Source: a virus. Taken from it: a DNA stretch of 32,882 nt. The stretch lies in IMG/VR virus record IMGVR_UViG_3300033172_000008; one strand, given 5' to 3'. Below the pieces are notes generated by a model. The model searched no databases. It was given only the letters and a program-made list of their open reading frames with translations, and had not been told where the DNA came from. The position numbers and the translations under genes are program-made. Below, in pieces: positions 1-32,882 of the stretch. How positions within the stretch are numbered: position 1 is the first letter of the stretch; every line of letters begins with the position of its first letter.

Positions 1-127
1 CGAAGTGATTGTAGAGATTACTGACTGGAATAGATATTCCAAACTCTTCCGTTAGCGGTTCCATCAACAGGTCTGACCCATCCACCAACGCTGTACCAAC
101 CGATTTTGCCTGTCCGGCCAAAATCGT
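1..127. repeat. Terminal direct repeat, left copy (assembly overlap of a circular genome)
   Basis: Bases 1-127 are identical to 32756-32882. The repeat runs into the 3' end of the capsid CDS, so it is not an intergenic physical terminus. Unit genome length is 32755 bp. Confidence 0.95.
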
Positions 128-998
128 TCTGGTCATCAGCGTAGTAACGAATCAGGTCAGGTCGGTAGAAGGTGTCATAACCAATAACACTGTTTACGCC
201 AAAAATCGTTGATTTGCTTGCCGTTCCAGCGGCATTCAAGGTGGAAACTCGATGCGGCCCAAATTCCTCTATGAACATAACACCGTTGTACACAGCTACT
301 TCGCCCATGCTGTATACCCCAGAGATTCCAAGGCTGGCGGCACTGGAATAAACCTGTGCTTGACCCTTGATACCATCAAAGATTCCCGGACTTCCAATGC
401 AACGATAGAGACCATCCGAGTAAGGAGCGATGCCCTTAGCTCTAAGGATGGAGACTATCTTAGTCACATGGTAAGGAAGCAACTGACTCACACCAGTTGT
501 ACCAGCGTCAGCAGTTGTAATTTCGCCTACAGTGGTGGCAGTCGTAACAGCAAAACCATTGGTAGTGCTATTGAAGGTGGCACCAATAAGGGCGTTCCGG
601 GTAATCATTGCGTTTCTTGCGATTGTCAGACCAGAAGCACTCATGAGGTCAACGTTGGAAAGCCAGTTAGCAAAGCCACTAATGCGTTCTGCGTAACCGT
701 ATTCCCTGAGGGTGCCTGTTGCCTGAGCAAGACCAGTGGAGTTGCCAGCGGCAATTGCAGTACCTTCGGTAAGGGGAGTTGTTTGAGCCGCTACATCAGT
801 GATGTAACTCGCTTTGAAGGTGTCGCCCAGACCTTCGCCGGAAACTTCAACGTTGCCCCAAGTTTGACCGAGGAATTGTTCCCAAAAAGTGAGCAAGGGA
901 AGGTCCGGTTCAAGGGCAGGAATCCAGTAATCGGGAATAAGGACACTACCGGTAGAACCTTCGGACCAGCGGGGGGTATTCGTGTAATCAGCAGACAT
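18..998 (-). CDS. Major capsid protein (HK97-fold type, assigned by position and composition)
   Basis: 326-aa Gly/Ala/Thr-rich ORF directly downstream of a scaffold-like ORF, the portal and TerL. RBS GAGAGG lies upstream of the ATG at 998. A strong rho-independent terminator follows across the circular junction. Confidence 0.75.
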   Translation of the reverse strand: MSADYTNTPRWSEGSTGSVLIPDYWIPALEPDLPLLTFWEQFLGQTWGNVEVSGEGLGDTFKASYITDVAAQTTPLTEGTAIAAGNSTGLAQATGTLREYGYAERISGFANWLSNVDLMSASGLTIARNAMITRNALIGATFNSTTNGFAVTTATTVGEITTADAGTTGVSQLLPYHVTKIVSILRAKGIAPYSDGLYRCIGSPGIFDGIKGQAQVYSSAASLGISGVYSMGEVAVYNGVMFIEEFGPHRVSTLNAAGTASKSTIFGVNSVIGYDTFYRPDLIRYYADDQNDFGRTGKIGWYSVGGWVRPVDGTANGRVWNIYSSQ

Positions 999-1017
999 AG
1001 TGATTTACCTCTCTAAT

Positions 1018-1602
1018 TTACTTGTTTTTGTGTCGCTCCGCTAAGTTCTTGAAGTAGTTCGCATCGTAAGCGGTCTTGCCAGTATTGTCGAGACCCTTGA
1101 AACCACCCAAGTCACCGGGAGCAGGAATTTTCTTTGTATCAATTGCGGATTTAAGTTCGTCTTCGAATTCAGCGTCTACCTGCTTGAAGATTTCAGCCAA
1201 CTCTTCCGGGGTGTTCCACTCTTGGTTGTTAGCCGCTATGCCATAGAGGTTTGCACGGGTCTTGGCAAAGGGTTTACCCTGTGAAGCATTCATTACTGCC
1301 ATATCAAACTGATGTTTCTTTTCAATCTGTTTGATGGCATTGTCCTTATCTTCCAAGTCTTTTTGCAATTTGGCAATCATTTCCTTGTACTTATCAGCCT
1401 CGGTTAATTTAGCCAAGCGTTCACTTTCCTCTTTTTCCTTCAGGGTTCGGTACTCTTGTTCAATCCCACTATACTCTTTCACTTTGTCCTTGAGGGTCTT
1501 AACATCCTCTTTGTAAGTGCGAAGAGCTTTAGCCGCCGCTTCGGGACTATCAAACCCAAATTCAGCCAAAAAGCCACTCTCTGTCATAATCTCGTCAGCC
1601 AT
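1018..1602 (-). CDS. Scaffolding protein
   Basis: 194 aa, very Glu/Lys-rich and coiled-coil-like, immediately upstream of the capsid gene. The ATG at 1602 has GGAG 6 nt upstream. The track ORF extends to a TTG at 1614. Confidence 0.7.
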   Translation of the reverse strand: MADEIMTESGFLAEFGFDSPEAAAKALRTYKEDVKTLKDKVKEYSGIEQEYRTLKEKEESERLAKLTEADKYKEMIAKLQKDLEDKDNAIKQIEKKHQFDMAVMNASQGKPFAKTRANLYGIAANNQEWNTPEELAEIFKQVDAEFEDELKSAIDTKKIPAPGDLGGFKGLDNTGKTAYDANYFKNLAERHKNK

Positions 1603-1634
1603 ACGATTCTCCAATCGTGTTTTAAAAATCTTGG

Positions 1635-1654
1635 GAGGTAAACACCTTTACCTC
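1635..1654 (-). promoter_or_regulatory. Leader stem-loop in the scaffold/capsid 5' UTR
   Basis: GAGGTAAA-ggtg-TTTACCTC (8-bp stem) on the minus strand, followed by CCAAGATTTTTAAAAC. It lies between the predicted promoter (1665-1695) and the scaffold start codon. Confidence 0.45.
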
Positions 1655-1664
1655 ATTCATCCTA

Positions 1665-1695
1665 CATATATCCAATTTAGACCAAAAAAGTTCAT
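1665..1695 (-). promoter_or_regulatory. Promoter-like element ATGAACT-N18-TATATG upstream of scaffold/capsid genes
   Basis: Minus strand reads ATGAACT tttttggtctaaattgga TATATG. It has the same architecture as five other sites in the genome. Confidence 0.5.
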
Positions 1696-1696
1696 T

Positions 1697-2179
1697 TTAT
1701 TCAATGTCTAAATTACGAGTCTCTTGAATCCATTTAACTAACTGCTTGTCCGTAGGGTACTTACCAGTCTCAAGCATGTAGTCATCAATAGCCGTTTCAA
1801 TTTGTGAATCGGTAAATGTTGATGGTATATCCGGGTTACTTCGGATGGCAGTCAGCATGGCTCCATTATCTGCATAGAGTCGGAAATTGTTACCCCAAAT
1901 TGGAGTGGGTTGAATAATTTCGCCACCATCAATCCTCGACATCAGGTCACCTCGAATAGCCCTACTAAATTCTTCAGCAACTTCTCTGGATTCGAAAAAT
2001 AACATGTTCATTCCATCATCTGCATACCTTGGAGGAGTGGCACTGACCTGTCCATCGCAGAAGGACTTAGCTCCACCTTTGGAATCCATAAGGTCATCAA
2101 TATCAACCACATCTCCAATGAGGTTTAAATTACGAAAGGATGTGTCGTTCGTAACTGGTTGCAAGTAAACACCATACAT
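1697..2179 (-). CDS. Hypothetical protein (head module)
   Basis: 160-aa ORF whose start/stop overlaps the upstream gene at 2179. No motif recognised. Confidence 0.6.
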   Translation of the reverse strand: MYGVYLQPVTNDTSFRNLNLIGDVVDIDDLMDSKGGAKSFCDGQVSATPPRYADDGMNMLFFESREVAEEFSRAIRGDLMSRIDGGEIIQPTPIWGNNFRLYADNGAMLTAIRSNPDIPSTFTDSQIETAIDDYMLETGKYPTDKQLVKWIQETRNLDIE

Positions 2180-2838
2180 TATTTAACCTTCCTCTGCTGG
2201 GCTATTGTGGCAACCATCTTGGGTCTACCTATTGCATATCTGCGTACATGTTCATACCAGCTATACCGACTGTTGCCGTAGGGGAAGCCAACTATGTGAG
2301 CATCCGGCGCAGTCATTCGTGCAAGGAAGAAGTCGAAGTCTTTACCCATTTGAATTGCCCCTATCAGTTCACGTTCCACTTGTCGGTAGTGTTTCTGGAA
2401 GTGGCCCTTCCATACATCAATTTCTTGGGTAATGGTAATTTCAATGATGGCTTTGTCCTCCTTAGTTAAATTAGACGGGATGGTTTTACCTTCAAGTTCC
2501 CCGTTGAGTTGAGCCAGTTCAATACCCTTCCGATAGAAGTCGTCGAAGTAATCGTATGTCCAGTCAGTAATTGCAGGGAGCAACATGTCCCTACTCTTCC
2601 GGGCCATCAAATTACACAGGGCTTGAATGTCATCCATGGGAGTAAGGGGACTGAGTACGCCCCCTTTGAATCGGAGTGTCTTATAGGCAATCTCGGGCAT
2701 GTCTTTGATAAACCAACGGTCATATGCCATCACAGCCTTGTACATCTTGTCTGCCTTGTAGTTAGGAAGATTGTAGTAGACATCTGAGAAGTCCTTGGCT
2801 AATTTAAGCATCTGACTGCGGTTTAATTTACTCTTCAT
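2179..2838 (-). CDS. Putative minor head / head-morphogenesis protein (position-based)
   Basis: 219-aa ORF overlapping the portal stop by 11 nt. It occupies the classical post-portal position. No catalytic motif recognised. Confidence 0.5.
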   Translation of the reverse strand: MKSKLNRSQMLKLAKDFSDVYYNLPNYKADKMYKAVMAYDRWFIKDMPEIAYKTLRFKGGVLSPLTPMDDIQALCNLMARKSRDMLLPAITDWTYDYFDDFYRKGIELAQLNGELEGKTIPSNLTKEDKAIIEITITQEIDVWKGHFQKHYRQVERELIGAIQMGKDFDFFLARMTAPDAHIVGFPYGNSRYSWYEHVRRYAIGRPKMVATIAQQRKVK

Positions 2839-4318
2839 TTATGCGGCTCCTAAGTTCTTCCAGCTTGGCCCGTTCCTGTATTTCACTTGTTCCGGTGTCC
2901 TCATTGATGCGCTTGATTTCCTCATCAACCATGTTGTCATCCCATGTAGGGTGAAGATGTTTGATGGCATCTCTCTGGCTACGAATTTTGCCCATGACTT
3001 CTCCGGTAAGGGTTTCAGCCACAACCTCTTGAGGAAAGCTGATAGGAGTAAAGTCAATGAAAGCGTTGTCCATAATCTTGTTGATTTCTCTGGGGTCAGG
3101 AGTAGGGTTTAATTTACCCGAGACATCACCATAATAAATCATCTTAGCCAGAAGCTCTTCCATCAGTTCAAGTTCTTGCGGTATAGCACAGTTCTCTTTC
3201 TCCGCTATAAGTTCTTTGGCAGGAGTCATCGCAATTTCAAATGCCCTACCTGAAGAGGCGTCTCCAAGTCCGGTGTTGTCACCCACGGAAACCGAAGGGA
3301 TTCTACTGGTTACATGAAGTTCCTGAATGAGCAGGTTGATGAATTCTTTAAGGTCAGTAATGGAGTGAGCGTTGTTTTCCAATCGCTTCACCCACACATC
3401 ACCATCTGGATTGGCGTTTGAATCAACGTGCCATACTGCACGGGGTTCGTAGGACCAATCAACTTTGCCCACTGCATTGGTTATGACCGGGTTGTGAAGA
3501 CCCCAAATCATAAGTTCTCGGCCATCCGTGAACAACTCATTAACAGACTCTAAGGTGTTAAGTAATGGAAGTATATCAGACTTACCCCATGCATTGAAGG
3601 GGTGGTCGAGACCTCTCCACCACACAGCACCCAGATAATCACCCAGAGGATTCAATCCCTCATAGGGGGTCTTAATTTCCTTGCCATCAACCTTCACATG
3701 GTATTCTCCGGGAACCATAATTTCCCCAGATTGAGAACGCTTGTGTCGGGTAATTTTCTCCTCGAACCTATGCACTGACTTCTTGGGGATGGTATTCAAT
3801 TCCATTACCCAATCTGGCAATTCCTCGGTCAAAATATCAAACACGATTCCATCTATGTGACCATAAGGGTCTTCAGGATTGAAAATTGGTATGACGTCAT
3901 TGAAGCCATAGAGGGCAAATTTATAATTGCCATCCCAAGTACGAATGATTCTTATTACCCCATATCCACAGAGGGAAGCAATCTTGGTCAGACGCATCAT
4001 GACTCCCCGAGCATTCGCATAGGTCTTCTTGATTCTCTCATCCAATTCCGGCACACCATAACTGCGGGTTACTTTCCTGCCATACAATAGAGTAGCAATT
4101 TTATCAACCAACAGTGATGTGAAAGCAATCGGAGTGAAGGCTTCAAGTCTGCCATTGTAAATTCGGTCTGACATCTTGGGTGGTCTGAGAGGGTCAGTTG
4201 TGTTGTCGTACAACTCTTTAAGTTTGATGATGATTTCCCCATGAATAGGAGATTCAGTGTTCACTAACCCCATCAGAGCTTGTGTAACTGTTTGTTCCGT
4301 TGTGTCTTTGTAAAGCAT
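2828..4318 (-). CDS. Portal protein
   Basis: 496 aa, immediately downstream of TerL, with RBS AGGAG 6 nt before the ATG. Size and position are typical of SPP1-type portals. Confidence 0.85.
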   Translation of the reverse strand: MLYKDTTEQTVTQALMGLVNTESPIHGEIIIKLKELYDNTTDPLRPPKMSDRIYNGRLEAFTPIAFTSLLVDKIATLLYGRKVTRSYGVPELDERIKKTYANARGVMMRLTKIASLCGYGVIRIIRTWDGNYKFALYGFNDVIPIFNPEDPYGHIDGIVFDILTEELPDWVMELNTIPKKSVHRFEEKITRHKRSQSGEIMVPGEYHVKVDGKEIKTPYEGLNPLGDYLGAVWWRGLDHPFNAWGKSDILPLLNTLESVNELFTDGRELMIWGLHNPVITNAVGKVDWSYEPRAVWHVDSNANPDGDVWVKRLENNAHSITDLKEFINLLIQELHVTSRIPSVSVGDNTGLGDASSGRAFEIAMTPAKELIAEKENCAIPQELELMEELLAKMIYYGDVSGKLNPTPDPREINKIMDNAFIDFTPISFPQEVVAETLTGEVMGKIRSQRDAIKHLHPTWDDNMVDEEIKRINEDTGTSEIQERAKLEELRSRINEE

Positions 4319-4333
4319 ATTAATCTCCTATTT

Positions 4334-5632
4334 CTATAGGCGTTCCATTGTGTTTCGGCCACTACTTCTTTGTAAATATTCAATCAAATATCGAATAGCA
4401 TCTGCCGGGTGGTCTAATATTCCATCCTTGACATATACTTCTTTCCCCCTCTCGAAGACCAAATTACGAAACATCTCAATGACCTTGGGGCAGTCTTCAG
4501 TAACGAATAGAGAAACCTCTCCCAACTCATTGAGTATTCTCGCTCTCATCAACTGTATACCCGTGACGATGCGGTATCTGCGAGTACTAACAGCATAACC
4601 CCTGTCCATCATCCAAGTAGATTCATTCAACTTAGAAACGAAAGAATGACCAGCATCCCTCCCTATGTCCCTGCGTTGATTTCCTGCCACGTCACTTATA
4701 ATAGCCGTATAACCCTGAGACGGTTCATTCTCGATTAATTTAGCCAACACTTGAGGGGTGCCTTGATGAGCCAGAATATGCTCCTTGTATATTACCATAT
4801 CGTCCGTGACCCTATTGTGGGCTACCCAAACCATAGCGCAGTATTGAGCATATCCGGGGTCAATCGTTAAGTAGACATCCCAAGTTTCGTCTAATTTGAA
4901 ATCCTTAAGGATGTGTTTATTGTCGTCGAAGTCCGGGAACACCTGACCCTCGAACACAACACAATTTGCCATGTACTCCTGTTGGAAGTAGATGGGGTCG
5001 GATTGTCTCTTGACCAACTCCCACTCATCCTCAGTCCACACATGGTAATTTTCATTGGATGGACCCTTGTGGCTCCACCAACCCCCCTCATGCTGTTGTC
5101 CCAATTCAAATTTCTTCCACACCCAGTTACGACCTCGGGGAGTGGAAATCATTATGACTGTACCCCTACGGTCTCTTATACATGGCGAAATGTACATTTC
5201 CCATATCTGTTCTGGCAGGGTTGCGGCTTCGTCTACAATCACCAAATCAAATCCATCACCCAGTAGGGAATCGGGGTTATCCGCTGACCCTAATTCGAGG
5301 GTTGAACCCCAAGCCGTTTCCATTCTCATTTCACCCTTAAGGATGCTGATGTCCGTGCCAAACAATTTAATAACATCTACCAATAGGTAACGCCAAAGCT
5401 TCTTGGCTAATTTGTATGTCTTGCTCACACATAGAATCTTACAGTCGGCTTCCATTAAGGCATAACAGGCCGGAATGGATGCAATCTTTGTCTTACCATA
5501 TCTACGACCCGCCAGCACACAGATGAAACGCTCGTTGCAGAACGCTTCGAGAATCTTGGCTTGACCCGGATGTGGGTGGAAATTAAGCTTCCGTATGAGG
5601 GCTTGCAGGGCTTTCTGGTTCTTCCGTAGCAT
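4334..5632 (-). CDS. terL: Terminase large subunit
   Basis: Walker A-like AGRRYGKT, Walker B plus catalytic Glu LVIVDEAA, and a C-terminal RNaseH-like nuclease segment (YLTIDPGY). 432 aa. Confidence 0.9.
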   Translation of the reverse strand: MLRKNQKALQALIRKLNFHPHPGQAKILEAFCNERFICVLAGRRYGKTKIASIPACYALMEADCKILCVSKTYKLAKKLWRYLLVDVIKLFGTDISILKGEMRMETAWGSTLELGSADNPDSLLGDGFDLVIVDEAATLPEQIWEMYISPCIRDRRGTVIMISTPRGRNWVWKKFELGQQHEGGWWSHKGPSNENYHVWTEDEWELVKRQSDPIYFQQEYMANCVVFEGQVFPDFDDNKHILKDFKLDETWDVYLTIDPGYAQYCAMVWVAHNRVTDDMVIYKEHILAHQGTPQVLAKLIENEPSQGYTAIISDVAGNQRRDIGRDAGHSFVSKLNESTWMMDRGYAVSTRRYRIVTGIQLMRARILNELGEVSLFVTEDCPKVIEMFRNLVFERGKEVYVKDGILDHPADAIRYLIEYLQRSSGRNTMERL

Positions 5633-5825
5633 TGGTACTCTTTCTGTTGGTGACTACTCCCTCGGCAACACGTCCTCCCATTAAGACCAAGGTAATCACA
5701 TACCAGTGTTCTGATGTAACTAAACCAATAAGTAGGAACAAGGTGGCAACTAACCATGCCCAAATTGAATGTCCTATTAATTTGTCAATAATTTTGAATT
5801 TAAACGAATCTCTTTTAATTTGCAT
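5583..5825 (-). CDS. Small membrane protein, two predicted TM helices (holin-like candidate)
   Basis: 80 aa with hydrophobic stretches IWAWLVATLFLLIGLV and WYVITLVLMGG. It overlaps the terL start by 50 nt. Confidence 0.45.
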   Translation of the reverse strand: MQIKRDSFKFKIIDKLIGHSIWAWLVATLFLLIGLVTSEHWYVITLVLMGGRVAEGVVTNRKSTNATEEPESPASPHTEA

Positions 5826-5926
5826 ATTGTTCCCTCTATGGCTTCAATGGTCCGGTCACATGTTTGGATAATACTCTCACGGTCTTCGGGGGTGAGGTCT
5901 AAATTAGAGTTGTTAGATTTTTTCAT
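5777..5926 (-). CDS. Possible 49-aa ORF (MKKSNNSNLDLTPEDRES...)
   Basis: Hand-translated; below the cut-off of the ORF track. Weak RBS (GAGAAG), and it overlaps both neighbouring ORFs. Confidence 0.25.
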   Translation of the reverse strand: MKKSNNSNLDLTPEDRESIIQTCDRTIEAIEGTICKLKEIRLNSKLLTN

Positions 5927-6212
5927 ACTTCTCAACTTTCCTTTTAATTTCCTTTATATCCTCTTTGATGATGGGTAGTATGGTTTCCAGAGTATTAATT
6001 TGAATACTCTGGTTATTAGTTAAGTCATTAAGTTCCTTGAATTTAGATTCAAGGTGAACCCCTTTAGAACAACAATTGTCTCGCATAAGATTACATTCTT
6101 CCTCCATATATTTTAAACGACTGTTAGTGTTGGCAATAAATTTGACCAGACCAAACCCCTGAATAAGGAGAAATACTATTATGGGCCACATGCTAAGTAG
6201 TGTGTCAAGCAT
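5913..6212 (-). CDS. N-terminally membrane-anchored coiled-coil protein (holin/spanin-like candidate)
   Basis: 99 aa. N-terminal hydrophobic helix (WPIIVFLLIQGFGLV) followed by a charged coiled-coil-like tail. RBS AGGTG. Confidence 0.6.
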   Translation of the reverse strand: MLDTLLSMWPIIVFLLIQGFGLVKFIANTNSRLKYMEEECNLMRDNCCSKGVHLESKFKELNDLTNNQSIQINTLETILPIIKEDIKEIKRKVEKYEKI

Positions 6213-6251
6213 TATACACCTATCTAATTTTGGAGTAAATTACGAAGTTTC

Positions 6252-7202
6252 TCAGACGACCCATTCAATTGTAACTCTCTGTAGTTTACTGAGGTCGGCT
6301 GAGTCCAATATTCTAATTCTACCTGTTCCTGTAGACGCTCCATCATATTTAGTTCCACTCGTGCCAGTTTCACCGTTGGCTTTGGCGATTACAAACTCAT
6401 CAGCGTCTAAACCTTCGACTGTTACGGTAATGTCAGCATCGGTTTGTTCTTTCCATGTGAGAACATCAATAGGTGTGGAATCAGATACAACACACTCGAC
6501 TCGATAGGTAATGGTTCCATCGTTGGTGTAAATTACAAAGTCACCTGTGTAAGTTCCTGCTGTTCCAGTATTTGTGAGATTGACAGTTACTTGACCACTT
6601 GCCCCGGATGCCAACGAAGTGGGGAATGCGGTGTAGGTAAACCCAGTAGGGGCAGTAACCCTATAGATATTCAAAGCAGTTGGTCCATCATTTTCAATTT
6701 GTATTGTACCGAATGAACTCTCCCCAACATATATGGTACCCAAATTTAGACCTATAACAGCTTCGGGCTCTCCGGCAATGAGGTTCTGTATCTCATATTC
6801 AAAAGTCTGTGAAACTGAATAGATATTACTCTCATCAGGCCCAGTGTATGTTTCGCCTACCCACATGGGGGTCCTACGAATAGAACCATAGAGGGTTGAC
6901 CTGAGTAAATTAGATTTGCTTAAATGACCATAGGAGAGCAAGGTTTCGTGGACGGAACCCATCTTGGCAGTACTGTCAAGGTTAATGGTGACATCCACCT
7001 GCATCTTATCAACATACGCACTTCCGGTTTCGTAAGTTAGGACATCATTCACTACAGATATATTCACCCATGAAGTCCCGGCATTTGCGGGTCTCCAAAA
7101 CTGATTCCCCGCTGGCACTATGTTGATGACTGTGGGGAAGCCAGATATGGACCCCAAATAGGTCTGCATGTTGGTCATCAAATCCCATTGTGGATTAGGC
7201 AC
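6252..7202 (-). CDS. Structural protein: tail-terminator-like N-domain fused to Ig-like C-terminal domain(s)
   Basis: 316 aa with a GTG start and GGAGG 5 nt upstream. The N-terminal ~140 aa resemble the tail-terminator/DUF4128-like pattern. The C-terminal Thr/Gly-rich beta-type segment (SGASGQVTVNLTNTGTAGTYTGDF) is typical of Ig-like/ASH-type domains. Confidence 0.55.
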   Translation of the reverse strand: MPNPQWDLMTNMQTYLGSISGFPTVINIVPAGNQFWRPANAGTSWVNISVVNDVLTYETGSAYVDKMQVDVTINLDSTAKMGSVHETLLSYGHLSKSNLLRSTLYGSIRRTPMWVGETYTGPDESNIYSVSQTFEYEIQNLIAGEPEAVIGLNLGTIYVGESSFGTIQIENDGPTALNIYRVTAPTGFTYTAFPTSLASGASGQVTVNLTNTGTAGTYTGDFVIYTNDGTITYRVECVVSDSTPIDVLTWKEQTDADITVTVEGLDADEFVIAKANGETGTSGTKYDGASTGTGRIRILDSADLSKLQRVTIEWVV

Positions 7203-7225
7203 CGTGAACCTCCGTTATAAAGAAC

Positions 7226-7301
7226 TGGTGGAGATGGTGGCAATCGAAGCCACGACATCCTGCTTGCAAAACAGGTACTCTTCCAACTGAGTTACATCCC
7301 C
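7226..7301 (-). tRNA. tRNA-Ala (anticodon UGC), CCA encoded
   Basis: Hand-folded cloverleaf: acceptor GGGGATG/CATCTCC with a G3:U70 pair and A73; D arm ACTC-AGTTGGAA-GAGT; anticodon arm CCTGT-TTTGCAA-GCAGG; variable loop ATGTC; T arm GTGGC-TTCGATT-GCCAC; then ACCA. 76 nt. Confidence 0.88.
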
Positions 7302-7388
7302 ACATATTGTTGGGGGTCGGTCGGTAAGTAAACCAACCCCCCAGTATAATTTAGACATCAATTGTAATTTAATTTCTCTATTAACATG

Positions 7389-8141
7389 TTATTCTTCCTT
7401 GTCTTCGTCTGTGGTCGTGTTAAGGTTCCATGGGTCTTCATCGTTGATTCGGTCAAGTAGTTCCGTCAAAGGACTCTTTTCTTTGTTAAATTGTATGGTA
7501 TCTACTTTACCGAAGTCATTAGGGAATCGTCGTTCCAAAATAAACATTGTGCTGCGCGCTCGGGCTGATTCATTGTTGCCCTCAATTGCCAATTTGTTCA
7601 GGTTGTCAATCATCTTCATCTTGTATTCATGTTCGGCCAAGTCAGCCATTTCCTGAAGTTCAGGTAATTTAGCCAAGGTTTTAATCAATGTTTCATGCTT
7701 GCATTTGATGGCTCGGGTTACGTCTCTCATGCGTCCACCATTACTTAGTACCTCCACCATTGTAGGTACCCACTTACGATAGTTGTATGCTAAATTAAAC
7801 ATGTTTAAATTACCCGTTTTAATACCCATTAATTTGTTAAGGTATATTCTCCTATTGTAATCTTTCAGATTCATGGTAGGCTCTTTCAACCATTTCCATT
7901 CCAAATATCTGTATTCATCCTGAAGGTCAATCAATTTGTCCCGACCTAATTTATCATAGTTACGTAACCAAGCTTTCTTACTCCACCGAATAGTGCCCTT
8001 GATTATATTGACATCTTCCATAGGGATTGCCCACGGACCTTCTAAAGCAATACCTATCCACTCGATGCAACCCATTTGGTCGGGATTTTTACCATAGTGT
8101 ACAGCCGGGTCTTCTTCACATTCAAATCTCTTAATTTCCAT
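7389..8141 (-). CDS. Putative small terminase subunit / DNA-binding protein
   Basis: 250 aa. The C-terminal half has an HTH-like stretch (GGRMRDVTRAIKCKHETLIKTL) and the FILERRFPNDFGK motif common near the C-terminus of small terminases. Strong RBS GGAGG. Confidence 0.45.
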   Translation of the reverse strand: MEIKRFECEEDPAVHYGKNPDQMGCIEWIGIALEGPWAIPMEDVNIIKGTIRWSKKAWLRNYDKLGRDKLIDLQDEYRYLEWKWLKEPTMNLKDYNRRIYLNKLMGIKTGNLNMFNLAYNYRKWVPTMVEVLSNGGRMRDVTRAIKCKHETLIKTLAKLPELQEMADLAEHEYKMKMIDNLNKLAIEGNNESARARSTMFILERRFPNDFGKVDTIQFNKEKSPLTELLDRINDEDPWNLNTTTDEDKEE

Positions 8142-8166
8142 ATACAGACACCTCCGTATCTATTGT

Positions 8167-8197
8167 ATTATATCCATTTCAGTTGATTTTAGTTCAT
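8167..8197 (-). promoter_or_regulatory. Promoter-like element ATGAACT-N18-TATAAT upstream of the TerS-like gene
   Basis: Minus strand reads ATGAACT aaaatcaactgaaatgga TATAAT. The -10 ends 25 nt before the ATG at 8141. Confidence 0.55.
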
Positions 8198-8199
8198 TT

Positions 8200-8239
8200 G
8201 TAAATTAGACCTCAAGGTTTAATTTGAGGTCTAATTTAC
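8200..8239. repeat. Perfect 16-bp inverted repeat carrying the genome-wide AAATTAGACC word
   Basis: GTAAATTAGACCTCAA (8200-8215), loop ggtttaat, TTGAGGTCTAATTTAC (8224-8239). It abuts the -35 of the 8167-8197 promoter. Confidence 0.9.
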
Positions 8240-8262
8240 CTAACATGTTGGTGTGGTCTAAT

Positions 8263-8559
8263 TTATGAGCCTTTCACTTTTGCAATGTCAAATATCAAGT
8301 TGGGTGTGGGGAGATTACCAATAGGTAACCGATGCAAAGTGTAGGCCAATTTGCCAAAAAACACTTTAGCATGCCATTGAGCCGCAGATAAATTAGCCTC
8401 AGCCACTACAGGACTGGCACCCCTACCTCTACCTACTACTGGTTTCCAAGCTGACCCTACTAATTTACATAGGGTGAATCGAGGATTGCCATCACTGTCG
8501 GAAAGTAAAATTAGACCAAAGATGTCTTTGGCGGTGATTGCGAACTGTCTGTATTCCAT
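8263..8559 (-). CDS. Hypothetical protein
   Basis: 98-aa ORF in an operon context. No motif recognised. Confidence 0.5.
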   Translation of the reverse strand: MEYRQFAITAKDIFGLILLSDSDGNPRFTLCKLVGSAWKPVVGRGRGASPVVAEANLSAAQWHAKVFFGKLAYTLHRLPIGNLPTPNLIFDIAKVKGS

Positions 8560-8570
8560 ATCCAGTCTCC

Positions 8571-9104
8571 TTAAATTAGGTTTTCTCTAAGCATGTCATG
8601 AGTCACAGCCGGTATATAGTCTTCCGTTGTCAATTTACACCAACCCAAGGCACTCAACCAATCCTTGTTAATCAATACAAATTTAGAGCTGAAGTAGTCC
8701 CCTCCACTATTGAACTCATATGTCTCACTTGATGGATTCTTTTCGGTAAGTATTTGATGCATAAGGTCTTTCATCTTCCATGTAGAATAAATTGCACAGG
8801 TCTTCATGATGTGGATAGTGACATCAGCCCTACTCTTCATAATGCCTGAACTCTTGCCATTCATTTCATATTCCACGCAGATGTAATTTGAATCTTCATA
8901 TTTGAATTCCCTCTTCAATTCCACTGACACAATAGGACTTACCCATCCTTCATCGTGCTTGTATTGCATGGCCCAATCATATCTGCTTCGTCTGTCCCCG
9001 TCCAGAATTGACCAACCAAAAATTTTAAACGCTTGTACCGTAAGCTTTTGGATTGCTTGACCCCTTGCAAAATCTTCTCCGAATGTCTTGAATAGGTTAG
9101 CCAT
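8571..9104 (-). CDS. Hypothetical protein, possible PD-(D/E)xK nuclease fold
   Basis: Start trimmed to the ATG at 9104, 2 nt after the sigma stop. D...E-x-K-like pattern (ILDGD ... VSVELKRE). The functional call is weak. Confidence 0.5.
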   Translation of the reverse strand: MANLFKTFGEDFARGQAIQKLTVQAFKIFGWSILDGDRRSRYDWAMQYKHDEGWVSPIVSVELKREFKYEDSNYICVEYEMNGKSSGIMKSRADVTIHIMKTCAIYSTWKMKDLMHQILTEKNPSSETYEFNSGGDYFSSKFVLINKDWLSALGWCKLTTEDYIPAVTHDMLRENLI

Positions 9105-9106
9105 GA

Positions 9107-9571
9107 TTAGTTGTTCCTTTCTATAAGCTCTTGAATGCCATAGTGTATTCGCGATTTCACGGTTCCAAGAGGCAAATCCAACATGGTGGCAATGTCCTGT
9201 AGGGAATAACCCTGAGACCAAGGCACTATGACGGCTCTCTTTTTCTCATCCAACTGTGCAACGAGCTTATTGTATATCATATAATTCTGTACATCTATTT
9301 CGTTGCCAGAATCCTCTTGAAATACTTCCGGTAAGGAAACCTCCACCCCCGCCTTTCGATTGATTCTGGCCCAGTTATTCTTCATTAAAATAAAGAGCCA
9401 ACCGAAGAACTTACCTCTCTCCGGTTGATATTGTGATTCATATTGCAAAGCCCTCAACACACACTCGCCAACCAAATCAGATGCATCCTCCGAGTTACCG
9501 TTGGTTATGTTCATTGCAATTTGGAGCAGTCGGTCATAGCCAACTTCAATTTCTTCTCGAAGGGTCATCAT
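9107..9571 (-). CDS. ECF-type (group IV) sigma-70 family sigma factor
   Basis: 154 aa with only a region-2-like N-domain and a region-4 HTH (YSLQDIATMLDLPLGTVKSRIHYG). Size and two-domain layout are typical of ECF sigmas. Confidence 0.8.
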   Translation of the reverse strand: MMTLREEIEVGYDRLLQIAMNITNGNSEDASDLVGECVLRALQYESQYQPERGKFFGWLFILMKNNWARINRKAGVEVSLPEVFQEDSGNEIDVQNYMIYNKLVAQLDEKKRAVIVPWSQGYSLQDIATMLDLPLGTVKSRIHYGIQELIERNN

Positions 9572-9573
9572 GA

Positions 9574-10266
9574 TTAGACCTCCTCAGGGGTTTCCACAAA
9601 GTTAATGTGGGAGTAACGCTGTTTCAACCACTCTTCATATGGAGTCATTTCGGGGTGATTGTATCTAACGGAATATTCGACCATCATCTGTGTGAGTTCT
9701 TCCTGCATACGGTCAATTTTGTCACATATAACCTTACGAGCATCAGCATCATGTTGAGCCTGTAGGAGTAGTAGGTCTAATTTACTCTGTAGAGATGTGG
9801 TCTCTTCTTTAATGTCCTTGAAGATTTTATCCATTCCATCTTCATCTTCTTCTAAAGAGGACAACATATCCAAGGTGGTTACTACTTTGGTCCAATCCTC
9901 ATTGAGCATGAGGAGGTAAAGATAAATCAACTGGGTTCTGTGGGCCGCAATGGTTCTACGCCCTATTGAGTTGTTGTACATAGTTTCAAATAAACCTAAA
10001 TCGGACAGAGTAATAAGGCCATTATCTACCATTACACCATTACCAACCAACTTAACATTTAATTCTTCGGAATTAAGGAAGGCATTTACCAGCATCAGGG
10101 TGTTCTCTTGCTCTAACCGGGTAAGCAATGCATCTTCGAGTTCATCCACCAACGCAATGGTCTCAAACTCAATGTCAATTCTGTCTGTCTTTTCCATAGG
10201 TGTTACTCCATTTTCTGTTTTGTGTTCACTGTTAAAGGTTTCTTGTTCCATCATCTGCTTCTTCAT
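9574..10266 (-). CDS. Acidic hypothetical protein, first gene of the leftward operon
   Basis: 230 aa, strongly Asp/Glu-rich. RBS AAAGGAG. Its stop lies 2 nt before the sigma start. Confidence 0.65.
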   Translation of the reverse strand: MKKQMMEQETFNSEHKTENGVTPMEKTDRIDIEFETIALVDELEDALLTRLEQENTLMLVNAFLNSEELNVKLVGNGVMVDNGLITLSDLGLFETMYNNSIGRRTIAAHRTQLIYLYLLMLNEDWTKVVTTLDMLSSLEEDEDGMDKIFKDIKEETTSLQSKLDLLLLQAQHDADARKVICDKIDRMQEELTQMMVEYSVRYNHPEMTPYEEWLKQRYSHINFVETPEEV

Positions 10267-10518
10267 AATCAGGCTCCTTTGGGTTAATATTTCTCGGTCA
10301 CATATATCTATATCATTTCAAAACTTTTTGGTGACGATTTCGGGGTCTCTTCTTCAAACCAGTTTCAACATTTTCGTCTCTCTATACTCTATATCAAAAT
10401 TTGAACGAGGGGTGCCATATTTGAGGTGTCCTACTTAAACAACAAACGAAACAGAGAAAATGTTTATGTCCCCACACCTATATAACAAGGTAGTAGGGGT
10501 GAAATATTCCGGGGTAAT

Positions 10519-10538
10519 TTAGACCTCTGTGAACCTTG
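10519..10538 (+). repeat. 20-mer TTAGACCTCTGTGAACCTTG, copy 1
   Basis: Identical to 10658-10677. Followed by a second CTGTGAACC at 10542-10550. Confidence 0.9.
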
Positions 10539-10657
10539 TATCTGTGAACCCATCTACTTCAAACCGGGTGGAGTGAAGCAATGTGGTCACAATCTGAAGA
10601 GACCTCGGAACCCTCGGAGATGTGCAACAAATAGTAGTCTATATATGTGGCATCAAA

Positions 10658-10677
10658 TTAGACCTCTGTGAACCTTG
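10658..10677 (+). repeat. 20-mer TTAGACCTCTGTGAACCTTG, copy 2
   Basis: Identical to 10519-10538. Confidence 0.9.
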
Positions 10678-10716
10678 GGGGAGATGCAAGAGAAATAGGG
10701 TCAAATTTCTTACCGC

Positions 10717-10732
10717 TGTGAAAAGATTCACA
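10717..10732. promoter_or_regulatory. CRP/FNR-type palindrome TGTGA-N6-TCACA
   Basis: TGTGAAAAGATTCACA, a perfect match to both half-sites. Confidence 0.5.
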
Positions 10733-10868
10733 AGGAAAATCAAACACTTGTTTGAAAGTTCGTTTCATAAGAATGAGGTGTAATTTGTAAGTTGTTGGGG
10801 CCGTATATAACTATAATTTGAAACCTCGACATATAGTATTATTAAGCTACTACACAGAGATTGAGTGT

Positions 10869-10884
10869 TGTGAAACAATTCACA
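10869..10884. promoter_or_regulatory. CRP/FNR-type palindrome TGTGA-N6-TCACA
   Basis: TGTGAAACAATTCACA, a perfect match to both half-sites. Confidence 0.5.
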
Positions 10885-11434
10885 GAGTTTACCCCCATTT
10901 GTATTGACATAGGTGAATCAATAATAGGACAAATTAGACCGAGCTGGCCCTATCTGGCTCTTGATTATAACGCCTTTAGGCGTTGAGAACCCTATGGTCT
11001 TTTGCGACCGAAGGGAGCCCTCTTCATAGGAGGTTCACATAGAGTAAATTACACCTCACTTGCCTTCGCCTACGGCTCGGCTGGAAATAGGGTAAAGTTA
11101 TATTAAACATATAACATTTGGGGTCTGGAATCCACTCATTCTTCTTCATAGGGTAATGGGAGGGGAAACCCCCATAGGGTCAGTTTCATGACCTTTCAAT
11201 GTTGTATTTACATTCATTACATTTTCATCTTCATTACTCCATTCTATCTTCATCTTGATTTATGGGAGACCCCGAAAGGGATTCTTGGTGGAGGTGCCGT
11301 ATTAACACTATACTTAAATGTATTTAAGGGTATTAGTATATATTCGGGGTGTGGAAGTTGTTGGTACCTATGGAGAAAAAAGAGGTGACCATAGACTAAT
11401 GACCTATGTGAAATTTGCATACTGGTCAAGTTGG

Positions 11435-11452
11435 TGTTGTCAGATAGTATAT
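11435..11452 (+). repeat. 18-mer TGTTGTCAGATAGTATAT (copy A)
   Basis: 17/18 identical to 11480-11497. A third TGTTGTCA lies at 11527-11534. Spacing is 45-47 bp. Confidence 0.85.
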
Positions 11453-11479
11453 GCCCTATAGATTGTCACGCAATGTGAG

Positions 11480-11497
11480 TGTTGTCAAATAGTATAT
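11480..11497 (+). repeat. 18-mer TGTTGTCAAATAGTATAT (copy B)
   Basis: 17/18 identical to 11435-11452. TTGTCA-N17-GATTAT is a possible sigma70-like promoter. Confidence 0.85.
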
Positions 11498-11516
11498 AGG
11501 GGTAGATTATTACACA

Positions 11517-11547
11517 ATGAACTTTTTGTTGTCATCTGGTCTATTAT
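11517..11547 (+). promoter_or_regulatory. Promoter-like element ATGAACT-N18-TATTAT upstream of the rightward operon
   Basis: ATGAACT ttttgttgtcatctggtc TATTAT. The -10 ends 24 nt before the ATG at 11572. Confidence 0.55.
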
Positions 11548-11571
11548 AGGGTGTAAACAGAAAGGTGTCCT

Positions 11572-11970
11572 ATGAAATATGAAATTCACTCTGATGATGT
11601 ACTCCGGACTTTGGCTCACAAAATGGTCTCCGAATTAACCGAGATGTCCTATTCCATAAACTACATTCGGAAGTTGATGACGTGGGGTGGTCTAATTTAC
11701 GCCACAGAACTTTTAGGTGATGACAGACTGGGTGAATTCAAGGAGGTGTGGTTCCAATTCCTGAATCGTTGGACGGATGAATACCACATAGATATATACT
11801 GTAGGCTGAAGAAACTTGGCAGGGTCCGCTCCTACTCGGATGCAAGTGACTACTTCGATTTCCTGCCTAATTTTGACCAAGCATTGTTTGCCCTATCGGA
11901 GCTAATTCAAGGGGAGACTTCGTTTTGCAGGTGGAGGAATAGCCTACTTGACAATAGAAAGAAAAAGTAG
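11572..11970 (+). CDS. Hypothetical protein (first rightward gene)
   Basis: 132-aa ORF with RBS AAAGG. No motif recognised. Confidence 0.6.
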   Translation: MKYEIHSDDVLRTLAHKMVSELTEMSYSINYIRKLMTWGGLIYATELLGDDRLGEFKEVWFQFLNRWTDEYHIDIYCRLKKLGRVRSYSDASDYFDFLPNFDQALFALSELIQGETSFCRWRNSLLDNRKKK

Positions 11971-11986
11971 TATAGTCTCCCTGTCC

Positions 11987-12039
11987 AAATCGTCATGGGA
12001 GACCCTCGATTTTGATATAGAGAATAGTAACCGAGATTT
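11987..12039 (+). repeat. 53-bp upstream element R1 (50/53 identical to R2)
   Basis: AAATCGTCATGGGAGACCCTCGATTTTGATATAGAG... It ends exactly 26 nt before the ATG at 12066. Confidence 0.9.
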
Positions 12040-12065
12040 TTTAAACTGAAACGAAAGGATTCAAT

Positions 12066-12542
12066 ATGCTTAAGTACCAAACCATCAACTATGCAGACCT
12101 CATTCGAGAAATGAGGGAGAATGGCTGCTCCATGGCCGAGGTAGGATTTTTCATATCCCTTACCTTTCATCCGGCACCACACAGTTGTAAATTCAAATGG
12201 AGTAATGCTAAGATTAAAGCCGCCTACGGTGTAAGTGATTCAGCCTATATATGGAGGTTGAAGAAATCCCTATTGGAGAAGGGTTACTTGGTTGACTTGG
12301 GTGAGGGAGAATACAAGATTGACCGAGTAACTTTCTTCTCTGGGAATGCCACTCAGGAAGATGAAGAAGACCTGACCGTGATTGAATCTACCCGTAAGAC
12401 TTATGTCGTCCCCAAGGAGAAGGTTGAAATTAAACCTAAAGAAGAACCTAAACCAGCAGAACCCAAGCTGTCCGGTAAGGATGAATTCAATCGAATGCTC
12501 ACCGATATGGGACTGGGTAATACCAGTCTGATACAGAAGTAG
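12066..12542 (+). CDS. Hypothetical protein, possible winged-helix DNA-binding / replication-organiser-like
   Basis: 158 aa. The N-terminal ~90 aa look wHTH-like, followed by a Lys/Glu/Pro-rich linker. The functional call is weak. Confidence 0.55.
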   Translation: MLKYQTINYADLIREMRENGCSMAEVGFFISLTFHPAPHSCKFKWSNAKIKAAYGVSDSAYIWRLKKSLLEKGYLVDLGEGEYKIDRVTFFSGNATQEDEEDLTVIESTRKTYVVPKEKVEIKPKEEPKPAEPKLSGKDEFNRMLTDMGLGNTSLIQK

Positions 12543-12544
12543 TG

Positions 12545-12597
12545 AAATCGTCATGGGAGACCCTCGATTTTGATATAGAGTATTGTGACCGAGATTT
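12545..12597 (+). repeat. 53-bp upstream element R2
   Basis: The first 36 nt are identical to R1. It ends exactly 26 nt before the ATG at 12624. Confidence 0.9.
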
Positions 12598-12623
12598 GAA
12601 ACCAAAACCAAAGGAGTTTGATT

Positions 12624-12977
12624 ATGGAAACAACAAAATGGATGACCAGCGACGGCGAAGAACCCAGATACCACAGTGTGACCCGACCCATGGTGGAAGA
12701 GGTCGTGCAAAGACAACAAAATGAGTATGATATGGAAGGCATGATGTCCTGCCAAGAGATGACCGACACAATCATCCAACTCTTAGACCCTGACAATGTG
12801 TCCCGTGAGTTGTTAAGTGAAACCATAATGTATGGACTGGCAGTAGATAATGTAGCAAGATTTAACCCTATACCTGAATCTATTAATCTTATGCTCGAAA
12901 TTATTGAACTAATCATCAGTGATGTAGATGATGTTACATCCTTTTATTGCCTCAAAATCGAAAGTGAAAGTGAGTAA
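12624..12977 (+). CDS. Acidic hypothetical protein
   Basis: 117 aa from the ATG at 12624, with AAGGAG 7 nt upstream (the track starts at a TTG at 12618). Asp/Glu-rich. Confidence 0.6.
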   Translation: METTKWMTSDGEEPRYHSVTRPMVEEVVQRQQNEYDMEGMMSCQEMTDTIIQLLDPDNVSRELLSETIMYGLAVDNVARFNPIPESINLMLEIIELIISDVDDVTSFYCLKIESESE

Positions 12978-12980
12978 GAC

Positions 12981-13706
12981 ATGGCCACACTGTACGACAT
13001 TCATTCACCCGAGATGCAAGAACACCAAAGCCGCATCAAACACGCCGCCCACCTCACCGGGCCAGACTTCGACGCAGTAAGAAATCAATGTCCTAATTGT
13101 CATGGGACCTATCGAGTTATGATGGAAGATACAGAAGGTAATCCACTCGTGCGAGTTTGCGTATGTAAATTTTGGGTCATCCGCTTGAACTTCTATGGCC
13201 ACTACTGGGCCGGAACAGGTTCGATTGACTACAGTAGGCTGATTAAAATACCCCCCACCCCTAAGTCTCCGTATGTGATGTATGCCTGTGACAATCTCAC
13301 CTATGGTGATGGTTACAGTATAATCATGCACGGCATTGAGATGGGTATTTTCCAGCCGTTTATCAGAAGAAATAATAGGGCCTATCCGATTATACAGGAA
13401 CTCGCCATCAATGAAATTATCAGTGCCTACAAAGAGTCTGACTACACCATTGCACCATTCGTTTCTCCTTTGGGCGAAATTAGACGACTGTTCTTCTACA
13501 ATGGATTGAGTTTGAAGATTAAATCCGAGGCACATGGAGAATTGTGTGACCAAGCGTTGAGTGCTTGCCTTAAGCATCTCGTAGATAGTGACATCCCATC
13601 TTACTTGTATGCCGTTGTTAATCAATCAGATACAAGGTATTTTCCCCTCACCTTGCACCGTTTGTCTCAGGTCGGGGAAATTCACCTCGTTGAGAAATCA
13701 CACTAA
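12981..13706 (+). CDS. Hypothetical protein with N-terminal 4-Cys zinc ribbon
   Basis: 241 aa with CPNCHG...CVC near the N-terminus. No intact Walker A seen. Confidence 0.6.
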   Translation: MATLYDIHSPEMQEHQSRIKHAAHLTGPDFDAVRNQCPNCHGTYRVMMEDTEGNPLVRVCVCKFWVIRLNFYGHYWAGTGSIDYSRLIKIPPTPKSPYVMYACDNLTYGDGYSIIMHGIEMGIFQPFIRRNNRAYPIIQELAINEIISAYKESDYTIAPFVSPLGEIRRLFFYNGLSLKIKSEAHGELCDQALSACLKHLVDSDIPSYLYAVVNQSDTRYFPLTLHRLSQVGEIHLVEKSH

Positions 13707-13719
13707 AGGAATGGTGATT

Positions 13720-13938
13720 ATGTTGTACAAAGAAACATCTGAAAATGGCATGAGTAAAATACAGTTCAATTTGTCCATGTATTTGCCTGACCCTATTCGG
13801 CTTGGGCTGATAGATGGGGACGTTGAAGCTCGGGTTCACTTTCACAGGGTCGGGGCTAATGTCCACGCCCTGTTGGATTTGGCTCTCGAACAAATTGAGA
13901 GTAATACAATTGTTCCTATCGAAGACACCATGGATTAA
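13720..13938 (+). CDS. Hypothetical protein
   Basis: 72 aa from the ATG at 13720, with AAAGGA 9 nt upstream. The longer track ORF overlaps the preceding gene. Confidence 0.5.
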   Translation: MLYKETSENGMSKIQFNLSMYLPDPIRLGLIDGDVEARVHFHRVGANVHALLDLALEQIESNTIVPIEDTMD

Positions 13939-13943
13939 GGGAG

Positions 13944-14252
13944 ATGGTTATGATTGATAAATTAGACCCCCAGACTTGGGCCGAGAACGCAGTGCAGGTT
14001 ATAGCTTTGAGTATAAAGCAAGGCATGGATAAGAAAGGATTAACGGGTCACATTGAGTTATACATCAACACCACACTGGCTGAAGAAGCTGGATTGAAAA
14101 TAGGACATGTTATTGGTGGATACCCTATTACGAGAATTGAGAGAGATTGTCAGACAGAAATTCGTCGGTTGTGGGTGGCCGGATATTGCATTGCAAGTGA
14201 TGGACAACCCTATGGATTAGCCTTTGCAAATGAACATTGTTGGGGGGAGTAG
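13944..14252 (+). CDS. Hypothetical protein
   Basis: 102 aa. The GGGAG RBS favours either the ATG at 13944 or the one at 13950. Confidence 0.6.
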   Translation: MVMIDKLDPQTWAENAVQVIALSIKQGMDKKGLTGHIELYINTTLAEEAGLKIGHVIGGYPITRIERDCQTEIRRLWVAGYCIASDGQPYGLAFANEHCWGE

Positions 14253-14254
14253 GT

Positions 14255-14464
14255 ATGAAAATTAGACCTTACTTTGCTACAGAAAATACATTGAGAGAGT
14301 TAGTTGGTCAGGTTAATTTGACCAACCAACTCCTCAATGAAATAAGGCAGATGTTAGCAGATAAGAAAACACAAATTACACCTGAACAATTAATACAACA
14401 GCACGGGCTATGGGCTAAACAACGTGTGTTCACGACAGAATTAACCTCTTGGGAAAGGGAGTAA
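14255..14464 (+). CDS. Hypothetical protein
   Basis: 69 aa from the ATG at 14255, preceded by GGGGGAG. Confidence 0.55.
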   Translation: MKIRPYFATENTLRELVGQVNLTNQLLNEIRQMLADKKTQITPEQLIQQHGLWAKQRVFTTELTSWERE

Positions 14465-14467
14465 CCC

Positions 14468-15004
14468 ATGTTATATGTAATCACACCTGTGTCTCGACCC
14501 AACAATCTACTTAAGATTGCCGCGAGTGTACCTGAAGAGGTTAAGTGGTGCATCGTGTATGATGTTGGTATTAATGAAAATCCATTCATTGATGAAGAAT
14601 ATGCTGATTATATTTATAGAGCCGATAAAAAAAGTAGTTGGGGACACACCTGTCGCAACTACGCATTGGACCATTTACCCCTACAAGACGGAGATTGGCT
14701 TTATTATCTGGACGATGACAATATCTTTCATCCTGAATTGTTGAACATTAAGTTGGAAAATGAATATTCCTTTATTGCTATGTTGCAATCCTATCAGGGT
14801 AAGGTTCGCTTTCCCACTGTCGAAATTAAAAAAGGTAGATTAGATATGGGTGCATGTCTGTACAACTGGAAGTGGTGCAAGGATGAGCGTTGGACTGCGG
14901 AGTATGAACAAGACTTCAACTACACCAGTAGATGTTTACAACATGCCCCAGCTAAATCGTTGCCTATTGTAGCAAGCTACTACAATGCACTCAGATGGGA
15001 GTAA
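14468..15004 (+). CDS. GT-A-fold glycosyltransferase-like protein
   Basis: 178 aa. N-terminal beta-strand start (MLYVITPVSRP) and a DxD-type motif (YYLDDDN), typical of small GT-A enzymes. Confidence 0.5.
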   Translation: MLYVITPVSRPNNLLKIAASVPEEVKWCIVYDVGINENPFIDEEYADYIYRADKKSSWGHTCRNYALDHLPLQDGDWLYYLDDDNIFHPELLNIKLENEYSFIAMLQSYQGKVRFPTVEIKKGRLDMGACLYNWKWCKDERWTAEYEQDFNYTSRCLQHAPAKSLPIVASYYNALRWE

Positions 15005-15008
15005 GAGT

Positions 15009-15125
15009 ATGGCAGTAGTTAAAGAAATGGTAATCAAGGTCACGGTCAAACTTCCGTGGCAAGTGTATGCGGATGTGAGTGGAATAGTCGAAAGTTTAAT
15101 TTGGATTCTAATTTCAATTTTGTAA
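15009..15125 (+). CDS. Possible 38-aa peptide with hydrophobic C-terminus
   Basis: Hand-translated as MAVVKEMVIKVTVKLPWQVYADVSGIVESLIWILISIL. GGGAG lies 7 nt upstream. Confidence 0.3.
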   Translation: MAVVKEMVIKVTVKLPWQVYADVSGIVESLIWILISIL

Positions 15126-15148
15126 AGAATTAACCGACTGGGAAAATT

Positions 15149-16054
15149 ATGGCTAAGAAAATTGATTTAACTGGGCAGAAGTTTGGTAAACTGACCATAT
15201 TGGAAGAAGTGGGGCGAACAAAACAAGGCAAGGTCATTTGGAGATGTTTATGTGAGTGCGGAAATTTCGTAGATGTATCATCCATCAGTTTACGAAGTGG
15301 TAACACTCAATCTTGTGGTTGTTATAAACGAGAACAAACCTCCAAACGAAGTCGTATTGATTTAATAGGTCAGAAATTTGGCAGGTTAACCGTCCTTGAG
15401 GATGTAGGGAGGCAAAATAGAAAAGTGGTGTGGAGGTGTTTGTGTGACTGTGGTAACACGGTTAATGTTATAGGGCAGAGTTTACAGAACGGAAACACTA
15501 AATCTTGTAGTTGTATCCGAAATGAAAAAACATCCCAAAGGAGTTATATTAACTTAATTGGATGTGTTTTTGGGAAATTAACGGTTATTGAAGATGTAGG
15601 TCGAAGTAATTATGGTAAAGTTGTTTGGAAATGTCAATGTGAATGTGGTAATACTGTTGATGTAGTGGCGGGGAGTTTACAAAATGGTAGAACTCAATCC
15701 TGTGGTTGCTTACATAAAGAACTATTATCTGAAACTATGTTAGGTGAAAATAACCCCAGTTGGAGAGGTGGTATAACTCCATTAAATGAAGCCGTTAGAA
15801 ATTGTATTCACTATAAAGAGTGGCGAACTTCAATCTTTCAGAGAGATAATTTCACTTGCGTTCATTGTAATGATTCCACAGGTGGAAATTTAATAGCTCA
15901 CCACATCAAGTTCTTCTCGGATATTATGAAGGAGCATAACATCACTACCTTGGAGGAAGCAATTCAGTGCGAGGCTCTCTGGGATGTCTCGAATGGAATA
16001 ACCCTATGCAAGAAGTGCCACAAGAAAGAACACAAAAGAAAGGATTTATTATGA
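15149..16054 (+). CDS. HNH endonuclease with three tandem zinc-ribbon repeats (HNH-1)
   Basis: Three ~64-aa repeats (GQKFGxLTvLEdVGR...WrCxCxCGN...SCGC), then an HNH core (AHHIKFF...NGITLCKKCHKKEH). Paralogue of 31944-32642. Confidence 0.9.
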   Translation: MAKKIDLTGQKFGKLTILEEVGRTKQGKVIWRCLCECGNFVDVSSISLRSGNTQSCGCYKREQTSKRSRIDLIGQKFGRLTVLEDVGRQNRKVVWRCLCDCGNTVNVIGQSLQNGNTKSCSCIRNEKTSQRSYINLIGCVFGKLTVIEDVGRSNYGKVVWKCQCECGNTVDVVAGSLQNGRTQSCGCLHKELLSETMLGENNPSWRGGITPLNEAVRNCIHYKEWRTSIFQRDNFTCVHCNDSTGGNLIAHHIKFFSDIMKEHNITTLEEAIQCEALWDVSNGITLCKKCHKKEHKRKDLL

Positions 16055-17031
16055 GAAAGAATACCGTGTTAGTCATAGGCGACCTCATAGTGGACCTATA
16101 TCGGTTTGGAGAAGTAACTCGAATGTCTCCTGAGGCTCCTATTCCGGTTTTGCTGCACACGAAAGAAGAACGTAAATTGGGAGGGGCTGCAAATGTAGCT
16201 CTAAATTTAACCTCACTTGGCTGTAATGTAATCGTGGCGGGTACAGTAGGAGATGATGTCTATGGTGAATGGGTTGAGAAGGAAATGAAAAATTTTGGAA
16301 TATCCACCGTACTGTTTCGAGACGAAAACCCCACCATTGTCAAGAGACGTTTTGTTGCTGGGGGCCATCAGATATTGCGCGAAGATGTGGAAAAAGTGGA
16401 GGAATCTTCCAAATTGGAAAAGGTTAAATTGGCTGGCATTCGGAGGATTCTGACTGCACACCCACCTTTAAGTGCTGTTGTAATAAGTGATTATGCAAAA
16501 GGGATGTTGAATGGCAACCTGATAAGGGAAATTAAAGAAACTTGCTGGACGTTGAACATCCCAATTTTCGTTGACCCCAAACCAATTCACATGTCTGCCT
16601 ATTGGGGCGTAAATTTTATCAAATTAAATGTCGTGGATTTGATTTCAATTTTTCCGATGTGGAAAGGTGAGGTAGAACCCTACCTGCGAAAGCTTCAGTC
16701 CGAATACATTGACACCGCCAACGCTTATGACACCACATCTGCTTATCCGGGCATTTGGGCATACACTCAAATCATCTGCACTCAAGCTGAGAGGGGTTGT
16801 ATGTATCTGGGTAACAACGGAGTATATAGGGTACCAGCTAATGTCGTGGATGTGGTTGATGTTACCGGAGCCGGAGATGTTTTCCTTGCTGTTTTTGTGG
16901 CCCAAATGCTAAATTACACCTCTGTGGACCGAGCCTTGAGGTTGGCAAATGAAGCTGCCACTGAGAGTTGTAAATTTCGTGGTACTTGGGTCATCCCTAA
17001 GGATTCCAAATATTCAATCAAGAAAGGGTAA
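16051..17031 (+). CDS. hldA: D-glycero-beta-D-manno-heptose-7-phosphate kinase-like (RfaE domain I / HldA family, PfkB fold)
   Basis: Start set at the ATG at 16051 (ATGA overlap with the HNH stop). Motifs match the N-domain of E. coli HldE: VIGDLIVDLY..G...RMSPEAPIPV, GGAANVALNLTSLG, SDYAKG, DPKP, DVTGAGD. Confidence 0.8.
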   Translation: MRKNTVLVIGDLIVDLYRFGEVTRMSPEAPIPVLLHTKEERKLGGAANVALNLTSLGCNVIVAGTVGDDVYGEWVEKEMKNFGISTVLFRDENPTIVKRRFVAGGHQILREDVEKVEESSKLEKVKLAGIRRILTAHPPLSAVVISDYAKGMLNGNLIREIKETCWTLNIPIFVDPKPIHMSAYWGVNFIKLNVVDLISIFPMWKGEVEPYLRKLQSEYIDTANAYDTTSAYPGIWAYTQIICTQAERGCMYLGNNGVYRVPANVVDVVDVTGAGDVFLAVFVAQMLNYTSVDRALRLANEAATESCKFRGTWVIPKDSKYSIKKG

Positions 17032-17034
17032 ATT

Positions 17035-17712
17035 ATGAACATAGTATATGGGTTGCTCACAGGGTCGGGTCGCACTGAACAGGCCCGAGAAATCATTAAA
17101 GCTTGGCATGATGTAAGAATATCCGTGTGGTTGTACACTTGGGATGAACATGACCTTAAAACATTAGGGCCTTTGTGTGACCATGTTTTGTTTGGCCCTA
17201 TGGATTCCTTTGTTATTAATCACAACCGATTGGCCCGGGAATTAGACTGGGACATTTACATTTGTGGAGCAAATGATTTATATCCGGGAACTAATCCTTT
17301 CCTACGAGAGAACTTACTTGATTTGTATGAGAGCTACCCGGATAAGAGTTACTTCATCAATGACGGTTGGCAGAATAGGATTCCGTCTCACCCTATTGTA
17401 CCCCGCCAGTGGTGGTTGAACAGGGATAAGGTTATTCTGGATGAACAATATGAGCATAATTTTGTAGATGATGATTTTTTGGCTGAAGGTCGGGTTAAGG
17501 GAGACATCATTCGTTGCACGGACATCTGCCTCGACCATAGGCAATTTACCCGGATGGGACAACCTGCGGATTTCATTGCACAAAAAGGACAGGAAAGTTT
17601 TGAACGAGACAGAGCCCGGTTCGAAATGAAGTGGAATCCTAAACCTGATAACCCCTACCCTACTGTGTCTCTCGGTTCACTTCATAGTGATTACATCGTT
17701 AGGAAGGTGTAA
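17035..17712 (+). CDS. Hypothetical protein linked to the sugar-kinase gene (possible GT-like)
   Basis: 225 aa. Acidic clusters (GANDLYP, FVDDDF) weakly resemble GT-A motifs. No confident assignment. Confidence 0.55.
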   Translation: MNIVYGLLTGSGRTEQAREIIKAWHDVRISVWLYTWDEHDLKTLGPLCDHVLFGPMDSFVINHNRLARELDWDIYICGANDLYPGTNPFLRENLLDLYESYPDKSYFINDGWQNRIPSHPIVPRQWWLNRDKVILDEQYEHNFVDDDFLAEGRVKGDIIRCTDICLDHRQFTRMGQPADFIAQKGQESFERDRARFEMKWNPKPDNPYPTVSLGSLHSDYIVRKV

Positions 17713-17718
17713 GAACAT

Positions 17719-18192
17719 ATGGGAAGAATAACCAATACATCACCCCAGACTTTCGAGTTCTTCGCTTGTGGCCTGAAATATGTATTAAATCATAATGAAT
17801 CTCAGGAGATTGATAGTCTAACTAAGTTGGAGTGGAACTTCCTACAGTCACCCACCATTACCCGGACTGGCACCTTCAAATTCAAGGTCAAGAAGAACGG
17901 GAAGTACTTTGACAGTGGTTCTACCGTGGATGGTAATGTTGGGGCTGTGCCAGTGGCGGCACAAGTGATTAGGGAACATCCTCCCAAATCAGCAGTTAAA
18001 TATGGGAAGGTAAAGACTGAATTAGACTTATATGAAGACTTCCTTAGGTCTCAACCTGACCCCCCAGCATATATAGCCAAGACCTATCTGAAGAAGGAAT
18101 TGGTTGCCATATGCAAAAGCGTTCAACTCAAACCAGTAGGGTCTAAATTAGACCTTGCTAAATTACTTTGGGCCTTCATCATAGAGTGGTAG
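17719..18192 (+). CDS. Hypothetical protein with C-terminal SAP/HeH-like DNA-binding motif
   Basis: 157 aa. The C-terminus LKKELVAICKSVQLKPVGSKLDLAKLL fits the SAP helix-extended-helix pattern. Confidence 0.55.
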   Translation: MGRITNTSPQTFEFFACGLKYVLNHNESQEIDSLTKLEWNFLQSPTITRTGTFKFKVKKNGKYFDSGSTVDGNVGAVPVAAQVIREHPPKSAVKYGKVKTELDLYEDFLRSQPDPPAYIAKTYLKKELVAICKSVQLKPVGSKLDLAKLLWAFIIEW

Positions 18193-18221
18193 TTGACATG
18201 TGGTCTATGGTGTGTTATATT
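18193..18221 (+). promoter_or_regulatory. Near-consensus sigma70 promoter (TTGACA-N17-TATATT with TGn extension)
   Basis: TTGACA at 18193-18198, a 17-nt spacer ending in TGT, and TATATT at 18216-18221. It lies 40 nt upstream of the lipoprotein ATG. Confidence 0.7.
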
Positions 18222-18260
18222 AACCGTGTTGGAAGAAACACTAACTGAAAGGGGTATGAG

Positions 18261-18689
18261 ATGAAGAAGATTGCTGGAACAAACGTGGTATGGGGAAGCC
18301 TGATAGGATTGGTTGTCATATTCCTACTGGCTGTTGTGTGTGGTTGTGGAAACCCAACCGAACCTGCTGTCCCCTATGTTGTGGAAATTGAAATTTGGGG
18401 TAATGAACCGGACGACCTCTATCTGCTTGAGATGAACTTCTACGAAGAGTGGGGTTCAATAGGTTGGATTTGTGGATTCGATGACTACTACGCATCCCTT
18501 CCATATACCTACACTACAACAGTATATGATGCCCATCGTTGTGTTATCCGTATGGTAGGTAGTAGTACTCCATGGAATGAAATTCAATATACCGCCCTCA
18601 TCAATGGGGAGGAACCTGAGACTATGAATGTGGGAGAAGTTACATATCCATCAGGTACAAGGTATATTGTAGTTTCAATTAATTGGTAA
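18261..18689 (+). CDS. Putative lipoprotein / signal-anchored protein (moron)
   Basis: 142 aa. N-terminal signal peptide with a Cys-containing lipobox-like VVCGCG. It has its own promoter and terminator. Confidence 0.6.
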   Translation: MKKIAGTNVVWGSLIGLVVIFLLAVVCGCGNPTEPAVPYVVEIEIWGNEPDDLYLLEMNFYEEWGSIGWICGFDDYYASLPYTYTTTVYDAHRCVIRMVGSSTPWNEIQYTALINGEEPETMNVGEVTYPSGTRYIVVSINW

Positions 18690-18708
18690 ATTAGACCTCT
18701 GTGAAATG

Positions 18709-18738
18709 GAAAGACCACCCGTAATAAGGTGGTCTTTC
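18709..18738. terminator. Bidirectional rho-independent terminator at the convergence of the two gene blocks
   Basis: GAAAGACCACC-cgtaataa-GGTGGTCTTTC (11-bp stem), followed by CTCTTTATT on the plus strand. Confidence 0.8.
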
Positions 18739-18755
18739 TCTTTATTGGATTATGA

Positions 18756-19316
18756 TTAATGTGTTTTCCAGAAGTTCGGATATTTCTTATATGTAATATG
18801 TATAGTGTTAAATAATATGACACGATGGACAGGGGGAGTTGAAGTTACAATTTTTAAGAAATATGGATTTCCAACCACACCACTACCGGATACTGTTCCA
18901 TATGTGGGTGTTTCCATTGAGGTGGAAATTGCGGCAAAGTGAGAACCGGATGGCGTTGATATTATGTATTGCCAAAGTGAACCCATACTTGCCACACTGG
19001 TTCCACCATATAATGTCACTGTACCATCGGCATGATTTCCATTCCAATCAAAACCAATTCTAAGGGCGAATTCCTCAAGGTAATCTATTCCCGCATAATA
19101 GGTTGAAGGATTAACAGGTGGAATTTGACAATACAAATCAGAACCCCAAATATGCTGACCAAAAGCCAAAGAGGTACGCCACAAGGAATATGCGGCAACT
19201 CCATTTTCCACAAATTGATTCCAGAATGCAGTTCCTATGGTGTCCTTGTGTTCAAGTAATGCATCAGTAGGAACAAAGGCCCCAACAATTGAAGGGTCTA
19301 TGTCTATGAGTGCCAT
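18756..19316 (-). CDS. Hypothetical tail-module protein (last gene)
   Basis: 186 aa from the ATG at 19316, with GAGGA 5 nt upstream, 1 nt after the upstream stop. Confidence 0.6.
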   Translation of the reverse strand: MALIDIDPSIVGAFVPTDALLEHKDTIGTAFWNQFVENGVAAYSLWRTSLAFGQHIWGSDLYCQIPPVNPSTYYAGIDYLEEFALRIGFDWNGNHADGTVTLYGGTSVASMGSLWQYIISTPSGSHFAAISTSMETPTYGTVSGSGVVGNPYFLKIVTSTPPVHRVILFNTIHITYKKYPNFWKTH

Positions 19317-19317
19317 G

Positions 19318-19812
19318 TTATTCCTCACTTCCTACCGGGGTATATTCTCCGGTAAGTCGGTAATAGAAAGTGAAAGCAGGTACATCTCCACTGGTGCTGA
19401 ACACCATTAAAGTACACTCTCGATAAGGGTCAGGGTCTTGAATATTAATAGTGAGGTAAGCCCATGGGGTTTCTCTAAAGTTATTATAGGCATATTTACA
19501 TTGAAAATCATCTACTTCAATCATGTTGTCATCTTCATATTCTATGTCATCTTTAAATAAAGACCACCAACAAGAAGTAGATGCACTATTATGAACTAAA
19601 CAACATTCAAGTTCAACATCGGGTAAGTACACTGGATAATAATAGGTGCCTTCACTTTTAGCCTTAGGAATACACACCACTGGAATCCACATCCAGCCTA
19701 CGAAAATTTCGTTGGATGCAACTTGCTGGACCAACTCGGGGGTCATTTTGTTAGTGCCAGTATCCACACCTACGGTTGGATTGAACACTGCAAATCGCTT
19801 ATTAATATTCAT
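19318..19812 (-). CDS. Hypothetical tail-module protein
   Basis: 164 aa with RBS GAGGAG, contiguous with its neighbours. Confidence 0.6.
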   Translation of the reverse strand: MNINKRFAVFNPTVGVDTGTNKMTPELVQQVASNEIFVGWMWIPVVCIPKAKSEGTYYYPVYLPDVELECCLVHNSASTSCWWSLFKDDIEYEDDNMIEVDDFQCKYAYNNFRETPWAYLTINIQDPDPYRECTLMVFSTSGDVPAFTFYYRLTGEYTPVGSEE

Positions 19813-20232
19813 TTAGAACTCCTCTATTAGGTACAAAAATATTCTACAATCTGTTTCTGAACTTTGAGTAAAGGTACCAGCAATTATTTGGGTACCCACC
19901 GCAAACGAACCAATCGTATTTAATGATTCCACATCGGTTTGGGTCCCAAAACCCGTTGAAAAAGCCCAAGTTCCAGATATGGAGGAACCATTGGTGAGGT
20001 CTCCACATCTCCCTATCAGCCGGATTGCTGTAGAAGTGTTGTTAAACCGAAGGGTAAAAGTGTGAACACTACCAGACAGATATTCGGCATTTAAAGCAAT
20101 GGTTGGGGTGGTGAAGGTATACACTGAGTTCTGAACCAACAGTCTATGGTAGGGGACAGTATAGTACTGACCACTTTCCTTGACTATTCCATAAGGGGTG
20201 TAGCTCTTTTGATTAAGGGTAACATCTTTCAT
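19813..20232 (-). CDS. Hypothetical tail-module protein (beta-rich, fibre/RBP accessory candidate)
   Basis: 139 aa, Thr/Ser/Gly-rich, overlapping the stop of the upstream gene. Confidence 0.6.
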   Translation of the reverse strand: MKDVTLNQKSYTPYGIVKESGQYYTVPYHRLLVQNSVYTFTTPTIALNAEYLSGSVHTFTLRFNNTSTAIRLIGRCGDLTNGSSISGTWAFSTGFGTQTDVESLNTIGSFAVGTQIIAGTFTQSSETDCRIFLYLIEEF

Positions 20233-22370
20233 TACAACACTTCCACATCTCCACCAATGTAGTCTACTCCAACCCTGAAGAAATCTTCTTCAAGAGGTGG
20301 GAGACCCATCAGTTGTGCGCGAACCATTTTAGTTTGCGGGTCAAAGGTACGACTAATTGTCAAAAATGTATCTGTCAATATGGCAAATTCAGTAGGGATG
20401 TTGGTGATGGAAACTGTTTTACCTAATTGTAGTGTGTTCCAGTTGGTAGGCTTGGTAACGATGTTCAGGATGATGTTGGAGTCGTAGAACAACCCTATAA
20501 TGTAGGCGGCGGCTAATGCGTCCTCGGTACGTCCTATGATTTTGGATTTGAGATTCATGGTTTCACCATCAGTTTGAGCTTCGTTGATGACCACACTTAG
20601 GAAGGATTCAAATTTCTTGGTGTCATCGTTGTAGTTGTAGTCATAGGTGATTTCTCTTACCTTAGGAGAAGTGGTGTAGGTGAAGTCTTGATATAAATCT
20701 TCTTCATAATCCAGTGTGTTTTCAGGTTCCTGCAACAGGAAATCCAATGTGGGAACAAACACATTCATAACGTTAGTTGAACAGTGGGCGAATCCTGCAT
20801 ACGAATTGATTATATCTTGAAGTACATCCATCAATTTTTCATTACCTTGAATTTTTATTGTTGGAGAAGTAGTTAAATCTGAATAATAAAATGTATATGC
20901 TATGAACCAAGGAAATGGTATATATAGTTCATTATATAGGCGGTTAAAGTAGAGTGCGGATGAAGCATTAAGAGTATCAACAGCAAATTGCCAGAGGGGT
21001 ATTGAAACATTGGTTTGCATAGTTGATAAATTAGCATTGATGATTTGACCTACGGATAACCAGTCAGGGATGTTCATGGTGTAAGTGCCAAAGAAGGTTC
21101 CACTATCGGTTGTTCCACCTTCATTATTTATAATTTGGGCCATGTCCGAATTACCATAAGCACATATCCAGTTACCTTCCATGGCTTGTTCAACAATTAT
21201 GTTATTATGGAATAAAGTGACCGTACCCAACTCTCCTATATTTCCACTGGCTGATAAAACAGTTCCTAATCGGAATATTCTTAAAATTTGACCTGACACC
21301 GATTGTTGTTCAACCATAGAAAAGAAGGTAAGGTCAAGTAAGGGTTTATCAACCCAAAGATTACCTAAGGACTTTAGTTTAATTTCCACGGTCTTATTCA
21401 AAGAATCAAAAACCATATTGTCATAGTCTGCAAGACCATAGAACATGTATTCATTTCCACCGTTGATGTATTTGTCTCGGATTCTGAAAGCCCCAGCGGG
21501 GTTATAGGGAGTTCCAGATACAGCAAAACCTGTGAATGTCCCCCACTGGTTTGAATTATTCTTCAGTTTGACCGTGACCTCAGGGAAGAATCCACCAGTA
21601 TGACCCGGAAGTTTAAGTATTTGCTGTACCGGGGTGATGGACAAAACATTAGCGGATAGGTCCCTAAGTCCTTCACTACTACCATTATTATAGTATCCAT
21701 AGTAGTCCAAACATGGGTCATTAACGGGAACCAATTCCACAGCTTCACACAGGAAAGTACCAGAAGTAAGGTATAGTGGTGTTTCTCCCCCAGTCCACCA
21801 AGCACTACCACTAACTCGGGTATTCGGTATGTCTCCCACACCAGAAATAGAAAAAGAAGCCGTATTAAAATTATCATAAAAAACGGAGCCTAAGGTAGAA
21901 CCACCATAGGTTAAAATCATGGTATAGGTAATATCGGTTCCAGAAGTACCACCAAAATATGAAACTAAGGTTCCGGTTGAACCTGTTGTTAATCCTGCTA
22001 CATCTAATACTTCATCTCCATTAAATCGCAACATAAACTTTAAATTAGTACCATTATATATTTGAGTATATAAGTAATAAGGAATCCATGACCTATATAT
22101 GTCACCCGCACCATCATCCCATGTACCATAAAAGGGACTAACCATTAAACTATGAAGGGTACTACCATCTATGGTATTAATATTAAATTTCATGTTCATG
22201 GTACCATATATAATGTCATTAGTAAGAGGTTGGTTTGCAAAATTTCTATTCAAACTTGCACTTTTTAAACCTAAACCATCTTCACCTAATGTAAAATTAC
22301 TTTGGTTAGTTACAGTCCACCCCCAAGGCAGATAATCCTGAGTAGTCCAATCAACTGTATACTGTGCCAT
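20232..22370 (-). CDS. Large tail tip / host-recognition protein
   Basis: 712 aa, the largest ORF, two genes downstream of the tape measure. Asn/Thr/Gly/Tyr-rich beta-type composition. Confidence 0.65.
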   Translation of the reverse strand: MAQYTVDWTTQDYLPWGWTVTNQSNFTLGEDGLGLKSASLNRNFANQPLTNDIIYGTMNMKFNINTIDGSTLHSLMVSPFYGTWDDGAGDIYRSWIPYYLYTQIYNGTNLKFMLRFNGDEVLDVAGLTTGSTGTLVSYFGGTSGTDITYTMILTYGGSTLGSVFYDNFNTASFSISGVGDIPNTRVSGSAWWTGGETPLYLTSGTFLCEAVELVPVNDPCLDYYGYYNNGSSEGLRDLSANVLSITPVQQILKLPGHTGGFFPEVTVKLKNNSNQWGTFTGFAVSGTPYNPAGAFRIRDKYINGGNEYMFYGLADYDNMVFDSLNKTVEIKLKSLGNLWVDKPLLDLTFFSMVEQQSVSGQILRIFRLGTVLSASGNIGELGTVTLFHNNIIVEQAMEGNWICAYGNSDMAQIINNEGGTTDSGTFFGTYTMNIPDWLSVGQIINANLSTMQTNVSIPLWQFAVDTLNASSALYFNRLYNELYIPFPWFIAYTFYYSDLTTSPTIKIQGNEKLMDVLQDIINSYAGFAHCSTNVMNVFVPTLDFLLQEPENTLDYEEDLYQDFTYTTSPKVREITYDYNYNDDTKKFESFLSVVINEAQTDGETMNLKSKIIGRTEDALAAAYIIGLFYDSNIILNIVTKPTNWNTLQLGKTVSITNIPTEFAILTDTFLTISRTFDPQTKMVRAQLMGLPPLEEDFFRVGVDYIGGDVEVL

Positions 22371-22726
22371 TATGTTGCCTCTTCATCTTGAACTGCGAAT
22401 GAACATGACACTACTCGATAGGTGTCATATGCTATGTTGAAACTGCCGGGAACCATGATGACATTCAGGGTTCCGAGTAAACCGAGGGATTCAATAGTGA
22501 ATGCAGAGTAGGAACCCCATAGTGTGATGAAGCTTCCTAAGATTGCAGGTTGAATGTTTGTAAATGAAAAGTTATATTGTTTAACACTGAAACTGGCCGG
22601 GGAGTATATACCCCCACCCAAGTCCCGAACCGAGGAGGAAGCATCAATTTGTGTAATAGATAATGGACTATCTGGATAAGAGGAAGCAGGGATGGTGAAC
22701 GAACCTGTGGTGTATATGATTTTCAT
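22370..22726 (-). CDS. Small distal-tail protein, paralogue B
   Basis: 118 aa. Weak similarity to 22726-23079 (FSFTNIQPAILGSFITLW versus FQFNWTNVPEALIGSLVSML). Confidence 0.6.
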   Translation of the reverse strand: MKIIYTTGSFTIPASSYPDSPLSITQIDASSSVRDLGGGIYSPASFSVKQYNFSFTNIQPAILGSFITLWGSYSAFTIESLGLLGTLNVIMVPGSFNIAYDTYRVVSCSFAVQDEEAT

Positions 22727-23079
22727 TATGCCTGCCTAAATTTCGCTGAAGCATTACACAGACCATAAAGGGTTTTTGTGTAGCTGATGTTGTCTGCGGT
22801 GAGTCGGAAAGAATAGTTCCCTATGTAGGTATCCGTGAATCCTATTATGGCCCCGGAATTTAACATGGAAACCAGACTCCCTATAAGAGCTTCAGGCACA
22901 TTAGTCCAGTTAAATTGGAAAGTCCACTTAGACCAAATTACATAGGTCTCACCATGTCCGAGGTATGTCCTCAGCATTGTGGCATTCTGTTCGAGGTTGG
23001 CGGTGATGGGTAGGTCGGGGGCCATTGTTCCCTCAGCCACTAATGTCTTGGGGGTTGAATCAGTCCATGAAAATGTCAT
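22726..23079 (-). CDS. Small distal-tail protein, paralogue A
   Basis: 117 aa from the ATG at 23079, with GGAG 7 nt upstream, 10 nt after the tape-measure stop. The longer track ORF overlaps the TMP. Confidence 0.6.
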   Translation of the reverse strand: MTFSWTDSTPKTLVAEGTMAPDLPITANLEQNATMLRTYLGHGETYVIWSKWTFQFNWTNVPEALIGSLVSMLNSGAIIGFTDTYIGNYSFRLTADNISYTKTLYGLCNASAKFRQA

Positions 23080-23089
23080 ATCTAACTCC

Positions 23090-25033
23090 TTAAAACAAAG
23101 CACCAAATACTTTACCAAATGTGCCCACGGCACCTCCACCAAAAGCAGTGGAGAAGGCACTAAGAATACCACTGGCTACTAAATCTTTCATCCATTTGTC
23201 TAACATGTTTTTGAACATTTTGTCGAGGTCTTCAAATCCACCATCCCAAGATTGAACAAAAGTGTTGGCAATGTCTCTACTAAAATCCATTGCCAAATTA
23301 TACCTTGATAACCATACTTCATGTTCTGCGTCCAAAATAGGCTGGGCATCTGCCATTGCTGCGGCATATGCTTCTTGGAATGAGTAAGCTTGTGCTGCAC
23401 CTTGTTCTGCACCTAAAGTTATAATTCGTTGCATTTCCGCCTCAGCCCAAGCTTGAAATTCCGCATCACTTTGCTGTGGGGTATAGGATGGTGTTGTAGG
23501 TGCCGCAGGAGCAGACCCGGTAGAACGTTGAGTGGTAGTTGTGGTGGTAGTTGTGGTGGTACCCAGACCCGCTTTAAGACTCTGAAGTTGTGTGATGTAG
23601 TCTTGAACCTGCCCTATGCTTACCTGAATAGCAGAAGAGATGAATCCCCCACCAGTCATTTCAGCGGCCCACTGCATGTGCTGAATACGAACTTCGGCAG
23701 TTGCAATGGCCGCATCTAATTCGGCTTCTGATAAGGCCCTAAGTTCACCTCGGAGTTGTTCAATCATGTCTTGAGAAGCACCCGTTTGAAGCTCCATGGA
23801 TTCAAGTTCCTCAATGAGTGCCATAGCCTTACGAGGAGAAACATCCAGTTCGTCATTGAAGTACTGTTGACTAATTATGGCCTGACGTAGGGATTCGTCT
23901 TGTCTTCTATAGGCTTCATTTTGTTCATCTATAGCCTCATCCATTTCGCGCATTTCGCCAACGAAATCGTTTGCGGCTATGGCAGCTTCGCCCAGTGGGT
24001 TTATCAATAGCCTTACTGCCAATGGTAGCTCTTTATAGGAGTTACCTACCTCAGTTACCCATTTGCCGATGTCTATTAGTACTTTTATAACTTCAGCGCT
24101 GATATAGACAAAGTTAGTTAGCCATTCTATAATCTCAGGCGAAGCCATCTCTAAGAATTCGACAGTAGCCTCCGCTGAATATTCAATGAGTGGTTGAAGT
24201 ATTGCAAGAATATTTTCAAACGCTGGCATCATTGCTTCGAGAACGGGAATAAACTTTGCGCCAATCTCCTCTTGAAAGTCTTTATACCTACCTTCAAGTG
24301 AACGCATCATTCCGTCCATTGAACCCATAGATTTGGCCGCCGCTCCACTGGCATCCGCTGAGTTGTTCATCATGATGTTAAGTCGTGCTTGAGCCGCTTC
24401 AGCCGCAGTTGCCGCTTGCGCCCCACCACTAATTCCCATATTGAGAAGTTCTTGGTCTACTGCCGCCGCTCTAATATCAACACCATATTGAAGCATAGGT
24501 CGAGACATCCCGGCCAAACCGGATTTCATTGCACCTAAAACATCTTCAATTGGTACACCGTTGAATGCGGCTAAATCAGCCGCCAACTTCAACATATCTA
24601 CGGACATGCCTGACGCTTGTTCTCTTGCCACACCCATAGGCACCAAAAAATCCTGAAGGGCTGAAGCAGAATTTTGAAGGGAGTCCATGGAGTAACCTGC
24701 ACTGATAGATAAATCAGTCAATGCCGCTGTAACTTCAGGAGCAAATTCTTTGAACACGGCAAGAAATTTACGAGTCTCGGCTTGGTCTTCGATGGCCGCT
24801 TGAATAGATTCTTTAAGAAATTGGGTATAAGCTTGAACTGCTTGTCCTGCTAATTTAATGGCTTCCATGTAGATGTTGGCTTTGATTGCACCTAAAGCAA
24901 ATTGGTCAGATAAACCACCCATGTTAGTGGATGCTGAATCCGATTGCTGGGTAAGACCCTGCATCTGACGATTGGCATCATCCACTCCGGTGAGTTTAAG
25001 TTCGTAGTCTATCTGTTGTTTGATGTCGGCCAT
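23090..25033 (-). CDS. Tail tape measure protein
   Basis: 647 aa, Ala/Gln/Glu/Met-rich and helical in composition, with a Gly-rich hydrophobic C-terminus. It lies directly after the chaperone ORF pair. Confidence 0.85.
   Translation of the reverse strand: MADIKQQIDYELKLTGVDDANRQMQGLTQQSDSASTNMGGLSDQFALGAIKANIYMEAIKLAGQAVQAYTQFLKESIQAAIEDQAETRKFLAVFKEFAPEVTAALTDLSISAGYSMDSLQNSASALQDFLVPMGVAREQASGMSVDMLKLAADLAAFNGVPIEDVLGAMKSGLAGMSRPMLQYGVDIRAAAVDQELLNMGISGGAQAATAAEAAQARLNIMMNNSADASGAAAKSMGSMDGMMRSLEGRYKDFQEEIGAKFIPVLEAMMPAFENILAILQPLIEYSAEATVEFLEMASPEIIEWLTNFVYISAEVIKVLIDIGKWVTEVGNSYKELPLAVRLLINPLGEAAIAANDFVGEMREMDEAIDEQNEAYRRQDESLRQAIISQQYFNDELDVSPRKAMALIEELESMELQTGASQDMIEQLRGELRALSEAELDAAIATAEVRIQHMQWAAEMTGGGFISSAIQVSIGQVQDYITQLQSLKAGLGTTTTTTTTTTQRSTGSAPAAPTTPSYTPQQSDAEFQAWAEAEMQRIITLGAEQGAAQAYSFQEAYAAAMADAQPILDAEHEVWLSRYNLAMDFSRDIANTFVQSWDGGFEDLDKMFKNMLDKWMKDLVASGILSAFSTAFGGGAVGTFGKVFGALF
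23531..23560 (-). repeat. Tandem 12-nt codon repeat encoding Thr x10 inside the tape measure
   Basis: Minus strand reads ACCACCACAACT ACCACCACAACT ACCACT. Confidence 0.9.
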
Positions 25034-25035
25034 GT

Positions 25036-25296
25036 TTATTTAGTCCTATCTGCCATTCGTTCTTTCATCTTGAATTGGGAAGCCCTATTGCTGGCATTCT
25101 TGTACACCGTAATCGCCTCATCAACCCACATAGGTGCCGTTACTAAATTTAGACCAAGCTGGCCTGTCTCCCACCATGAAGTCATTTTAGCCACCTGTAC
25201 CGCGAAAGGGGAAATTAGAACCTTGGGACAACCACCTACTGCTTCGGCCTTGAAAATTACAGGCATCTGATTAGGGAGGTGGGATTCTGCAATCAT
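25036..25296 (-). CDS. Tail assembly chaperone, T-like ORF (probably expressed as a frameshift extension)
   Basis: 86-aa ORF in the -1 frame relative to 25302-25727. That frame stays open for 45 codons upstream of its ATG, and its own RBS is poor. Confidence 0.5.
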   Translation of the reverse strand: MIAESHLPNQMPVIFKAEAVGGCPKVLISPFAVQVAKMTSWWETGQLGLNLVTAPMWVDEAITVYKNASNRASQFKMKERMADRTK

Positions 25297-25301
25297 AACC
25301 C

Positions 25302-25727
25302 TTACTTTCTCGGGGTCTTCTTTGCCGCAGGTTTTGATGCAGATGGTACCTCTTCGATTACAGTTGGAACAGTCGAATCGGTCTCCGAAGACTGAGAGCC
25401 AACCTGCGGCTTCAATTCCCCCAACTCTACCTCAGACAATCTTGATGCACTCCAAATTTGACCTTGAAGGGGCATAACTATCTGGTAGGGAAGAATCTTA
25501 TAAAGGTCTACGGGGTTCTTTGGGTCTTTCTCCCACATAGGGTATTCTATTCCACCAATTTCGATGTTCGAAATTTTGACTACACACTTGTTAATCATGT
25601 GTGCAGTAAGTTCATCCATGTCGGTGTAAATTAGCATTCCGGTCAGTGGTCTGAAATAGAACACTGTATCCGGGGCCGCTGAGGAAGACCATTCATGGAG
25701 ATGGTCGGGGTCAATTGTTCTTAGCAT
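25302..25727 (-). CDS. Tail assembly chaperone, G-like
   Basis: 141 aa between the tube genes and the tape measure. Acidic, Ser/Thr/Pro-rich C-terminus. RBS GGGAG. Confidence 0.65.
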   Translation of the reverse strand: MLRTIDPDHLHEWSSSAAPDTVFYFRPLTGMLIYTDMDELTAHMINKCVVKISNIEIGGIEYPMWEKDPKNPVDLYKILPYQIVMPLQGQIWSASRLSEVELGELKPQVGSQSSETDSTVPTVIEEVPSASKPAAKKTPRK

Positions 25728-25760
25728 ATCAAATCTCCCTGTAAGTTGTTCGGGTGATTT

Positions 25761-25814
25761 GGGCAGTAGGGAAAGGAGTAAAACCTACTGCCCAGCGGGG
25801 AGGGAGAAACCCGC
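25761..25814 (-). terminator. Two stem-loops downstream of the tube genes (attenuator/terminator candidates)
   Basis: GCGGG-N10-CCCGC (25795-25814) and GGGCAGTAGG-N13-CCTACTGCCC (25761-25793). No clear U-tract. Confidence 0.35.
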
Positions 25815-25834
25815 ATCGCCCGAAATTAAACCCT

Positions 25835-26905
25835 CTATTTATCAATTGGTTGCCATGGGTCAGGAATACCATAAGTCTTAATGTAATAACCACTTTTAGC
25901 TGGAGTTGTTCCGGTGGCGGTCATAATCATCTTGACTTTCTGAGTTGCTTCATTCCCCATGTTAGGATTACAACTTGGTACATCTACAATTTTGCCTGTG
26001 AAGTATATATCAGTTTGAGCAAATACAGTTCCAAAGGAGCCTCCATATTCATTAAATTCTGGACCCTGTATACGAACCATGAATGTACCTAAGGTACTAA
26101 CGGGGGTAACGGAAGTTCCCAAACCATCAATGTATACGAAGCGAGAATAAAAATTCTCATCAACCCAAACATCCATTTCCAACGTGGCCTCAAATACTCC
26201 CAAGGTAAAGCCTATAGGTTGTTTGCTTGATGGTCCAAATTGAGTCTGAATGTTATTACTGGATGTAATCTTGAAGCTGGCAGGGTGAAATCGTGTTCCA
26301 TTCCATGAACATGAAATTCCCGGAGCTTGATAGTAATGTCTCTGGTAGGATGTGTCGGAAGCAAATACCACCCCGGACACAGAAGAGTTGGGGGTAACAT
26401 TCTGGCTGTAGAATGTGGGAGTCAACATAACAGGTTGACCCACTTTCCAATCTACAACTAATTTATTCATGATGCACTTCTCAAACACATAAGCCCTACC
26501 TAAGCCCAGACCAATGTCTCGGGCAATAGTGAATCCACCCAAGGTTCCCGGTTGACCTGAGTAAGGGAAATGGTAATCCCAGCCAGGTTCAGGAGGAGTA
26601 GGACAAGAAGATTCCGCATTTTGAAAATGTGAATTCAGCAACCTATTCAATGTCTTCTGCCAGTTGTCTGCATCAAACCAAAAAGGAGTAGCACCTAAGG
26701 CACCCTGAGGTTGGACCTTAAGTATTCTAAGGTCTTCTTGGCGATGGAACCTATTTCCCAACACAGACCGGGCGTATGGAACAGCACCAACGGATAGGGA
26801 ATCCGGTTGGTCACTACACCAACGGAACCCGGAAGTTCCCAGTGTACCCAACGGTCTTTCCCATGCCAAGTTAATACTGTTCTGCCATCCGGCGATTATT
26901 GCCAT
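25835..26905 (-). CDS. Tail tube protein, paralogue 2
   Basis: 356 aa. Shares blocks with 26917-27921: GALGAxP, LNxHFQ, GQPxMxTPTF, QAPxIS..WNG....PASF.IxSxNN. Confidence 0.65.
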   Translation of the reverse strand: MAIIAGWQNSINLAWERPLGTLGTSGFRWCSDQPDSLSVGAVPYARSVLGNRFHRQEDLRILKVQPQGALGATPFWFDADNWQKTLNRLLNSHFQNAESSCPTPPEPGWDYHFPYSGQPGTLGGFTIARDIGLGLGRAYVFEKCIMNKLVVDWKVGQPVMLTPTFYSQNVTPNSSVSGVVFASDTSYQRHYYQAPGISCSWNGTRFHPASFKITSSNNIQTQFGPSSKQPIGFTLGVFEATLEMDVWVDENFYSRFVYIDGLGTSVTPVSTLGTFMVRIQGPEFNEYGGSFGTVFAQTDIYFTGKIVDVPSCNPNMGNEATQKVKMIMTATGTTPAKSGYYIKTYGIPDPWQPIDK

Positions 26906-26916
26906 TAGGTAACTCC

Positions 26917-27921
26917 TTAGCCCAGAAGACTATCTACATCTTGTGTTAAGGTAAGCACTGGAAGAGAAGTATCAGCCATAACCCTAAGGTTAATGGTGTC
27001 AACCAAATCACCAGTATTAGCATTCAAATCGTTGGGAGCTTCAACTCTGCAATACGCAGTGTAGGTCATGGTTACAGCCGCAGACCCACCCAATGTTCCA
27101 TAGGATGTGTCCATTGTAGCAGTAATCACAACAGTACCCAGTGAGTTGTTATAAAATGGGGCTACCCAATCAGTATCCGCATTTTCATTTCTCCACACAC
27201 TCAATTCGATATTGCCTGAGTAGTCGCCTACTACGAAGCCTTTACGACCCTTGGCATCCCCAGCCTGTTTGTCCGGGGTGTTGTTCCTCGAAGAGATGGT
27301 GAAGCTTGCGGGGTAAATTTCGCTTCCATTCCATTGAACGGAAATGTTAGGGGCTTGAAGGTATCCACCAGCGGAAGGAGTAGGAATTGATTCAGGCATG
27401 GTCCCGGCATTGCTGGATTCCATGGCCTTGAAGGTAGGGGTGAACATTATAGGCTGACCGGATTCCCAAGCAATTTCCAGTTCGTCCACTATGCAACCAA
27501 GGTAGAGATGGGCCCGACTATCCACACCCGTGTCTTTCAACACAGACAGTGTAAACCAAGCGTCATCATCCAACCCAGAAGTAGGAGTGAATGTATAGGT
27601 GTAAGGGCTTGCGGTACCGGAAGTACCTACGGACTGAAAGTGAGCATTGAGGATGGACAGGAATTTAGCATCCGCTGTACCTAAGGCAATAGGGGCCGCA
27701 CCCAAAGCTCCACCCGGAAGATTTTGGCACTCTCTAAGACCTGAAGACAACTGACCTCTGGCACCCCTAAGTACCTTGATGTCAATTGGTTCTTCGCCAA
27801 AAGTTAGGGAGTCGCTTTCTTCGGAGTCCCACAGGAAGGCATAACTCGAAGTCTCAGTTCCCATTCCGGCTTCGGTCCCAAAAACGACACATGTTAAAAA
27901 CGAACTAATTGTTCTGGACAT
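26917..27921 (-). CDS. Tail tube protein, paralogue 1
   Basis: 334 aa, located between the neck proteins and the chaperones. Paralogous to 25835-26905. Confidence 0.65.
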   Translation of the reverse strand: MSRTISSFLTCVVFGTEAGMGTETSSYAFLWDSEESDSLTFGEEPIDIKVLRGARGQLSSGLRECQNLPGGALGAAPIALGTADAKFLSILNAHFQSVGTSGTASPYTYTFTPTSGLDDDAWFTLSVLKDTGVDSRAHLYLGCIVDELEIAWESGQPIMFTPTFKAMESSNAGTMPESIPTPSAGGYLQAPNISVQWNGSEIYPASFTISSRNNTPDKQAGDAKGRKGFVVGDYSGNIELSVWRNENADTDWVAPFYNNSLGTVVITATMDTSYGTLGGSAAVTMTYTAYCRVEAPNDLNANTGDLVDTINLRVMADTSLPVLTLTQDVDSLLG

Positions 27922-27934
27922 GATTTAACCTCTC

Positions 27935-28420
27935 TTATTCCAAAATTTTGCGTATCAAGTACGCTTCGATTTCTTTACGTATTAATTTGATGTTTGCTTC
28001 GGAAAAACCCGTTATGATGTTCTTCCACTTATCTGCCGCCACCTGAGCTATTGTCCTATTACGGTCACCCTTAGGTCCAACCTTAACACTGGTGTCAGTA
28101 ATTTCAGCTGCATAGGATTTCCTCAATTCTTCAGTGTCAGTCAATCTTATCTTGTCTGATGTTACCTTTTCACCGGATGGTCTGGTGTTATACTTCTTGG
28201 ACCACCTGCCCCCAAATTTAGTTTCCTCTGCATTGGATTTCCATTTGTGCCCATTGGCATCACTGCCTGTGGCGAAACGAAGTGCGACGAAATTTAACAT
28301 CATCTTTTCAATTTGCTTTATGACACCCTCTCGGATGTCCTTGCTATCAAAAGTCTTCTGAACTTTCTTCAGTGACTTAGGTAGGTCTCGGAAATTAATA
28401 GCTGGTAGTGAGGTAGCCAT
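27935..28420 (-). CDS. Head-tail joining / tail-completion protein (HK97 gp10 / Mu G-like pattern)
   Basis: 161 aa. RFATGSDANGHKWK...LTDTEELRKS resembles the virion-morphogenesis family pattern. Confidence 0.55.
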   Translation of the reverse strand: MATSLPAINFRDLPKSLKKVQKTFDSKDIREGVIKQIEKMMLNFVALRFATGSDANGHKWKSNAEETKFGGRWSKKYNTRPSGEKVTSDKIRLTDTEELRKSYAAEITDTSVKVGPKGDRNRTIAQVAADKWKNIITGFSEANIKLIRKEIEAYLIRKILE

Positions 28421-29178
28421 TACCTCTCCAAAAAGGTTGTGTATCCAGCAACTCGTCTGGACTTGGAATCTCTTTCAGGGTAACAACTAATTTGCCATTG
28501 CTGGCCTACTTTATAGGAGTCAATGTATTTGTAGAGGAATCTAATTTCAACACCAAAGCTGAGAGGTATGAAGTTCCAGTCACATTTGACATTCTCTCTA
28601 TACCATCCTTCATCCTCGTCCGTCTTCCAGCGAAAAGTGGAGGTTGCTAAATTAGACCCTACTGTTTGAAGTTCAATGGTGAAGATTCGGGGGTACAGGT
28701 CTTCGGTGTAGTAGCAACCCGGCACTCCATAGTTGGATTCAATCCACTCCGAATTTGGAGTAATGGCCTCTGTTCCAGTCCCTACGGTAAGGGCAGTAGG
28801 CATACCAATTCCAATTTGTCCCACAGTCGGTTCAGGGTCAATTCGTCTGCGCCCTGATTTGAAATCTTCAAGAATGCCCTCGGCATCGGTATGGAAGACT
28901 GTCCAGTAACCTTCGGCTCCCTCTTTGTTTGCCAGCATCCTCCGAGACAACGCCAGATATACGGCTTCACTTGCCGTGGCTAAACGAATAAAGAAGTTGG
29001 GGGAGGTGCCAGTGGCAGGTAGGGACAATGATGGAGTAGGGTTGAACTCACAGATGGATGTATACACCCACTCGGAAGCTTGTTCCAGAATGGAATCCAA
29101 TATGGCTCCACTGGCTAAAGCGGAAAAGTCTTCGTAAAGCACCTCACAATCTGTGATGCCAATGAATTTTCTCGCCAT
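28420..29178 (-). CDS. Head-tail adaptor-like protein with C-terminal extension
   Basis: 252 aa. The N-terminus (ITDCEVLYEDF...LEQASEWV) resembles gp6-type connector proteins. First gene after the GT cassette. Confidence 0.5.
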   Translation of the reverse strand: MARKFIGITDCEVLYEDFSALASGAILDSILEQASEWVYTSICEFNPTPSLSLPATGTSPNFFIRLATASEAVYLALSRRMLANKEGAEGYWTVFHTDAEGILEDFKSGRRRIDPEPTVGQIGIGMPTALTVGTGTEAITPNSEWIESNYGVPGCYYTEDLYPRIFTIELQTVGSNLATSTFRWKTDEDEGWYRENVKCDWNFIPLSFGVEIRFLYKYIDSYKVGQQWQISCYPERDSKSRRVAGYTTFLER

Positions 29179-29191
29179 GTTTTACCTCTGA

Positions 29192-29887
29192 TTAAATGTT
29201 TTCTAAGATGGTTTTTATTAGGGATGTATACTTACGGTGAAAAGTCTGTTGGTCTAATTTGAACGTAAGCTCATCACGTTTCTTCTCTTCACTTATAAAT
29301 ATACAATTCTCCGTGAAAAGGTTCATCTTCTCCGGGGCAAAGAACCCAAGACCATGGTCAAGACCTACTTCAAACCCAGCCCAACGACATCTCAGAGTAT
29401 AATCAGTGAGAATGAAGAACTCCTTCAAGGCTGTGTCGAACTGACCCACATCCAATAAGGCTCGATAGGGTACTGAAATCATGTTGTGGTCAAAACAATT
29501 TACAGGTCTTATGGCATCACTCTGGTGGTAACCACTGGCATACTTGATGATGGGGAATCCTGATTGAATTTCGGCTGTCAATTCCACGGACTGATTAACC
29601 CTATCCATGAGGGTAGGGGAAATTACCATATCTTGATTCAACTGTTCAACATGTCTCTCGAAATCGAAGCAAGCAGTGTTGGGAATGAACCCAGCCCTGA
29701 CCACCATGAGGTTGGCCTTTTCGTCCAGACAAATTTCCCTACACAAGTTAAAGGCATCAGACATTTTACCGCTATAGGCAAGGATGTTCAACATGTCTTC
29801 AGATACTATTTCCTTCATGGCTTCAAAGGTCTGATTGGCCTTTTCATCCTCGATGGAATTCTTGATGATGAATATTTTAGTGTGCAT
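29192..29887 (-). CDS. GT-A/GT2-like glycosyltransferase (divergent)
   Basis: 231 aa from the ATG at 29887, which overlaps the GT9 stop. The C-terminal segment YRALLDVGQFD...TDYTLRCRWAGFEV matches the usual GT2 C-terminal pattern. Confidence 0.45.
   Translation of the reverse strand: MHTKIFIIKNSIEDEKANQTFEAMKEIVSEDMLNILAYSGKMSDAFNLCREICLDEKANLMVVRAGFIPNTACFDFERHVEQLNQDMVISPTLMDRVNQSVELTAEIQSGFPIIKYASGYHQSDAIRPVNCFDHNMISVPYRALLDVGQFDTALKEFFILTDYTLRCRWAGFEVGLDHGLGFFAPEKMNLFTENCIFISEEKKRDELTFKLDQQTFHRKYTSLIKTILENI
29296..29326 (-). promoter_or_regulatory. Weaker intragenic ATGAACC-N18-TATTTA element upstream of the connector/tail genes
   Basis: Minus strand reads ATGAACC ttttcacggagaattgta TATTTA. 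It lies 117 nt upstream of the ATG at 29178. Confidence 0.3.
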
Positions 29888-31133
29888 CAGTCTCACCTTT
29901 CAACCAACTGTAATTTGCGGTTAAGACATCCACTAAATCAATGGACGCTGTGCAATAGGGTATTTCCATCCTAAGGGATTCTAATTTCTGGAAAGCATTA
30001 TTTACCTTCGCATTAAGGGTGGCCTCCGATGTACACTTAAAATAGGTGATTGGGTCTTTGGTAGGGAGAGGCTTCACAGGAGGAAGTCCAGCTTGCGCCC
30101 TAACCATGGGTTCCATAGGGAGCATCTCCAACAACTGTCTTTCCTCAGGGTCTAATTTAGACCAAGCTTCAACCTGCTTACGAGGACAGTCCCTTGTAAT
30201 TTGGTAGCACTTACATACCTGATTACCCAATGTAACTTGCGAATCTACGGTGATTTCATATCGGTAATACTTGGATATGGTGTGTGCCGGGACAAAGGTG
30301 TAATAGGTTATGTGTCTTATGCCCAGAGCTTCAGCCAAGTGAGACACTCCGGTATCGGCAGTAATGGCAAATTGGCACTGTTCCAGCAGAGCCGCAGTAG
30401 CCCTAATAGGTTTGATTTCCTTGGGGATTTCAATTTTCATCCCATTGATGGTCAAGAAACCACCACCTTGAGGTCTCTCTTGAGTGGGAACTTCCTGATT
30501 CCAAAGTAGAATACTGTGTCCCTTTTCAATGAGGAATCTGCTTATACCTAAGGGGGAGATGGTCTTAGCTGCACTGGAAGATGTGGTCTGGATAAACACA
30601 GGCTTGGTTCTGCACTTACTCAATATGGATTTAGCCCAAGCTCTTTCCTCTTCCCTCACGAAATAGTTGGGTCTCTTCTCATCATCCGACATGGTGTAAG
30701 GGTTAATTCCAGCCCAATTTAGATGGTTGTCATAGGTGTTGATGTAAGTGGAATTCTGAGTAGGACTAATTTCCGGGTGCTGAGTGTTTGCCTCGATGAC
30801 GCGGAAGTAGTTCGCGACATTAAAGGGTCGCCAAGGTCGGTTTAATTTAGTTTTATAGAGTCGGTACAATGCCATGTCAGCAATGTATACACCTTGATAG
30901 TCAACCAAATTAATGGGATGTCCATTAACATCAGCTTTGTATGTGCCGAATCTTGAACTTAAGTAGATGTGCTTGATGTAAGGGTTGTTCTCCAACACAG
31001 GCAAGCCCATGTCATTTACCACTACATCAACCTGATAGCCTAATTCAGTCAGCTTCTTTGCCACTGGGGTGAGGAATAAAGCATCGCCTATTCCACCATA
31101 TCGAAGCAGTAGGAACCTTTCTTTGGAAGCCAT
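29877..31133 (-). CDS. GT9-family heptosyltransferase-like glycosyltransferase with Cys-rich C-terminal extension
   Basis: 418 aa. N-terminal LLLRYGGIGDALFLTPVAKKL and TADTGVSHLAEALGI are the hallmark GT9 (WaaC/WaaF-type) motifs. There is an extra CKCYQITRDC cluster. Confidence 0.75.
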   Translation of the reverse strand: MASKERFLLLRYGGIGDALFLTPVAKKLTELGYQVDVVVNDMGLPVLENNPYIKHIYLSSRFGTYKADVNGHPINLVDYQGVYIADMALYRLYKTKLNRPWRPFNVANYFRVIEANTQHPEISPTQNSTYINTYDNHLNWAGINPYTMSDDEKRPNYFVREEERAWAKSILSKCRTKPVFIQTTSSSAAKTISPLGISRFLIEKGHSILLWNQEVPTQERPQGGGFLTINGMKIEIPKEIKPIRATAALLEQCQFAITADTGVSHLAEALGIRHITYYTFVPAHTISKYYRYEITVDSQVTLGNQVCKCYQITRDCPRKQVEAWSKLDPEERQLLEMLPMEPMVRAQAGLPPVKPLPTKDPITYFKCTSEATLNAKVNNAFQKLESLRMEIPYCTASIDLVDVLTANYSWLKGETDAH

Positions 31134-31867
31134 TATATTTCTCCTTTTTCTCTTTGACTAATCAAGGTTTGGACACTCTTGTCTCGATGAACTCCGGGAC
31201 CGTAGCACATACCATCCCTCATGGTTGCACTCTTACGGTCTGATTCTTTGGTCTTACGATGTTCCATGTACATTTCTTCATTAAGGTAAGCCCATGGAGC
31301 TAAAGGATTTGGGTGTCTGTGGGGGACATTCTCGAATACCAACACCGGACCCAAAGCAATTCTAAATTGCCAATCCCTACCCAGAGGGTCATCCGGGGAT
31401 TTGTATAGGTCTACAATTTCCTCAGCATCCCAGAAGTTCTTGCGGTGAATCATCAATGCTCTAACATCAAAGGTGCGAAGCATTTCGTTGGCCTTCTTAT
31501 TCACCTTGCGGAAAATAGGTTCACTCACAAACTCATCAACATCAATCCTGAACAACCACTCCTGAGGTCTAATTTGATACAGCATGTTGTAGTGTGGCTC
31601 ACCCAACCGTTCAAATCTTTCCATGGAGATGTAATTTACATTCTTATAGGAACGAGCAATCTCTTGCGTTCTATCTGTGGATGCTTGGTCTATCAGATAA
31701 ATTTTTGCATATTTATGAAATTCAAGCCAAGCAGGTAGGCGTTCTTCCTCGTTGTAAACCACAATCCCAATGCTCATGGGGAATTCTTTTAACACATTGT
31801 TTTTGACCGTGGACTGCTTGGTAGCAGGTATTTTGGGTCTTCCTTTTTTATTGGACTTAGTAGACAT
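31133..31867 (-). CDS. GT2-family glycosyltransferase
   Basis: 244 aa from the ATG at 31867, with GGGAG 5 nt upstream. Motifs SIGIVVYNEEERL, LIDQASTDRTQEIA and RIDVDEF (DxD). Confidence 0.7.
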   Translation of the reverse strand: MSTKSNKKGRPKIPATKQSTVKNNVLKEFPMSIGIVVYNEEERLPAWLEFHKYAKIYLIDQASTDRTQEIARSYKNVNYISMERFERLGEPHYNMLYQIRPQEWLFRIDVDEFVSEPIFRKVNKKANEMLRTFDVRALMIHRKNFWDAEEIVDLYKSPDDPLGRDWQFRIALGPVLVFENVPHRHPNPLAPWAYLNEEMYMEHRKTKESDRKSATMRDGMCYGPGVHRDKSVQTLISQREKGEI

Positions 31868-31916
31868 AAACACTCCCTCGTGTTGTATTCAAAAACCATG
31901 AATGAACTGTCACTCT

Positions 31917-31947
31917 ATAATAGTCAAAACCGACCTGATAGGTTCAT
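31917..31947 (-). promoter_or_regulatory. Promoter-like element ATGAACC-N18-TATTAT upstream of the GT cassette
   Basis: Minus strand reads ATGAACC tatcaggtcggttttgac TATTAT. Its -35 overlaps the HNH-2 stop codon. Confidence 0.5.
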
Positions 31948-32642
31948 TTTCTTTTGTGTTCTTCTCGATGACATTTCCTACATAGGGTGAGTCCATTGTT
32001 AGTGTCCCACAATTCCTTACATGCTTCAGCCTCTTCAAGGGTTTGAATATTGTGTTCATTCATGATGACAGAAAAGAATTTAATATGATGGGCAATTAAT
32101 TTTCCCCCTCGGGTCTGGCAATGCTGACAAGTATAATGGTCTCTCTCAAAAACTAATTTCCTCCACTCCCGATACTGAATACACTTTCTCACCGTTTCGT
32201 TTAAAGAGGTAACCCCACCCTTCCAATTACTGTTATTTGAACCCTTGTGAGTTTCAGATAACCGTTGTTTATTAAAACAACCACAGGATTGTGTGTGTCC
32301 ATTTTTTAAACTTCCGGCTTGAACTTTTATTTTCTTTCCGCACTCACATAGACATAGCCATAATACTCCACCATTTTGTCGGCCTACATCTTCCAATACC
32401 ACAAGCCGCCCAAATTTCTGTCCCACAATATTCTGATAACTTAAATTAGACGCAGTATCAACACTCAAACAACCACAAGACTTTGTATGTCCACACCTAA
32501 GTTTAGTGGAGGGTATAACAACACTATTGCCACACTCACATTGACATAACCACAATCTTGTTCTTTGCTTATTTCGACCTACATCTTCCAGTGCGGTCAA
32601 CCTGCCAAATTTCTGTCCCGTTAAATCAATTTTCATGAACAT
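31944..32642 (-). CDS. HNH endonuclease with two tandem zinc-ribbon repeats (HNH-2)
   Basis: 232 aa (the start may be the ATG at 32636). It has the same repeat and HNH core as 15149-16054, and the C-terminal ~100 aa are very similar. Confidence 0.9.
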   Translation of the reverse strand: MFMKIDLTGQKFGRLTALEDVGRNKQRTRLWLCQCECGNSVVIPSTKLRCGHTKSCGCLSVDTASNLSYQNIVGQKFGRLVVLEDVGRQNGGVLWLCLCECGKKIKVQAGSLKNGHTQSCGCFNKQRLSETHKGSNNSNWKGGVTSLNETVRKCIQYREWRKLVFERDHYTCQHCQTRGGKLIAHHIKFFSVIMNEHNIQTLEEAEACKELWDTNNGLTLCRKCHREEHKRK

Positions 32643-32686
32643 AAATCCCTATTCCAGATATAGTTGACGTATGAATCATACATTAT

Positions 32687-32717
32687 ATAATAGTCAAAAA
32701 GACCTTTAGGAGTTCAT
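32687..32717 (-). promoter_or_regulatory. Promoter-like element ATGAACT-N18-TATTAT upstream of HNH-2
   Basis: Minus strand reads ATGAACT cctaaaggtctttttgac TATTAT. It shares the 14-mer TTTTGACTATTATA with the 31917-31947 element. Confidence 0.5.
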
Positions 32718-32726
32718 AAATAAGAA

Positions 32727-32751
32727 GAGGCCGGGACTGATGCCCGGCCTC
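32727..32751 (-). terminator. Rho-independent terminator of the capsid transcript
   Basis: GAGGCCGGG-catcagt-CCCGGCCTC (9-bp GC-rich stem), followed by TTCTTATTTAT on the minus strand. On the circular map it lies about 21 nt downstream of the capsid stop. Confidence 0.85.
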
Positions 32752-32755
32752 GATG

Positions 32756-32882
32756 CGAAGTGATTGTAGAGATTACTGACTGGAATAGATATTCCAAACT
32801 CTTCCGTTAGCGGTTCCATCAACAGGTCTGACCCATCCACCAACGCTGTACCAACCGATTTTGCCTGTCCGGCCAAAATCGT
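32756..32882. repeat. Terminal direct repeat, right copy (duplicates the 3' end of the capsid CDS)
   Basis: Identical to 1-127 when read base by base. 32773-32882 is a redundant partial copy of the capsid gene 3' end. Confidence 0.95.

Follow-up and report, generated by a model that had tools for sequence, protein, structure and literature searches.

A conserved 10-nucleotide word dispersed through a small phage genome: a possible network of protein-binding sites

The DNA considered here comes from a small uncultured phage of anaerobic digesters, and it raises the question of why a single 10-nucleotide word should recur throughout genes and intergenic regions alike. The window, meaning the whole stretch of 32,882 nucleotides that was analysed, represents a circular genome of 32,755 bp, wherein bases 1-127 repeat bases 32756-32882 as an assembly overlap that contains no motif sites. 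A free circle of the same length recurs in 18 samples.

There are 16 exact copies of AAATTAGACC in the window (9 on the plus strand and 7 on the minus strand by exact search) and seven copies of AATTTAGACC / GGTCTAAATT (plus strand at 1674, 6743, 10516, 25146 and 30154; minus strand at 5896 and 18140), giving 23 exact sites, 14 on the plus and 9 on the minus strand. An earlier note, made by hand count, had placed all its copies of the 10-mer and all seven one-T-shifted variants correctly, but its total of 15 overlooked the 10-mer at 8508(+), and the core TTAGACC/GGTCTAA, which it put at 24 copies, is present 27 times versus 4.2 expected. The over-representation itself is stronger than had been claimed. 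For AAATTAGACC, dinucleotide shuffles give an expectation of 0.13 copies (maximum 2) and an order-3 Markov model gives 0.22; each exact form is expected about 0.2 times, versus 16 and 7 observed. Synonymous-codon shuffles, which preserve every protein sequence and the genome codon pool, yield a mean of 6.4 and a maximum of 11 copies of AAATTAGACC, wherein the 10 coding copies fall to about 0.4 and the six non-coding or edge copies are unaffected. An independent-codon model predicts 0.07 coding copies. With the motif refined to yAAWTTA(G>C/A)ACC(t/a)(c/a), the count rises to about 50 sites versus 2-5 expected, at a PWM threshold of at least 11 bits, a level at which about five matches are expected genome-wide. 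Degenerate sites number twelve in the late-1 block (1705..8641; one-off or degenerate, at least 11 bits, listed by 10-mer start), nine in the early leader and early genes (10777..16920) and seven in the tail and late-2 block (18921..31637).

Table 1. Control regions and sites of the word, with their state in the close relative (rel.)
Feature	Position	Strand	Context
Pre-terS gap, 121 bp	8142..8262		four sites: 8202+, 8216-, 8228-, 8255-
Early leader, 1.3 kb	10267..11571		between divergent operons; five sites, four sense
Exact sites
AATTTAGACC	1674..1683	+	intergenic gap 1603-1696; kept in rel.
AATTTAGACC	5896..5905	-	sense, small ORF 5777-5926; rel. has AAATTAGACC (W swap)
AATTTAGACC	6743..6752	+	antisense in 6252-7202; lost in rel.
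AAATTAGACC	8202..8211	+	5' arm, hairpin 8202-8237; 1-nt deletion in rel.
AAATTAGACC	8228..8237	-	hairpin 3' arm, sense, terS start 87 nt downstream; kept in rel.
exact site	8255..8264	-	TAA is stop codon of gene 8263-8559; kept in rel.
AAATTAGACC	8508..8517	+	antisense in 8263-8559; lost in rel.
exact site	9774..9783	-	sense, S-K-L-D-L in 9574-10266; kept in rel.
AATTTAGACC	10516..10525	+	early leader, then TCTGTGAA; rel. has AAATTAGACC
exact site	10655..10664	+	early leader, then TCTGTGAA; rel. has AATTTAGACC
exact site	10931..10940	+	early leader; kept in rel.
exact site	11689..11698	-	antisense in 11572-11970; overlaps weaker + site 11694; kept in rel.
exact site	13959..13968	+	9 nt into gene 13950-14252 (D-K-L-D-P); kept in rel., local identity 85%
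exact site	14259..14268	+	4 nt into gene 14255-14464 (M-K-I-R-P); kept in rel., local identity 80%
perfect 15-bp palindrome GGTCTAAATTAGACC	18140..18154		exact sites 18140-, 18145+; SAP-motif gene 17719-18192; both kept in rel.
exact site	18688..18697	+	TAA is stop codon of last early gene; then TCTGTGAA, then convergent terminator 18708-18739; kept in rel., local identity only 73%
AATTTAGACC	25146..25155	+	antisense in 25036-25296; kept in rel.
exact site	28649..28658	+	antisense in 28420-29178, G-S-N-L-A; kept in rel.
exact site	29251..29260	-	sense, F-K-L-D-Q in 29192-29887; rel. has AAATTTGACC, exact form lost
perfect 15-bp palindrome GGTCTAATTTAGACC	30149..30163		exact sites 30149-, 30154+; GT9 gene (W-S-K-L-D-P); both kept in rel.
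exact site	31566..31575	-	sense, Q-I-R-P-Q in 31133-31867; kept in rel.
Degenerate sites
AATTTAGACA	1705	-	late-1, PWM match
AATTTAAACC	2122	-	late-1, PWM match
AAATTAAACC	2820	-	late-1, PWM match
AAATTAAACC	3106	-	late-1, PWM match
AAATTTGCCC	3913	-	late-1, PWM match
ATATTAGACC	4411	-	late-1, PWM match
AAATTAGACG	4888	-	late-1, PWM match
AATTTCCACC	5575	-	late-1, PWM match
AATTTACACC	6525	-	late-1, PWM match
AATTTAGACA	7348	+	late-1, PWM match
AAATTAAACC	8216	-	late-1, pre-terS gap, PWM match
AATTTACACC	8632	+	late-1, PWM match; absent at that position in rel.
AAATTACACC	10777	-	early leader/early genes
AAATTACACC	11046	+	early leader/early genes; recurs in rel.
AATTTACGCC	11694	+	overlaps exact 11689-; recurs in rel.
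AATTTTGACC	11869	+	recurs in rel., stronger there (AATTTAGACC)
AAATTAAACC	12427	+	early leader/early genes
AAATTAGACG	13477	+	early leader/early genes
AATTTAGAGC	16198	-	early leader/early genes
AAATTTAACC	16203	+	early leader/early genes
AAATTACACC	16911	+	then TCTGTGGA; recurs in rel.
AATTTCCACC	18921	-	tail/late-2
AAATTATACC	23295	+	tail/late-2
AAATTTGACC	25454	+	tail/late-2
AATTTACACC	25623	-	tail/late-2; recurs in rel.
AATTTGGACC	26232	-	tail/late-2; recurs in rel.
AAATTAAACC	30839	-	tail/late-2; recurs in rel.
AAATTACATC	31628	-	tail/late-2; recurs in rel.

The peptides previously read from the copies in different frames (KLD, IRP, SNL and GL(N/I)) are correct, and so is the proposal that it is the DNA, not a peptide, that is constrained: synonymous shuffles, the codon model, site conservation and TAG/TAC usage all agree. 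In the frame in which TAG would terminate translation, six of seven sites carry TAC; elsewhere G is present in 33 of 44 (p=8e-5). The only close relative found (L028 plus L421, 88% nucleotide identity) retains 19 of the 23 exact sites versus 7.4 expected. Site cores are 94.6% identical to it versus 87.7% elsewhere (p=1e-6), and third-codon positions are 91.1% identical within sites versus 76.9% elsewhere (p=1.6e-4). In the relative's two overlapping halves, 30 of 31 and 22 of 23 scored sites coincide with window sites, degenerate ones included, and 11 of the 12 degenerate late-1 sites are at the same position, the exception being 8632. At three sites the motif centre has its A form in one genome and its T form in the other. 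It is fully supported that the constraint acts on DNA and on neither peptide nor codon usage. Purifying selection maintains the word whatever its strand or reading frame, and outside genes as well. Five more distant relatives (36-57% portal identity) carry neither this word nor any comparable one; the word is confined to this phage lineage.

It is scarcely credible that the word is a functionless by-product of terminators or other hairpins, a repeated peptide, codon bias or the remnants of a small mobile repeat. The K-L-D peptide does recur, GGTCTAATTT resembles a stem end plus a T-rich tail, a consensus scan flags four to five such hairpins, and in unrelated genomes many hairpin pairs are terminators. 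However, synonymous shuffles abolish the coding copies, all permitted frames are occupied on both strands, the sites are better conserved than their flanks, and there are no conserved flanks of the mobile-element kind. Folding energy beside the sites is also no different from that at random positions (-5.37 vs -5.30 kcal/mol, p=0.40). The shuffles, site conservation, flank scan and folding energies contradict these explanations.

The motif is asymmetric and its copies occupy both strands. Sense sites outnumber antisense sites by 36 to 15 (n=51), and the orientation bias within coding sequences (28:11) barely exceeds the 1.4:1 predicted from coding alone. Eight sites have an overlapping partner versus 0.75 expected, and among the four overlapping inverted pairs two are perfect 15-bp palindromes and two are partial. 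The site is self-contained: no partner element was found, and no position within 45 nt on either side of the sites is conserved. Recognition appears to be of the duplex type, because both strands are used, coding accounts for nearly all of the bias within genes, the A/T centre swaps and inverted overlaps are enriched.

The phage encodes a two-domain ECF-type sigma factor (9107-9571), and the word could be its promoter, combining a -10-like TAAATT with AGACC after the model of the single-element late promoters of T4. The excess of sense copies and the presence of two of them shortly before terS, where the structural operon begins, would fit. Nevertheless, this reading is very improbable. There are 15 antisense sites and 14 sense sites in the early operon, no conserved flank position, and nothing resembling a -35 element 16-18 nt away (mean best match 2.49 versus 2.50 for random). 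The centre A/T swap and a G-to-C change are tolerated, one site per 650 bp is much too dense for promoters, and L419 and L420 encode a homologous sigma factor yet have no repeated word.

The earlier note also suggested nicking or modification sites, for which its two zinc-ribbon HNH proteins were the obvious candidate readers. Such enzymes of phages nick DNA at particular sites and on a particular strand, with a specificity of 3-7 bp (PMC3592412), and phage tf has a 9-nt nick consensus with 14 copies in 46 kb (PMC3517423). The capsid-adjacent HNH gene is common to both motif-bearing genomes and was not found in stretches of about 20 kb from the five motif-free relatives, and the sugar kinase and glycosyltransferase genes of the phage could in principle serve DNA modification. 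However, every site in localised-nick phages (tf, T5 and phiKMV-like) is on one strand (PMC3517423), whereas the exact sites here are divided 14 to 9. At the palindromes, perfect and partial, and the 8202/8228 pair both strands would be nicked within a few bases, and strand-specific nicking at palindromes would therefore produce a double-strand break. No base-modifying enzyme was recognised among the phage genes. The HNH proteins lack specific support as readers: HNH-1 was acquired recently by mobile insertion, with no motif at its junction, the relative has the entire site network without it, and it belongs to the very widespread family phrog_374, which is common in phages without this word. 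Cutting or modification of virion or replicating DNA at these sites by a phage enzyme is quite improbable. Nicking is disfavoured as an explanation of the word, and so are sigma-factor promoters and terminators.

The distribution of sites is uneven. The 7.8% of the DNA that is non-coding holds 12 of the 51 sites (p=4e-4; 3-4.5-fold enrichment), and 17 are within 60 nt of a stop codon versus 8.6 expected. The tail block (18.7-28.4 kb) has six versus 15 expected (p=0.007), and both the clustering at 8.2-14.3 kb and the scarcity in tail genes had been recognised correctly. The density maxima are two control regions, namely the early leader and the pre-terS gap just downstream of the sigma-factor gene. 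In the gap, sites 8202 and 8228 pair over about 12-14 bp to form a stem (-16 kcal/mol). No gene was called in the early leader, which has two TGTGAA-N4-TTCACA palindromes (10717 and 10869); a half-site of the same element adjoins the motif at 10516 and 10655.

Perhaps the word is instead a signal of the host genome (for instance a DNA-uptake sequence, a Chi-like nuclease regulator or some other self-mark) that has built up in the phage during its life in that host and is read by host machinery. We consider this unlikely, although it would yield most of the same statistics as a binding network. The density of 488 exact copies per Mb (702 with the W variant) is comparable to that of the USS in Pasteurellaceae phages, which accumulate 100 to about 750 per Mb (PMC6776037). 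Like USS and DUS, the word is asymmetric, 10-12 nt long, present on both strands and in preferred coding frames, and its one-off variants are over-represented. One inverted pair forms an intergenic hairpin, the enrichment near stop codons fits, the more divergent and site-poor tail module is consistent with slow accumulation, and the relatives that lack the word differ in GC content and probably in host. A host-imposed word would be dense throughout the host chromosome, but two host-oriented scans revealed dispersed enrichment in no genome among the matches listed, which were terminator hairpins, iteron arrays and one REP-like element (Gemmatimonadota MAG). Uptake-sequence drive requires a prophage stage, whereas this genome is a free circle in which no integrase or lysogeny module was found, and lytic Pasteurellaceae phages are USS-poor (PMC6776037). 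The four to five copies clustered in each control region look regulatory. The word is also unlike known Chi sites, which are 5-8 nt long and G-rich.

A dispersed binding-site network fits best among the three roles proposed earlier, and we tentatively favour, at somewhat less than even odds, a genome-wide set of sites, with regulatory hot-spots, at which a protein binds duplex DNA in a sequence-specific manner. This would most resemble the stoperators of Cluster A mycobacteriophages, and work in a similar way, outside that family. The network would nevertheless depart from those of operators and stoperators that have been characterised, in that three quarters of its sites fall within genes and about 30% run antisense. 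Its word, yAAWTTA(G)ACC, would be the double-stranded recognition site of one protein, with about 50 copies (23 exact) built into the 32.8-kb genome and retained by selection. The reader may bind as a monomer or via two sub-sites, perhaps sensing groove shape along the A/T-swappable AAWTT tract and making base contacts with TAGACC, and inverted overlapping copies might permit double occupancy. Clustered non-coding sites could be operators that time early and late transcription, and intragenic sites could be roadblocks, silencers or a reservoir that holds the protein on phage DNA. Against such a network, no integrase or lysogeny module that would need genome-wide silencing was found, and it is hard to see a regulatory reason for the depletion in the tail genes.

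Pfam, PHROG and PDB sequence searches of the phage proteins found no repressor-like protein. Candidate readers include the lineage-specific products of 8263-8559, 8571-9104, 9574-10266, 11572-11970 and 12066-12542, as well as the SAP-motif protein (17719-18192) and the conserved HNH protein (31944-32642). It is also possible that the reader is a host protein. Separately, the peptide AWSKLDP of the GT9 gene, at the palindrome 30149..30163, is found with identical codons in the unrelated viral contig L292.

There are 16 copies of the 10-mer AAATTAGACC in the window, nine on the plus strand and seven on the minus strand (where the word reads as GGTCTAATTT), against expectations of 0.13 from dinucleotide shuffles and 0.22 from an order-3 Markov model. 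There are also seven copies of AATTTAGACC, and the two forms, written jointly as AAWTTAGACC, make up 23 exact sites (14 on the plus strand and nine on the minus strand), 15 of which are located in coding sequences (CDSs). An earlier note on this DNA, made from the sequence alone, had listed coordinates for AAATTAGACC that are all correct, and it had overlooked the copy at 8508. Its total of 24 for the TTAGACC core and its complement GGTCTAA is too low, since 27 copies are present where 4.2 are expected. The same note had placed the constraint on the DNA, and this holds when synonymous codons are permuted among all positions with the same amino acid, which leaves every protein and the codon pool unchanged. 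Such shuffles leave the six non-coding or edge copies in place and regenerate, out of the ten coding copies, only about 0.4, so the counts are not reproduced by codon usage. An independent-codon model predicts 0.07 coding copies.

Iterative PWM refinement extends the word to the motif y-A-A-W-T-T-A-(G>C,A)-A-C-C-(t/a)-(c/a). At 13 bits this motif has 50 sites versus 1.7 in order-3 Markov sequences, and at 11 bits it has 51 sites versus 5 expected, which amounts to one site per 650 bp; the density of the exact copies is 488-702 per Mb. There are no informative positions in the flanks up to 45 nt on either side, which makes the site compact. Its asymmetry shows in the left flank, which has no GGTC tendency, and a fully palindromic model was rejected, the exception in both respects being four overlapping inverted pairs, two perfect and two partial. 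Eight sites have an overlapping inverted partner, whereas 0.75 would be expected by chance. Because the AAWTT centre is self-complementary, a second site would be cheap to gain if selection favours site number.

The sites use all of the frames that do not make a stop codon, on both strands. In the sense frame where T-A-G would be read as a stop, six of seven sites carry TAC, while G is present in 33 of 44 sites elsewhere (p=8e-5). The degeneracy at position 7 is thus largely a coding compromise. The feature is genuine, departs strongly from chance and is subject to selection.

A single close relative was found in the protein database (Logan SRR15669518_210544, 33.5 kb, portal 96% identical), and it was recovered as the sequences L028 and L421, which align to 29.8 kb of the window with 87.8% identity. 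Of the exact AAWTTAGACC sites, 19 of 23 remain exact in this relative, versus 7.4 expected from local divergence, and the A and T centre forms are exchanged at three retained sites. Identity is 94.6% in the site cores and 87.7% elsewhere (p=1e-6), and at third codon positions it is 91.1% inside sites and 76.9% elsewhere (p=1.6e-4). The relative was scored as two overlapping halves, in which 30/31 and 22/23 sites fall at window-site positions, including degenerate variants such as AAATTAAACC and AATTTACACC. The window variants at 4888 and 11869 are nearer to the consensus in the relative. This conservation indicates that the sites are functional DNA elements and not a frozen accident.

There are five further relatives, with portal identities of 36-57% and GC contents of 49-59%, and two of them have a homologous sigma factor. 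Neither the word nor any comparably over-represented 8- or 10-mer is found in these five, and therefore the word is specific either to the lineage of the window phage and its 88%-identical relative or to the host of that lineage. One of the five (L418, ENA ERZ27252296; portal 50% identical, GC 57%) lacks the word and comes from the same digester sample as the window phage. IMG/VR contains terminase relatives only, at 25-30% identity, and the word is absent from them. Judging from sequence comparison, cultured relatives of this phage lineage appear to be lacking, as the best match by megablast and tblastn among 50,697 phage records is 23% capsid identity to Vibrio phages.

Window bases 1-127 are a perfect direct repeat of 32756-32882 and therefore the window is a circularly closed assembly with a true genome of 32,755 bp. 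A terminal repeat of this kind is the overlap left by assembly when a genome is circular or terminally redundant. The contig recurs in 18 samples (32,896 bp with its k-mer overlap), among them JGI 3300033170, which derives from an anaerobic digester in Wageningen (PMC10159854). The gene map is that of a tailed phage with two transcription blocks. The tRNA-Ala gene, which occupies the gap between a DUF1573/Ig-like gene and terS, is the sole match in an Rfam search of the window.

Features of the phage genome, with coordinates in the window
Feature	Position	Strand or direction	Context or basis
Late block	from 10266, across the circle junction, down to 18756	leftward	gene map
Late block, first part			acidic protein, ECF-like sigma factor, nuclease-like protein, terS, tRNA-Ala, terL, portal, capsid
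Late block, past the circle junction			HNH, glycosyltransferases, head-tail genes, tail genes
ECF-like sigma factor	9107-9571		late block
terS (terminase small subunit)	7389-8141		late block
tRNA-Ala, anticodon TGC	7226-7301	-	Rfam, 64.8 bits; ARAGORN
Gene-free leader, 1.3 kb	10267-11571		separates divergent early and late blocks
Early block	~11572 to 18689	rightward	gene map
Perfect TGTGAA-N4-TTCACA palindromes	10717-10732, 10869-10884		early leader (10267-11571)
Perfect 15-bp palindrome GGTCTAAWTTAGACC	18140 and 30149		overlapping inverted site pairs
Heptose-type sugar module	14468-15004, 16051-17031, 29877-31133, 31133-31867		divided over early and late blocks
Second repeat family, 53-nt element (copies 94% identical)	11987-12039, 12545-12597		gaps preceding genes 12066 and 12624
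Partial copies of the 53-nt element	10292-10315, 10379-10400	inverted	directly upstream of first late gene

The sites are distributed unevenly over this map. Twelve of the 51 are non-coding and fall in 7.8% of the genome, a threefold enrichment (p=4e-4), and the other 39 are inside CDSs. Both control regions contain clusters, with five sites in the early leader and four in the 121-bp gap that precedes terS, where the 8202/8228 pair makes a stem of about 12-14 bp. One more non-coding site is located where the early operon ends, next to the convergent terminator. There is modest enrichment near stop codons (17 sites at most 60 nt away, 8.6 expected), and two genes, at 8255 and 18688, end on the TAA of a motif copy. 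Sites are scarce in the tail block (18.7-28.4 kb), with six versus 15 expected (p=0.007). Sense sites outnumber antisense sites by 36 to 15, such that about 30% are antisense. The corresponding ratio within CDSs, 28 to 11, is a marginal bias (p=0.055) because codon statistics alone predict 1.4:1.

In a sub-family of sites, AAWTTAsACC-TCTGTGAA (10516, 10655, 16911 and 18688), all of them sense and in the early block, the motif is fused to a half-site of the TGTGAA-N4-TTCACA palindromes, and the half-site ACCTCTGTGAA adjoins the motif at 10516, 10655 and 18688. This suggests that a second regulator acts beside the protein that would read the motif. In shape, the palindromes resemble operators for CRP/FNR or Rex. 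The early leader could also contain an origin of replication or a non-coding RNA.

We tentatively infer that the sites are genome-wide binding sites for one sequence-specific DNA-binding protein, here called the reader. Recognition of duplex DNA by this protein would fit the presence of sites on both strands, the tolerated A/T swap, the strict retention of TAGACC / ACC, the control-region clusters and the cheap overlapping inverted copies. An A/T swap within the A-tract would be expected to keep the minor groove narrow. Perhaps the clustered sites act as operators, and the intragenic sites might serve as roadblocks or as a reservoir for the protein. The notion that the word is a by-product of terminators, of a recurring peptide or of a mobile repeat is hardly credible, as it is contradicted by the synonymous shuffles, the absence of flank information, the site conservation and the folding controls. 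Overall folding energy equals that of the controls, and a terminator or hairpin model was rejected since only the 8202/8228 pair and the palindromes fold.

We know of few phages that carry dozens of copies of one short word genome-wide. Clear examples are provided by Cluster A mycobacteriophages with their stoperators, by T5, tf and phiKMV-like phages with their nick sites, and by Pasteurellaceae phages with their uptake sequences; for two of the three it is still debated what the word is for. The window word is a member of this small class of dispersed phage recognition words, and no described family fits it.

The closest working analogy would be a stoperator network. In Cluster A mycobacteriophages, a monomeric two-domain repressor occupies more than 20 asymmetric 13-mers genome-wide and prevents initiation as well as elongation, and the word (as in L5, Bxb1 and TipsytheTRex) is lineage-specific and also has copies at promoters (PMC9283540, PMC6550527). 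The window resembles this arrangement in its more than 20 copies (23 exact, about 50 by PWM) of a short asymmetric word scattered through all of its length at a like count and density, in its control-region clusters and in the lineage specificity of the word. However, stoperators are 13-14 nt long, lie in promoters or short intergenic gaps and have almost all one orientation, whereas the 11-12-nt word of the window is intragenic at 39 of 51 sites, is antisense in a substantial minority and forms overlapping inverted pairs. Stoperator phages are also temperate with a known repressor, whereas no repressor, integrase, parABS or lysogeny genes were recognised in the window with Pfam, PHROGs and PDB-sequence searches, and many small ORFs are unannotated. 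The mixed orientation, the intragenic location of most sites and the lack of a recognisable repressor or lysogeny module place the word outside the stoperator family.

Candidate readers are the lineage-specific proteins encoded at 8263-8559, 8571-9104, 9574-10266, 11572-11970, 12066-12542, 12981-13706, 17719-18192 and 31944-32642 (an HNH protein), together with the sigma factor and terS. Searches of PDB sequences for such a protein gave no matches, and single-sequence AlphaFold models reached pLDDT values of 44 (8263-8559) and 58 (11572-11970). Lineage-specific proteins are numerous in the window and its close relative, and therefore co-occurrence with the word does not single out any one of them. 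The HNH gene adjacent to the capsid gene (31944-32642) is common to both motif-bearing genomes. The other HNH gene, HNH-1 (15149-16054), encodes three zinc-ribbon repeats (phrog_374) and is a free-standing insertion, flanked by a 38-codon ORF and the kinase gene, that occurs in the window and is absent from the 88%-identical relative. A link between the motif and HNH homing sites was rejected, as the uninserted allele (L421 9873-10010) has no motif at the HNH-1 junction. The single HNH gene of the relative is capsid-adjacent and is a mosaic of the two window copies (62% and 81% identity). Gene 12624-12977 is window-specific as well.

The presence of an HNH nuclease brings to mind localised nicking or modification at the sites. 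Phage T5, Pseudomonas phage tf and phiKMV-like phages carry a nick consensus of 7-20 nt in 4-14 copies, also in genes, and in the characterised cases all sites are on one strand, the function of the nicks being still unknown (PMC3517423). The window shares the repeated consensus and its occurrence inside genes, but it has 3-10 times more sites, and their presence on both strands with palindromic overlaps conflicts with the one-strand rule. We therefore regard nick or modification sites as improbable, although modification that leaves the strands unbroken may still occur.

A very improbable alternative is that the sites are promoters for the phage sigma factor. The T4 late promoter is the single element TATAAATA, and the window resembles phages with single-element promoters in having a short AT-rich word in many copies, some inside upstream genes, and resembles phage sigma-factor regulons in encoding a sigma factor. 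However, orientation is mixed, with 15 antisense sites and 14 sense sites in the early operon, the density is far too high, and neither a -35 partner nor any other conserved position is found within 45 nt. The two sigma-bearing distant relatives also lack any such word. Promoter spacing of the ECF type was rejected by eye and by information content. Matches to sigma-70-like promoters are no commoner in the window than in shuffles.

The word might instead be imposed by the host, which we consider unlikely but with an appreciable chance of being correct. To our knowledge, the window word is unrelated to any known USS or DUS dialect. In Pasteurellaceae and Neisseria phages, these uptake sequences are asymmetric words of 9-12 nt that occupy both strands and reach hundreds of copies per Mb, also in genes in preferred frames, with enriched one-off variants and with inverted pairs between genes (PMC6776037, PMC2346458), and the window matches them in asymmetry, use of both strands, density, intragenic copies, one-off variants and intergenic inverted pairs. 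A host-imposed word would explain the density of the exact copies (USS in Pasteurellaceae phages reach about 750 per Mb, PMC6776037), the enriched variants, the coding copies on both strands and the site-poor tail module. USS and DUS are defined by a word that is also dense, to a comparable or higher degree, in the chromosome of a naturally competent host. However, USS-rich phages are temperate, whereas in the window integrase and lysogeny genes were not found, and the free circle of identical length in 18 samples also speaks against uptake drive.

Another possibility, which we rate as rather unlikely, is that the word is a virus-borne 'self tag', wherein a phage-encoded system would read the approximately 50 copies of the 11-mer, which are kept even inside coding sequence, and distinguish phage from host DNA for protection or packaging and not for transcription. 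Perhaps tagged DNA is spared from a phage or host nuclease in a Chi-like manner; alternatively, a protective, condensing or packaging protein might be loaded along the whole genome. If true, the word would be the phage counterpart of a Chi or uptake sequence and not a transcription network.

Whatever its reader, the word is unusual in that there is one site per 650 bp, mostly inside genes and on both strands, with selection seen at synonymous positions and in the TAG-to-TAC compromise, and in that it comes from a lineage that is without cultured relatives. Should a phage protein be the reader, stoperator-like genome-wide occupancy would extend to an apparently lytic phage and to coding DNA, and a compact protein-site pair would become available for engineering. 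If the word belongs to the host, it would bring to light a new signal, uptake-like or Chi-like, in a bacterium of anaerobic digesters and offer a direct route to host assignment for uncultured phages.

The sugar module consists of an RfaE/HldE-like heptose-7-phosphate kinase (PfkB), a GT9 heptosyltransferase-like protein, a GT2 protein and another GT-like protein. The kinase shares no more than 39% identity with any bacterial protein and therefore gives no host call, and the GT2 and GT9 genes beside the capsid gene are kept in all relatives. The target of this module could be a virion protein, LPS or DNA. The 53-nt element is likely to be a shared promoter or 5'-UTR element.

Two pattern scans were aimed at host DNA. 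The genome-contig scan for AAATTAGACC-N(0-30)-GGTCTAATTT gave at least 120 matches, and those listed include bidirectional-terminator hairpins, a conserved CPR hairpin, a 43-nt hairpin and a REP-like element from one Gemmatimonadota MAG, with no dispersed copies of the word among them. A scan of metagenomes for direct pairs also gave at least 120 matches, with tandem iteron arrays and no genome with dispersed copies among the matches listed. In IMG/VR, the 19-mer TAAATTAGACCTCTGTGAA has no match, the 28 loci matched by the direct-pair scan are without exception local repeats, and the palindrome matches include TTTAGACCA clusters beside Tn916-like integrases. One match in the IMG/VR scans repeats the peptide AWSKLDP.

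Several of these hits merit description on their own. The CPR hairpin, TTCAGCGT-AAATTAGACC-N(about 22)-GGTCTAATTT-CCGAAGCA, is found in several Staskawiczbacteria, Saccharibacteria and Taylorbacteria MAGs (L033, L036, L040, L086, L103, L121, L142, L080 and L061), at times on multiple contigs per MAG, and it looks like a CPR-specific structured element. The 43-nt perfect hairpin AAATTAGACCTGACAGGTTTTGAAAACCTGTCAGGTCTAATTT is nearly identical in Cytophagales, Saprospiraceae and Ardenticatenaceae MAGs (L043, L057, L125 and L138), and its presence across phyla points to a mobile element or else to a terminator cassette that these groups share. The Gemmatimonadota MAG CAYOLL01 (L048, L110 and L144) carries the REP-like multi-copy hairpin GAAATTAGACCTTGYAACT-GCAT-RAGTTRCAAGGTCTAATTTC, with six copies of the 10-mer in one 8-kb stretch, all intergenic, whereas the phage sites are dispersed singles. 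At four IMG/VR loci (L225, L231, L249 and L258), 7-8 TTTAGACCA sites, among them the palindrome TGGTCTAAWTTAGACCA, are clustered within about 650 bp directly downstream of a Tn916-like tyrosine integrase gene. These clusters probably belong to an integrative element, as its arm-type or end sites, and have no relation to the window phage.

Follow-up and report, generated by a model that had tools for sequence, protein, structure and literature searches.

A conserved ATGAACY-N18-TATWW element as the probable promoter for a phage-encoded ECF-type sigma factor in an uncultured tailed phage

Seven ATGAACY-N18-TATWW elements were found in the genome of an uncultured tailed phage (IMG/VR record IMGVR_UViG_3300033172_000008; the window analysed was the whole 32.8-kb stretch of DNA) and, judged from the sequence, are probably promoters used specifically by RNA polymerase that bears the ECF-type sigma factor encoded by the phage itself (Table 1). 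A phage sigma factor with its cognate promoters would represent a gene switch of a kind familiar from other phages, in a phage group that is new; promoters of phage-encoded sigma factors are typically few and highly conserved (PMC4331800).

The conserved promoter-like architecture described in an earlier note on this DNA proved to be real: ATGAACY-N18-TATWWK had 6 exact matches in the whole genome, against 0.07 expected from shuffles. Two relaxed cores, TGAAC-N19-TATWW (7 sites vs. 0.41 expected) and TGAAC-N16-G-NN-TAT (7 sites vs. 0.39 expected), recovered the same seven sites and no others, box-to-box spacing was identical in all seven, and loosening the spacing after TGAAC to 18-20 nt yielded no extra site. 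The coordinates, strands and 18-nt spacer given in that note were all correct on recheck, and the weaker copy which it listed (P29326) was present with a single mismatch (TATTTA) and matched both relaxed cores, with TG-N-A ahead of its TAT. Its statement that none of the other ATGAAC occurrences checked has a TAT box at that spacing failed for one exact copy, located in the TerL gene (4698-4728, minus strand). In an unbiased dyad search, ATGAAC-N19-TAT was the top single dyad, common to 5 of 12 upstream regions; in 300 dinucleotide-preserving shuffles of these regions, the best dyad was found in 2 regions 255 times, in 3 regions 44 times and in 4 regions once.

All seven sites lay on the sense strand relative to the surrounding genes, five of them in non-coding DNA, which makes up 7.9% of the genome. 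For the five sites heading gene blocks, the first start codon was 24-62 nt downstream, and ribosome-binding sites were also downstream. Several sequence features were shared beyond the two boxes: an A/T-rich stretch upstream of ATGAACY, an invariant G 3 nt before TAT (7/7), usually preceded by T (5/7), a C or A directly before TAT (7/7) and an A directly 3' of the TATWWK hexamer (5 of the 6 exact sites). The spacers were unrelated in sequence between sites, which indicates that the sites were not copied from one another. Other motifs were also over-represented in this phage, among them AAWTTAGACC and GTTGTCA-N5-TAT repeats overlapping P11517.

Table 1. Motif sites and associated features of the phage genome, with their state in the close relative.
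Feature	Position	Strand	Sequence or evidence	Context	Close relative
P8197	8167..8197	-	ATGAACT-N18-TATAAT	25 nt upstream of TerS-like gene 7389-8141; first motif copy downstream of sigma operon	boxes kept, 3 spacer bases differ
P1695	1665..1695	-	ATGAACT-N18-TATATG	62 nt upstream of scaffold-like gene (ATG 1602); major head protein gene (18-998) also downstream	identical
P32717	32687..32717	-	ATGAACT-N18-TATTAT	44 nt upstream of HNH gene 31944-32642	0 box, 3 spacer changes
P31947	31917..31947	-	ATGAACC-N18-TATTAT	49 nt upstream of glycosyltransferase gene (ATG 31867); overlaps HNH stop codon; connector/tail block also downstream	0 box, 2 spacer changes
P11517	11517..11547	+	ATGAACT-N18-TATTAT	24 nt upstream of first rightward gene 11572-11970	0 box, 2 spacer changes; leader with 16-nt insertion
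P29326, candidate internal promoter	29296..29326	-	ATGAACC-N18-TATTTA	inside gene 29192-29896; 117 nt upstream of gene 28420-29178	identical; uninformative because coding sequence
Candidate internal promoter	4698..4728	-	ATGAACC-N18-TATTAT, exact	inside TerL gene 4334-5632; 379 nt upstream of portal gene	one synonymous change, first spacer base
ECF-type sigma, 154 aa, regions 2 + 4 only	9107..9571	-	Pfam Sigma70_r2, Sigma70_r4	sigma operon	
Sigma operon	8263..10266	-	ORFs and ribosome-binding sites	genes 9574-10266, sigma, 8571-9104, 8263-8559	
Intrinsic terminator	32727..32751	-	terminator scan; 9-bp stem, 8 G-C pairs, then T run	3' of major head protein gene, 9 nt before P32717	conserved
Perfect 15-bp hairpin	8202..8237	-	two inverted AAATTAGACC copies	ends 4 nt upstream of P8197 -35 box	
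Second-class promoter	18193..18221	+	TTGACA-N17-(TGt)TATATT; 11/12 consensus match	upstream of gene 18261-18689	boxes kept, 4/17 spacer bases changed
Second-class promoter	11948..11976	+	TTGACA-N17-TATAGT; 11/12 consensus match	upstream of gene 12066-12542	boxes kept, 2 spacer bases changed

The search in related phages which the earlier note had proposed found every site, with unchanged boxes, in the one close relative (nucleotide identity 78-92%). Changes affected none of 65 box positions vs. 10 of 90 spacer positions (Fisher p=0.005); at the non-coding background divergence of 11.6%, about 7.5 substitutions would be expected in the boxes. Placement upstream of gene blocks, together with invariant boxes and drifting spacers, supports the view that the elements behave like promoters. 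The layout of transcription units agrees with this, since P32717 directly follows a strong terminator hairpin and P8197 directly follows the 15-bp hairpin, which may act as a terminator or insulator. It seems highly improbable that the elements are instead a bipartite regulator site (for a repressor or packaging factor) or a sequence copied among intergenic regions: the other over-represented motifs, AAWTTAGACC and the GTTGTCA-N5-TAT repeats, would favour such a role, but every copy is oriented with the downstream genes at a promoter-like distance from start codons, the spacers are not mutual copies, constraint is restricted to the two boxes, and the first box fits the DNA-reading helix of the encoded sigma factor.

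The assignment of ORF 9107-9571 as an ECF sigma factor was borne out by Pfam, by TIGR02937 (54 bits, cut-off 42.9), by NCBIfam (best model SigY) and by the best sequence matches in the PDB (Mtb SigE, Mtb SigL and B. subtilis SigW), and the protein is a genuine minimal ECF sigma factor. It belongs to a phage-specific family (145-185 aa) whose members have a distinctive N-terminus in common, and the phages carrying this family are syntenic, with 36-59% GC. Its three operon partners (9574-10266, 230 aa, acidic; 8571-9104, 177 aa; 8263-8559, 98 aa) had no family matches, and neither a zinc anti-sigma motif (HxxxCxxC) nor a transmembrane segment was found in the operon. As a rule, ECF sigma factors control their own expression and are paired with an anti-sigma; neither feature was seen for the phage sigma, and this counts against the proposed reading. 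The motif scan agreed with the earlier note that the region upstream of the sigma operon lacks ATGAACY, and no convincing conserved sigma70-type promoter was found there.

The region-4.2 helix of the phage sigma (GTVKSRIHYG) places K-S-R-I-H-Y at sigmaE positions 171-176. In sigmaE, R/K171 pairs with C(-31), S172 with G(-34), F/H175 with A(-33) and R176 with G(-35) (Lane & Darst 2006, PMC1540707). By these rules, K, S, H and Y at positions 171, 172, 175 and 176 call for xGAAC with no G at its 5' end, which agrees with the TGAAC observed. M. tuberculosis SigL, whose consensus is -35 TGAACC / -10 CGTGTC (PMC2703886), has a near-identical helix (GTVKSRLHYA), and the ECF17 -35 is also TGAAC (PMC9194655). 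Cellular homologues of the sigma factor gave no informative promoter motif. With TGAAC known as a cellular ECF -35 (SigL, ECF17) and SigY as best NCBIfam model, a host ECF sigma of SigL/SigY-like specificity might read the motif, the phage protein being a captured, supplementary or diverged copy. This we consider very unlikely: the family is phage-specific and its syntenic phages range from 36 to 59% GC, which argues against recent capture from one host, it would be precarious for a phage to place nearly all of its genes under a stress-induced host sigma, and no known cellular ECF -10 element resembles the TAT-type second box.

The first box was also compared in a distant, independent relative, L050, and in phage L040. 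In L050, whose sigma is only 37% identical to the phage sigma but keeps S, H and Y in a genome with the same gene order, TTGAACAA-N15-TGTTTT was found in both real gaps downstream of the sigma gene (2 vs. 0.01 expected), one copy at the position orthologous to P1695, and no copy was found upstream of the sigma gene; TGAAC is kept there and the second box is not TATAAT-like. In L040 (sigma with K, S, H and Y), ATGAACT was located about 70 nt upstream of the gene that opens an operon, a single-site match with p about 0.02-0.05.

The second box was more ambiguous. The description of the -10 as housekeeping-like had to be softened: TATAAT and TATTAT are near-perfect primary-sigma -10 elements, but in place of the T(-7) needed by primary sigma, P1695 has G (kept in the close relative) and P29326 has A, and the conserved TG is one base more distant from TAT than in an extended -10. 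Reading of the TAT box by the phage protein is a candidate assignment; its region-2 specificity loop differs from that of SigL, and no residue code linking phage sigma region 2 to TAT was found. The resemblance of TATAAT/TATTAT to a primary-sigma -10, and not to the typical ECF CGT/GTC, counts against the phage sigma as the reader, as does the geometry: with the T of TAT as -12, AAC is displaced upstream by one base relative to sigmaE or SigW promoters, and if the -10 is taken to begin at the conserved TG, AAC comes about 3 bases closer.

Recognition might instead be split, the host primary sigma reading the TATAAT-like -10 and a phage protein at ATGAACY (the ECF-like protein via region 4 only, or another early protein) replacing the -35 contact, as in T4 MotA/AsiA middle promoters or Ltr/RinA late activators. 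The near-perfect -10 elements, the evident use of TTGACA/TATAAT promoters by the host and the Ltr-family activators, which have a sigma region-4-like domain and are encoded upstream of terS in many phages (PMC3753634), favour this arrangement. It is nevertheless unlikely: the phage protein has a full region 2 scoring above the Pfam and TIGR02937 thresholds, Ltr proteins bind direct repeats at a single terS promoter whereas a non-repeated box with a fixed 18 nt is found here in seven places, T(-7) is replaced in P29326 and in front of the capsid genes, the TG is off by one base, and L050 keeps TGAAC without a TATAAT-like second box.

Two promoter classes exist, in line with the earlier note: in two TTGACA-N17-TATxxT promoters, too, the boxes were retained in the close relative and the spacers altered. 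Genome-wide, sigma70-consensus matches were not enriched (38 vs. 44 expected and 25 vs. 32 expected). The seven elements might themselves be ordinary promoters of the host primary sigma that combine a weak -35 with a strong -10, in which case the phage sigma would have other targets or none; the -10 hexamers match well, TGAACT agrees with TTGACA at 3 of 6 positions, TGAACY with an 18-nt spacer is within sigma70-type reach, and one copy heads an early-looking rightward operon. However, ATGAAC and the spacer length are invariant in all seven copies, while primary -35 elements drift around TTGACA with spacers of 16-18 nt; the genuine TTGACA promoters form a separate class, the boxes lack the substitutions expected, consensus matches are not enriched overall, and the sigma operon has no motif copy in front of it. 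We regard this explanation as quite unlikely.

Under the preferred reading, in which the phage sigma recognizes both boxes, host RNA polymerase would transcribe the motif-free sigma operon from 10266 to 8263. The sigma factor would bind the host core enzyme, its region 4.2 helix reading TGAAC as the -35 (a step partly borne out by the fit between helix and box), and region 2 may read and melt G-N-(C/A)-TAT at the fixed distance, with transcription starting a few bases downstream, in an A-N-R-R-T-G stretch. The packaging/head block would be switched on via P8197, scaffold and capsid via P1695, the HNH gene via P32717, the rightward operon via P11517 and the glycosyltransferase/connector/tail block via P31947, with P29326 as a possible booster. 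Genes 12066 and 18261 would depend on host primary sigma through ordinary TTGACA-N17-TATAAT-type promoters.

Among known systems, T4 middle promoters (MotA box plus sigma70 -10, sigma appropriation) similarly combine a phage-specific upstream box with a TATAAT-like -10. MotA boxes, centred near -30, are separated from the -10 by only 11-13 nt; neither a MotA nor an AsiA homologue was detected among the phage proteins scanned. The Ltr superfamily (RinA, ArpU, LtrA/B/C), late activators of Gram-positive siphophages, has in common with the present phage a small sigma-related regulator encoded a short way ahead of terS; a promoter dependent on the regulator directly precedes terS (PMC3753634), and such dependence is proposed for the present phage. 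A region-4-like domain is the most that Ltr proteins carry, and they bind direct repeats and regulate only one late operon. The present phage differs in its complete region 2 + region 4 sigma, its -35/-10-type dyad and its at least five units.

E. coli sigmaE promoters (GGAACTT-16-TCAAA, -10 motif yGGTCAAAA; PMC1312014) resemble the phage elements in the A/T-rich upstream region, the xGAAC(T) -35, the spacer of about 16 nt, the G directly before the -10 and the A/T-rich melted segment, and the residue-base code holds at positions 171, 172 and 175. They differ in the first -35 base (T and not G in the phage, matching Y and not R at 176) and in the -10, which is TAT-type and not GTC. M. tuberculosis SigL has the near-identical helix, with Tyr where sigmaE has Arg176, the -35 TGAAC(C/T) and a -10 consensus T-G-N-(C/A) resembling the phage T-G-N-(C/A) directly before TAT. 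Its overall identity to the phage sigma is low (E=1e-8), its His54 and Asp60 (region-2 specificity loop) are not conserved, and the phage second box contains TAT and is differently spaced. As a stress sigma of the cell, SigL is controlled by an anti-sigma, whereas the phage sigma would be developmental, with no visible anti-sigma.

The phage sigma cascades compared were those of phiEco32 (gp36) and Salmonella phage 7-11, SPO1 (gp28 and gp33-34) and T4 (gp55). The SPO1 and T4 proteins are phage sigmas redirecting host polymerase to middle/late promoters. In phiEco32 and 7-11 the phage sigma likewise redirects host core polymerase to a few highly conserved phage-specific promoters preceding middle/late genes, the early genes being on host-type promoters (PMC4331800). 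These two phages also encode a host RNA polymerase inhibitor, called an anti-sigma factor in PMC4331800, and have phage promoters in front of the sigma gene as well, while none precedes the sigma operon here. Sigma families and motifs differ from those of all four systems, and the present switch would operate in a small, 32.8-kb phage through a bipartite ECF-like promoter.

The pattern ATGAACY-N18-TATWWK occurred six times in the window, against 0.07 occurrences expected from dinucleotide-preserving shuffles. The earlier note had listed five main copies and one weaker intragenic copy: the five were exact matches at precisely the positions it had assigned them, and the weaker copy (P29326) was present with one mismatch, but a sixth exact copy, within the terminase large subunit (TerL) gene, had been overlooked. 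These seven sites, and no others, were recovered with TGAAC-N19-TATWW (7 vs. 0.41 expected) and with TGAAC-N16-G-NN-TAT (7 vs. 0.39 expected), and allowing the spacer to vary by ±1 nt gave no further site in the window. All seven had the same orientation as the genes around them, five fell within the non-coding DNA, which makes up 7.9% of the genome, and the hexamer ended 24-62 nt 5' of the first start codon of each block. Since the pattern had been picked after inspection of the sequence, an unbiased dyad search was also run: the best single dyad was ATGAAC-N19-TAT, common to 5 of 12 upstream regions, and in 300 shuffles the top dyad was found in 4 regions once and in 2-3 regions otherwise.

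The motif extends beyond its original description: a G 3 nt before TAT was invariant, a T stood directly 5' of this G in five of the seven sites, the base immediately 5' of TAT was C or A in all of them, five of the six exact sites had an A directly 3' of the hexamer, and the DNA 5' of ATGAAC was A/T-rich. ATGAAC as the start codon of a small ORF was discarded by eye (the frames were unconserved and ended within 2-12 codons), and Rfam matched the tRNA alone, with nothing for the promoters or for the 1.3-kb non-coding region.

Megablast of 25 kb of the window against 50,697 phage records returned no close record, and TerL searches of IMG/VR and the JGI metagenomes returned nothing above proteins of 25-27% identity. 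The sole close relative was a 33.5-kb Logan contig (L024 + L025), with 78-92% DNA identity and some gene replacements, in which all seven motif sites persisted. For the five intergenic sites, none of the 65 box positions had changed, compared with 10 of the 90 spacer positions (Fisher p=0.005). Across the aligned 1.3-kb non-coding region 11.6% of positions differed, so the spacers changed at the background rate while the boxes did not. Two near-consensus TTGACA promoters showed the same footprint in the relative (boxes kept, spacer changed) and were separate from the motif, in agreement with the two promoter classes proposed earlier. Evidently, the standard consensus is what the host primary sigma uses; genome-wide, matches to it were not enriched.

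Bases 1-127 were identical to bases 32756-32882. This direct repeat of 127 nt marks the assembly as circular or terminally redundant, with a unit genome of 32,755 bp. Given this repeat, the major head protein gene leads directly into a terminator and then into P32717, and the 56-aa ORF at 32706-32876 merely encodes that protein's C-terminal end. Shine-Dalgarno sequences preceded approximately 32 of the 41 phage genes. Two mechanical ORF calls began too far upstream: the first codon of the glycosyltransferase gene is the ATG at 31867 (giving 244 aa, the length it has in the relative), and that of the scaffold-like gene is the ATG at 1602, preceded by a GGAG ribosome-binding site. In the relative, two unrelated genes (L024 12267-14809; 242 and 556 aa) take the place of the DUF1573/Ig-like gene, and the HNH gene at 15149-16054 is missing; both loci are mosaic cargo positions.

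Coordinates of the genes, motif sites and other elements of the window
Feature	Coordinates	Strand	Remarks
Sigma operon	10266->8263	-	Sigma gene at 9107-9571
P8197	8167-8197	-	Intergenic motif site; followed by TerS-like gene, tRNA-Ala, TerL, portal
tRNA-Ala gene	7226-7301	-	Anticodon TGC; between TerS-like and DUF1573-domain genes
DUF1573/Ig-like gene	6252-7202	-	Between TerS and TerL
TerL-internal motif site	4698-4728	-	Exact copy
P1695	1665-1695	-	Intergenic motif site; TATATG
Leader hairpin	1625-1660	-	Between P1695 and scaffold-like gene
Scaffold-like gene	1018-1602	-	After P1695
Major head protein gene	18-998	-	After scaffold-like gene
Terminator	32751-32727	-	After major head protein gene
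P32717	32687-32717	-	Intergenic motif site; followed by HNH gene
P31947	31917-31947	-	Intergenic motif site; followed by two glycosyltransferase genes, then connector genes
Glycosyltransferase gene	31133-31867	-	
P29326	29296-29326	-	Intragenic motif site, among connector genes; TATTTA
Tail genes	to 18756	-	After connector genes
P11517	11517-11547	+	Intergenic motif site; heads plus-strand operon
Plus-strand operon	11572->18689	+	Single operon
HNH gene	15149-16054		Absent from relative
Near-consensus primary-sigma promoter	11948-11976		TTGACA-N17-TATAGT
Near-consensus primary-sigma promoter	18193-18221		TTGACA-N17-TATATT, with TG
Non-coding region	10267-11571		Between divergent operons
GTTGTCA-N5/6-TAT repeats	11428-11452, 11473-11497, 11520-11544		Three direct repeats, 45-47 nt apart
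TGATATAGAnAnAnTnACCGAGA... element	10284-10315, 10382-10400	-	
TGATATAGAnAnAnTnACCGAGA... element	12009-12044	+	
AAWTTAGACC exact sites	e.g. 1675, 8203/8236, 10517, 10656, 18140/18146, 30149/30155	both	23 exact sites
AAWTTAGACC palindromes	18140-18154, 30149-30163		GGTCTAAATTAGACC

The ECF sigma factor that the earlier note had recognized stood up to family and structure searches. [quoted passage not shown] Its region-2 loop was QYESQYQPERGKFFGW. How region 4.2 of E. coli sigmaE reads GGAACTT was described by Lane & Darst (PMC1540707): C(-31) is the partner of R171, where other ECFs have R or K; at position 172, S accompanies G(-34) and T accompanies A(-34); F175 (F or H) makes contact with A(-33); and G(-35) is the base that R176 reads. 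In the phage helix, GTVKSRIHYG, the residues at sigmaE positions 171, 172, 175 and 176 were K, S, H and Y (alignment to a sigmaE sequence entered by hand, whose numbering agrees with the residues of PMC1540707), and this helix would predict GAAC preceded by a base other than G. The motif has TGAAC, invariant in the seven sites, an AAC-containing -35 box as in ECF-type promoters and matched to these region-4.2 residues. The helix of M. tuberculosis SigL, GTVKSRLHYA, is nearly the same, Tyr included, and the published consensus of SigL is TGAACC (-35) and CGTGTC (-10) (PMC2703886); ECF17 also uses TGAAC (PMC9194655). The strongest case for the phage sigma as reader of the first box comes from this fit at the level of residues. 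If correct, the ECF -35 code (S172-G, H/F175-A, K/R171-C) gains a Tyr176-T pairing, seen in SigL and in the phage sigma.

The second box had the form G-N-(C/A)-TAT-W-W, with 16 nt from AAC to the G and 19 nt from AAC to TAT; CGT was absent and the box did not have the CGT/GTC of an ECF-type -10 element. The spacing is compatible, to within about 1 nt, with the approximately 16-17 nt that separate AAC from the -10 in ECF promoters; the sequence of the second box is not canonical ECF. Five of the seven sites had the TAnnnT form (A at -11, T at -7; TATAAT once and TATTAT four times), hexamers that resemble the -10 of a primary sigma and look as if the host primary sigma might read this box. Against such a reading, P1695, predicted to drive the most abundant virion proteins, and P29326 carry a base other than T where sigma70 requires T(-7), and these bases were conserved in the relative; for an extended -10, the conserved TG would have to lie one base further downstream; and the conserved T-G-N-(C/A) directly before TAT is similar both to the SigL -10 consensus T-G-N-(C/A)-A-G (PMC6372665) and to the sigmaE -10 motif yGGTCAAAA, with its G-rich start (PMC1312014), two elements known from ECF promoters. 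Measured from AAC, we infer that the phage G lies within one base of the conserved G in sigmaE and SigW promoters. Primary-sigma promoters have a TTGACA-like -35 at 17±1 nt from the -10; TGAACY matched TTGACA at three of six positions at the 18-nt spacing, the box never drifted toward TTGACA, and a scan with the primary-sigma consensus recovered none of the seven motif sites. No residue code emerged for the alignment of the second box with these ECF promoters, and the SigL specificity residues His54 and Asp60 were not conserved in the phage sigma.

A full HMMER scan revealed a previously undescribed family of minimal phage sigmas of 145-185 aa, 34-50% identical to that of the window and with a common N-terminus, LTLREExEAGY. 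The contigs encoding them shared the tail-gene order of the window at GC contents from 36% to 59%, two of them (L048 and L050) also the head-gene order, and they represent a phage group carrying its own sigma. One family member was deposited under a Nanoarchaeota MAG name, probably a binning artefact. In the window and in L050 the sigma gene preceded the packaging genes; in L042, L043, L049 and L053 it closed the early operon, following the lysis amidase.

L050 (contig SRR26541470_16261, 35.7 kb), whose sigma is 37% identical to that of the window with helix residues R, S, H and Y, showed the same gene order (sigma, TerL, portal, two genes, gap, scaffold, capsid). Its only two real gaps downstream of sigma both contained TTGAACAA-N15-TGTTTT (5404-5432 and 13879-13907; 2 vs. 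0.01 expected), the second site being orthologous to P1695; the TTGAACAA motif was found downstream of sigma only, and the operon containing sigma was headed by TTGCCT-N17-TATACT (by eye), a predicted host-type promoter. TGAAC thus recurs alongside the S/H/Y helix; the second box is a different one, as would be expected if region 2 had diverged. In L040 (JAPOGY010000805.1, 29 kb; K, S, H and Y) one ATGAACT preceded the first gene of an operon by approximately 70 nt, with a G 3 nt before a TA-rich hexamer; for this single site the chance probability is roughly 0.02-0.05. Where position 176 is A, S, D or G (L049, L043/46/48, L042 and L053), the loci analysed mostly did not include late promoter regions, L048 had no GAAC motif in the gap ahead of its scaffold gene or in the one following its capsid gene, and the R176 sigmas P0082 and P0083 are known solely on contigs shorter than 2 kb; strict covariation of position 176 with the first -35 base was not demonstrated. 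Whole-locus dyad counting in relatives was dropped as too noisy, and two genome-collection scans made to extend L040 or to find prophages or hosts returned nothing.

These observations can be joined in a broader reading, which we consider rather improbable as a whole: an ECF-type phage sigma would use a hybrid promoter (ECF -35 TGAAC plus a primary-sigma-like TATAAT -10 with A(-11)-type melting), and minimal sigmas of 145-185 aa with the shared N-terminus, a so far uncharacterised family specific to phages, would run almost the whole transcription programme of widespread small tailed phages of 36-59% GC, the -10 varying by phage (TAT here, TGTTTT in L050) and the -35 staying TGAAC.

A word-indexed search with the sigma returned Bacteroidota ECF sigmas, upstream of which there was no GAAC motif; TAnnTTTG-type elements, which we take to be the usual Bacteroidota promoter, were found instead. 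Since these homologues had been selected by a common word (LDLPLGTVKSRI), both the transfer of their motif and a Bacteroidota host were rejected; Shine-Dalgarno sequences are, as noted, frequent in the phage.

As the earlier note had stated, the region upstream of the sigma operon lacks the motif (no ATGAACY or TGAAC-N19-TAT site there); the motif is present before the late blocks, and its absence before the sigma operon fits a one-way developmental switch. A phage cascade (host sigma, phage sigma, late genes) would have its phage-specific promoters confined to later units and a host-type promoter for the sigma gene. Co-transcribed anti-sigmas and autoregulation are typical of ECF sigmas, though neither is universal. 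The genes adjoining sigma showed no family match, no HxxxCxxC motif and no transmembrane segment, and one of them may encode a novel type of anti-sigma. Upstream of the sigma operon, the window showed no conserved TTGACA/TATAAT promoter, and a sigma70-type promoter was rejected there, the candidates being weak and unconserved. A common element of approximately 32 nt (TGATATAGAnAnAnTnACCGAGA...) adjoins, on the 5' side, the ribosome-binding sites of the first sigma-operon gene and of gene 12066, and is kept in the relative; it may act as a shared operator, form part of the leader or be an early promoter of unusual type, and is the best lead to the control of the sigma operon.

Other elements were also detected. 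The 9-10-mer AAWTTAGACC was strongly over-represented (34 matches with at most one mismatch vs. 3.45 expected), on both strands and in coding and non-coding DNA; the most frequent 9-mer of the window was AAATTAGAC, and at two places the element formed a perfect palindrome. It adjoins or falls inside promoters (the P1695 spacer; a hairpin before P8197), and the relative has 21 copies in 27.9 kb, where its conservation was not significantly above that of the flanks (6/180 vs. 83/1398 positions changed, p=0.17). Its occurrence on both strands without orientation bias, with conservation no higher than the flanks, led to its rejection as a real promoter; it could be a phage-protein binding site or an uptake/Chi-like signal. 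The 1.3-kb region between the divergent operons contained no convincing ORF, was approximately 88% identical in the relative and was rich in short hairpins and repeats (e.g. AATTTAGACCTCTGTGAACCTTG, twice, and GGGGAAACCCCC); L040 has a comparable gap of 1.5 kb. This region could harbour a replication origin, regulatory RNAs or operator clusters. The third GTTGTCA-N5/6-TAT repeat lies inside the P11517 spacer, a position that points to an operator array in control of the rightward promoter. The hairpin after P1695 (GAGGTAAA-GGTG-TTTACCTC, with TTTTT a few bases later; by eye) could be a stabilising 5' stem-loop or an attenuator.

The motif elements would initiate transcription in the following order. 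Host polymerase would transcribe the sigma operon; the phage sigma, presumably both necessary and sufficient for the motif promoters, would then direct core enzyme to the seven sites, turning on the rightward operon and all the virion gene blocks; genes 12066 and 18261 would retain host-type promoters. If correct, sequence alone yields a complete transcription map, with two host-type and seven sigma-specific promoters and an early sigma operon, of an uncultured phage without a close relative in the phage collection searched, and flags a mini-sigma family in related phages with promoters predictable likewise. The compact pair (154-aa sigma, 31-bp promoter) could in that case serve as an orthogonal expression switch.

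The system fits best among the phage-encoded sigma factors that have cognate promoters, combining an ECF-type -35 of SigL specificity with an unusual TAT-containing second box. The principle is already known and not surprising: the system would work like the phage sigma cascades of phiEco32/7-11, SPO1 and T4, and phage-sigma promoters are typically few and well conserved (PMC4331800). As with the Ltr/RinA late activators, the regulator lies just upstream of terS (PMC3753634). The Ltr system (RinA/ArpU/LtrA-C) is characterized by direct-repeat sites, a single late promoter upstream of terS and a region-4-only protein (PMC3753634), whereas P8197 has no direct repeats of its box, the seven bipartite sites are dispersed, and the phage sigma has region 2 too.

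Follow-up and report, generated by a model that had tools for sequence, protein, structure and literature searches.

What a small phage could gain from a single enzyme of the ADP-heptose pathway is the question raised by a kinase gene in IMGVR_UViG_3300033172_000008, whose whole stretch of 32,882 nucleotides was analysed here (the window). The initial annotation described this gene as a heptose-7-phosphate kinase without its pathway partners anywhere in the genome. Such wording is legitimate, since the opening 127 bases of the window recur at its far end and this terminal overlap closes the phage genome, which is complete at ∼32,755 bp (∼32.75 kb). All open reading frames (ORFs) that were named in that annotation are present where it had placed them.

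The ORF at 16051-17031 (+ strand, 326 aa) belongs to the HldA/RfaE-domain-I clade of PfkB kinases and has intact catalytic motifs. Its product matches Pfam PfkB with 98.8 bits (cutoff 25.8), and its best NCBIfam match is TIGR02198 rfaE_dom_I (225.9 bits, E 6e-67), followed by the ribokinase family with 61.7 bits. The best solved relative is HldA of Burkholderia cenocepacia (PDB 4e84, E 1e-34). There are 7,991 homologues at E <= 1e-10 and, among the 120 best listed, every named one is HldA or HldE. In all 300 bootstraps of the phylogeny, the kinase joined HldA/HldE and stayed separate from RbsK, PfkB, FruK and PsuK of E. coli. The profile search and phylogeny suggested in the initial annotation thus gave no placement with ribokinases or fructokinases (226 against 62 bits), and the HldA/RfaE-I-like assignment holds. 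The five motifs on which it had been based (SPEAPxPV, GGAANVA, SDYAKG, DPK and DVTGAGD) are all in frame, with SPEAP at 16126-16140, GGAANVA at 16180-16200, SDYAKG at 16486-16503, VDPK at 16570-16581 and DVTGAGD at 16858-16878.

Across 119 HldA/HldE homologues, 47 columns are near-invariant (at least 95% conserved). The phage kinase retains 44 of them, including GD..D, SPEAP, GGAxN..N, T..K.R (T95/K98/R100), R.D.E (R110/D112/E114), DYxKG, DxK, N193 and DVxGAGD. The three changes replace the Glu of NxxE by Asp, the Pro before Asn by Leu and the Thr after GAGD by Val. Judged from its sequence, the protein is a divergent member of the TIGR02198 family, because its score (226 bits) is under the NCBI trusted cutoff (345). 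Since the Glu of NxxE is 100% conserved in the 119 homologues and is an Asp in both the window kinase and that of a sister phage (L001), catalysis or regulation may differ. The two phage kinases also have in common an insertion of ∼15 aa.

The two kinase alleles share only 56% identity. The core of the gene shows 52-62% DNA identity to the sister phage, against 80-92% for the flanks, and appears mosaic or exchanged. The sister kinase retains 42 of the 47 conserved columns. That such strongly diverged alleles both stay full-length and keep their catalytic residues indicates that the function of the kinase is under purifying selection.

In the closed genome the kinase stands alone, with no other enzyme of the ADP-heptose pathway encoded by the phage. 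Six-frame tblastn with the E. coli GmhA, GmhB and HldC proteins (E <= 1) returned only one chance-level GmhB match (E 0.095), located outside the DxDGT motif. In Pfam scans, none of the 71 ORFs with 60 aa or more showed a SIS, HAD, CTP_transf_like or NTP_transferase domain, and scans of the genome for the DxDGT, HxGH and GxGxR motifs gave only short shadow-frame stretches. These searches agree with the absence of GmhA, GmhB and HldC noted initially, and HldD was likewise not found in the genome.

The kinase gene and the adjoining + strand genes form a tightly packed operon. The ATG at 16051 overlaps the stop codon of an HNH gene (ATGA), and only 4 bp separate the kinase stop from the start of a 225-aa gene. 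Upstream, a conserved hydrophobic ORF of 38 aa (15009-15125, +) was read from the sequence and is called as a gene in the sister phage (9873-9989). The HNH gene is inserted directly 3' of this ORF and encodes a free-standing homing endonuclease of 301 aa with three N-terminal repeats (15149-16054, +); Pfam HNH_2 and PHROG 374 (E 5e-67) confirm the HNH-1 endonuclease annotated beside the kinase. It is a recent insertion not present in the sister phage, where the kinase gene comes immediately after the 38-aa ORF. A paralogue with 60% identity (232 aa, 31944-32642, -) lies between the capsid and GT2 genes. Downstream of the 225-aa gene, the operon continues with a 157-aa protein (17719-18192, +; 81% identity to the sister phage) bearing a C-terminal SAP-like motif (Pfam SAP_new25, E 1e-5, just under the cutoff). 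A promoter-like site (18193-18221) precedes the final gene of the + strand block, which encodes a predicted lipoprotein of 142 aa (18261-18689, +) whose translation shows a signal peptide and, at the N-terminus, a lipobox-like sequence containing Cys; with 49% identity to the sister phage, it diverges fastest among the shared genes. The block closes at a terminator-like stem-loop of 12 bp (18708-18739, no strand assigned), situated between two convergent gene blocks.

Besides the kinase, the phage encodes four transferases, one of them probable. The gene at 14468-15004 (+) specifies a protein of 178 aa that bears the motifs ITPVSRP and LDDDN and is 81% identical to its counterpart in the sister phage. 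An AF2 model from a 17-sequence alignment reached a pLDDT of 95.3 and a pTM of 0.91. Foldseek matched it to AvpGT (5e-9), WrtF, GlcAT-S and TarP in the PDB and to viral GT-A/GT2 proteins in BFVD (down to 2.5e-12), and the family profile matched the GT43 GlcAT 1v82 (E 0.0016). The predicted structure makes the small GT-A-fold glycosyltransferase annotated here a certain assignment. The 225-aa alpha/beta protein encoded at 17035-17712 (+; 89% identity to the sister phage) had been recorded as an unassigned ORF; the ORF stands, and its product is now probably a second small GT-A/GT2-like transferase. An exhaustive search found 37 relatives, with the consensus IPTGxR ... ICGADD ... THPIITR ... FDHRH, in which ADD is AND in the window. 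Single-sequence AF2 gave a pLDDT of 46. The distant members P0167 and P0169 match Pfam Glycos_transf_2 over the homologous region, and the family has a DD motif and a helix that starts straight after the N-terminal motif, as in GT2, and no nucleotidyltransferase features. It is normally located in phage head modules: at 15 further loci from viruses or metagenomes, it is found between portal and capsid genes, where GT2, methyltransferase, LicD and sulfotransferase genes are among its neighbours. Both small families also occur in phages without any kinase, and their coupling to it is therefore not obligatory.

The other two transferases are encoded in the structural operon. The major head gene (18-998, -; PHROG 1357, E 9e-12) is followed, in the same transcription direction and across the circular junction, by the GT2 and GT9-like genes, which are situated between it and the tail genes. 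The GT2-family GT-A protein (246 aa, 31133-31873, -), downstream of the capsid gene and after the second HNH gene, matches Pfam Glyco_tranf_2_4 (2e-9) and Glycos_transf_2 (1.4e-7). Its best PDB sequence matches are SunS, ThuS and GmaR, which are peptide or protein glycosyltransferases. The GT9-like GT-B protein (418 aa, 29877-31133, -), annotated initially as GT9, does pass the Pfam Glyco_transf_9 cutoff (26.6 bits, cutoff 22), but over residues 245-281 only (37 aa). NCBIfam heptosyltransferase I matches its C-terminal part (E 4e-6) and heptosyltransferase III its residues 6-58 (E 2.6e-4), DTGVSHLA aligns with DTGLSHLT of WaaC (E 0.56 in a PDB search), and we read the N-terminal RYGGIGDALF as resembling the GT9 KxSxxGD motif. 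The putative GT9 assignment is thus based on short, motif-level matches, and the enzyme is a candidate user of NDP-heptose.

We propose, giving it about an even chance of being right, that the kinase pulls host sedoheptulose-7-P into NDP-heptose for the phage's own transferases, with virion proteins as the most likely acceptor. The ORF would encode an active HldA-type kinase, presumably acting on heptose-7-P. As the phage has no isomerase, phosphatase, nucleotidyltransferase or epimerase, it would depend on GmhA, GmhB and HldC supplied by a Gram-negative-type host. GmhA isomerisation is reversible, and the heptose pathway first becomes irreversible at the ATP-dependent kinase reaction; one extra kinase would thus be the cheapest pull on sedoheptulose-7-P for a 33-kb genome. 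During infection, the kinase would draw this metabolite toward NDP-heptose, and the surplus would be consumed by the GT9-like and GT2 enzymes and by the two small GT-A proteins flanking the kinase. GT9 enzymes are mainly heptosyltransferases, and from this and the shared small genome we infer the link between the kinase and the GT9-like enzyme; no GT9-like gene lies beside the viral kinases in the best 80 IMG/VR loci. The location of the GT2 and GT9-like genes, the PDB relatives of the GT2 protein and the head position of the 225-aa family make the virion the probable acceptor. According to PMC11461863, which reports on Tang et al. 2024, viral heptose-pathway enzymes are functional, viruses lack the phosphatase, and NDP-heptose serves protein heptosylation by AAH.

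The same heptose-7-P chemistry could serve to remodel the LPS core or another surface glycan of the host in infection, e.g. to block superinfection or to keep progeny phage off debris, as proposed for cyanomyophage LPS clusters. GT9 enzymes are classically LPS-core heptosyltransferases, in line with the NCBIfam matches; kinase, nucleotidyltransferase and isomerase of cyanophages P-SSM2 and S-CAM1 are annotated in LPS-type clusters; hldE/rfaE and heptosyltransferase I appear in metagenomic surveys among the auxiliary phage genes for surface modification; and a lipoprotein gene closes the + strand block. We nevertheless consider this purpose rather unlikely: the GT2 and GT9-like genes lie within the head-tail structural operon rather than at a moron or lysogeny site, the scans of the ORFs detected no integrase or repressor, the nearest solved GT2 relatives act on peptides or proteins, and the 225-aa family belongs to head modules at other loci. 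A kinase that has drifted to another sugar phosphate, or whose product (a sugar-1-phosphate or heptose bisphosphate) serves the flanking GT-A-like proteins directly, bypassing any nucleotide sugar, seems improbable. The score under the equivalog cutoff, the lineage-specific changes at three near-invariant positions, NxxD among them, and the insertion common to the sister phage would fit such a drift, as would the lack of a phage nucleotidyltransferase and the presence of the 225-aa gene where HldC is found in 46 of the 80 best viral kinase loci. However, the remaining conserved columns are kept, including SPEAP, T95/K98/R100 and R110/D112/E114, the named close homologues among the best matches listed are all heptose kinases, and the 225-aa family is GT2-like rather than nucleotidyltransferase-like.

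Decoration of phage DNA with heptose or another sugar on a modified base, evading restriction, has a precedent in the metagenomic phage contig 53, where a kinase/phosphatase, a cytidylyltransferase and a GT-B enzyme place one or two heptoses on 5-hydroxymethylcytosine (bioRxiv 10.1101/2023.12.21.572611). According to the same work, small TarP/JGT-like phage GT-A proteins with R...DDD... motifs glycosylate DNA, and structural genes are close to some of these clusters; SRP...DDDN motifs occur in the 178-aa protein, whose fold matches include TarP. What makes this very improbable is that no acceptor base would be made: Pfam scans of the 71 ORFs found no C5-cytosine methyltransferase, TET/JBP-type dioxygenase or thymidylate-synthase-like hydroxymethylase. 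Moreover, no such families occur among the 25 listed, of 41 matched, for the neighbours of the 225-aa family, and the proteins that best match the 178-aa protein in fold use small molecules, lipid-linked acceptors or protein glycans, not DNA. Hardly credible at all is a passenger without a role in the phage life cycle, e.g. a host gene fragment captured with the mobile HNH gene. The adjoining homing endonuclease gene and the mosaic gene core could suggest it, but the kinase occupies this locus in the sister phage too, where the HNH gene is absent, the catalytic residues are kept in both alleles as under purifying selection, and the gene is tightly packed in its operon.

A lone kinase is less rare than the initial annotation implied. 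HldA-like kinases are frequent in viral contigs: IMG/VR gives at least 575 matches, and many of these kinases lack a neighbouring partner of the pathway (none within 8 kb at 32 of the 80 best loci). Such kinases in phages are thus already known; here, one occurs in a small complete genome, without partners and beside four transferases (one probable).

Several known systems resemble this arrangement in part. The work of Tang et al. 2024 (Science 385:678), as summarised in PMC11461863, likewise describes functional kinase-type viral heptose enzymes, with the phosphatase characteristically missing from viruses; the survey was anchored on the nucleotidyltransferase, which is absent from the window genome, and would therefore have missed this phage. 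Contig 53 (bioRxiv 10.1101/2023.12.21.572611) also combines sugar activation with a glycosyltransferase tapping the host heptose pool, but through an HAD/APH-type bifunctional enzyme, a cytidylyltransferase and a T4-betaGT-like GT-B, and it needs 5hmC-forming enzymes, none of which is found in the window. In mycobacteriophages with virion glycosylation, such as Maravista of cluster F1, two glycosyltransferase genes lie just downstream of the major capsid gene (PMC11256854). Their families are unrelated to those of the window and no sugar-supply gene is reported there, whereas in our phage virion glycosylation is deduced from the genes. Cyanomyophages (P-SSM2, S-CAM1 and S-SSM7) and many IMG/VR contigs encode an HldA-like kinase with ∼29-31% identity to ours, but adjoining HldC and often HldD, GmhA or GmhB, all lacking here; the genomes of the cyanomyophage type are ∼175-250 kb against 33 kb, and the window kinase is instead flanked by two small GT-A genes (the 225-aa one probable).

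The kinase is closest to B. cenocepacia HldA and the kinase domain of E. coli HldE in fold and clade, with ∼29-39% identity over the full length and GD..D, SPEAPxP, GGAANVA, T..K.R, R.D.E, SDYAKG, DPK and DVTGAGD shared. It differs from them in being phage-encoded, in its sub-cutoff TIGR02198 score, in its three residue changes and inserted segment, and in being neither fused nor adjacent to an adenylyltransferase. The GT9-type autotransporter heptosyltransferases AAH and TibC O-heptosylate proteins with ADP-heptose. The PDB search of the GT9-like protein returned only WaaC and no specific similarity to AAH or TibC was detected; these two enzymes nevertheless provide a precedent for a GT9-type enzyme that uses ADP-heptose to act on protein and not on LPS.

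The ORF at 16051-17031 (+; 326 aa) had been proposed in the initial annotation to encode a heptose-7-phosphate kinase of the HldA/RfaE domain I type, and this identity is upheld both by profile searches and by phylogeny. The PfkB family (PF00294) matched with 98.8 bits (cutoff 25.8), residues 5-312 aligning with profile positions 3-295 of 302. All five motifs previously quoted for this protein were found in frame, among them GGAANVA (residues 44-50), the N-terminal GG sugar-binding motif, and DVTGAGD (residues 270-276), which comprises the catalytic Asp and the anion hole. The top NCBIfam model was TIGR02198 (rfaE domain I; 225.9 bits, E 6e-67), followed by whole HldE (162.8 bits), with ribokinase (61.7 bits) 164 bits behind. 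The TIGR02198 score falls short of the trusted cutoff of 345 that NCBIfam sets for this equivalog domain, indicating that the kinase is a divergent member. Its closest solved relative is HldA of Burkholderia cenocepacia (4e84, E 1e-34), the second being a fructokinase (3e-12). A search of 5.8 billion proteins (8,000 scored candidates) gave 7,991 homologues at E 1e-10 or better, and the named entries among the best 120 of them were all HldA or HldE, with 33-39% identity. We then placed the kinase in a simple neighbour-joining tree of 27 sequences, together with its counterpart in L001, a syntenic sister phage contained in a 33.5-kb Logan contig (SRR15669518_210544, 33,502 bp). Both phage kinases fell inside the HldA/HldE group and were split from the outgroups, taken from E. 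coli only (RbsK, PfkB, PsuK and FruK), in 300 of 300 bootstraps; a grouping with ribokinase or fructokinase clades, looked for in the same tree, did not occur. Heptose 7-phosphate is the predicted substrate, assigned from homology alone.

Conservation was analysed in an alignment with 119 HldA/HldE homologues, in which 47 columns are at least 95% conserved. The window kinase is identical at 44 of these 47 columns, and the family-specific SPEAPxP lid motif, T..K.R, R.D.E, SDYxKG and DPK are all present. The three departures are Leu in place of Pro at 192, Asp in place of Glu at 196 and Val in place of Thr at 277; L192 and V277 replace residues that are 97-99% conserved among the homologues. Residue 196 corresponds to the Glu of the ribokinase-family NxxE motif (Mg2+/phosphate site), which is Glu in 100% of the 119 cellular and metagenomic homologues. 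Asp196 (16636-16638), a conservative substitution, is found in both phage kinases, and N193 is kept. This change in the NxxE motif, specific to the phage kinases, could alter the regulation of the enzyme.

The first 127 bases of the window are repeated exactly at its end (32756-32882), and the genome is therefore closed, with a unique length of ∼32,755 bp. The repeat resembles the overlap left when a circular or terminally redundant genome is assembled; the major head gene extends into it. The predicted gene content is that of a tailed phage, with a small terminase (7389-8141), a large terminase (TerL, 4334-5632), a portal (2828-4318), a major head protein (18-998) and two adjacent paralogous tail-tube-like genes (25835-26905 and 26917-27921; Phage_tube_2, both Pfam matches weak), all on the minus strand. 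The same strand carries an ECF-type sigma-70 factor (9107-9571; Sigma70_r2 and r4), 98% identical in L001 and present in a third, more distant relative (L018), as well as a tRNA-Ala gene (anticodon TGC, 7226-7301), which lies between the small-terminase gene and the gene of a protein (316 aa) bearing an Ig-like domain of the DUF1573/HYDIN type. The latter (6252-7202), located between the two terminase genes, may serve in decoration or adhesion. Genome-wide, neither Pfam nor PHROGs recognised a DNA polymerase, primase/helicase, integrase, repressor or endolysin, and much of the genome, lysis genes included, is without assignment; L018 carries an Amidase_2 endolysin.

Megablast against 50,697 GenBank phage records returned no DNA-level relative. 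TerL had no match in 185,579 reference genomes, either as a single sequence or as a two-phage alignment, and is only 27-28% identical to TerL of T5-like phages.

According to the initial annotation, the genome contains no GmhA, GmhB or HldC, and our searches bear this out. Six-frame tblastn of the window (E <= 1) with E. coli GmhA, GmhB and the adenylyltransferase domain of HldE gave a single match, to GmhB at 11656-11850, which we rejected because it is marginal (E 0.095), misses the catalytic motif and belongs to an unrelated ORF of 132 aa. With HldD, WaaC and WaaF of E. coli as queries, the window gave no match at E <= 0.01. Pfam detected no SIS, HAD, cytidylyltransferase-like or NTP-transferase domain, either in the 31 main genes or in 40 additional ORFs of 60 aa or longer, and a motif scan of the window for DxDGT, HxGH and GxGxR returned short shadow-frame stretches only. 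As the genome is closed, the isomerase, phosphatase, adenylyltransferase and epimerase are truly absent at the sensitivity of these searches.

The kinase belongs to a plus-strand block (11188-18689) in which an ORF of 178 aa (14468-15004) is followed by a conserved 38-aa ORF (15009-15125), an HNH endonuclease gene (15149-16054), the kinase, whose ATG overlaps the HNH stop codon, and an ORF of 225 aa (17035-17712) starting 4 bp past the kinase stop; a 157-aa ORF and a lipoprotein gene come next. A terminator-like hairpin (18708-18739) separates this block from the convergent tail genes.

Most proteins shared by the window phage and L001 are 75-98% identical, with 89% for the 225-aa and 81% for the 178-aa protein, whereas the kinases are only 56% identical. 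At the DNA level, the kinase core (∼16180-16830, compared with 10130-10780 in L001) is 52-62% identical, against 80-92% in the two flanks; the final ∼60 codons of the kinase are almost the same in the two phages. This pattern suggests allele replacement, mosaicism within the gene or very fast divergence. The lipoprotein gene (18261-18689) is likewise divergent from L001 (49% at the protein level). Both kinase alleles are full-length and keep 44 (window) and 42 (L001) of the 47 conserved columns despite their divergence, which argues for selection on kinase function. In L001 the HNH gene is missing from this locus and the kinase directly follows the 38-aa ORF, indicating that the HNH gene of the window, located exactly between the 38-aa ORF and the ribosome-binding site of the kinase, is a recent insertion. 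A simple gradient of co-conversion from the HNH site was considered as the source of the kinase divergence and rejected, since the minimum of identity falls in the gene core (16180-16830) and not at the junction. A second free-standing HNH gene (31944-32642) is 60% identical to the first, the two paralogues having three (15149-16054) and two (31944-32642) N-terminal repeats of ∼62 aa with CxC..C motifs. Each HNH gene adjoins a glycosylation gene, the kinase in one case and a GT2 gene in the other.

The 178-aa protein had been described as GT-A-like, which structural prediction corroborates. It has 16 relatives, among which ITPVSRP and LDDDN are invariant, and D82, D83 and D84 are invariant in the 17 family members. 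An AF2 model built from the family alignment (pLDDT 95.3) matched GT-A glycosyltransferases in the PDB with Foldseek, AvpGT being the best (5e-9), followed by WrtF, GlcAT-S and TarP, and viral GT-A/GT2 proteins in BFVD (best 2.5e-12). The protein is thus a GT-A transferase, having in this model a Rossmann-like GT-A fold and a DxD-type acidic motif. In L018 the corresponding gene is present without a kinase nearby.

The 225-aa protein gave no direct match in Pfam, PHROGs or NCBIfam. A word-indexed search returned only the protein itself, and an exhaustive HMMER search found 37 relatives, with the family consensus IPTGxR ... YTWD ... ICGADDLWPG ... THPIITR ... FDExFxHNxCDTDL ... FDHRH; the DD motif reads ND in both the window protein and its L001 counterpart. 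Two distant members (P0167, E 3e-7 to the query, and P0169, E 1.6e-5) match Glycos_transf_2 (PF00535) at ∼1e-7 over the homologous region, a link to GT2 that is transitive only, and one further member is fused to a SAM methyltransferase. The family profile had no match in the PDB, hhalign of the family with the 178-aa family and with the GT2 protein of the window was not significant, and a single-sequence AF2 model was poor (pLDDT 46), its Foldseek matches being generic and not significant. On the basis of the GT2 matches of the two distant members and of the family consensus, the 225-aa protein is a probable GT-A/GT2-like transferase. We also considered that the 225-aa or the 178-aa protein could be a GT-A-like sugar-1-phosphate nucleotidyltransferase replacing HldC. 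This was provisionally rejected, because, as in GT2 enzymes, the N-terminal motif of both proteins leads straight into a helix and acidic DD/DDD motifs are present, and because TarI and IspD, nucleotidyltransferases of the same fold, match the 178-aa model 4-5 orders of magnitude worse than the transferases do.

Members of the 225-aa family lie between portal and capsid genes, in head-morphogenesis modules, at 14 IMG/VR loci (L002-L015) and one JGI locus (L103), typically in the order terminase, P22-type portal (∼665 aa), 225-aa family gene and capsid. Apart from P22-type portals and capsid, the neighbours include GT2, SAM methyltransferases, LicD, sulfotransferase, radical-SAM/SPASM proteins, IspD and cytidylyltransferase; an HldA-like kinase was found in none of these 15 loci. 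These surroundings look like an undescribed glycan or polymer-decoration cassette of phage head modules. JGI metagenomes yielded no close relative of the phage, only one distant locus with the 225-aa family.

On the minus strand, across the circular junction, the major head gene is followed by the second HNH gene, a GT2 gene (31133-31873), a GT9-like gene (29877-31133), two unassigned genes and the tail genes; the two unassigned genes (28420-29178 and 29192-29896) had no match in Pfam, PHROGs or the PDB. The product of 29877-31133 had been annotated as a GT9 enzyme, and this holds in part. It passes the PF01075 cutoff (26.6 bits, cutoff 22) and has DTGVSHLA, a nucleotide-sugar motif of the D(T/S)GxxH(L/I)A type that aligns with DTGLSHLT of WaaC, and a second, weak NCBIfam match spans the N-terminal motif. 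However, the Pfam match covers residues 245-281 only (37 residues), and the protein stays below the equivalog level for the characterised heptosyltransferases WaaC, WaaF and WaaQ (TIGR02193, 26 bits against a cutoff of 185; TIGR02201, 20 against 170). The solved enzymes that best match the GT2 protein in sequence are two S-glycosyltransferases, SunS and ThuS, and GmaR, which glycosylates flagellin; the acceptors of all three are peptides or proteins. Together, the kinase and the four glycosyltransferase-type genes occupy ∼4.2 kb of 32.8 kb (∼13% of the genome).

In the ADP-heptose pathway, GmhA reversibly isomerises sedoheptulose 7-phosphate and HldA uses ATP to form heptose 1,7-bisphosphate; the 7-phosphate is then cleaved off by GmhB, followed by addition of AMP by HldC and epimerisation by HldD. 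The kinase step being the first irreversible one, a single extra kinase would be the most economical pull towards NDP-heptose, provided that the host supplies the other enzymes. The phage kinase would thus draw pentose-phosphate carbon into NDP-heptose, with the remaining steps left to the host. The enzymes that use ADP-heptose are those of the GT9 family, which makes the GT9-like protein the obvious candidate consumer of NDP-heptose. As related in PMC11461863, Tang et al. (2024) reported that viral heptose enzymes are functional and that viruses typically lack the phosphatase; reliance on the host would accordingly be normal for that one step, but is unusual for the nucleotidyltransferase.

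As acceptor of the sugar we favour virion proteins, on indirect grounds, because the GT2 and GT9-like genes lie in the structural operon, the relatives of the GT2 enzyme are protein-directed and the 225-aa family habitually occurs in head modules. In its full form, the proposal is that the kinase, the GT9-like and GT2 enzymes and the two small GT-A proteins constitute one phage system that places a heptose-containing glycan on its own capsid or tail proteins, the kinase supplying the donor by taking over the host LPS-precursor pathway; taken as a whole, we consider this rather unlikely. The transferases could instead remodel the host LPS, as proposed for cyanophage clusters, which is plausible. 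Heptosylation of DNA by the kinase and the transferases has a real precedent (bioRxiv 10.1101/2023.12.21.572611), but no enzyme able to make a hydroxymethylated acceptor base was seen with Pfam among the 71 ORFs. Less probably, the kinase has a changed substrate or the sugar phosphate is used directly: the change from NxxE to NxxD, the sub-cutoff TIGR02198 score and the fact that the 225-aa gene occupies the place of HldC in other viral loci would be consistent with this, whereas the kinase keeps nearly all columns conserved across HldA/HldE homologues, which argues against it. That the kinase is a passenger gene is unlikely, given that the locus is conserved in the sister phage, which lacks the HNH gene there. 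If the system placing a heptose-containing glycan on virion proteins exists, it would provide the first heptosylated virion and the first virion-glycosylation system with its own sugar-supply gene outside mycobacteriophages. More generally, a real link between kinase and transferases would offer a compact, testable model of how phages tap LPS-precursor pools and of whether phages of Gram-negative-type hosts glycosylate their virions, a modification that would affect virion recognition by immune systems and in the environment.

Cyanomyophages have annotated HldA-like kinases, and at least 575 stretches of IMG/VR were confirmed to encode one. Among the best 80 of these loci, HldC is adjacent in 46, usually with HldD too, and 32 have no GmhA, GmhB or HldC within 8 kb, many of the latter contigs being fragments of large genomes. 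Lone viral kinases occur in varied surroundings, for example near a baseplate hub, near a primase-helicase, or with a DNA ligase and tandem T4-type portal genes. A conserved arrangement is shared by the viral kinases closest to that of the window (L023-L027, L031, L032, L036, L037 and L044): two tandem T4-type portal (gp20-like) paralogues of ∼535 aa each come first, next the HldA-like kinase, and then genes for an ATP-dependent DNA ligase and for an AAA+ clamp-loader-like protein; duplicated portal genes are unusual. In IMG/VR, single-protein patterns for the kinase, the GT9-like protein and the 225-aa protein retrieved no close relatives, and GenBank phages had no homologue of the GT9-like, 225-aa or portal proteins. 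What is new here is modest: the phage lineage, a small closed genome shown to carry no pathway gene besides the kinase, and the position of this kinase among four transferase-type genes, none with a relative in isolated phages. Of a host envelope-sugar pathway, this very small closed genome retains the committed, ATP-driven step and nothing else; on present evidence, however, its main contribution is a further divergent viral HldA-like kinase in an already well-populated class.

What the first reader, a model, noticed from the sequence alone, without database searches (positions are those of the whole stretch)
29192..31867. Three-gene glycosyltransferase cassette inserted between the capsid and connector genes, including a GT9 with a Cys cluster
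GT2 (31133-31867), a GT9 heptosyltransferase-like gene (29877-31133) and a divergent GT-A-like gene (29192-29887) overlap one another's stops and starts. They sit inside the late structural operon, between the major capsid gene and the head-tail adaptor.

Together with 14468-15004 and the kinase, confidently sugar-related genes occupy about 4.2 kb, or roughly 13% of the genome.

The placement and late co-expression are what one would expect for glycosylation of virion proteins, a phenomenon known for some actinophages (established knowledge). LPS-core remodelling to exclude superinfecting phages is the alternative.

The GT9 carries an extra C-terminal region with CKCYQITRDC plus two further Cys. 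I do not recall this in WaaC/WaaF. Protein-targeting heptosyltransferases (the TibC/Aah type) do have a Cys-based metal finger, so a protein substrate is conceivable (speculative).
Basis: partly seen in the sequence, partly recalled or inferred. Interest (0 to 1): 0.7.

Follow-up and report, generated by a model that had tools for sequence, protein, structure and literature searches.

The report
Phage head-module protein glycosylation gene cassette
An uncultured 32.8-kb tailed phage, like all of its relatives we could find, carries sugar-transferase genes directly behind its major capsid gene, including an unusual heptose-transferase-like enzyme with four invariant cysteines, which most likely decorate virion proteins with sugars rather than remodel the host cell surface.

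Summary
The three genes are real. They lie on the minus strand, are translationally coupled, and follow the major capsid gene. The window is a complete, circularly permuted 32,755-bp genome, so the capsid gene at 18-998 adjoins the window's right end.

- **Gene 1 (31133-31867)** is a GT2. Its family profile matches almost only protein/peptide glycosyltransferases among solved GT2 structures: SunS 4e-14, GmaR 2e-13, ThuS 2e-10. The next GT2 scores 1e-4.
- **Gene 2 (29877-31133)** is a very divergent, phage-only GT9-like enzyme. It keeps the catalytic and ADP-heptose motifs and has four invariant cysteines (C307, C309, C316, C394).
- **Gene 3 (29192-29887)** belongs to a GT2-like family but has lost the DxD motif.

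The cassette is not an insertion. The capsid-GT2-GT9-GT-A-g252 order is conserved across a deep clade. GT9 co-diverges with portal and capsid and is more conserved than either. More distant capsid relatives also carry sugar genes at this site.

A heptose-7-phosphate-kinase-like gene and a GT43-like gene lie elsewhere in the genome.

Best reading: cytoplasmic glycosylation of virion proteins, probably with heptose (confidence 0.55). LPS remodelling, a non-virion protein target and DNA glycosylation are weaker rivals. The acceptor is inferred, not shown. I class it as a new variant of a known kind.

The parts
18..998 (-). Major capsid protein (326 aa). It lies immediately upstream of the cassette in the circular genome and is a candidate acceptor. 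It has a Thr/Ser-rich patch at aa 144-173.
   Evidence: phrog_1357 major head protein, 9.1e-12. Homologues precede the GT genes in all related loci. S/T patch.
32727..32751 (-). Terminator-like GC-rich hairpin plus T-tract just after the capsid gene. It is likely an attenuator, so downstream enzyme genes would be made at lower levels than the capsid protein.
   Evidence: Stem of 9 pairs (8 GC) followed by TTCTTATTTA. This is a consensus match only.
31944..32642 (-). HNH homing-endonuclease-like gene between the capsid gene and GT2. It is the only probable true insertion at this locus.
   Evidence: phrog_374 3e-44, PF13391. It is 59% identical to the second HNH at 15149-16054. No HNH homologue was detected at this site in the related loci with MCP and GT9 held.
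31133..31867 (-). GT2 (GT-A) glycosyltransferase of the SunS/ThuS/GmaR-like protein/peptide-glycosylating subgroup. DxD motif = D109-V-D111. It has its own C-terminal region of about 110 aa with conserved DWQxR, PH and EHxR motifs.
   Evidence: PF13704 and PF00535 above cut-off. TIGR04195 SunS is the best NCBIfam hit. Family profile A6 against PDB: SunS 3.9e-14, GmaR 2.1e-13, ThuS 2.3e-10, next GT2 1.2e-4.
29877..31133 (-). Divergent GT9-like GT-B enzyme (418 aa), a predicted heptosyltransferase. Conserved features: catalytic GD17; S186/S187 and K/R190; D260-T261-G-x-S-H265; a beta-hairpin at 208-229; and a C-terminal extension of about 110 aa with invariant C307, C309, C316 and C394.
   Evidence: PF01075 26.6 bits (>22). 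24-member phage-only family and alignment A1. AF2 pLDDT 90. Foldseek hits 3tov, WaaF, TibC and WaaC. DTGxxH aligns to WaaC 261-266.
29192..29887 (-). Third gene (231 aa). It is a member of a GT2-like GT-A family that always follows the GT9. In this phage and its closest relatives the NDD (DxD) and SDSDY motifs are lost, so it is probably non-catalytic or mechanistically altered.
   Evidence: Alignment A2 and Pfam hits in 6 of 11 homologues. Motif loss confirmed in the window, L036, L007 and L019. No direct hit for the window copy.
28420..29178 (-). Conserved 252-aa protein of unknown function that always follows the cassette. It may be a head-tail joining or head-associated protein, and it is a possible acceptor.
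   Evidence: Syntenic homologues at 26-53% identity. No Pfam, PHROG or PDB hit, even at family level. AF2 single-sequence model unusable.
27935..28420 (-). Neck / tail-completion-like protein (161 aa).
   Evidence: Weak hits: phrog_26 0.0032 and PF05069 0.0093.
25835..27921 (-). Two paralogous tail-tube-like genes (26917-27921 and 25835-26905). They are candidate acceptors.
   Evidence: PF18906 1.4e-5 and 1.6e-4; phrog_290 1.7e-9.
14468..15004 (+). Small GT-A glycosyltransferase-like protein (178 aa) with GT43-like motifs (ITPxxRPxNL, QRN-type, YLDDDN). It sits in the oppositely oriented early/middle operon, next to the kinase.
   Evidence: No direct family hit. 504 representative relatives. 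Invariant D82/D84 with D83 nearly invariant (DDD). Members hit PF03360 (GT43) and are fused to GT2, methyltransferase or TPR domains.
16006..17031 (+). [quoted passage not shown] The start codon is uncertain: the ORF opens at 15967, JGI aa, and the sister phage has 321 aa.
   Evidence: PF00294 6.6e-28. TIGR02198 6.8e-67 but 226 bits against a cut-off of 345. Homologues are named HldA/HldE in diderm phyla; the sister phage copy is 56% identical.
17035..17712 (+). 225-aa protein of unknown function, conserved next to the kinase in the sister phage. It may belong to the sugar-supply block.
   Evidence: No Pfam, PHROG, NCBIfam or PDB hit. A 225-aa gene follows the kinase in L035.

Best explanation
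The cassette is a phage-encoded, cytoplasmic protein-glycosylation pathway. It belongs to the head-morphogenesis module and decorates one or more virion proteins late in infection. The major capsid protein, encoded directly upstream, is the prime candidate. The tail-tube proteins and g252 are alternatives.

**Proposed steps (all inferred)**
1. The SunS/GmaR-like GT2 recognises the folded or assembling protein and attaches the first sugar to Ser/Thr.
2. The GT9-like enzyme uses ADP-heptose to add heptose, either onto that sugar or directly onto the protein as TibC/AAH do. Host ADP-heptose synthesis is boosted at the kinase step by the phage HldA-like kinase.
3. The four invariant cysteines of the GT9 form a structural metal site (Zn or Fe). 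This site holds the C-terminal helical extension used for acceptor recognition or oligomerisation.
4. The third GT-A-like protein has lost its DxD motif in this phage. It acts as a non-catalytic partner or by a changed mechanism. In relatives it is a normal GT.
5. The GT43-like g178 may extend the glycan.

**Shown versus inferred**
- Shown: gene identities, conserved motifs, synteny and co-divergence.
- Inferred: the donor, the acceptor, the order of steps and the metal binding.
For: 1. **The GT2 groups with protein glycosyltransferases.** The family profile hits SunS 3.9e-14, GmaR 2.1e-13 and ThuS 2.3e-10. All other solved GT2s score 1e-4 or worse. The best NCBIfam hit is also SunS. The GmaR GT domain GlcNAcylates flagellin (PMC9638930).

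2. **Conserved position.** In GT9-anchored loci (12 viral plus L005, L019, L036) the order terL-portal-g219-g160-scaffold-MCP-[GT2]-variable-GT9-[GT-A]-g252-neck-tube is kept, even where MCP identity is only 24-30%.

3. **An independent MCP-anchored search gives the same picture.** It returned only loci that carry GT genes just after MCP wherever enough sequence is held. These include GT4-type and methyltransferase-GT9-like fusions in MCP relatives of 23-28% identity.

4. **Co-divergence.** GT9 pairwise identities track portal (r=0.80, Mantel p about 2e-4) and MCP (r=0.69, p about 6e-4). GT9 is more conserved (mean 40%) than either (34%). This is the behaviour of a core module gene, not a moron. 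GC content is the same as the genome's.

5. **Phage-only family.** Only 24 clusters exist among 5.8 billion proteins. The single hit among 185,579 species genomes is a 3.6-kb contig that also carries the g3-like and g252 genes of this phage clade.

6. **GT9 enzyme motifs are intact.** GD17, S186/S187-K/R190, DTGxxH and four invariant Cys are present. The S-x3-K and Asp positions mirror TibC T226/K230 and D110.

7. **No Wzx/Wzy/WaaL/initiating-transferase family hit.** None was found among the cassette ORFs that were scanned. The relatives' cassettes add soluble tailoring enzymes instead: methyl-, formyl- and aminotransferases, an epimerase and a radical SAM enzyme.

8. **No lysogeny module.** No integrase was found in the 32.8-kb genome, so lysogenic seroconversion is unlikely.

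9. **Precedent.** Capsid and tail-tube glycosylation by phage GTs is known in mycobacteriophages (Freeman et al. 2023, as cited in PMC12619734 and PMC10877033).
Against: - No direct evidence exists for any acceptor.
- The GT2 similarity to SunS/GmaR covers only the first 110 or so residues of the GT-A domain. The phage protein lacks their TPR substrate-binding domain.
- At sequence level the only solved relative of the GT9 is the LPS enzyme WaaC, and weakly.
- The kinase's nearest cellular homologues come from diderm phyla that make heptose for LPS. An LPS acceptor is therefore available in the likely host.
- The kinase is not universal in the clade. It was not seen in 13 kb of relative L034.
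- The capsid and tube proteins lack the obvious Ser/Thr-rich C-terminal tails reported for mycobacteriophages. They have only internal S/T-rich patches.
Confidence: 0.55

Rival explanations
1. Host-envelope glycan remodelling. The GT9 and its GT-A partners modify the LPS inner core (or another heptose-containing surface glycan) of the infected cell. The purpose would be to block superinfection or to stop progeny re-adsorbing to debris. The kinase would feed ADP-heptose into this pathway.
For: - GT9 is the LPS heptosyltransferase family. The only sequence-level PDB and NCBIfam hits of the GT9 are WaaC, RfaC, WaaQ and heptosyltransferase III.
- Kinase homologues come from LPS-bearing phyla: Bacteroidota, Gemmatimonadota, Nitrospirota, KSB1 and Cloacimonadota.
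- Variable tailoring enzymes at the same site in relatives resemble O-antigen or surface-glycan diversity.
Against: - The scores are far below the equivalog cut-offs (26 against 185 bits).
- The family is phage-only and co-diverges with portal and capsid as a core head-module gene.
- The accompanying GT2 groups with protein glycosyltransferases.
- No integrase or lysogeny module is present.
- No flippase, ligase or polymerase family hit among the cassette ORFs scanned.
- The pI of the first 170 residues ranges from 5.5 to 9.9 across the family. From my recollection, not checked here, Kdo2-lipid A binding would call for a consistently basic N-lobe.
Confidence: 0.2
2. Glycosylation of a non-virion protein or peptide. 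The target could be a host surface or receptor protein (flagellin, pilin, an autotransporter-like adhesin), a host factor, or a small phage-encoded Cys-rich peptide, in the manner of SunS/ThuS glycocins.
For: - SunS and ThuS glycosylate peptides, and GmaR glycosylates flagellin.
- TibC/AAH-type GT9 enzymes glycosylate host adhesins.
- Relatives carry small Cys-rich ORFs between GT2 and GT9.
Against: - The window itself has no such small ORF between GT2 and GT9.
- The strict linkage to the capsid and neck genes, and the co-divergence with them, is what one expects if the partner is a structural protein.
- No autotransporter-like substrate gene is adjacent.
Confidence: 0.12
3. DNA hypermodification. 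The GTs would glycosylate hydroxymethylated bases of the phage genome, including with heptose, to evade restriction.
For: Phage GT clusters that put hexose, HexNAc, Kdo or heptose on 5hmC are documented, some near structural genes (bioRxiv 10.1101/2023.12.21.572611).
Against: - No thymidylate-synthase-like hydroxymethylase, C5-methyltransferase or TET/5mYOX homologue was found among the window's ORFs.
- The documented heptose-adding DNA GT is T4 beta-GT-like, not GT9-like.
- The genes sit in the late structural operon.
Confidence: 0.05

Closest known systems
Mycobacteriophage virion glycosylation (Che8-type; Freeman et al. 2023, Cell Host Microbe 31:1216; read only through citing papers PMC12619734 and PMC10877033)
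   Same: Phage-encoded glycosyltransferases, with methyltransferases in some relatives, are proposed to decorate capsid and tail-tube subunits in the cytoplasm.
   Different: - The host here is probably a diderm, not an actinobacterium.
- The enzymes are a SunS/GmaR-like GT2 plus a Cys4 GT9-like enzyme, with heptose as the predicted sugar.
- The genes are a conserved core of the head module across a deep clade.
- No S/T-rich C-terminal tails are seen.
- Nothing has been shown biochemically here.
BAHT family protein heptosyltransferases TibC/AAH (PDB 4RAP/4RB4; PMC4358343)
   Same: - GT9-type GT-B catalytic core (Foldseek E 2e-7).
- Asp base about 12 residues into the N-lobe.
- A T/S-x3-K phosphate-binding motif.
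- From the DSSP string only: a beta-hairpin in the C-lobe, few (about four) N-lobe strands, and a four-Cys cluster after the last C-lobe strands.
   Different: - No N-terminal beta-barrel.
- Cys spacing is CxC-x6-C-x77-C rather than C339-x2-C342...C358...C370.
- The profile search does not detect TibC, even at E<=10.
- No adjacent autotransporter gene.
- The metal and the oligomeric state are unknown.
LPS-core heptosyltransferases WaaC/WaaF/WaaQ (GT9; PDB 2H1H, 1PSW)
   Same: GT-B fold, the GD catalytic motif and DTGxxH, which aligns to WaaC 261-266.
   Different: - About 100 residues longer, with an N-lobe insertion and a Cys4 C-terminal extension.
- Scores of 12-26 bits against equivalog cut-offs of 170-467.
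- Phage-only distribution within a structural operon.
SunS / ThuS / GmaR protein- and peptide-glycosylating GT2 enzymes (PDB 7MSN, 7MSK, 22AO)
   Same: The N-terminal GT-A nucleotide-sugar-binding half matches them about 10 orders of magnitude better than any other solved GT2. A DxD motif is present.
   Different: The phage protein has 244 aa and no TPR domain. Instead it has a clade-specific C-terminal region of about 110 aa.
Chlorovirus PBCV-1 capsid glycosylation by virus-encoded GTs (established knowledge)
   Same: A virus supplies its own cytoplasmic glycosylation machinery for its major capsid protein. A PBCV-1 protein (Q89398) is among the weak GT9-fold matches.
   Different: It is a eukaryotic giant virus with unrelated glycans and enzymes.

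Membership tests
CAZy GT9 / Pfam PF01075 (heptosyltransferase family) | Score above Pfam's gathering threshold | tested here: met
   26.6 bits against 22, but only residues 245-281 are matched. 16 of 24 family members carry a precomputed PF01075 hit.
CAZy GT9 / Pfam PF01075 (heptosyltransferase family) | GT-B two-Rossmann fold most similar to solved GT9 enzymes | tested here: met
   AF2 pLDDT 90. The top Foldseek PDB hits are all GT9: 3tov 3e-9, WaaF 1e-7, TibC 2e-7, WaaC 8e-6.
CAZy GT9 / Pfam PF01075 (heptosyltransferase family) | Catalytic Asp in the N-terminal G-D motif and a DTGxxH nucleotide-sugar motif in the C-lobe | tested here: met
   G16-D17, D260-T261 and H265 are invariant in 24 sequences. 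The motif aligns to WaaC 261-266. The N-terminal GD aligns to 3tov 'LGD'.
CAZy GT9 / Pfam PF01075 (heptosyltransferase family) | Use of ADP-heptose as donor | not testable with these tools
   Inferred only, from the motifs and from the co-encoded HldA-like kinase. From general knowledge of CAZy (not checked here), GT9 also includes some non-heptosyl transferases.
LPS heptosyltransferase I/II/III (WaaC/WaaF/WaaQ equivalogs) | NCBIfam equivalog score above the curated cut-off | tested here: not met
   TIGR02193 26.2 against 185.3; TIGR02201 20.1 against 170.2; PRK10964 15.7 against 437.
LPS heptosyltransferase I/II/III (WaaC/WaaF/WaaQ equivalogs) | Encoded in cellular genomes within LPS-core gene clusters | tested here: not met
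   The family was found only on phage-like contigs. There was one hit among 185,579 species genomes, a 3.6-kb contig that also carries the g3-like and g252 genes of this phage clade.
BAHT (TibC/AAH) protein heptosyltransferases | N-terminal flattened beta-barrel domain (TibC residues 1-97) | tested here: not met
   The GT-B N-lobe starts at residue 6 (beta1 6-10, then the GGxGD loop). The TibC description is from PMC4358343.
BAHT (TibC/AAH) protein heptosyltransferases | Four-Cys iron finger inserted in the C-lobe | tested here: inconclusive
   Four invariant Cys sit in the topologically equivalent place, after the last C-lobe strands. The spacing differs: C307-x-C309-x6-C316...C394 against C339, C342, C358 and C370. 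The metal and the 3-D clustering could not be tested.
BAHT (TibC/AAH) protein heptosyltransferases | Detectable sequence homology to TibC/AAH | tested here: not met
   Neither the single sequence nor the family profile finds TibC in PDB at E<=10. Only the fold-level match exists.
BAHT (TibC/AAH) protein heptosyltransferases | Dodecameric ring; gene adjacent to an autotransporter substrate | tested here: not met
   No autotransporter gene is in the window. The neighbours are the capsid gene and g252. The oligomeric state is not testable here.
SunS/ThuS/GmaR-like protein/peptide GT2 | Specific sequence similarity of the GT-A domain to this subgroup | tested here: met
   Profile A6: SunS 3.9e-14, GmaR 2.1e-13, ThuS 2.3e-10, next GT2 1.2e-4. 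Single sequence: 7e-5.
SunS/ThuS/GmaR-like protein/peptide GT2 | C-terminal TPR-type substrate-recognition domain | tested here: not met
   The protein has 244 aa. Pfam finds no TPR. The matches end at about residue 135.
SunS/ThuS/GmaR-like protein/peptide GT2 | NCBIfam TIGR04195 equivalog cut-off | tested here: not met
   26.2 bits against a cut-off of 350.
Phage virion-glycosylation systems (actinophage type) | Glycans covalently attached to capsid or tail-tube subunits | not testable with these tools
   This needs MS or glycostaining of virions or of co-expressed proteins.
Phage virion-glycosylation systems (actinophage type) | Phage-encoded GTs, with or without tailoring enzymes, linked to structural genes | tested here: met
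   This was seen in the window and in all related loci with sequence held downstream of MCP.
HldA / RfaE domain I heptose-7-phosphate kinase (for 16006-17031) | TIGR02198 equivalog-domain cut-off | tested here: inconclusive
   It is by far the best hit (6.8e-67, full length), but scores 225.8 bits against a cut-off of 345. Homologues at 31-39% identity are named heptose-7-P kinase or HldE.
GT2-like GT-A (for the third gene 29192-29887) | DxD donor/metal-binding motif | tested here: not met
   The family's N-D-D is replaced by R-A-G in the window. The replacements are L-A-G, Q-P-G and R-S-G in L036, L007 and L019.

The most novel reading that the evidence does not exclude
The GT9-like proteins are a previously unrecognised, phage-specific family of metal-finger protein heptosyltransferases, either a sister of or convergent with the BAHT enzymes TibC/AAH. 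They would heptosylate the HK97-type capsid, or another virion protein, as a near-obligatory step of head morphogenesis in a whole clade of phages of Gram-negative bacteria. This would be the first heptose-glycosylated virions, and the first glycosyltransferase that behaves as a core head-module gene.
Probability: 0.3. Interest if true: 0.8.

Novelty: new variant of a known kind. Interest (0 to 1): 0.6.

Why it matters
Virion glycosylation in phages has so far been demonstrated only for some actinobacteriophages, where it alters immune recognition.

If this cassette glycosylates virion proteins, the phenomenon extends to a deep, uncultured clade that probably infects Gram-negative hosts. In that clade the glycosyltransferases are as conserved as the portal and capsid proteins. 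The glycan's tailoring enzymes (methyl-, formyl-, amino- and perhaps sulfo-transferases) vary from phage to phage.

It would also add a new family of protein-directed GT9 enzymes with a conserved four-cysteine site. Such enzymes could be useful for glyco-engineering.

The hypothesis can be tested without culturing the phage. E. coli makes ADP-heptose, so co-expression of the capsid protein with the cassette should reveal any modification.

Tried and rejected
- **Known phages.** Nucleotide and protein searches of the cassette and the GT9 against 50,697 GenBank phage records found no match.
- **Third gene.** The homologue search returned only itself. I rescued it by taking the syntenic ORFs from related loci.
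- **MCP alignment.** The 10-sequence alignment was too divergent for a locus scan. A 5-sequence subset worked.
- **Kinase co-occurrence.**
  - The single-protein locus scan found nothing.
  - The homologue search found the sister phage.
  - Extending relative L014 by an exact-match DNA search showed no kinase in 13 kb.
- **g252.**
  - There was no hit in Pfam, PHROGs or PDB, either as a single sequence or at family level.
  - The single-sequence AF2 model was useless, with pLDDT 31.
  - The 'head-tail adaptor' label therefore stays unverified.
- **g225.** No PDB hit.
- **Cys geometry.** I could not measure Cys-Cys distances in the GT9 model because coordinates are not exposed.
- **Moron insertion rejected.** The composition matches the genome, and the GT9 co-diverges with portal and MCP.
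- **Lysogenic seroconversion rejected.** No integrase was found.
- **N-lobe charge.** Its pI ranges from 5.5 to 9.9 across the family. This is only weak evidence against an LPS acceptor.
- **S/T-rich patches.** They are present in MCP, tube334 and the tape-measure protein, but they do not discriminate between candidate acceptors.

Full report
**What the window is**

The window has a 127-nt terminal direct repeat, so it is a complete, circularly permuted genome of 32,755 bp. The same phage was assembled as 32,896-bp contigs (141-nt overlap) in other samples. The GT9 protein is carried on 19 contigs.

It is a siphovirus-like phage with no nucleotide or protein match for the cassette in 50,697 GenBank phage records.

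The minus-strand late operon reads as follows:
- terminase large subunit (5632-4334) and portal (4318-2828)
- two unknown genes, a scaffold-like gene and the major capsid protein (998-18; phrog_1357, 9e-12)
- then, across the window ends: a terminator-like hairpin (32751-32727) and an HNH endonuclease gene (32642-31944)
- the three genes of the finding
- a conserved 252-aa gene, a neck-like gene, two tail-tube paralogues, chaperones, the tape measure and distal tail genes

The three ORFs are translationally coupled. GT2 and GT9 overlap by one base in TAATG. GT9 and the third gene overlap by 11 nt. Each has a Shine-Dalgarno-like motif. Base composition is the same as the rest of the genome.

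**Gene 1 (31133-31867)**

This is a GT2 by Pfam. I built a profile from its syntenic homologues (A6) and searched all solved structures with it.
- SunS scored 3.9e-14, GmaR 2.1e-13 and ThuS 2.3e-10.
- The next GT2 scored only 1.2e-4.
- NCBIfam's best hit is also the SunS family.

These three enzymes glycosylate peptides or proteins. GmaR's N-terminal domain puts GlcNAc on flagellin (PMC9638930).

The match covers only the nucleotide-sugar half of the domain. The phage protein has its own C-terminal region of about 110 aa instead of a TPR domain.

**Gene 2 (29877-31133)**

This gene passes the Pfam GT9 threshold on a short stretch.

*Family and distribution*
- Its family has only 24 clusters among 5.8 billion proteins.
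- It has a single hit among 185,579 species genomes. That hit is a 3.6-kb contig binned as Nanoarchaeota, which also carries the clade's third gene and g252. The family is therefore phage-specific.

*Conserved residues (A1)*
- G16-D17, the catalytic Asp position of GT9 enzymes
- S186/S187 with K/R190, which matches TibC T226/K230 on the beta-phosphate
- D260-T261...H265, which aligns to the WaaC DTGLSH motif
- four invariant cysteines: C307, C309, C316 and C394
- C367 is not conserved

*Structure and similarity*
- The AF2 model is confident, with pLDDT 90.
- Its best PDB neighbours are all GT9: 3tov, WaaF, TibC and WaaC. Their scores are similar and modest, with TM 0.4-0.58.
- At sequence level only WaaC is seen, weakly. 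TibC is not seen at all.
- NCBIfam scores are 12-26 bits against cut-offs of 170-467.
- It is therefore neither a WaaC/F/Q orthologue nor a BAHT member.

*Comparison with TibC*
- Shared positions: a beta-hairpin in the C-lobe (208-229), and a four-Cys cluster after the last C-lobe strands where TibC has its iron finger.
- Differences: no TibC N-terminal beta-barrel, and a different Cys spacing.
- This comparison rests on the DSSP string and residue numbering only.
- I could not test whether the cysteines meet in space.

**Gene 3 (29192-29887)**

This gene has no direct hit anywhere. Nearly every related phage has a 207-263-aa gene in the same position. Aligned together, these form a GT2-like family with N-D-D and SDSDYxxRAR motifs. 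Six of the eleven members hit PF13641 or PF00535.

In the window and its three closest relatives both motifs are replaced, for example NDD by RAG. Other positions stay conserved. The copy here is a degenerate GT-A, probably non-catalytic or mechanistically altered.

**The cassette is a core feature, not an insertion**

In 12 viral contigs found with the GT9 profile, plus L005, L019 and L036, the order is terL-portal-g219-g160-scaffold-MCP-[GT2]-variable genes-GT9-[GT-A]-g252-neck-tube. This order holds even where MCP identity falls to 24-30%.

An independent search anchored on the capsid protein gave the same result. Wherever sequence downstream of MCP was held, it returned only loci with GT genes right after MCP.

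It also reached MCP relatives of 23-28% identity. Their sugar genes at this site are:
- a GT4 with an oxidoreductase, an epimerase/dehydratase, a methyltransferase and a DegT aminotransferase (L028)
- the same GT4 (L029, L033)
- methyltransferase-GT9-like fusions that keep a CxCxxC...C cluster, together with a GT2 and a B12-radical-SAM enzyme (L031, L032)

GT9 pairwise identities correlate with those of portal (r=0.80, Mantel p about 2e-4) and MCP (r=0.69, p about 6e-4). GT9 is on average more conserved (40%) than either (34%). This is the signature of a vertically inherited module gene under strong constraint.

The only likely insertion at the locus is the HNH gene. Its 59%-identical paralogue sits next to the other sugar block. 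That second HNH is absent from the sister phage.

**Other sugar genes**

All three lie on the plus strand.
- *14468-15004.* It belongs to a family of about 500 representatives with an invariant DDD and GT43-like motifs. Members are often fused to GT2, methyltransferase or TPR domains.
- *The kinase.* It is full-length similar to RfaE domain I / HldA (6.8e-67, below the trusted cut-off). Its cellular homologues (31-39% identity) are heptose-7-phosphate kinases of Bacteroidota, Gemmatimonadota, KSB1, Nitrospirota and Cloacimonadota. This suggests a diderm host that makes ADP-heptose.
- *Distribution of the block.* The sister phage keeps the GT-A, kinase and g225 genes adjacent. A more distant relative seems to lack the kinase.

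**Interpretation**

The best-supported model is cytoplasmic glycosylation of virion proteins.

*Evidence for*
- a protein-type GT2
- a phage-only GT9-like enzyme with intact catalytic motifs
- strict linkage and co-divergence with the capsid and neck genes
- soluble tailoring enzymes at the same site in relatives
- no flippase, ligase or polymerase family hit among the cassette ORFs scanned
- no integrase
- precedent in mycobacteriophages

*Rivals*
- LPS remodelling remains possible, because the fold is GT9 and the host probably has heptose-containing LPS.
- DNA glycosylation is unlikely. The genome has no hydroxymethylase, C5-methyltransferase or TET homologue. The known DNA heptosyl-GT is T4-beta-GT-like.
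- A non-virion protein or peptide target cannot be excluded.

*Limits*
- The acceptor, the donor, the order of action and the metal site are all inferred.
- The capsid protein has an internal Thr/Ser-rich patch (aa 144-173). So do one tube protein and the tape measure. This does not discriminate between candidates.

**Verdict**

I class it as a new variant of a known kind: phage virion glycosylation, here with a SunS/GmaR-like GT2 and a novel Cys4 GT9-like enzyme as core head-module genes. It is directly testable by co-expression in E. coli.

Noticed in passing
window 1-127 and 32756-32882: An exact 127-nt terminal direct repeat. The contig is a circular assembly of a complete 32,755-bp genome, matched by 32,896-bp contigs with a 141-nt overlap in ENA samples.
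   Followed up: yes
window 31944-32642 (-) and 15149-16054 (+): Two paralogous HNH endonuclease genes, 59% identical, with repeated Cys-rich N-terminal modules. One sits immediately upstream of GT2. The other sits between the GT43-like gene and the kinase. The sister phage L035 lacks the second one. They are probably homing endonucleases.
   Followed up: partly
window 32727-32751 (-): A strong terminator-like hairpin directly after the major capsid gene. It may attenuate transcription into the enzyme and tail genes.
   Followed up: no
window 28420-29178 (-): A conserved 252-aa protein that always follows the glycosyltransferase genes. It has no detectable homology to any Pfam, PHROG or PDB entry, even at family level. 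The single-sequence AF2 model failed.
   Followed up: partly
window 26917-27921 and 25835-26905 (-): Two tandem tail-tube paralogues. The pair is conserved in several relatives (L010, L014, L017).
   Followed up: no
window 23090-25033 (-), aa 493-522: The tape-measure protein contains a run of ten threonines followed by an S/T/P-rich linker.
   Followed up: no
window 7226-7301 (-): A single tRNA-Ala(TGC) gene lies between the 316-aa Ig-like protein gene and the terminase-small-like gene.
   Followed up: no
window 9107-9571 (-): A phage-encoded sigma-70-family factor (phrog_1740, 1.4e-17). It is also present in relatives L034 and L035.
   Followed up: no
L007 9289-9995; L010 7422-8120; L005 7366-7671, 7634-8767, 9447-10004; L008 6627-7106: Relatives carry extra genes between GT2 and GT9. 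These include small Cys-rich zinc-ribbon-like ORFs and ORFs with a 'GPQRSGT' P-loop resembling sulfotransferases. L005 also has a formyltransferase and a Methyltransf_24 gene.
   Followed up: no
L028 8407-13455; L032 6333-10196; L031 9405-11006: Phages whose capsid protein is only 23-28% identical also have sugar clusters right after the capsid gene. These include a GT4 with a Gfo/Idh/MocA oxidoreductase, an epimerase, a methyltransferase and a DegT aminotransferase (L028). L032 has a GT2, a methyltransferase-GT9-like fusion and a B12-radical-SAM enzyme; L031 has the methyltransferase-GT9-like fusion.
   Followed up: partly
L019 (JAGLZG010000049.1, 3578 bp): A contig binned into a 'Nanoarchaeota' MAG carries GT9, the GT-A-like gene and g252 of this phage clade (47-53% identity). 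It is almost certainly a mis-binned phage fragment.
   Followed up: partly
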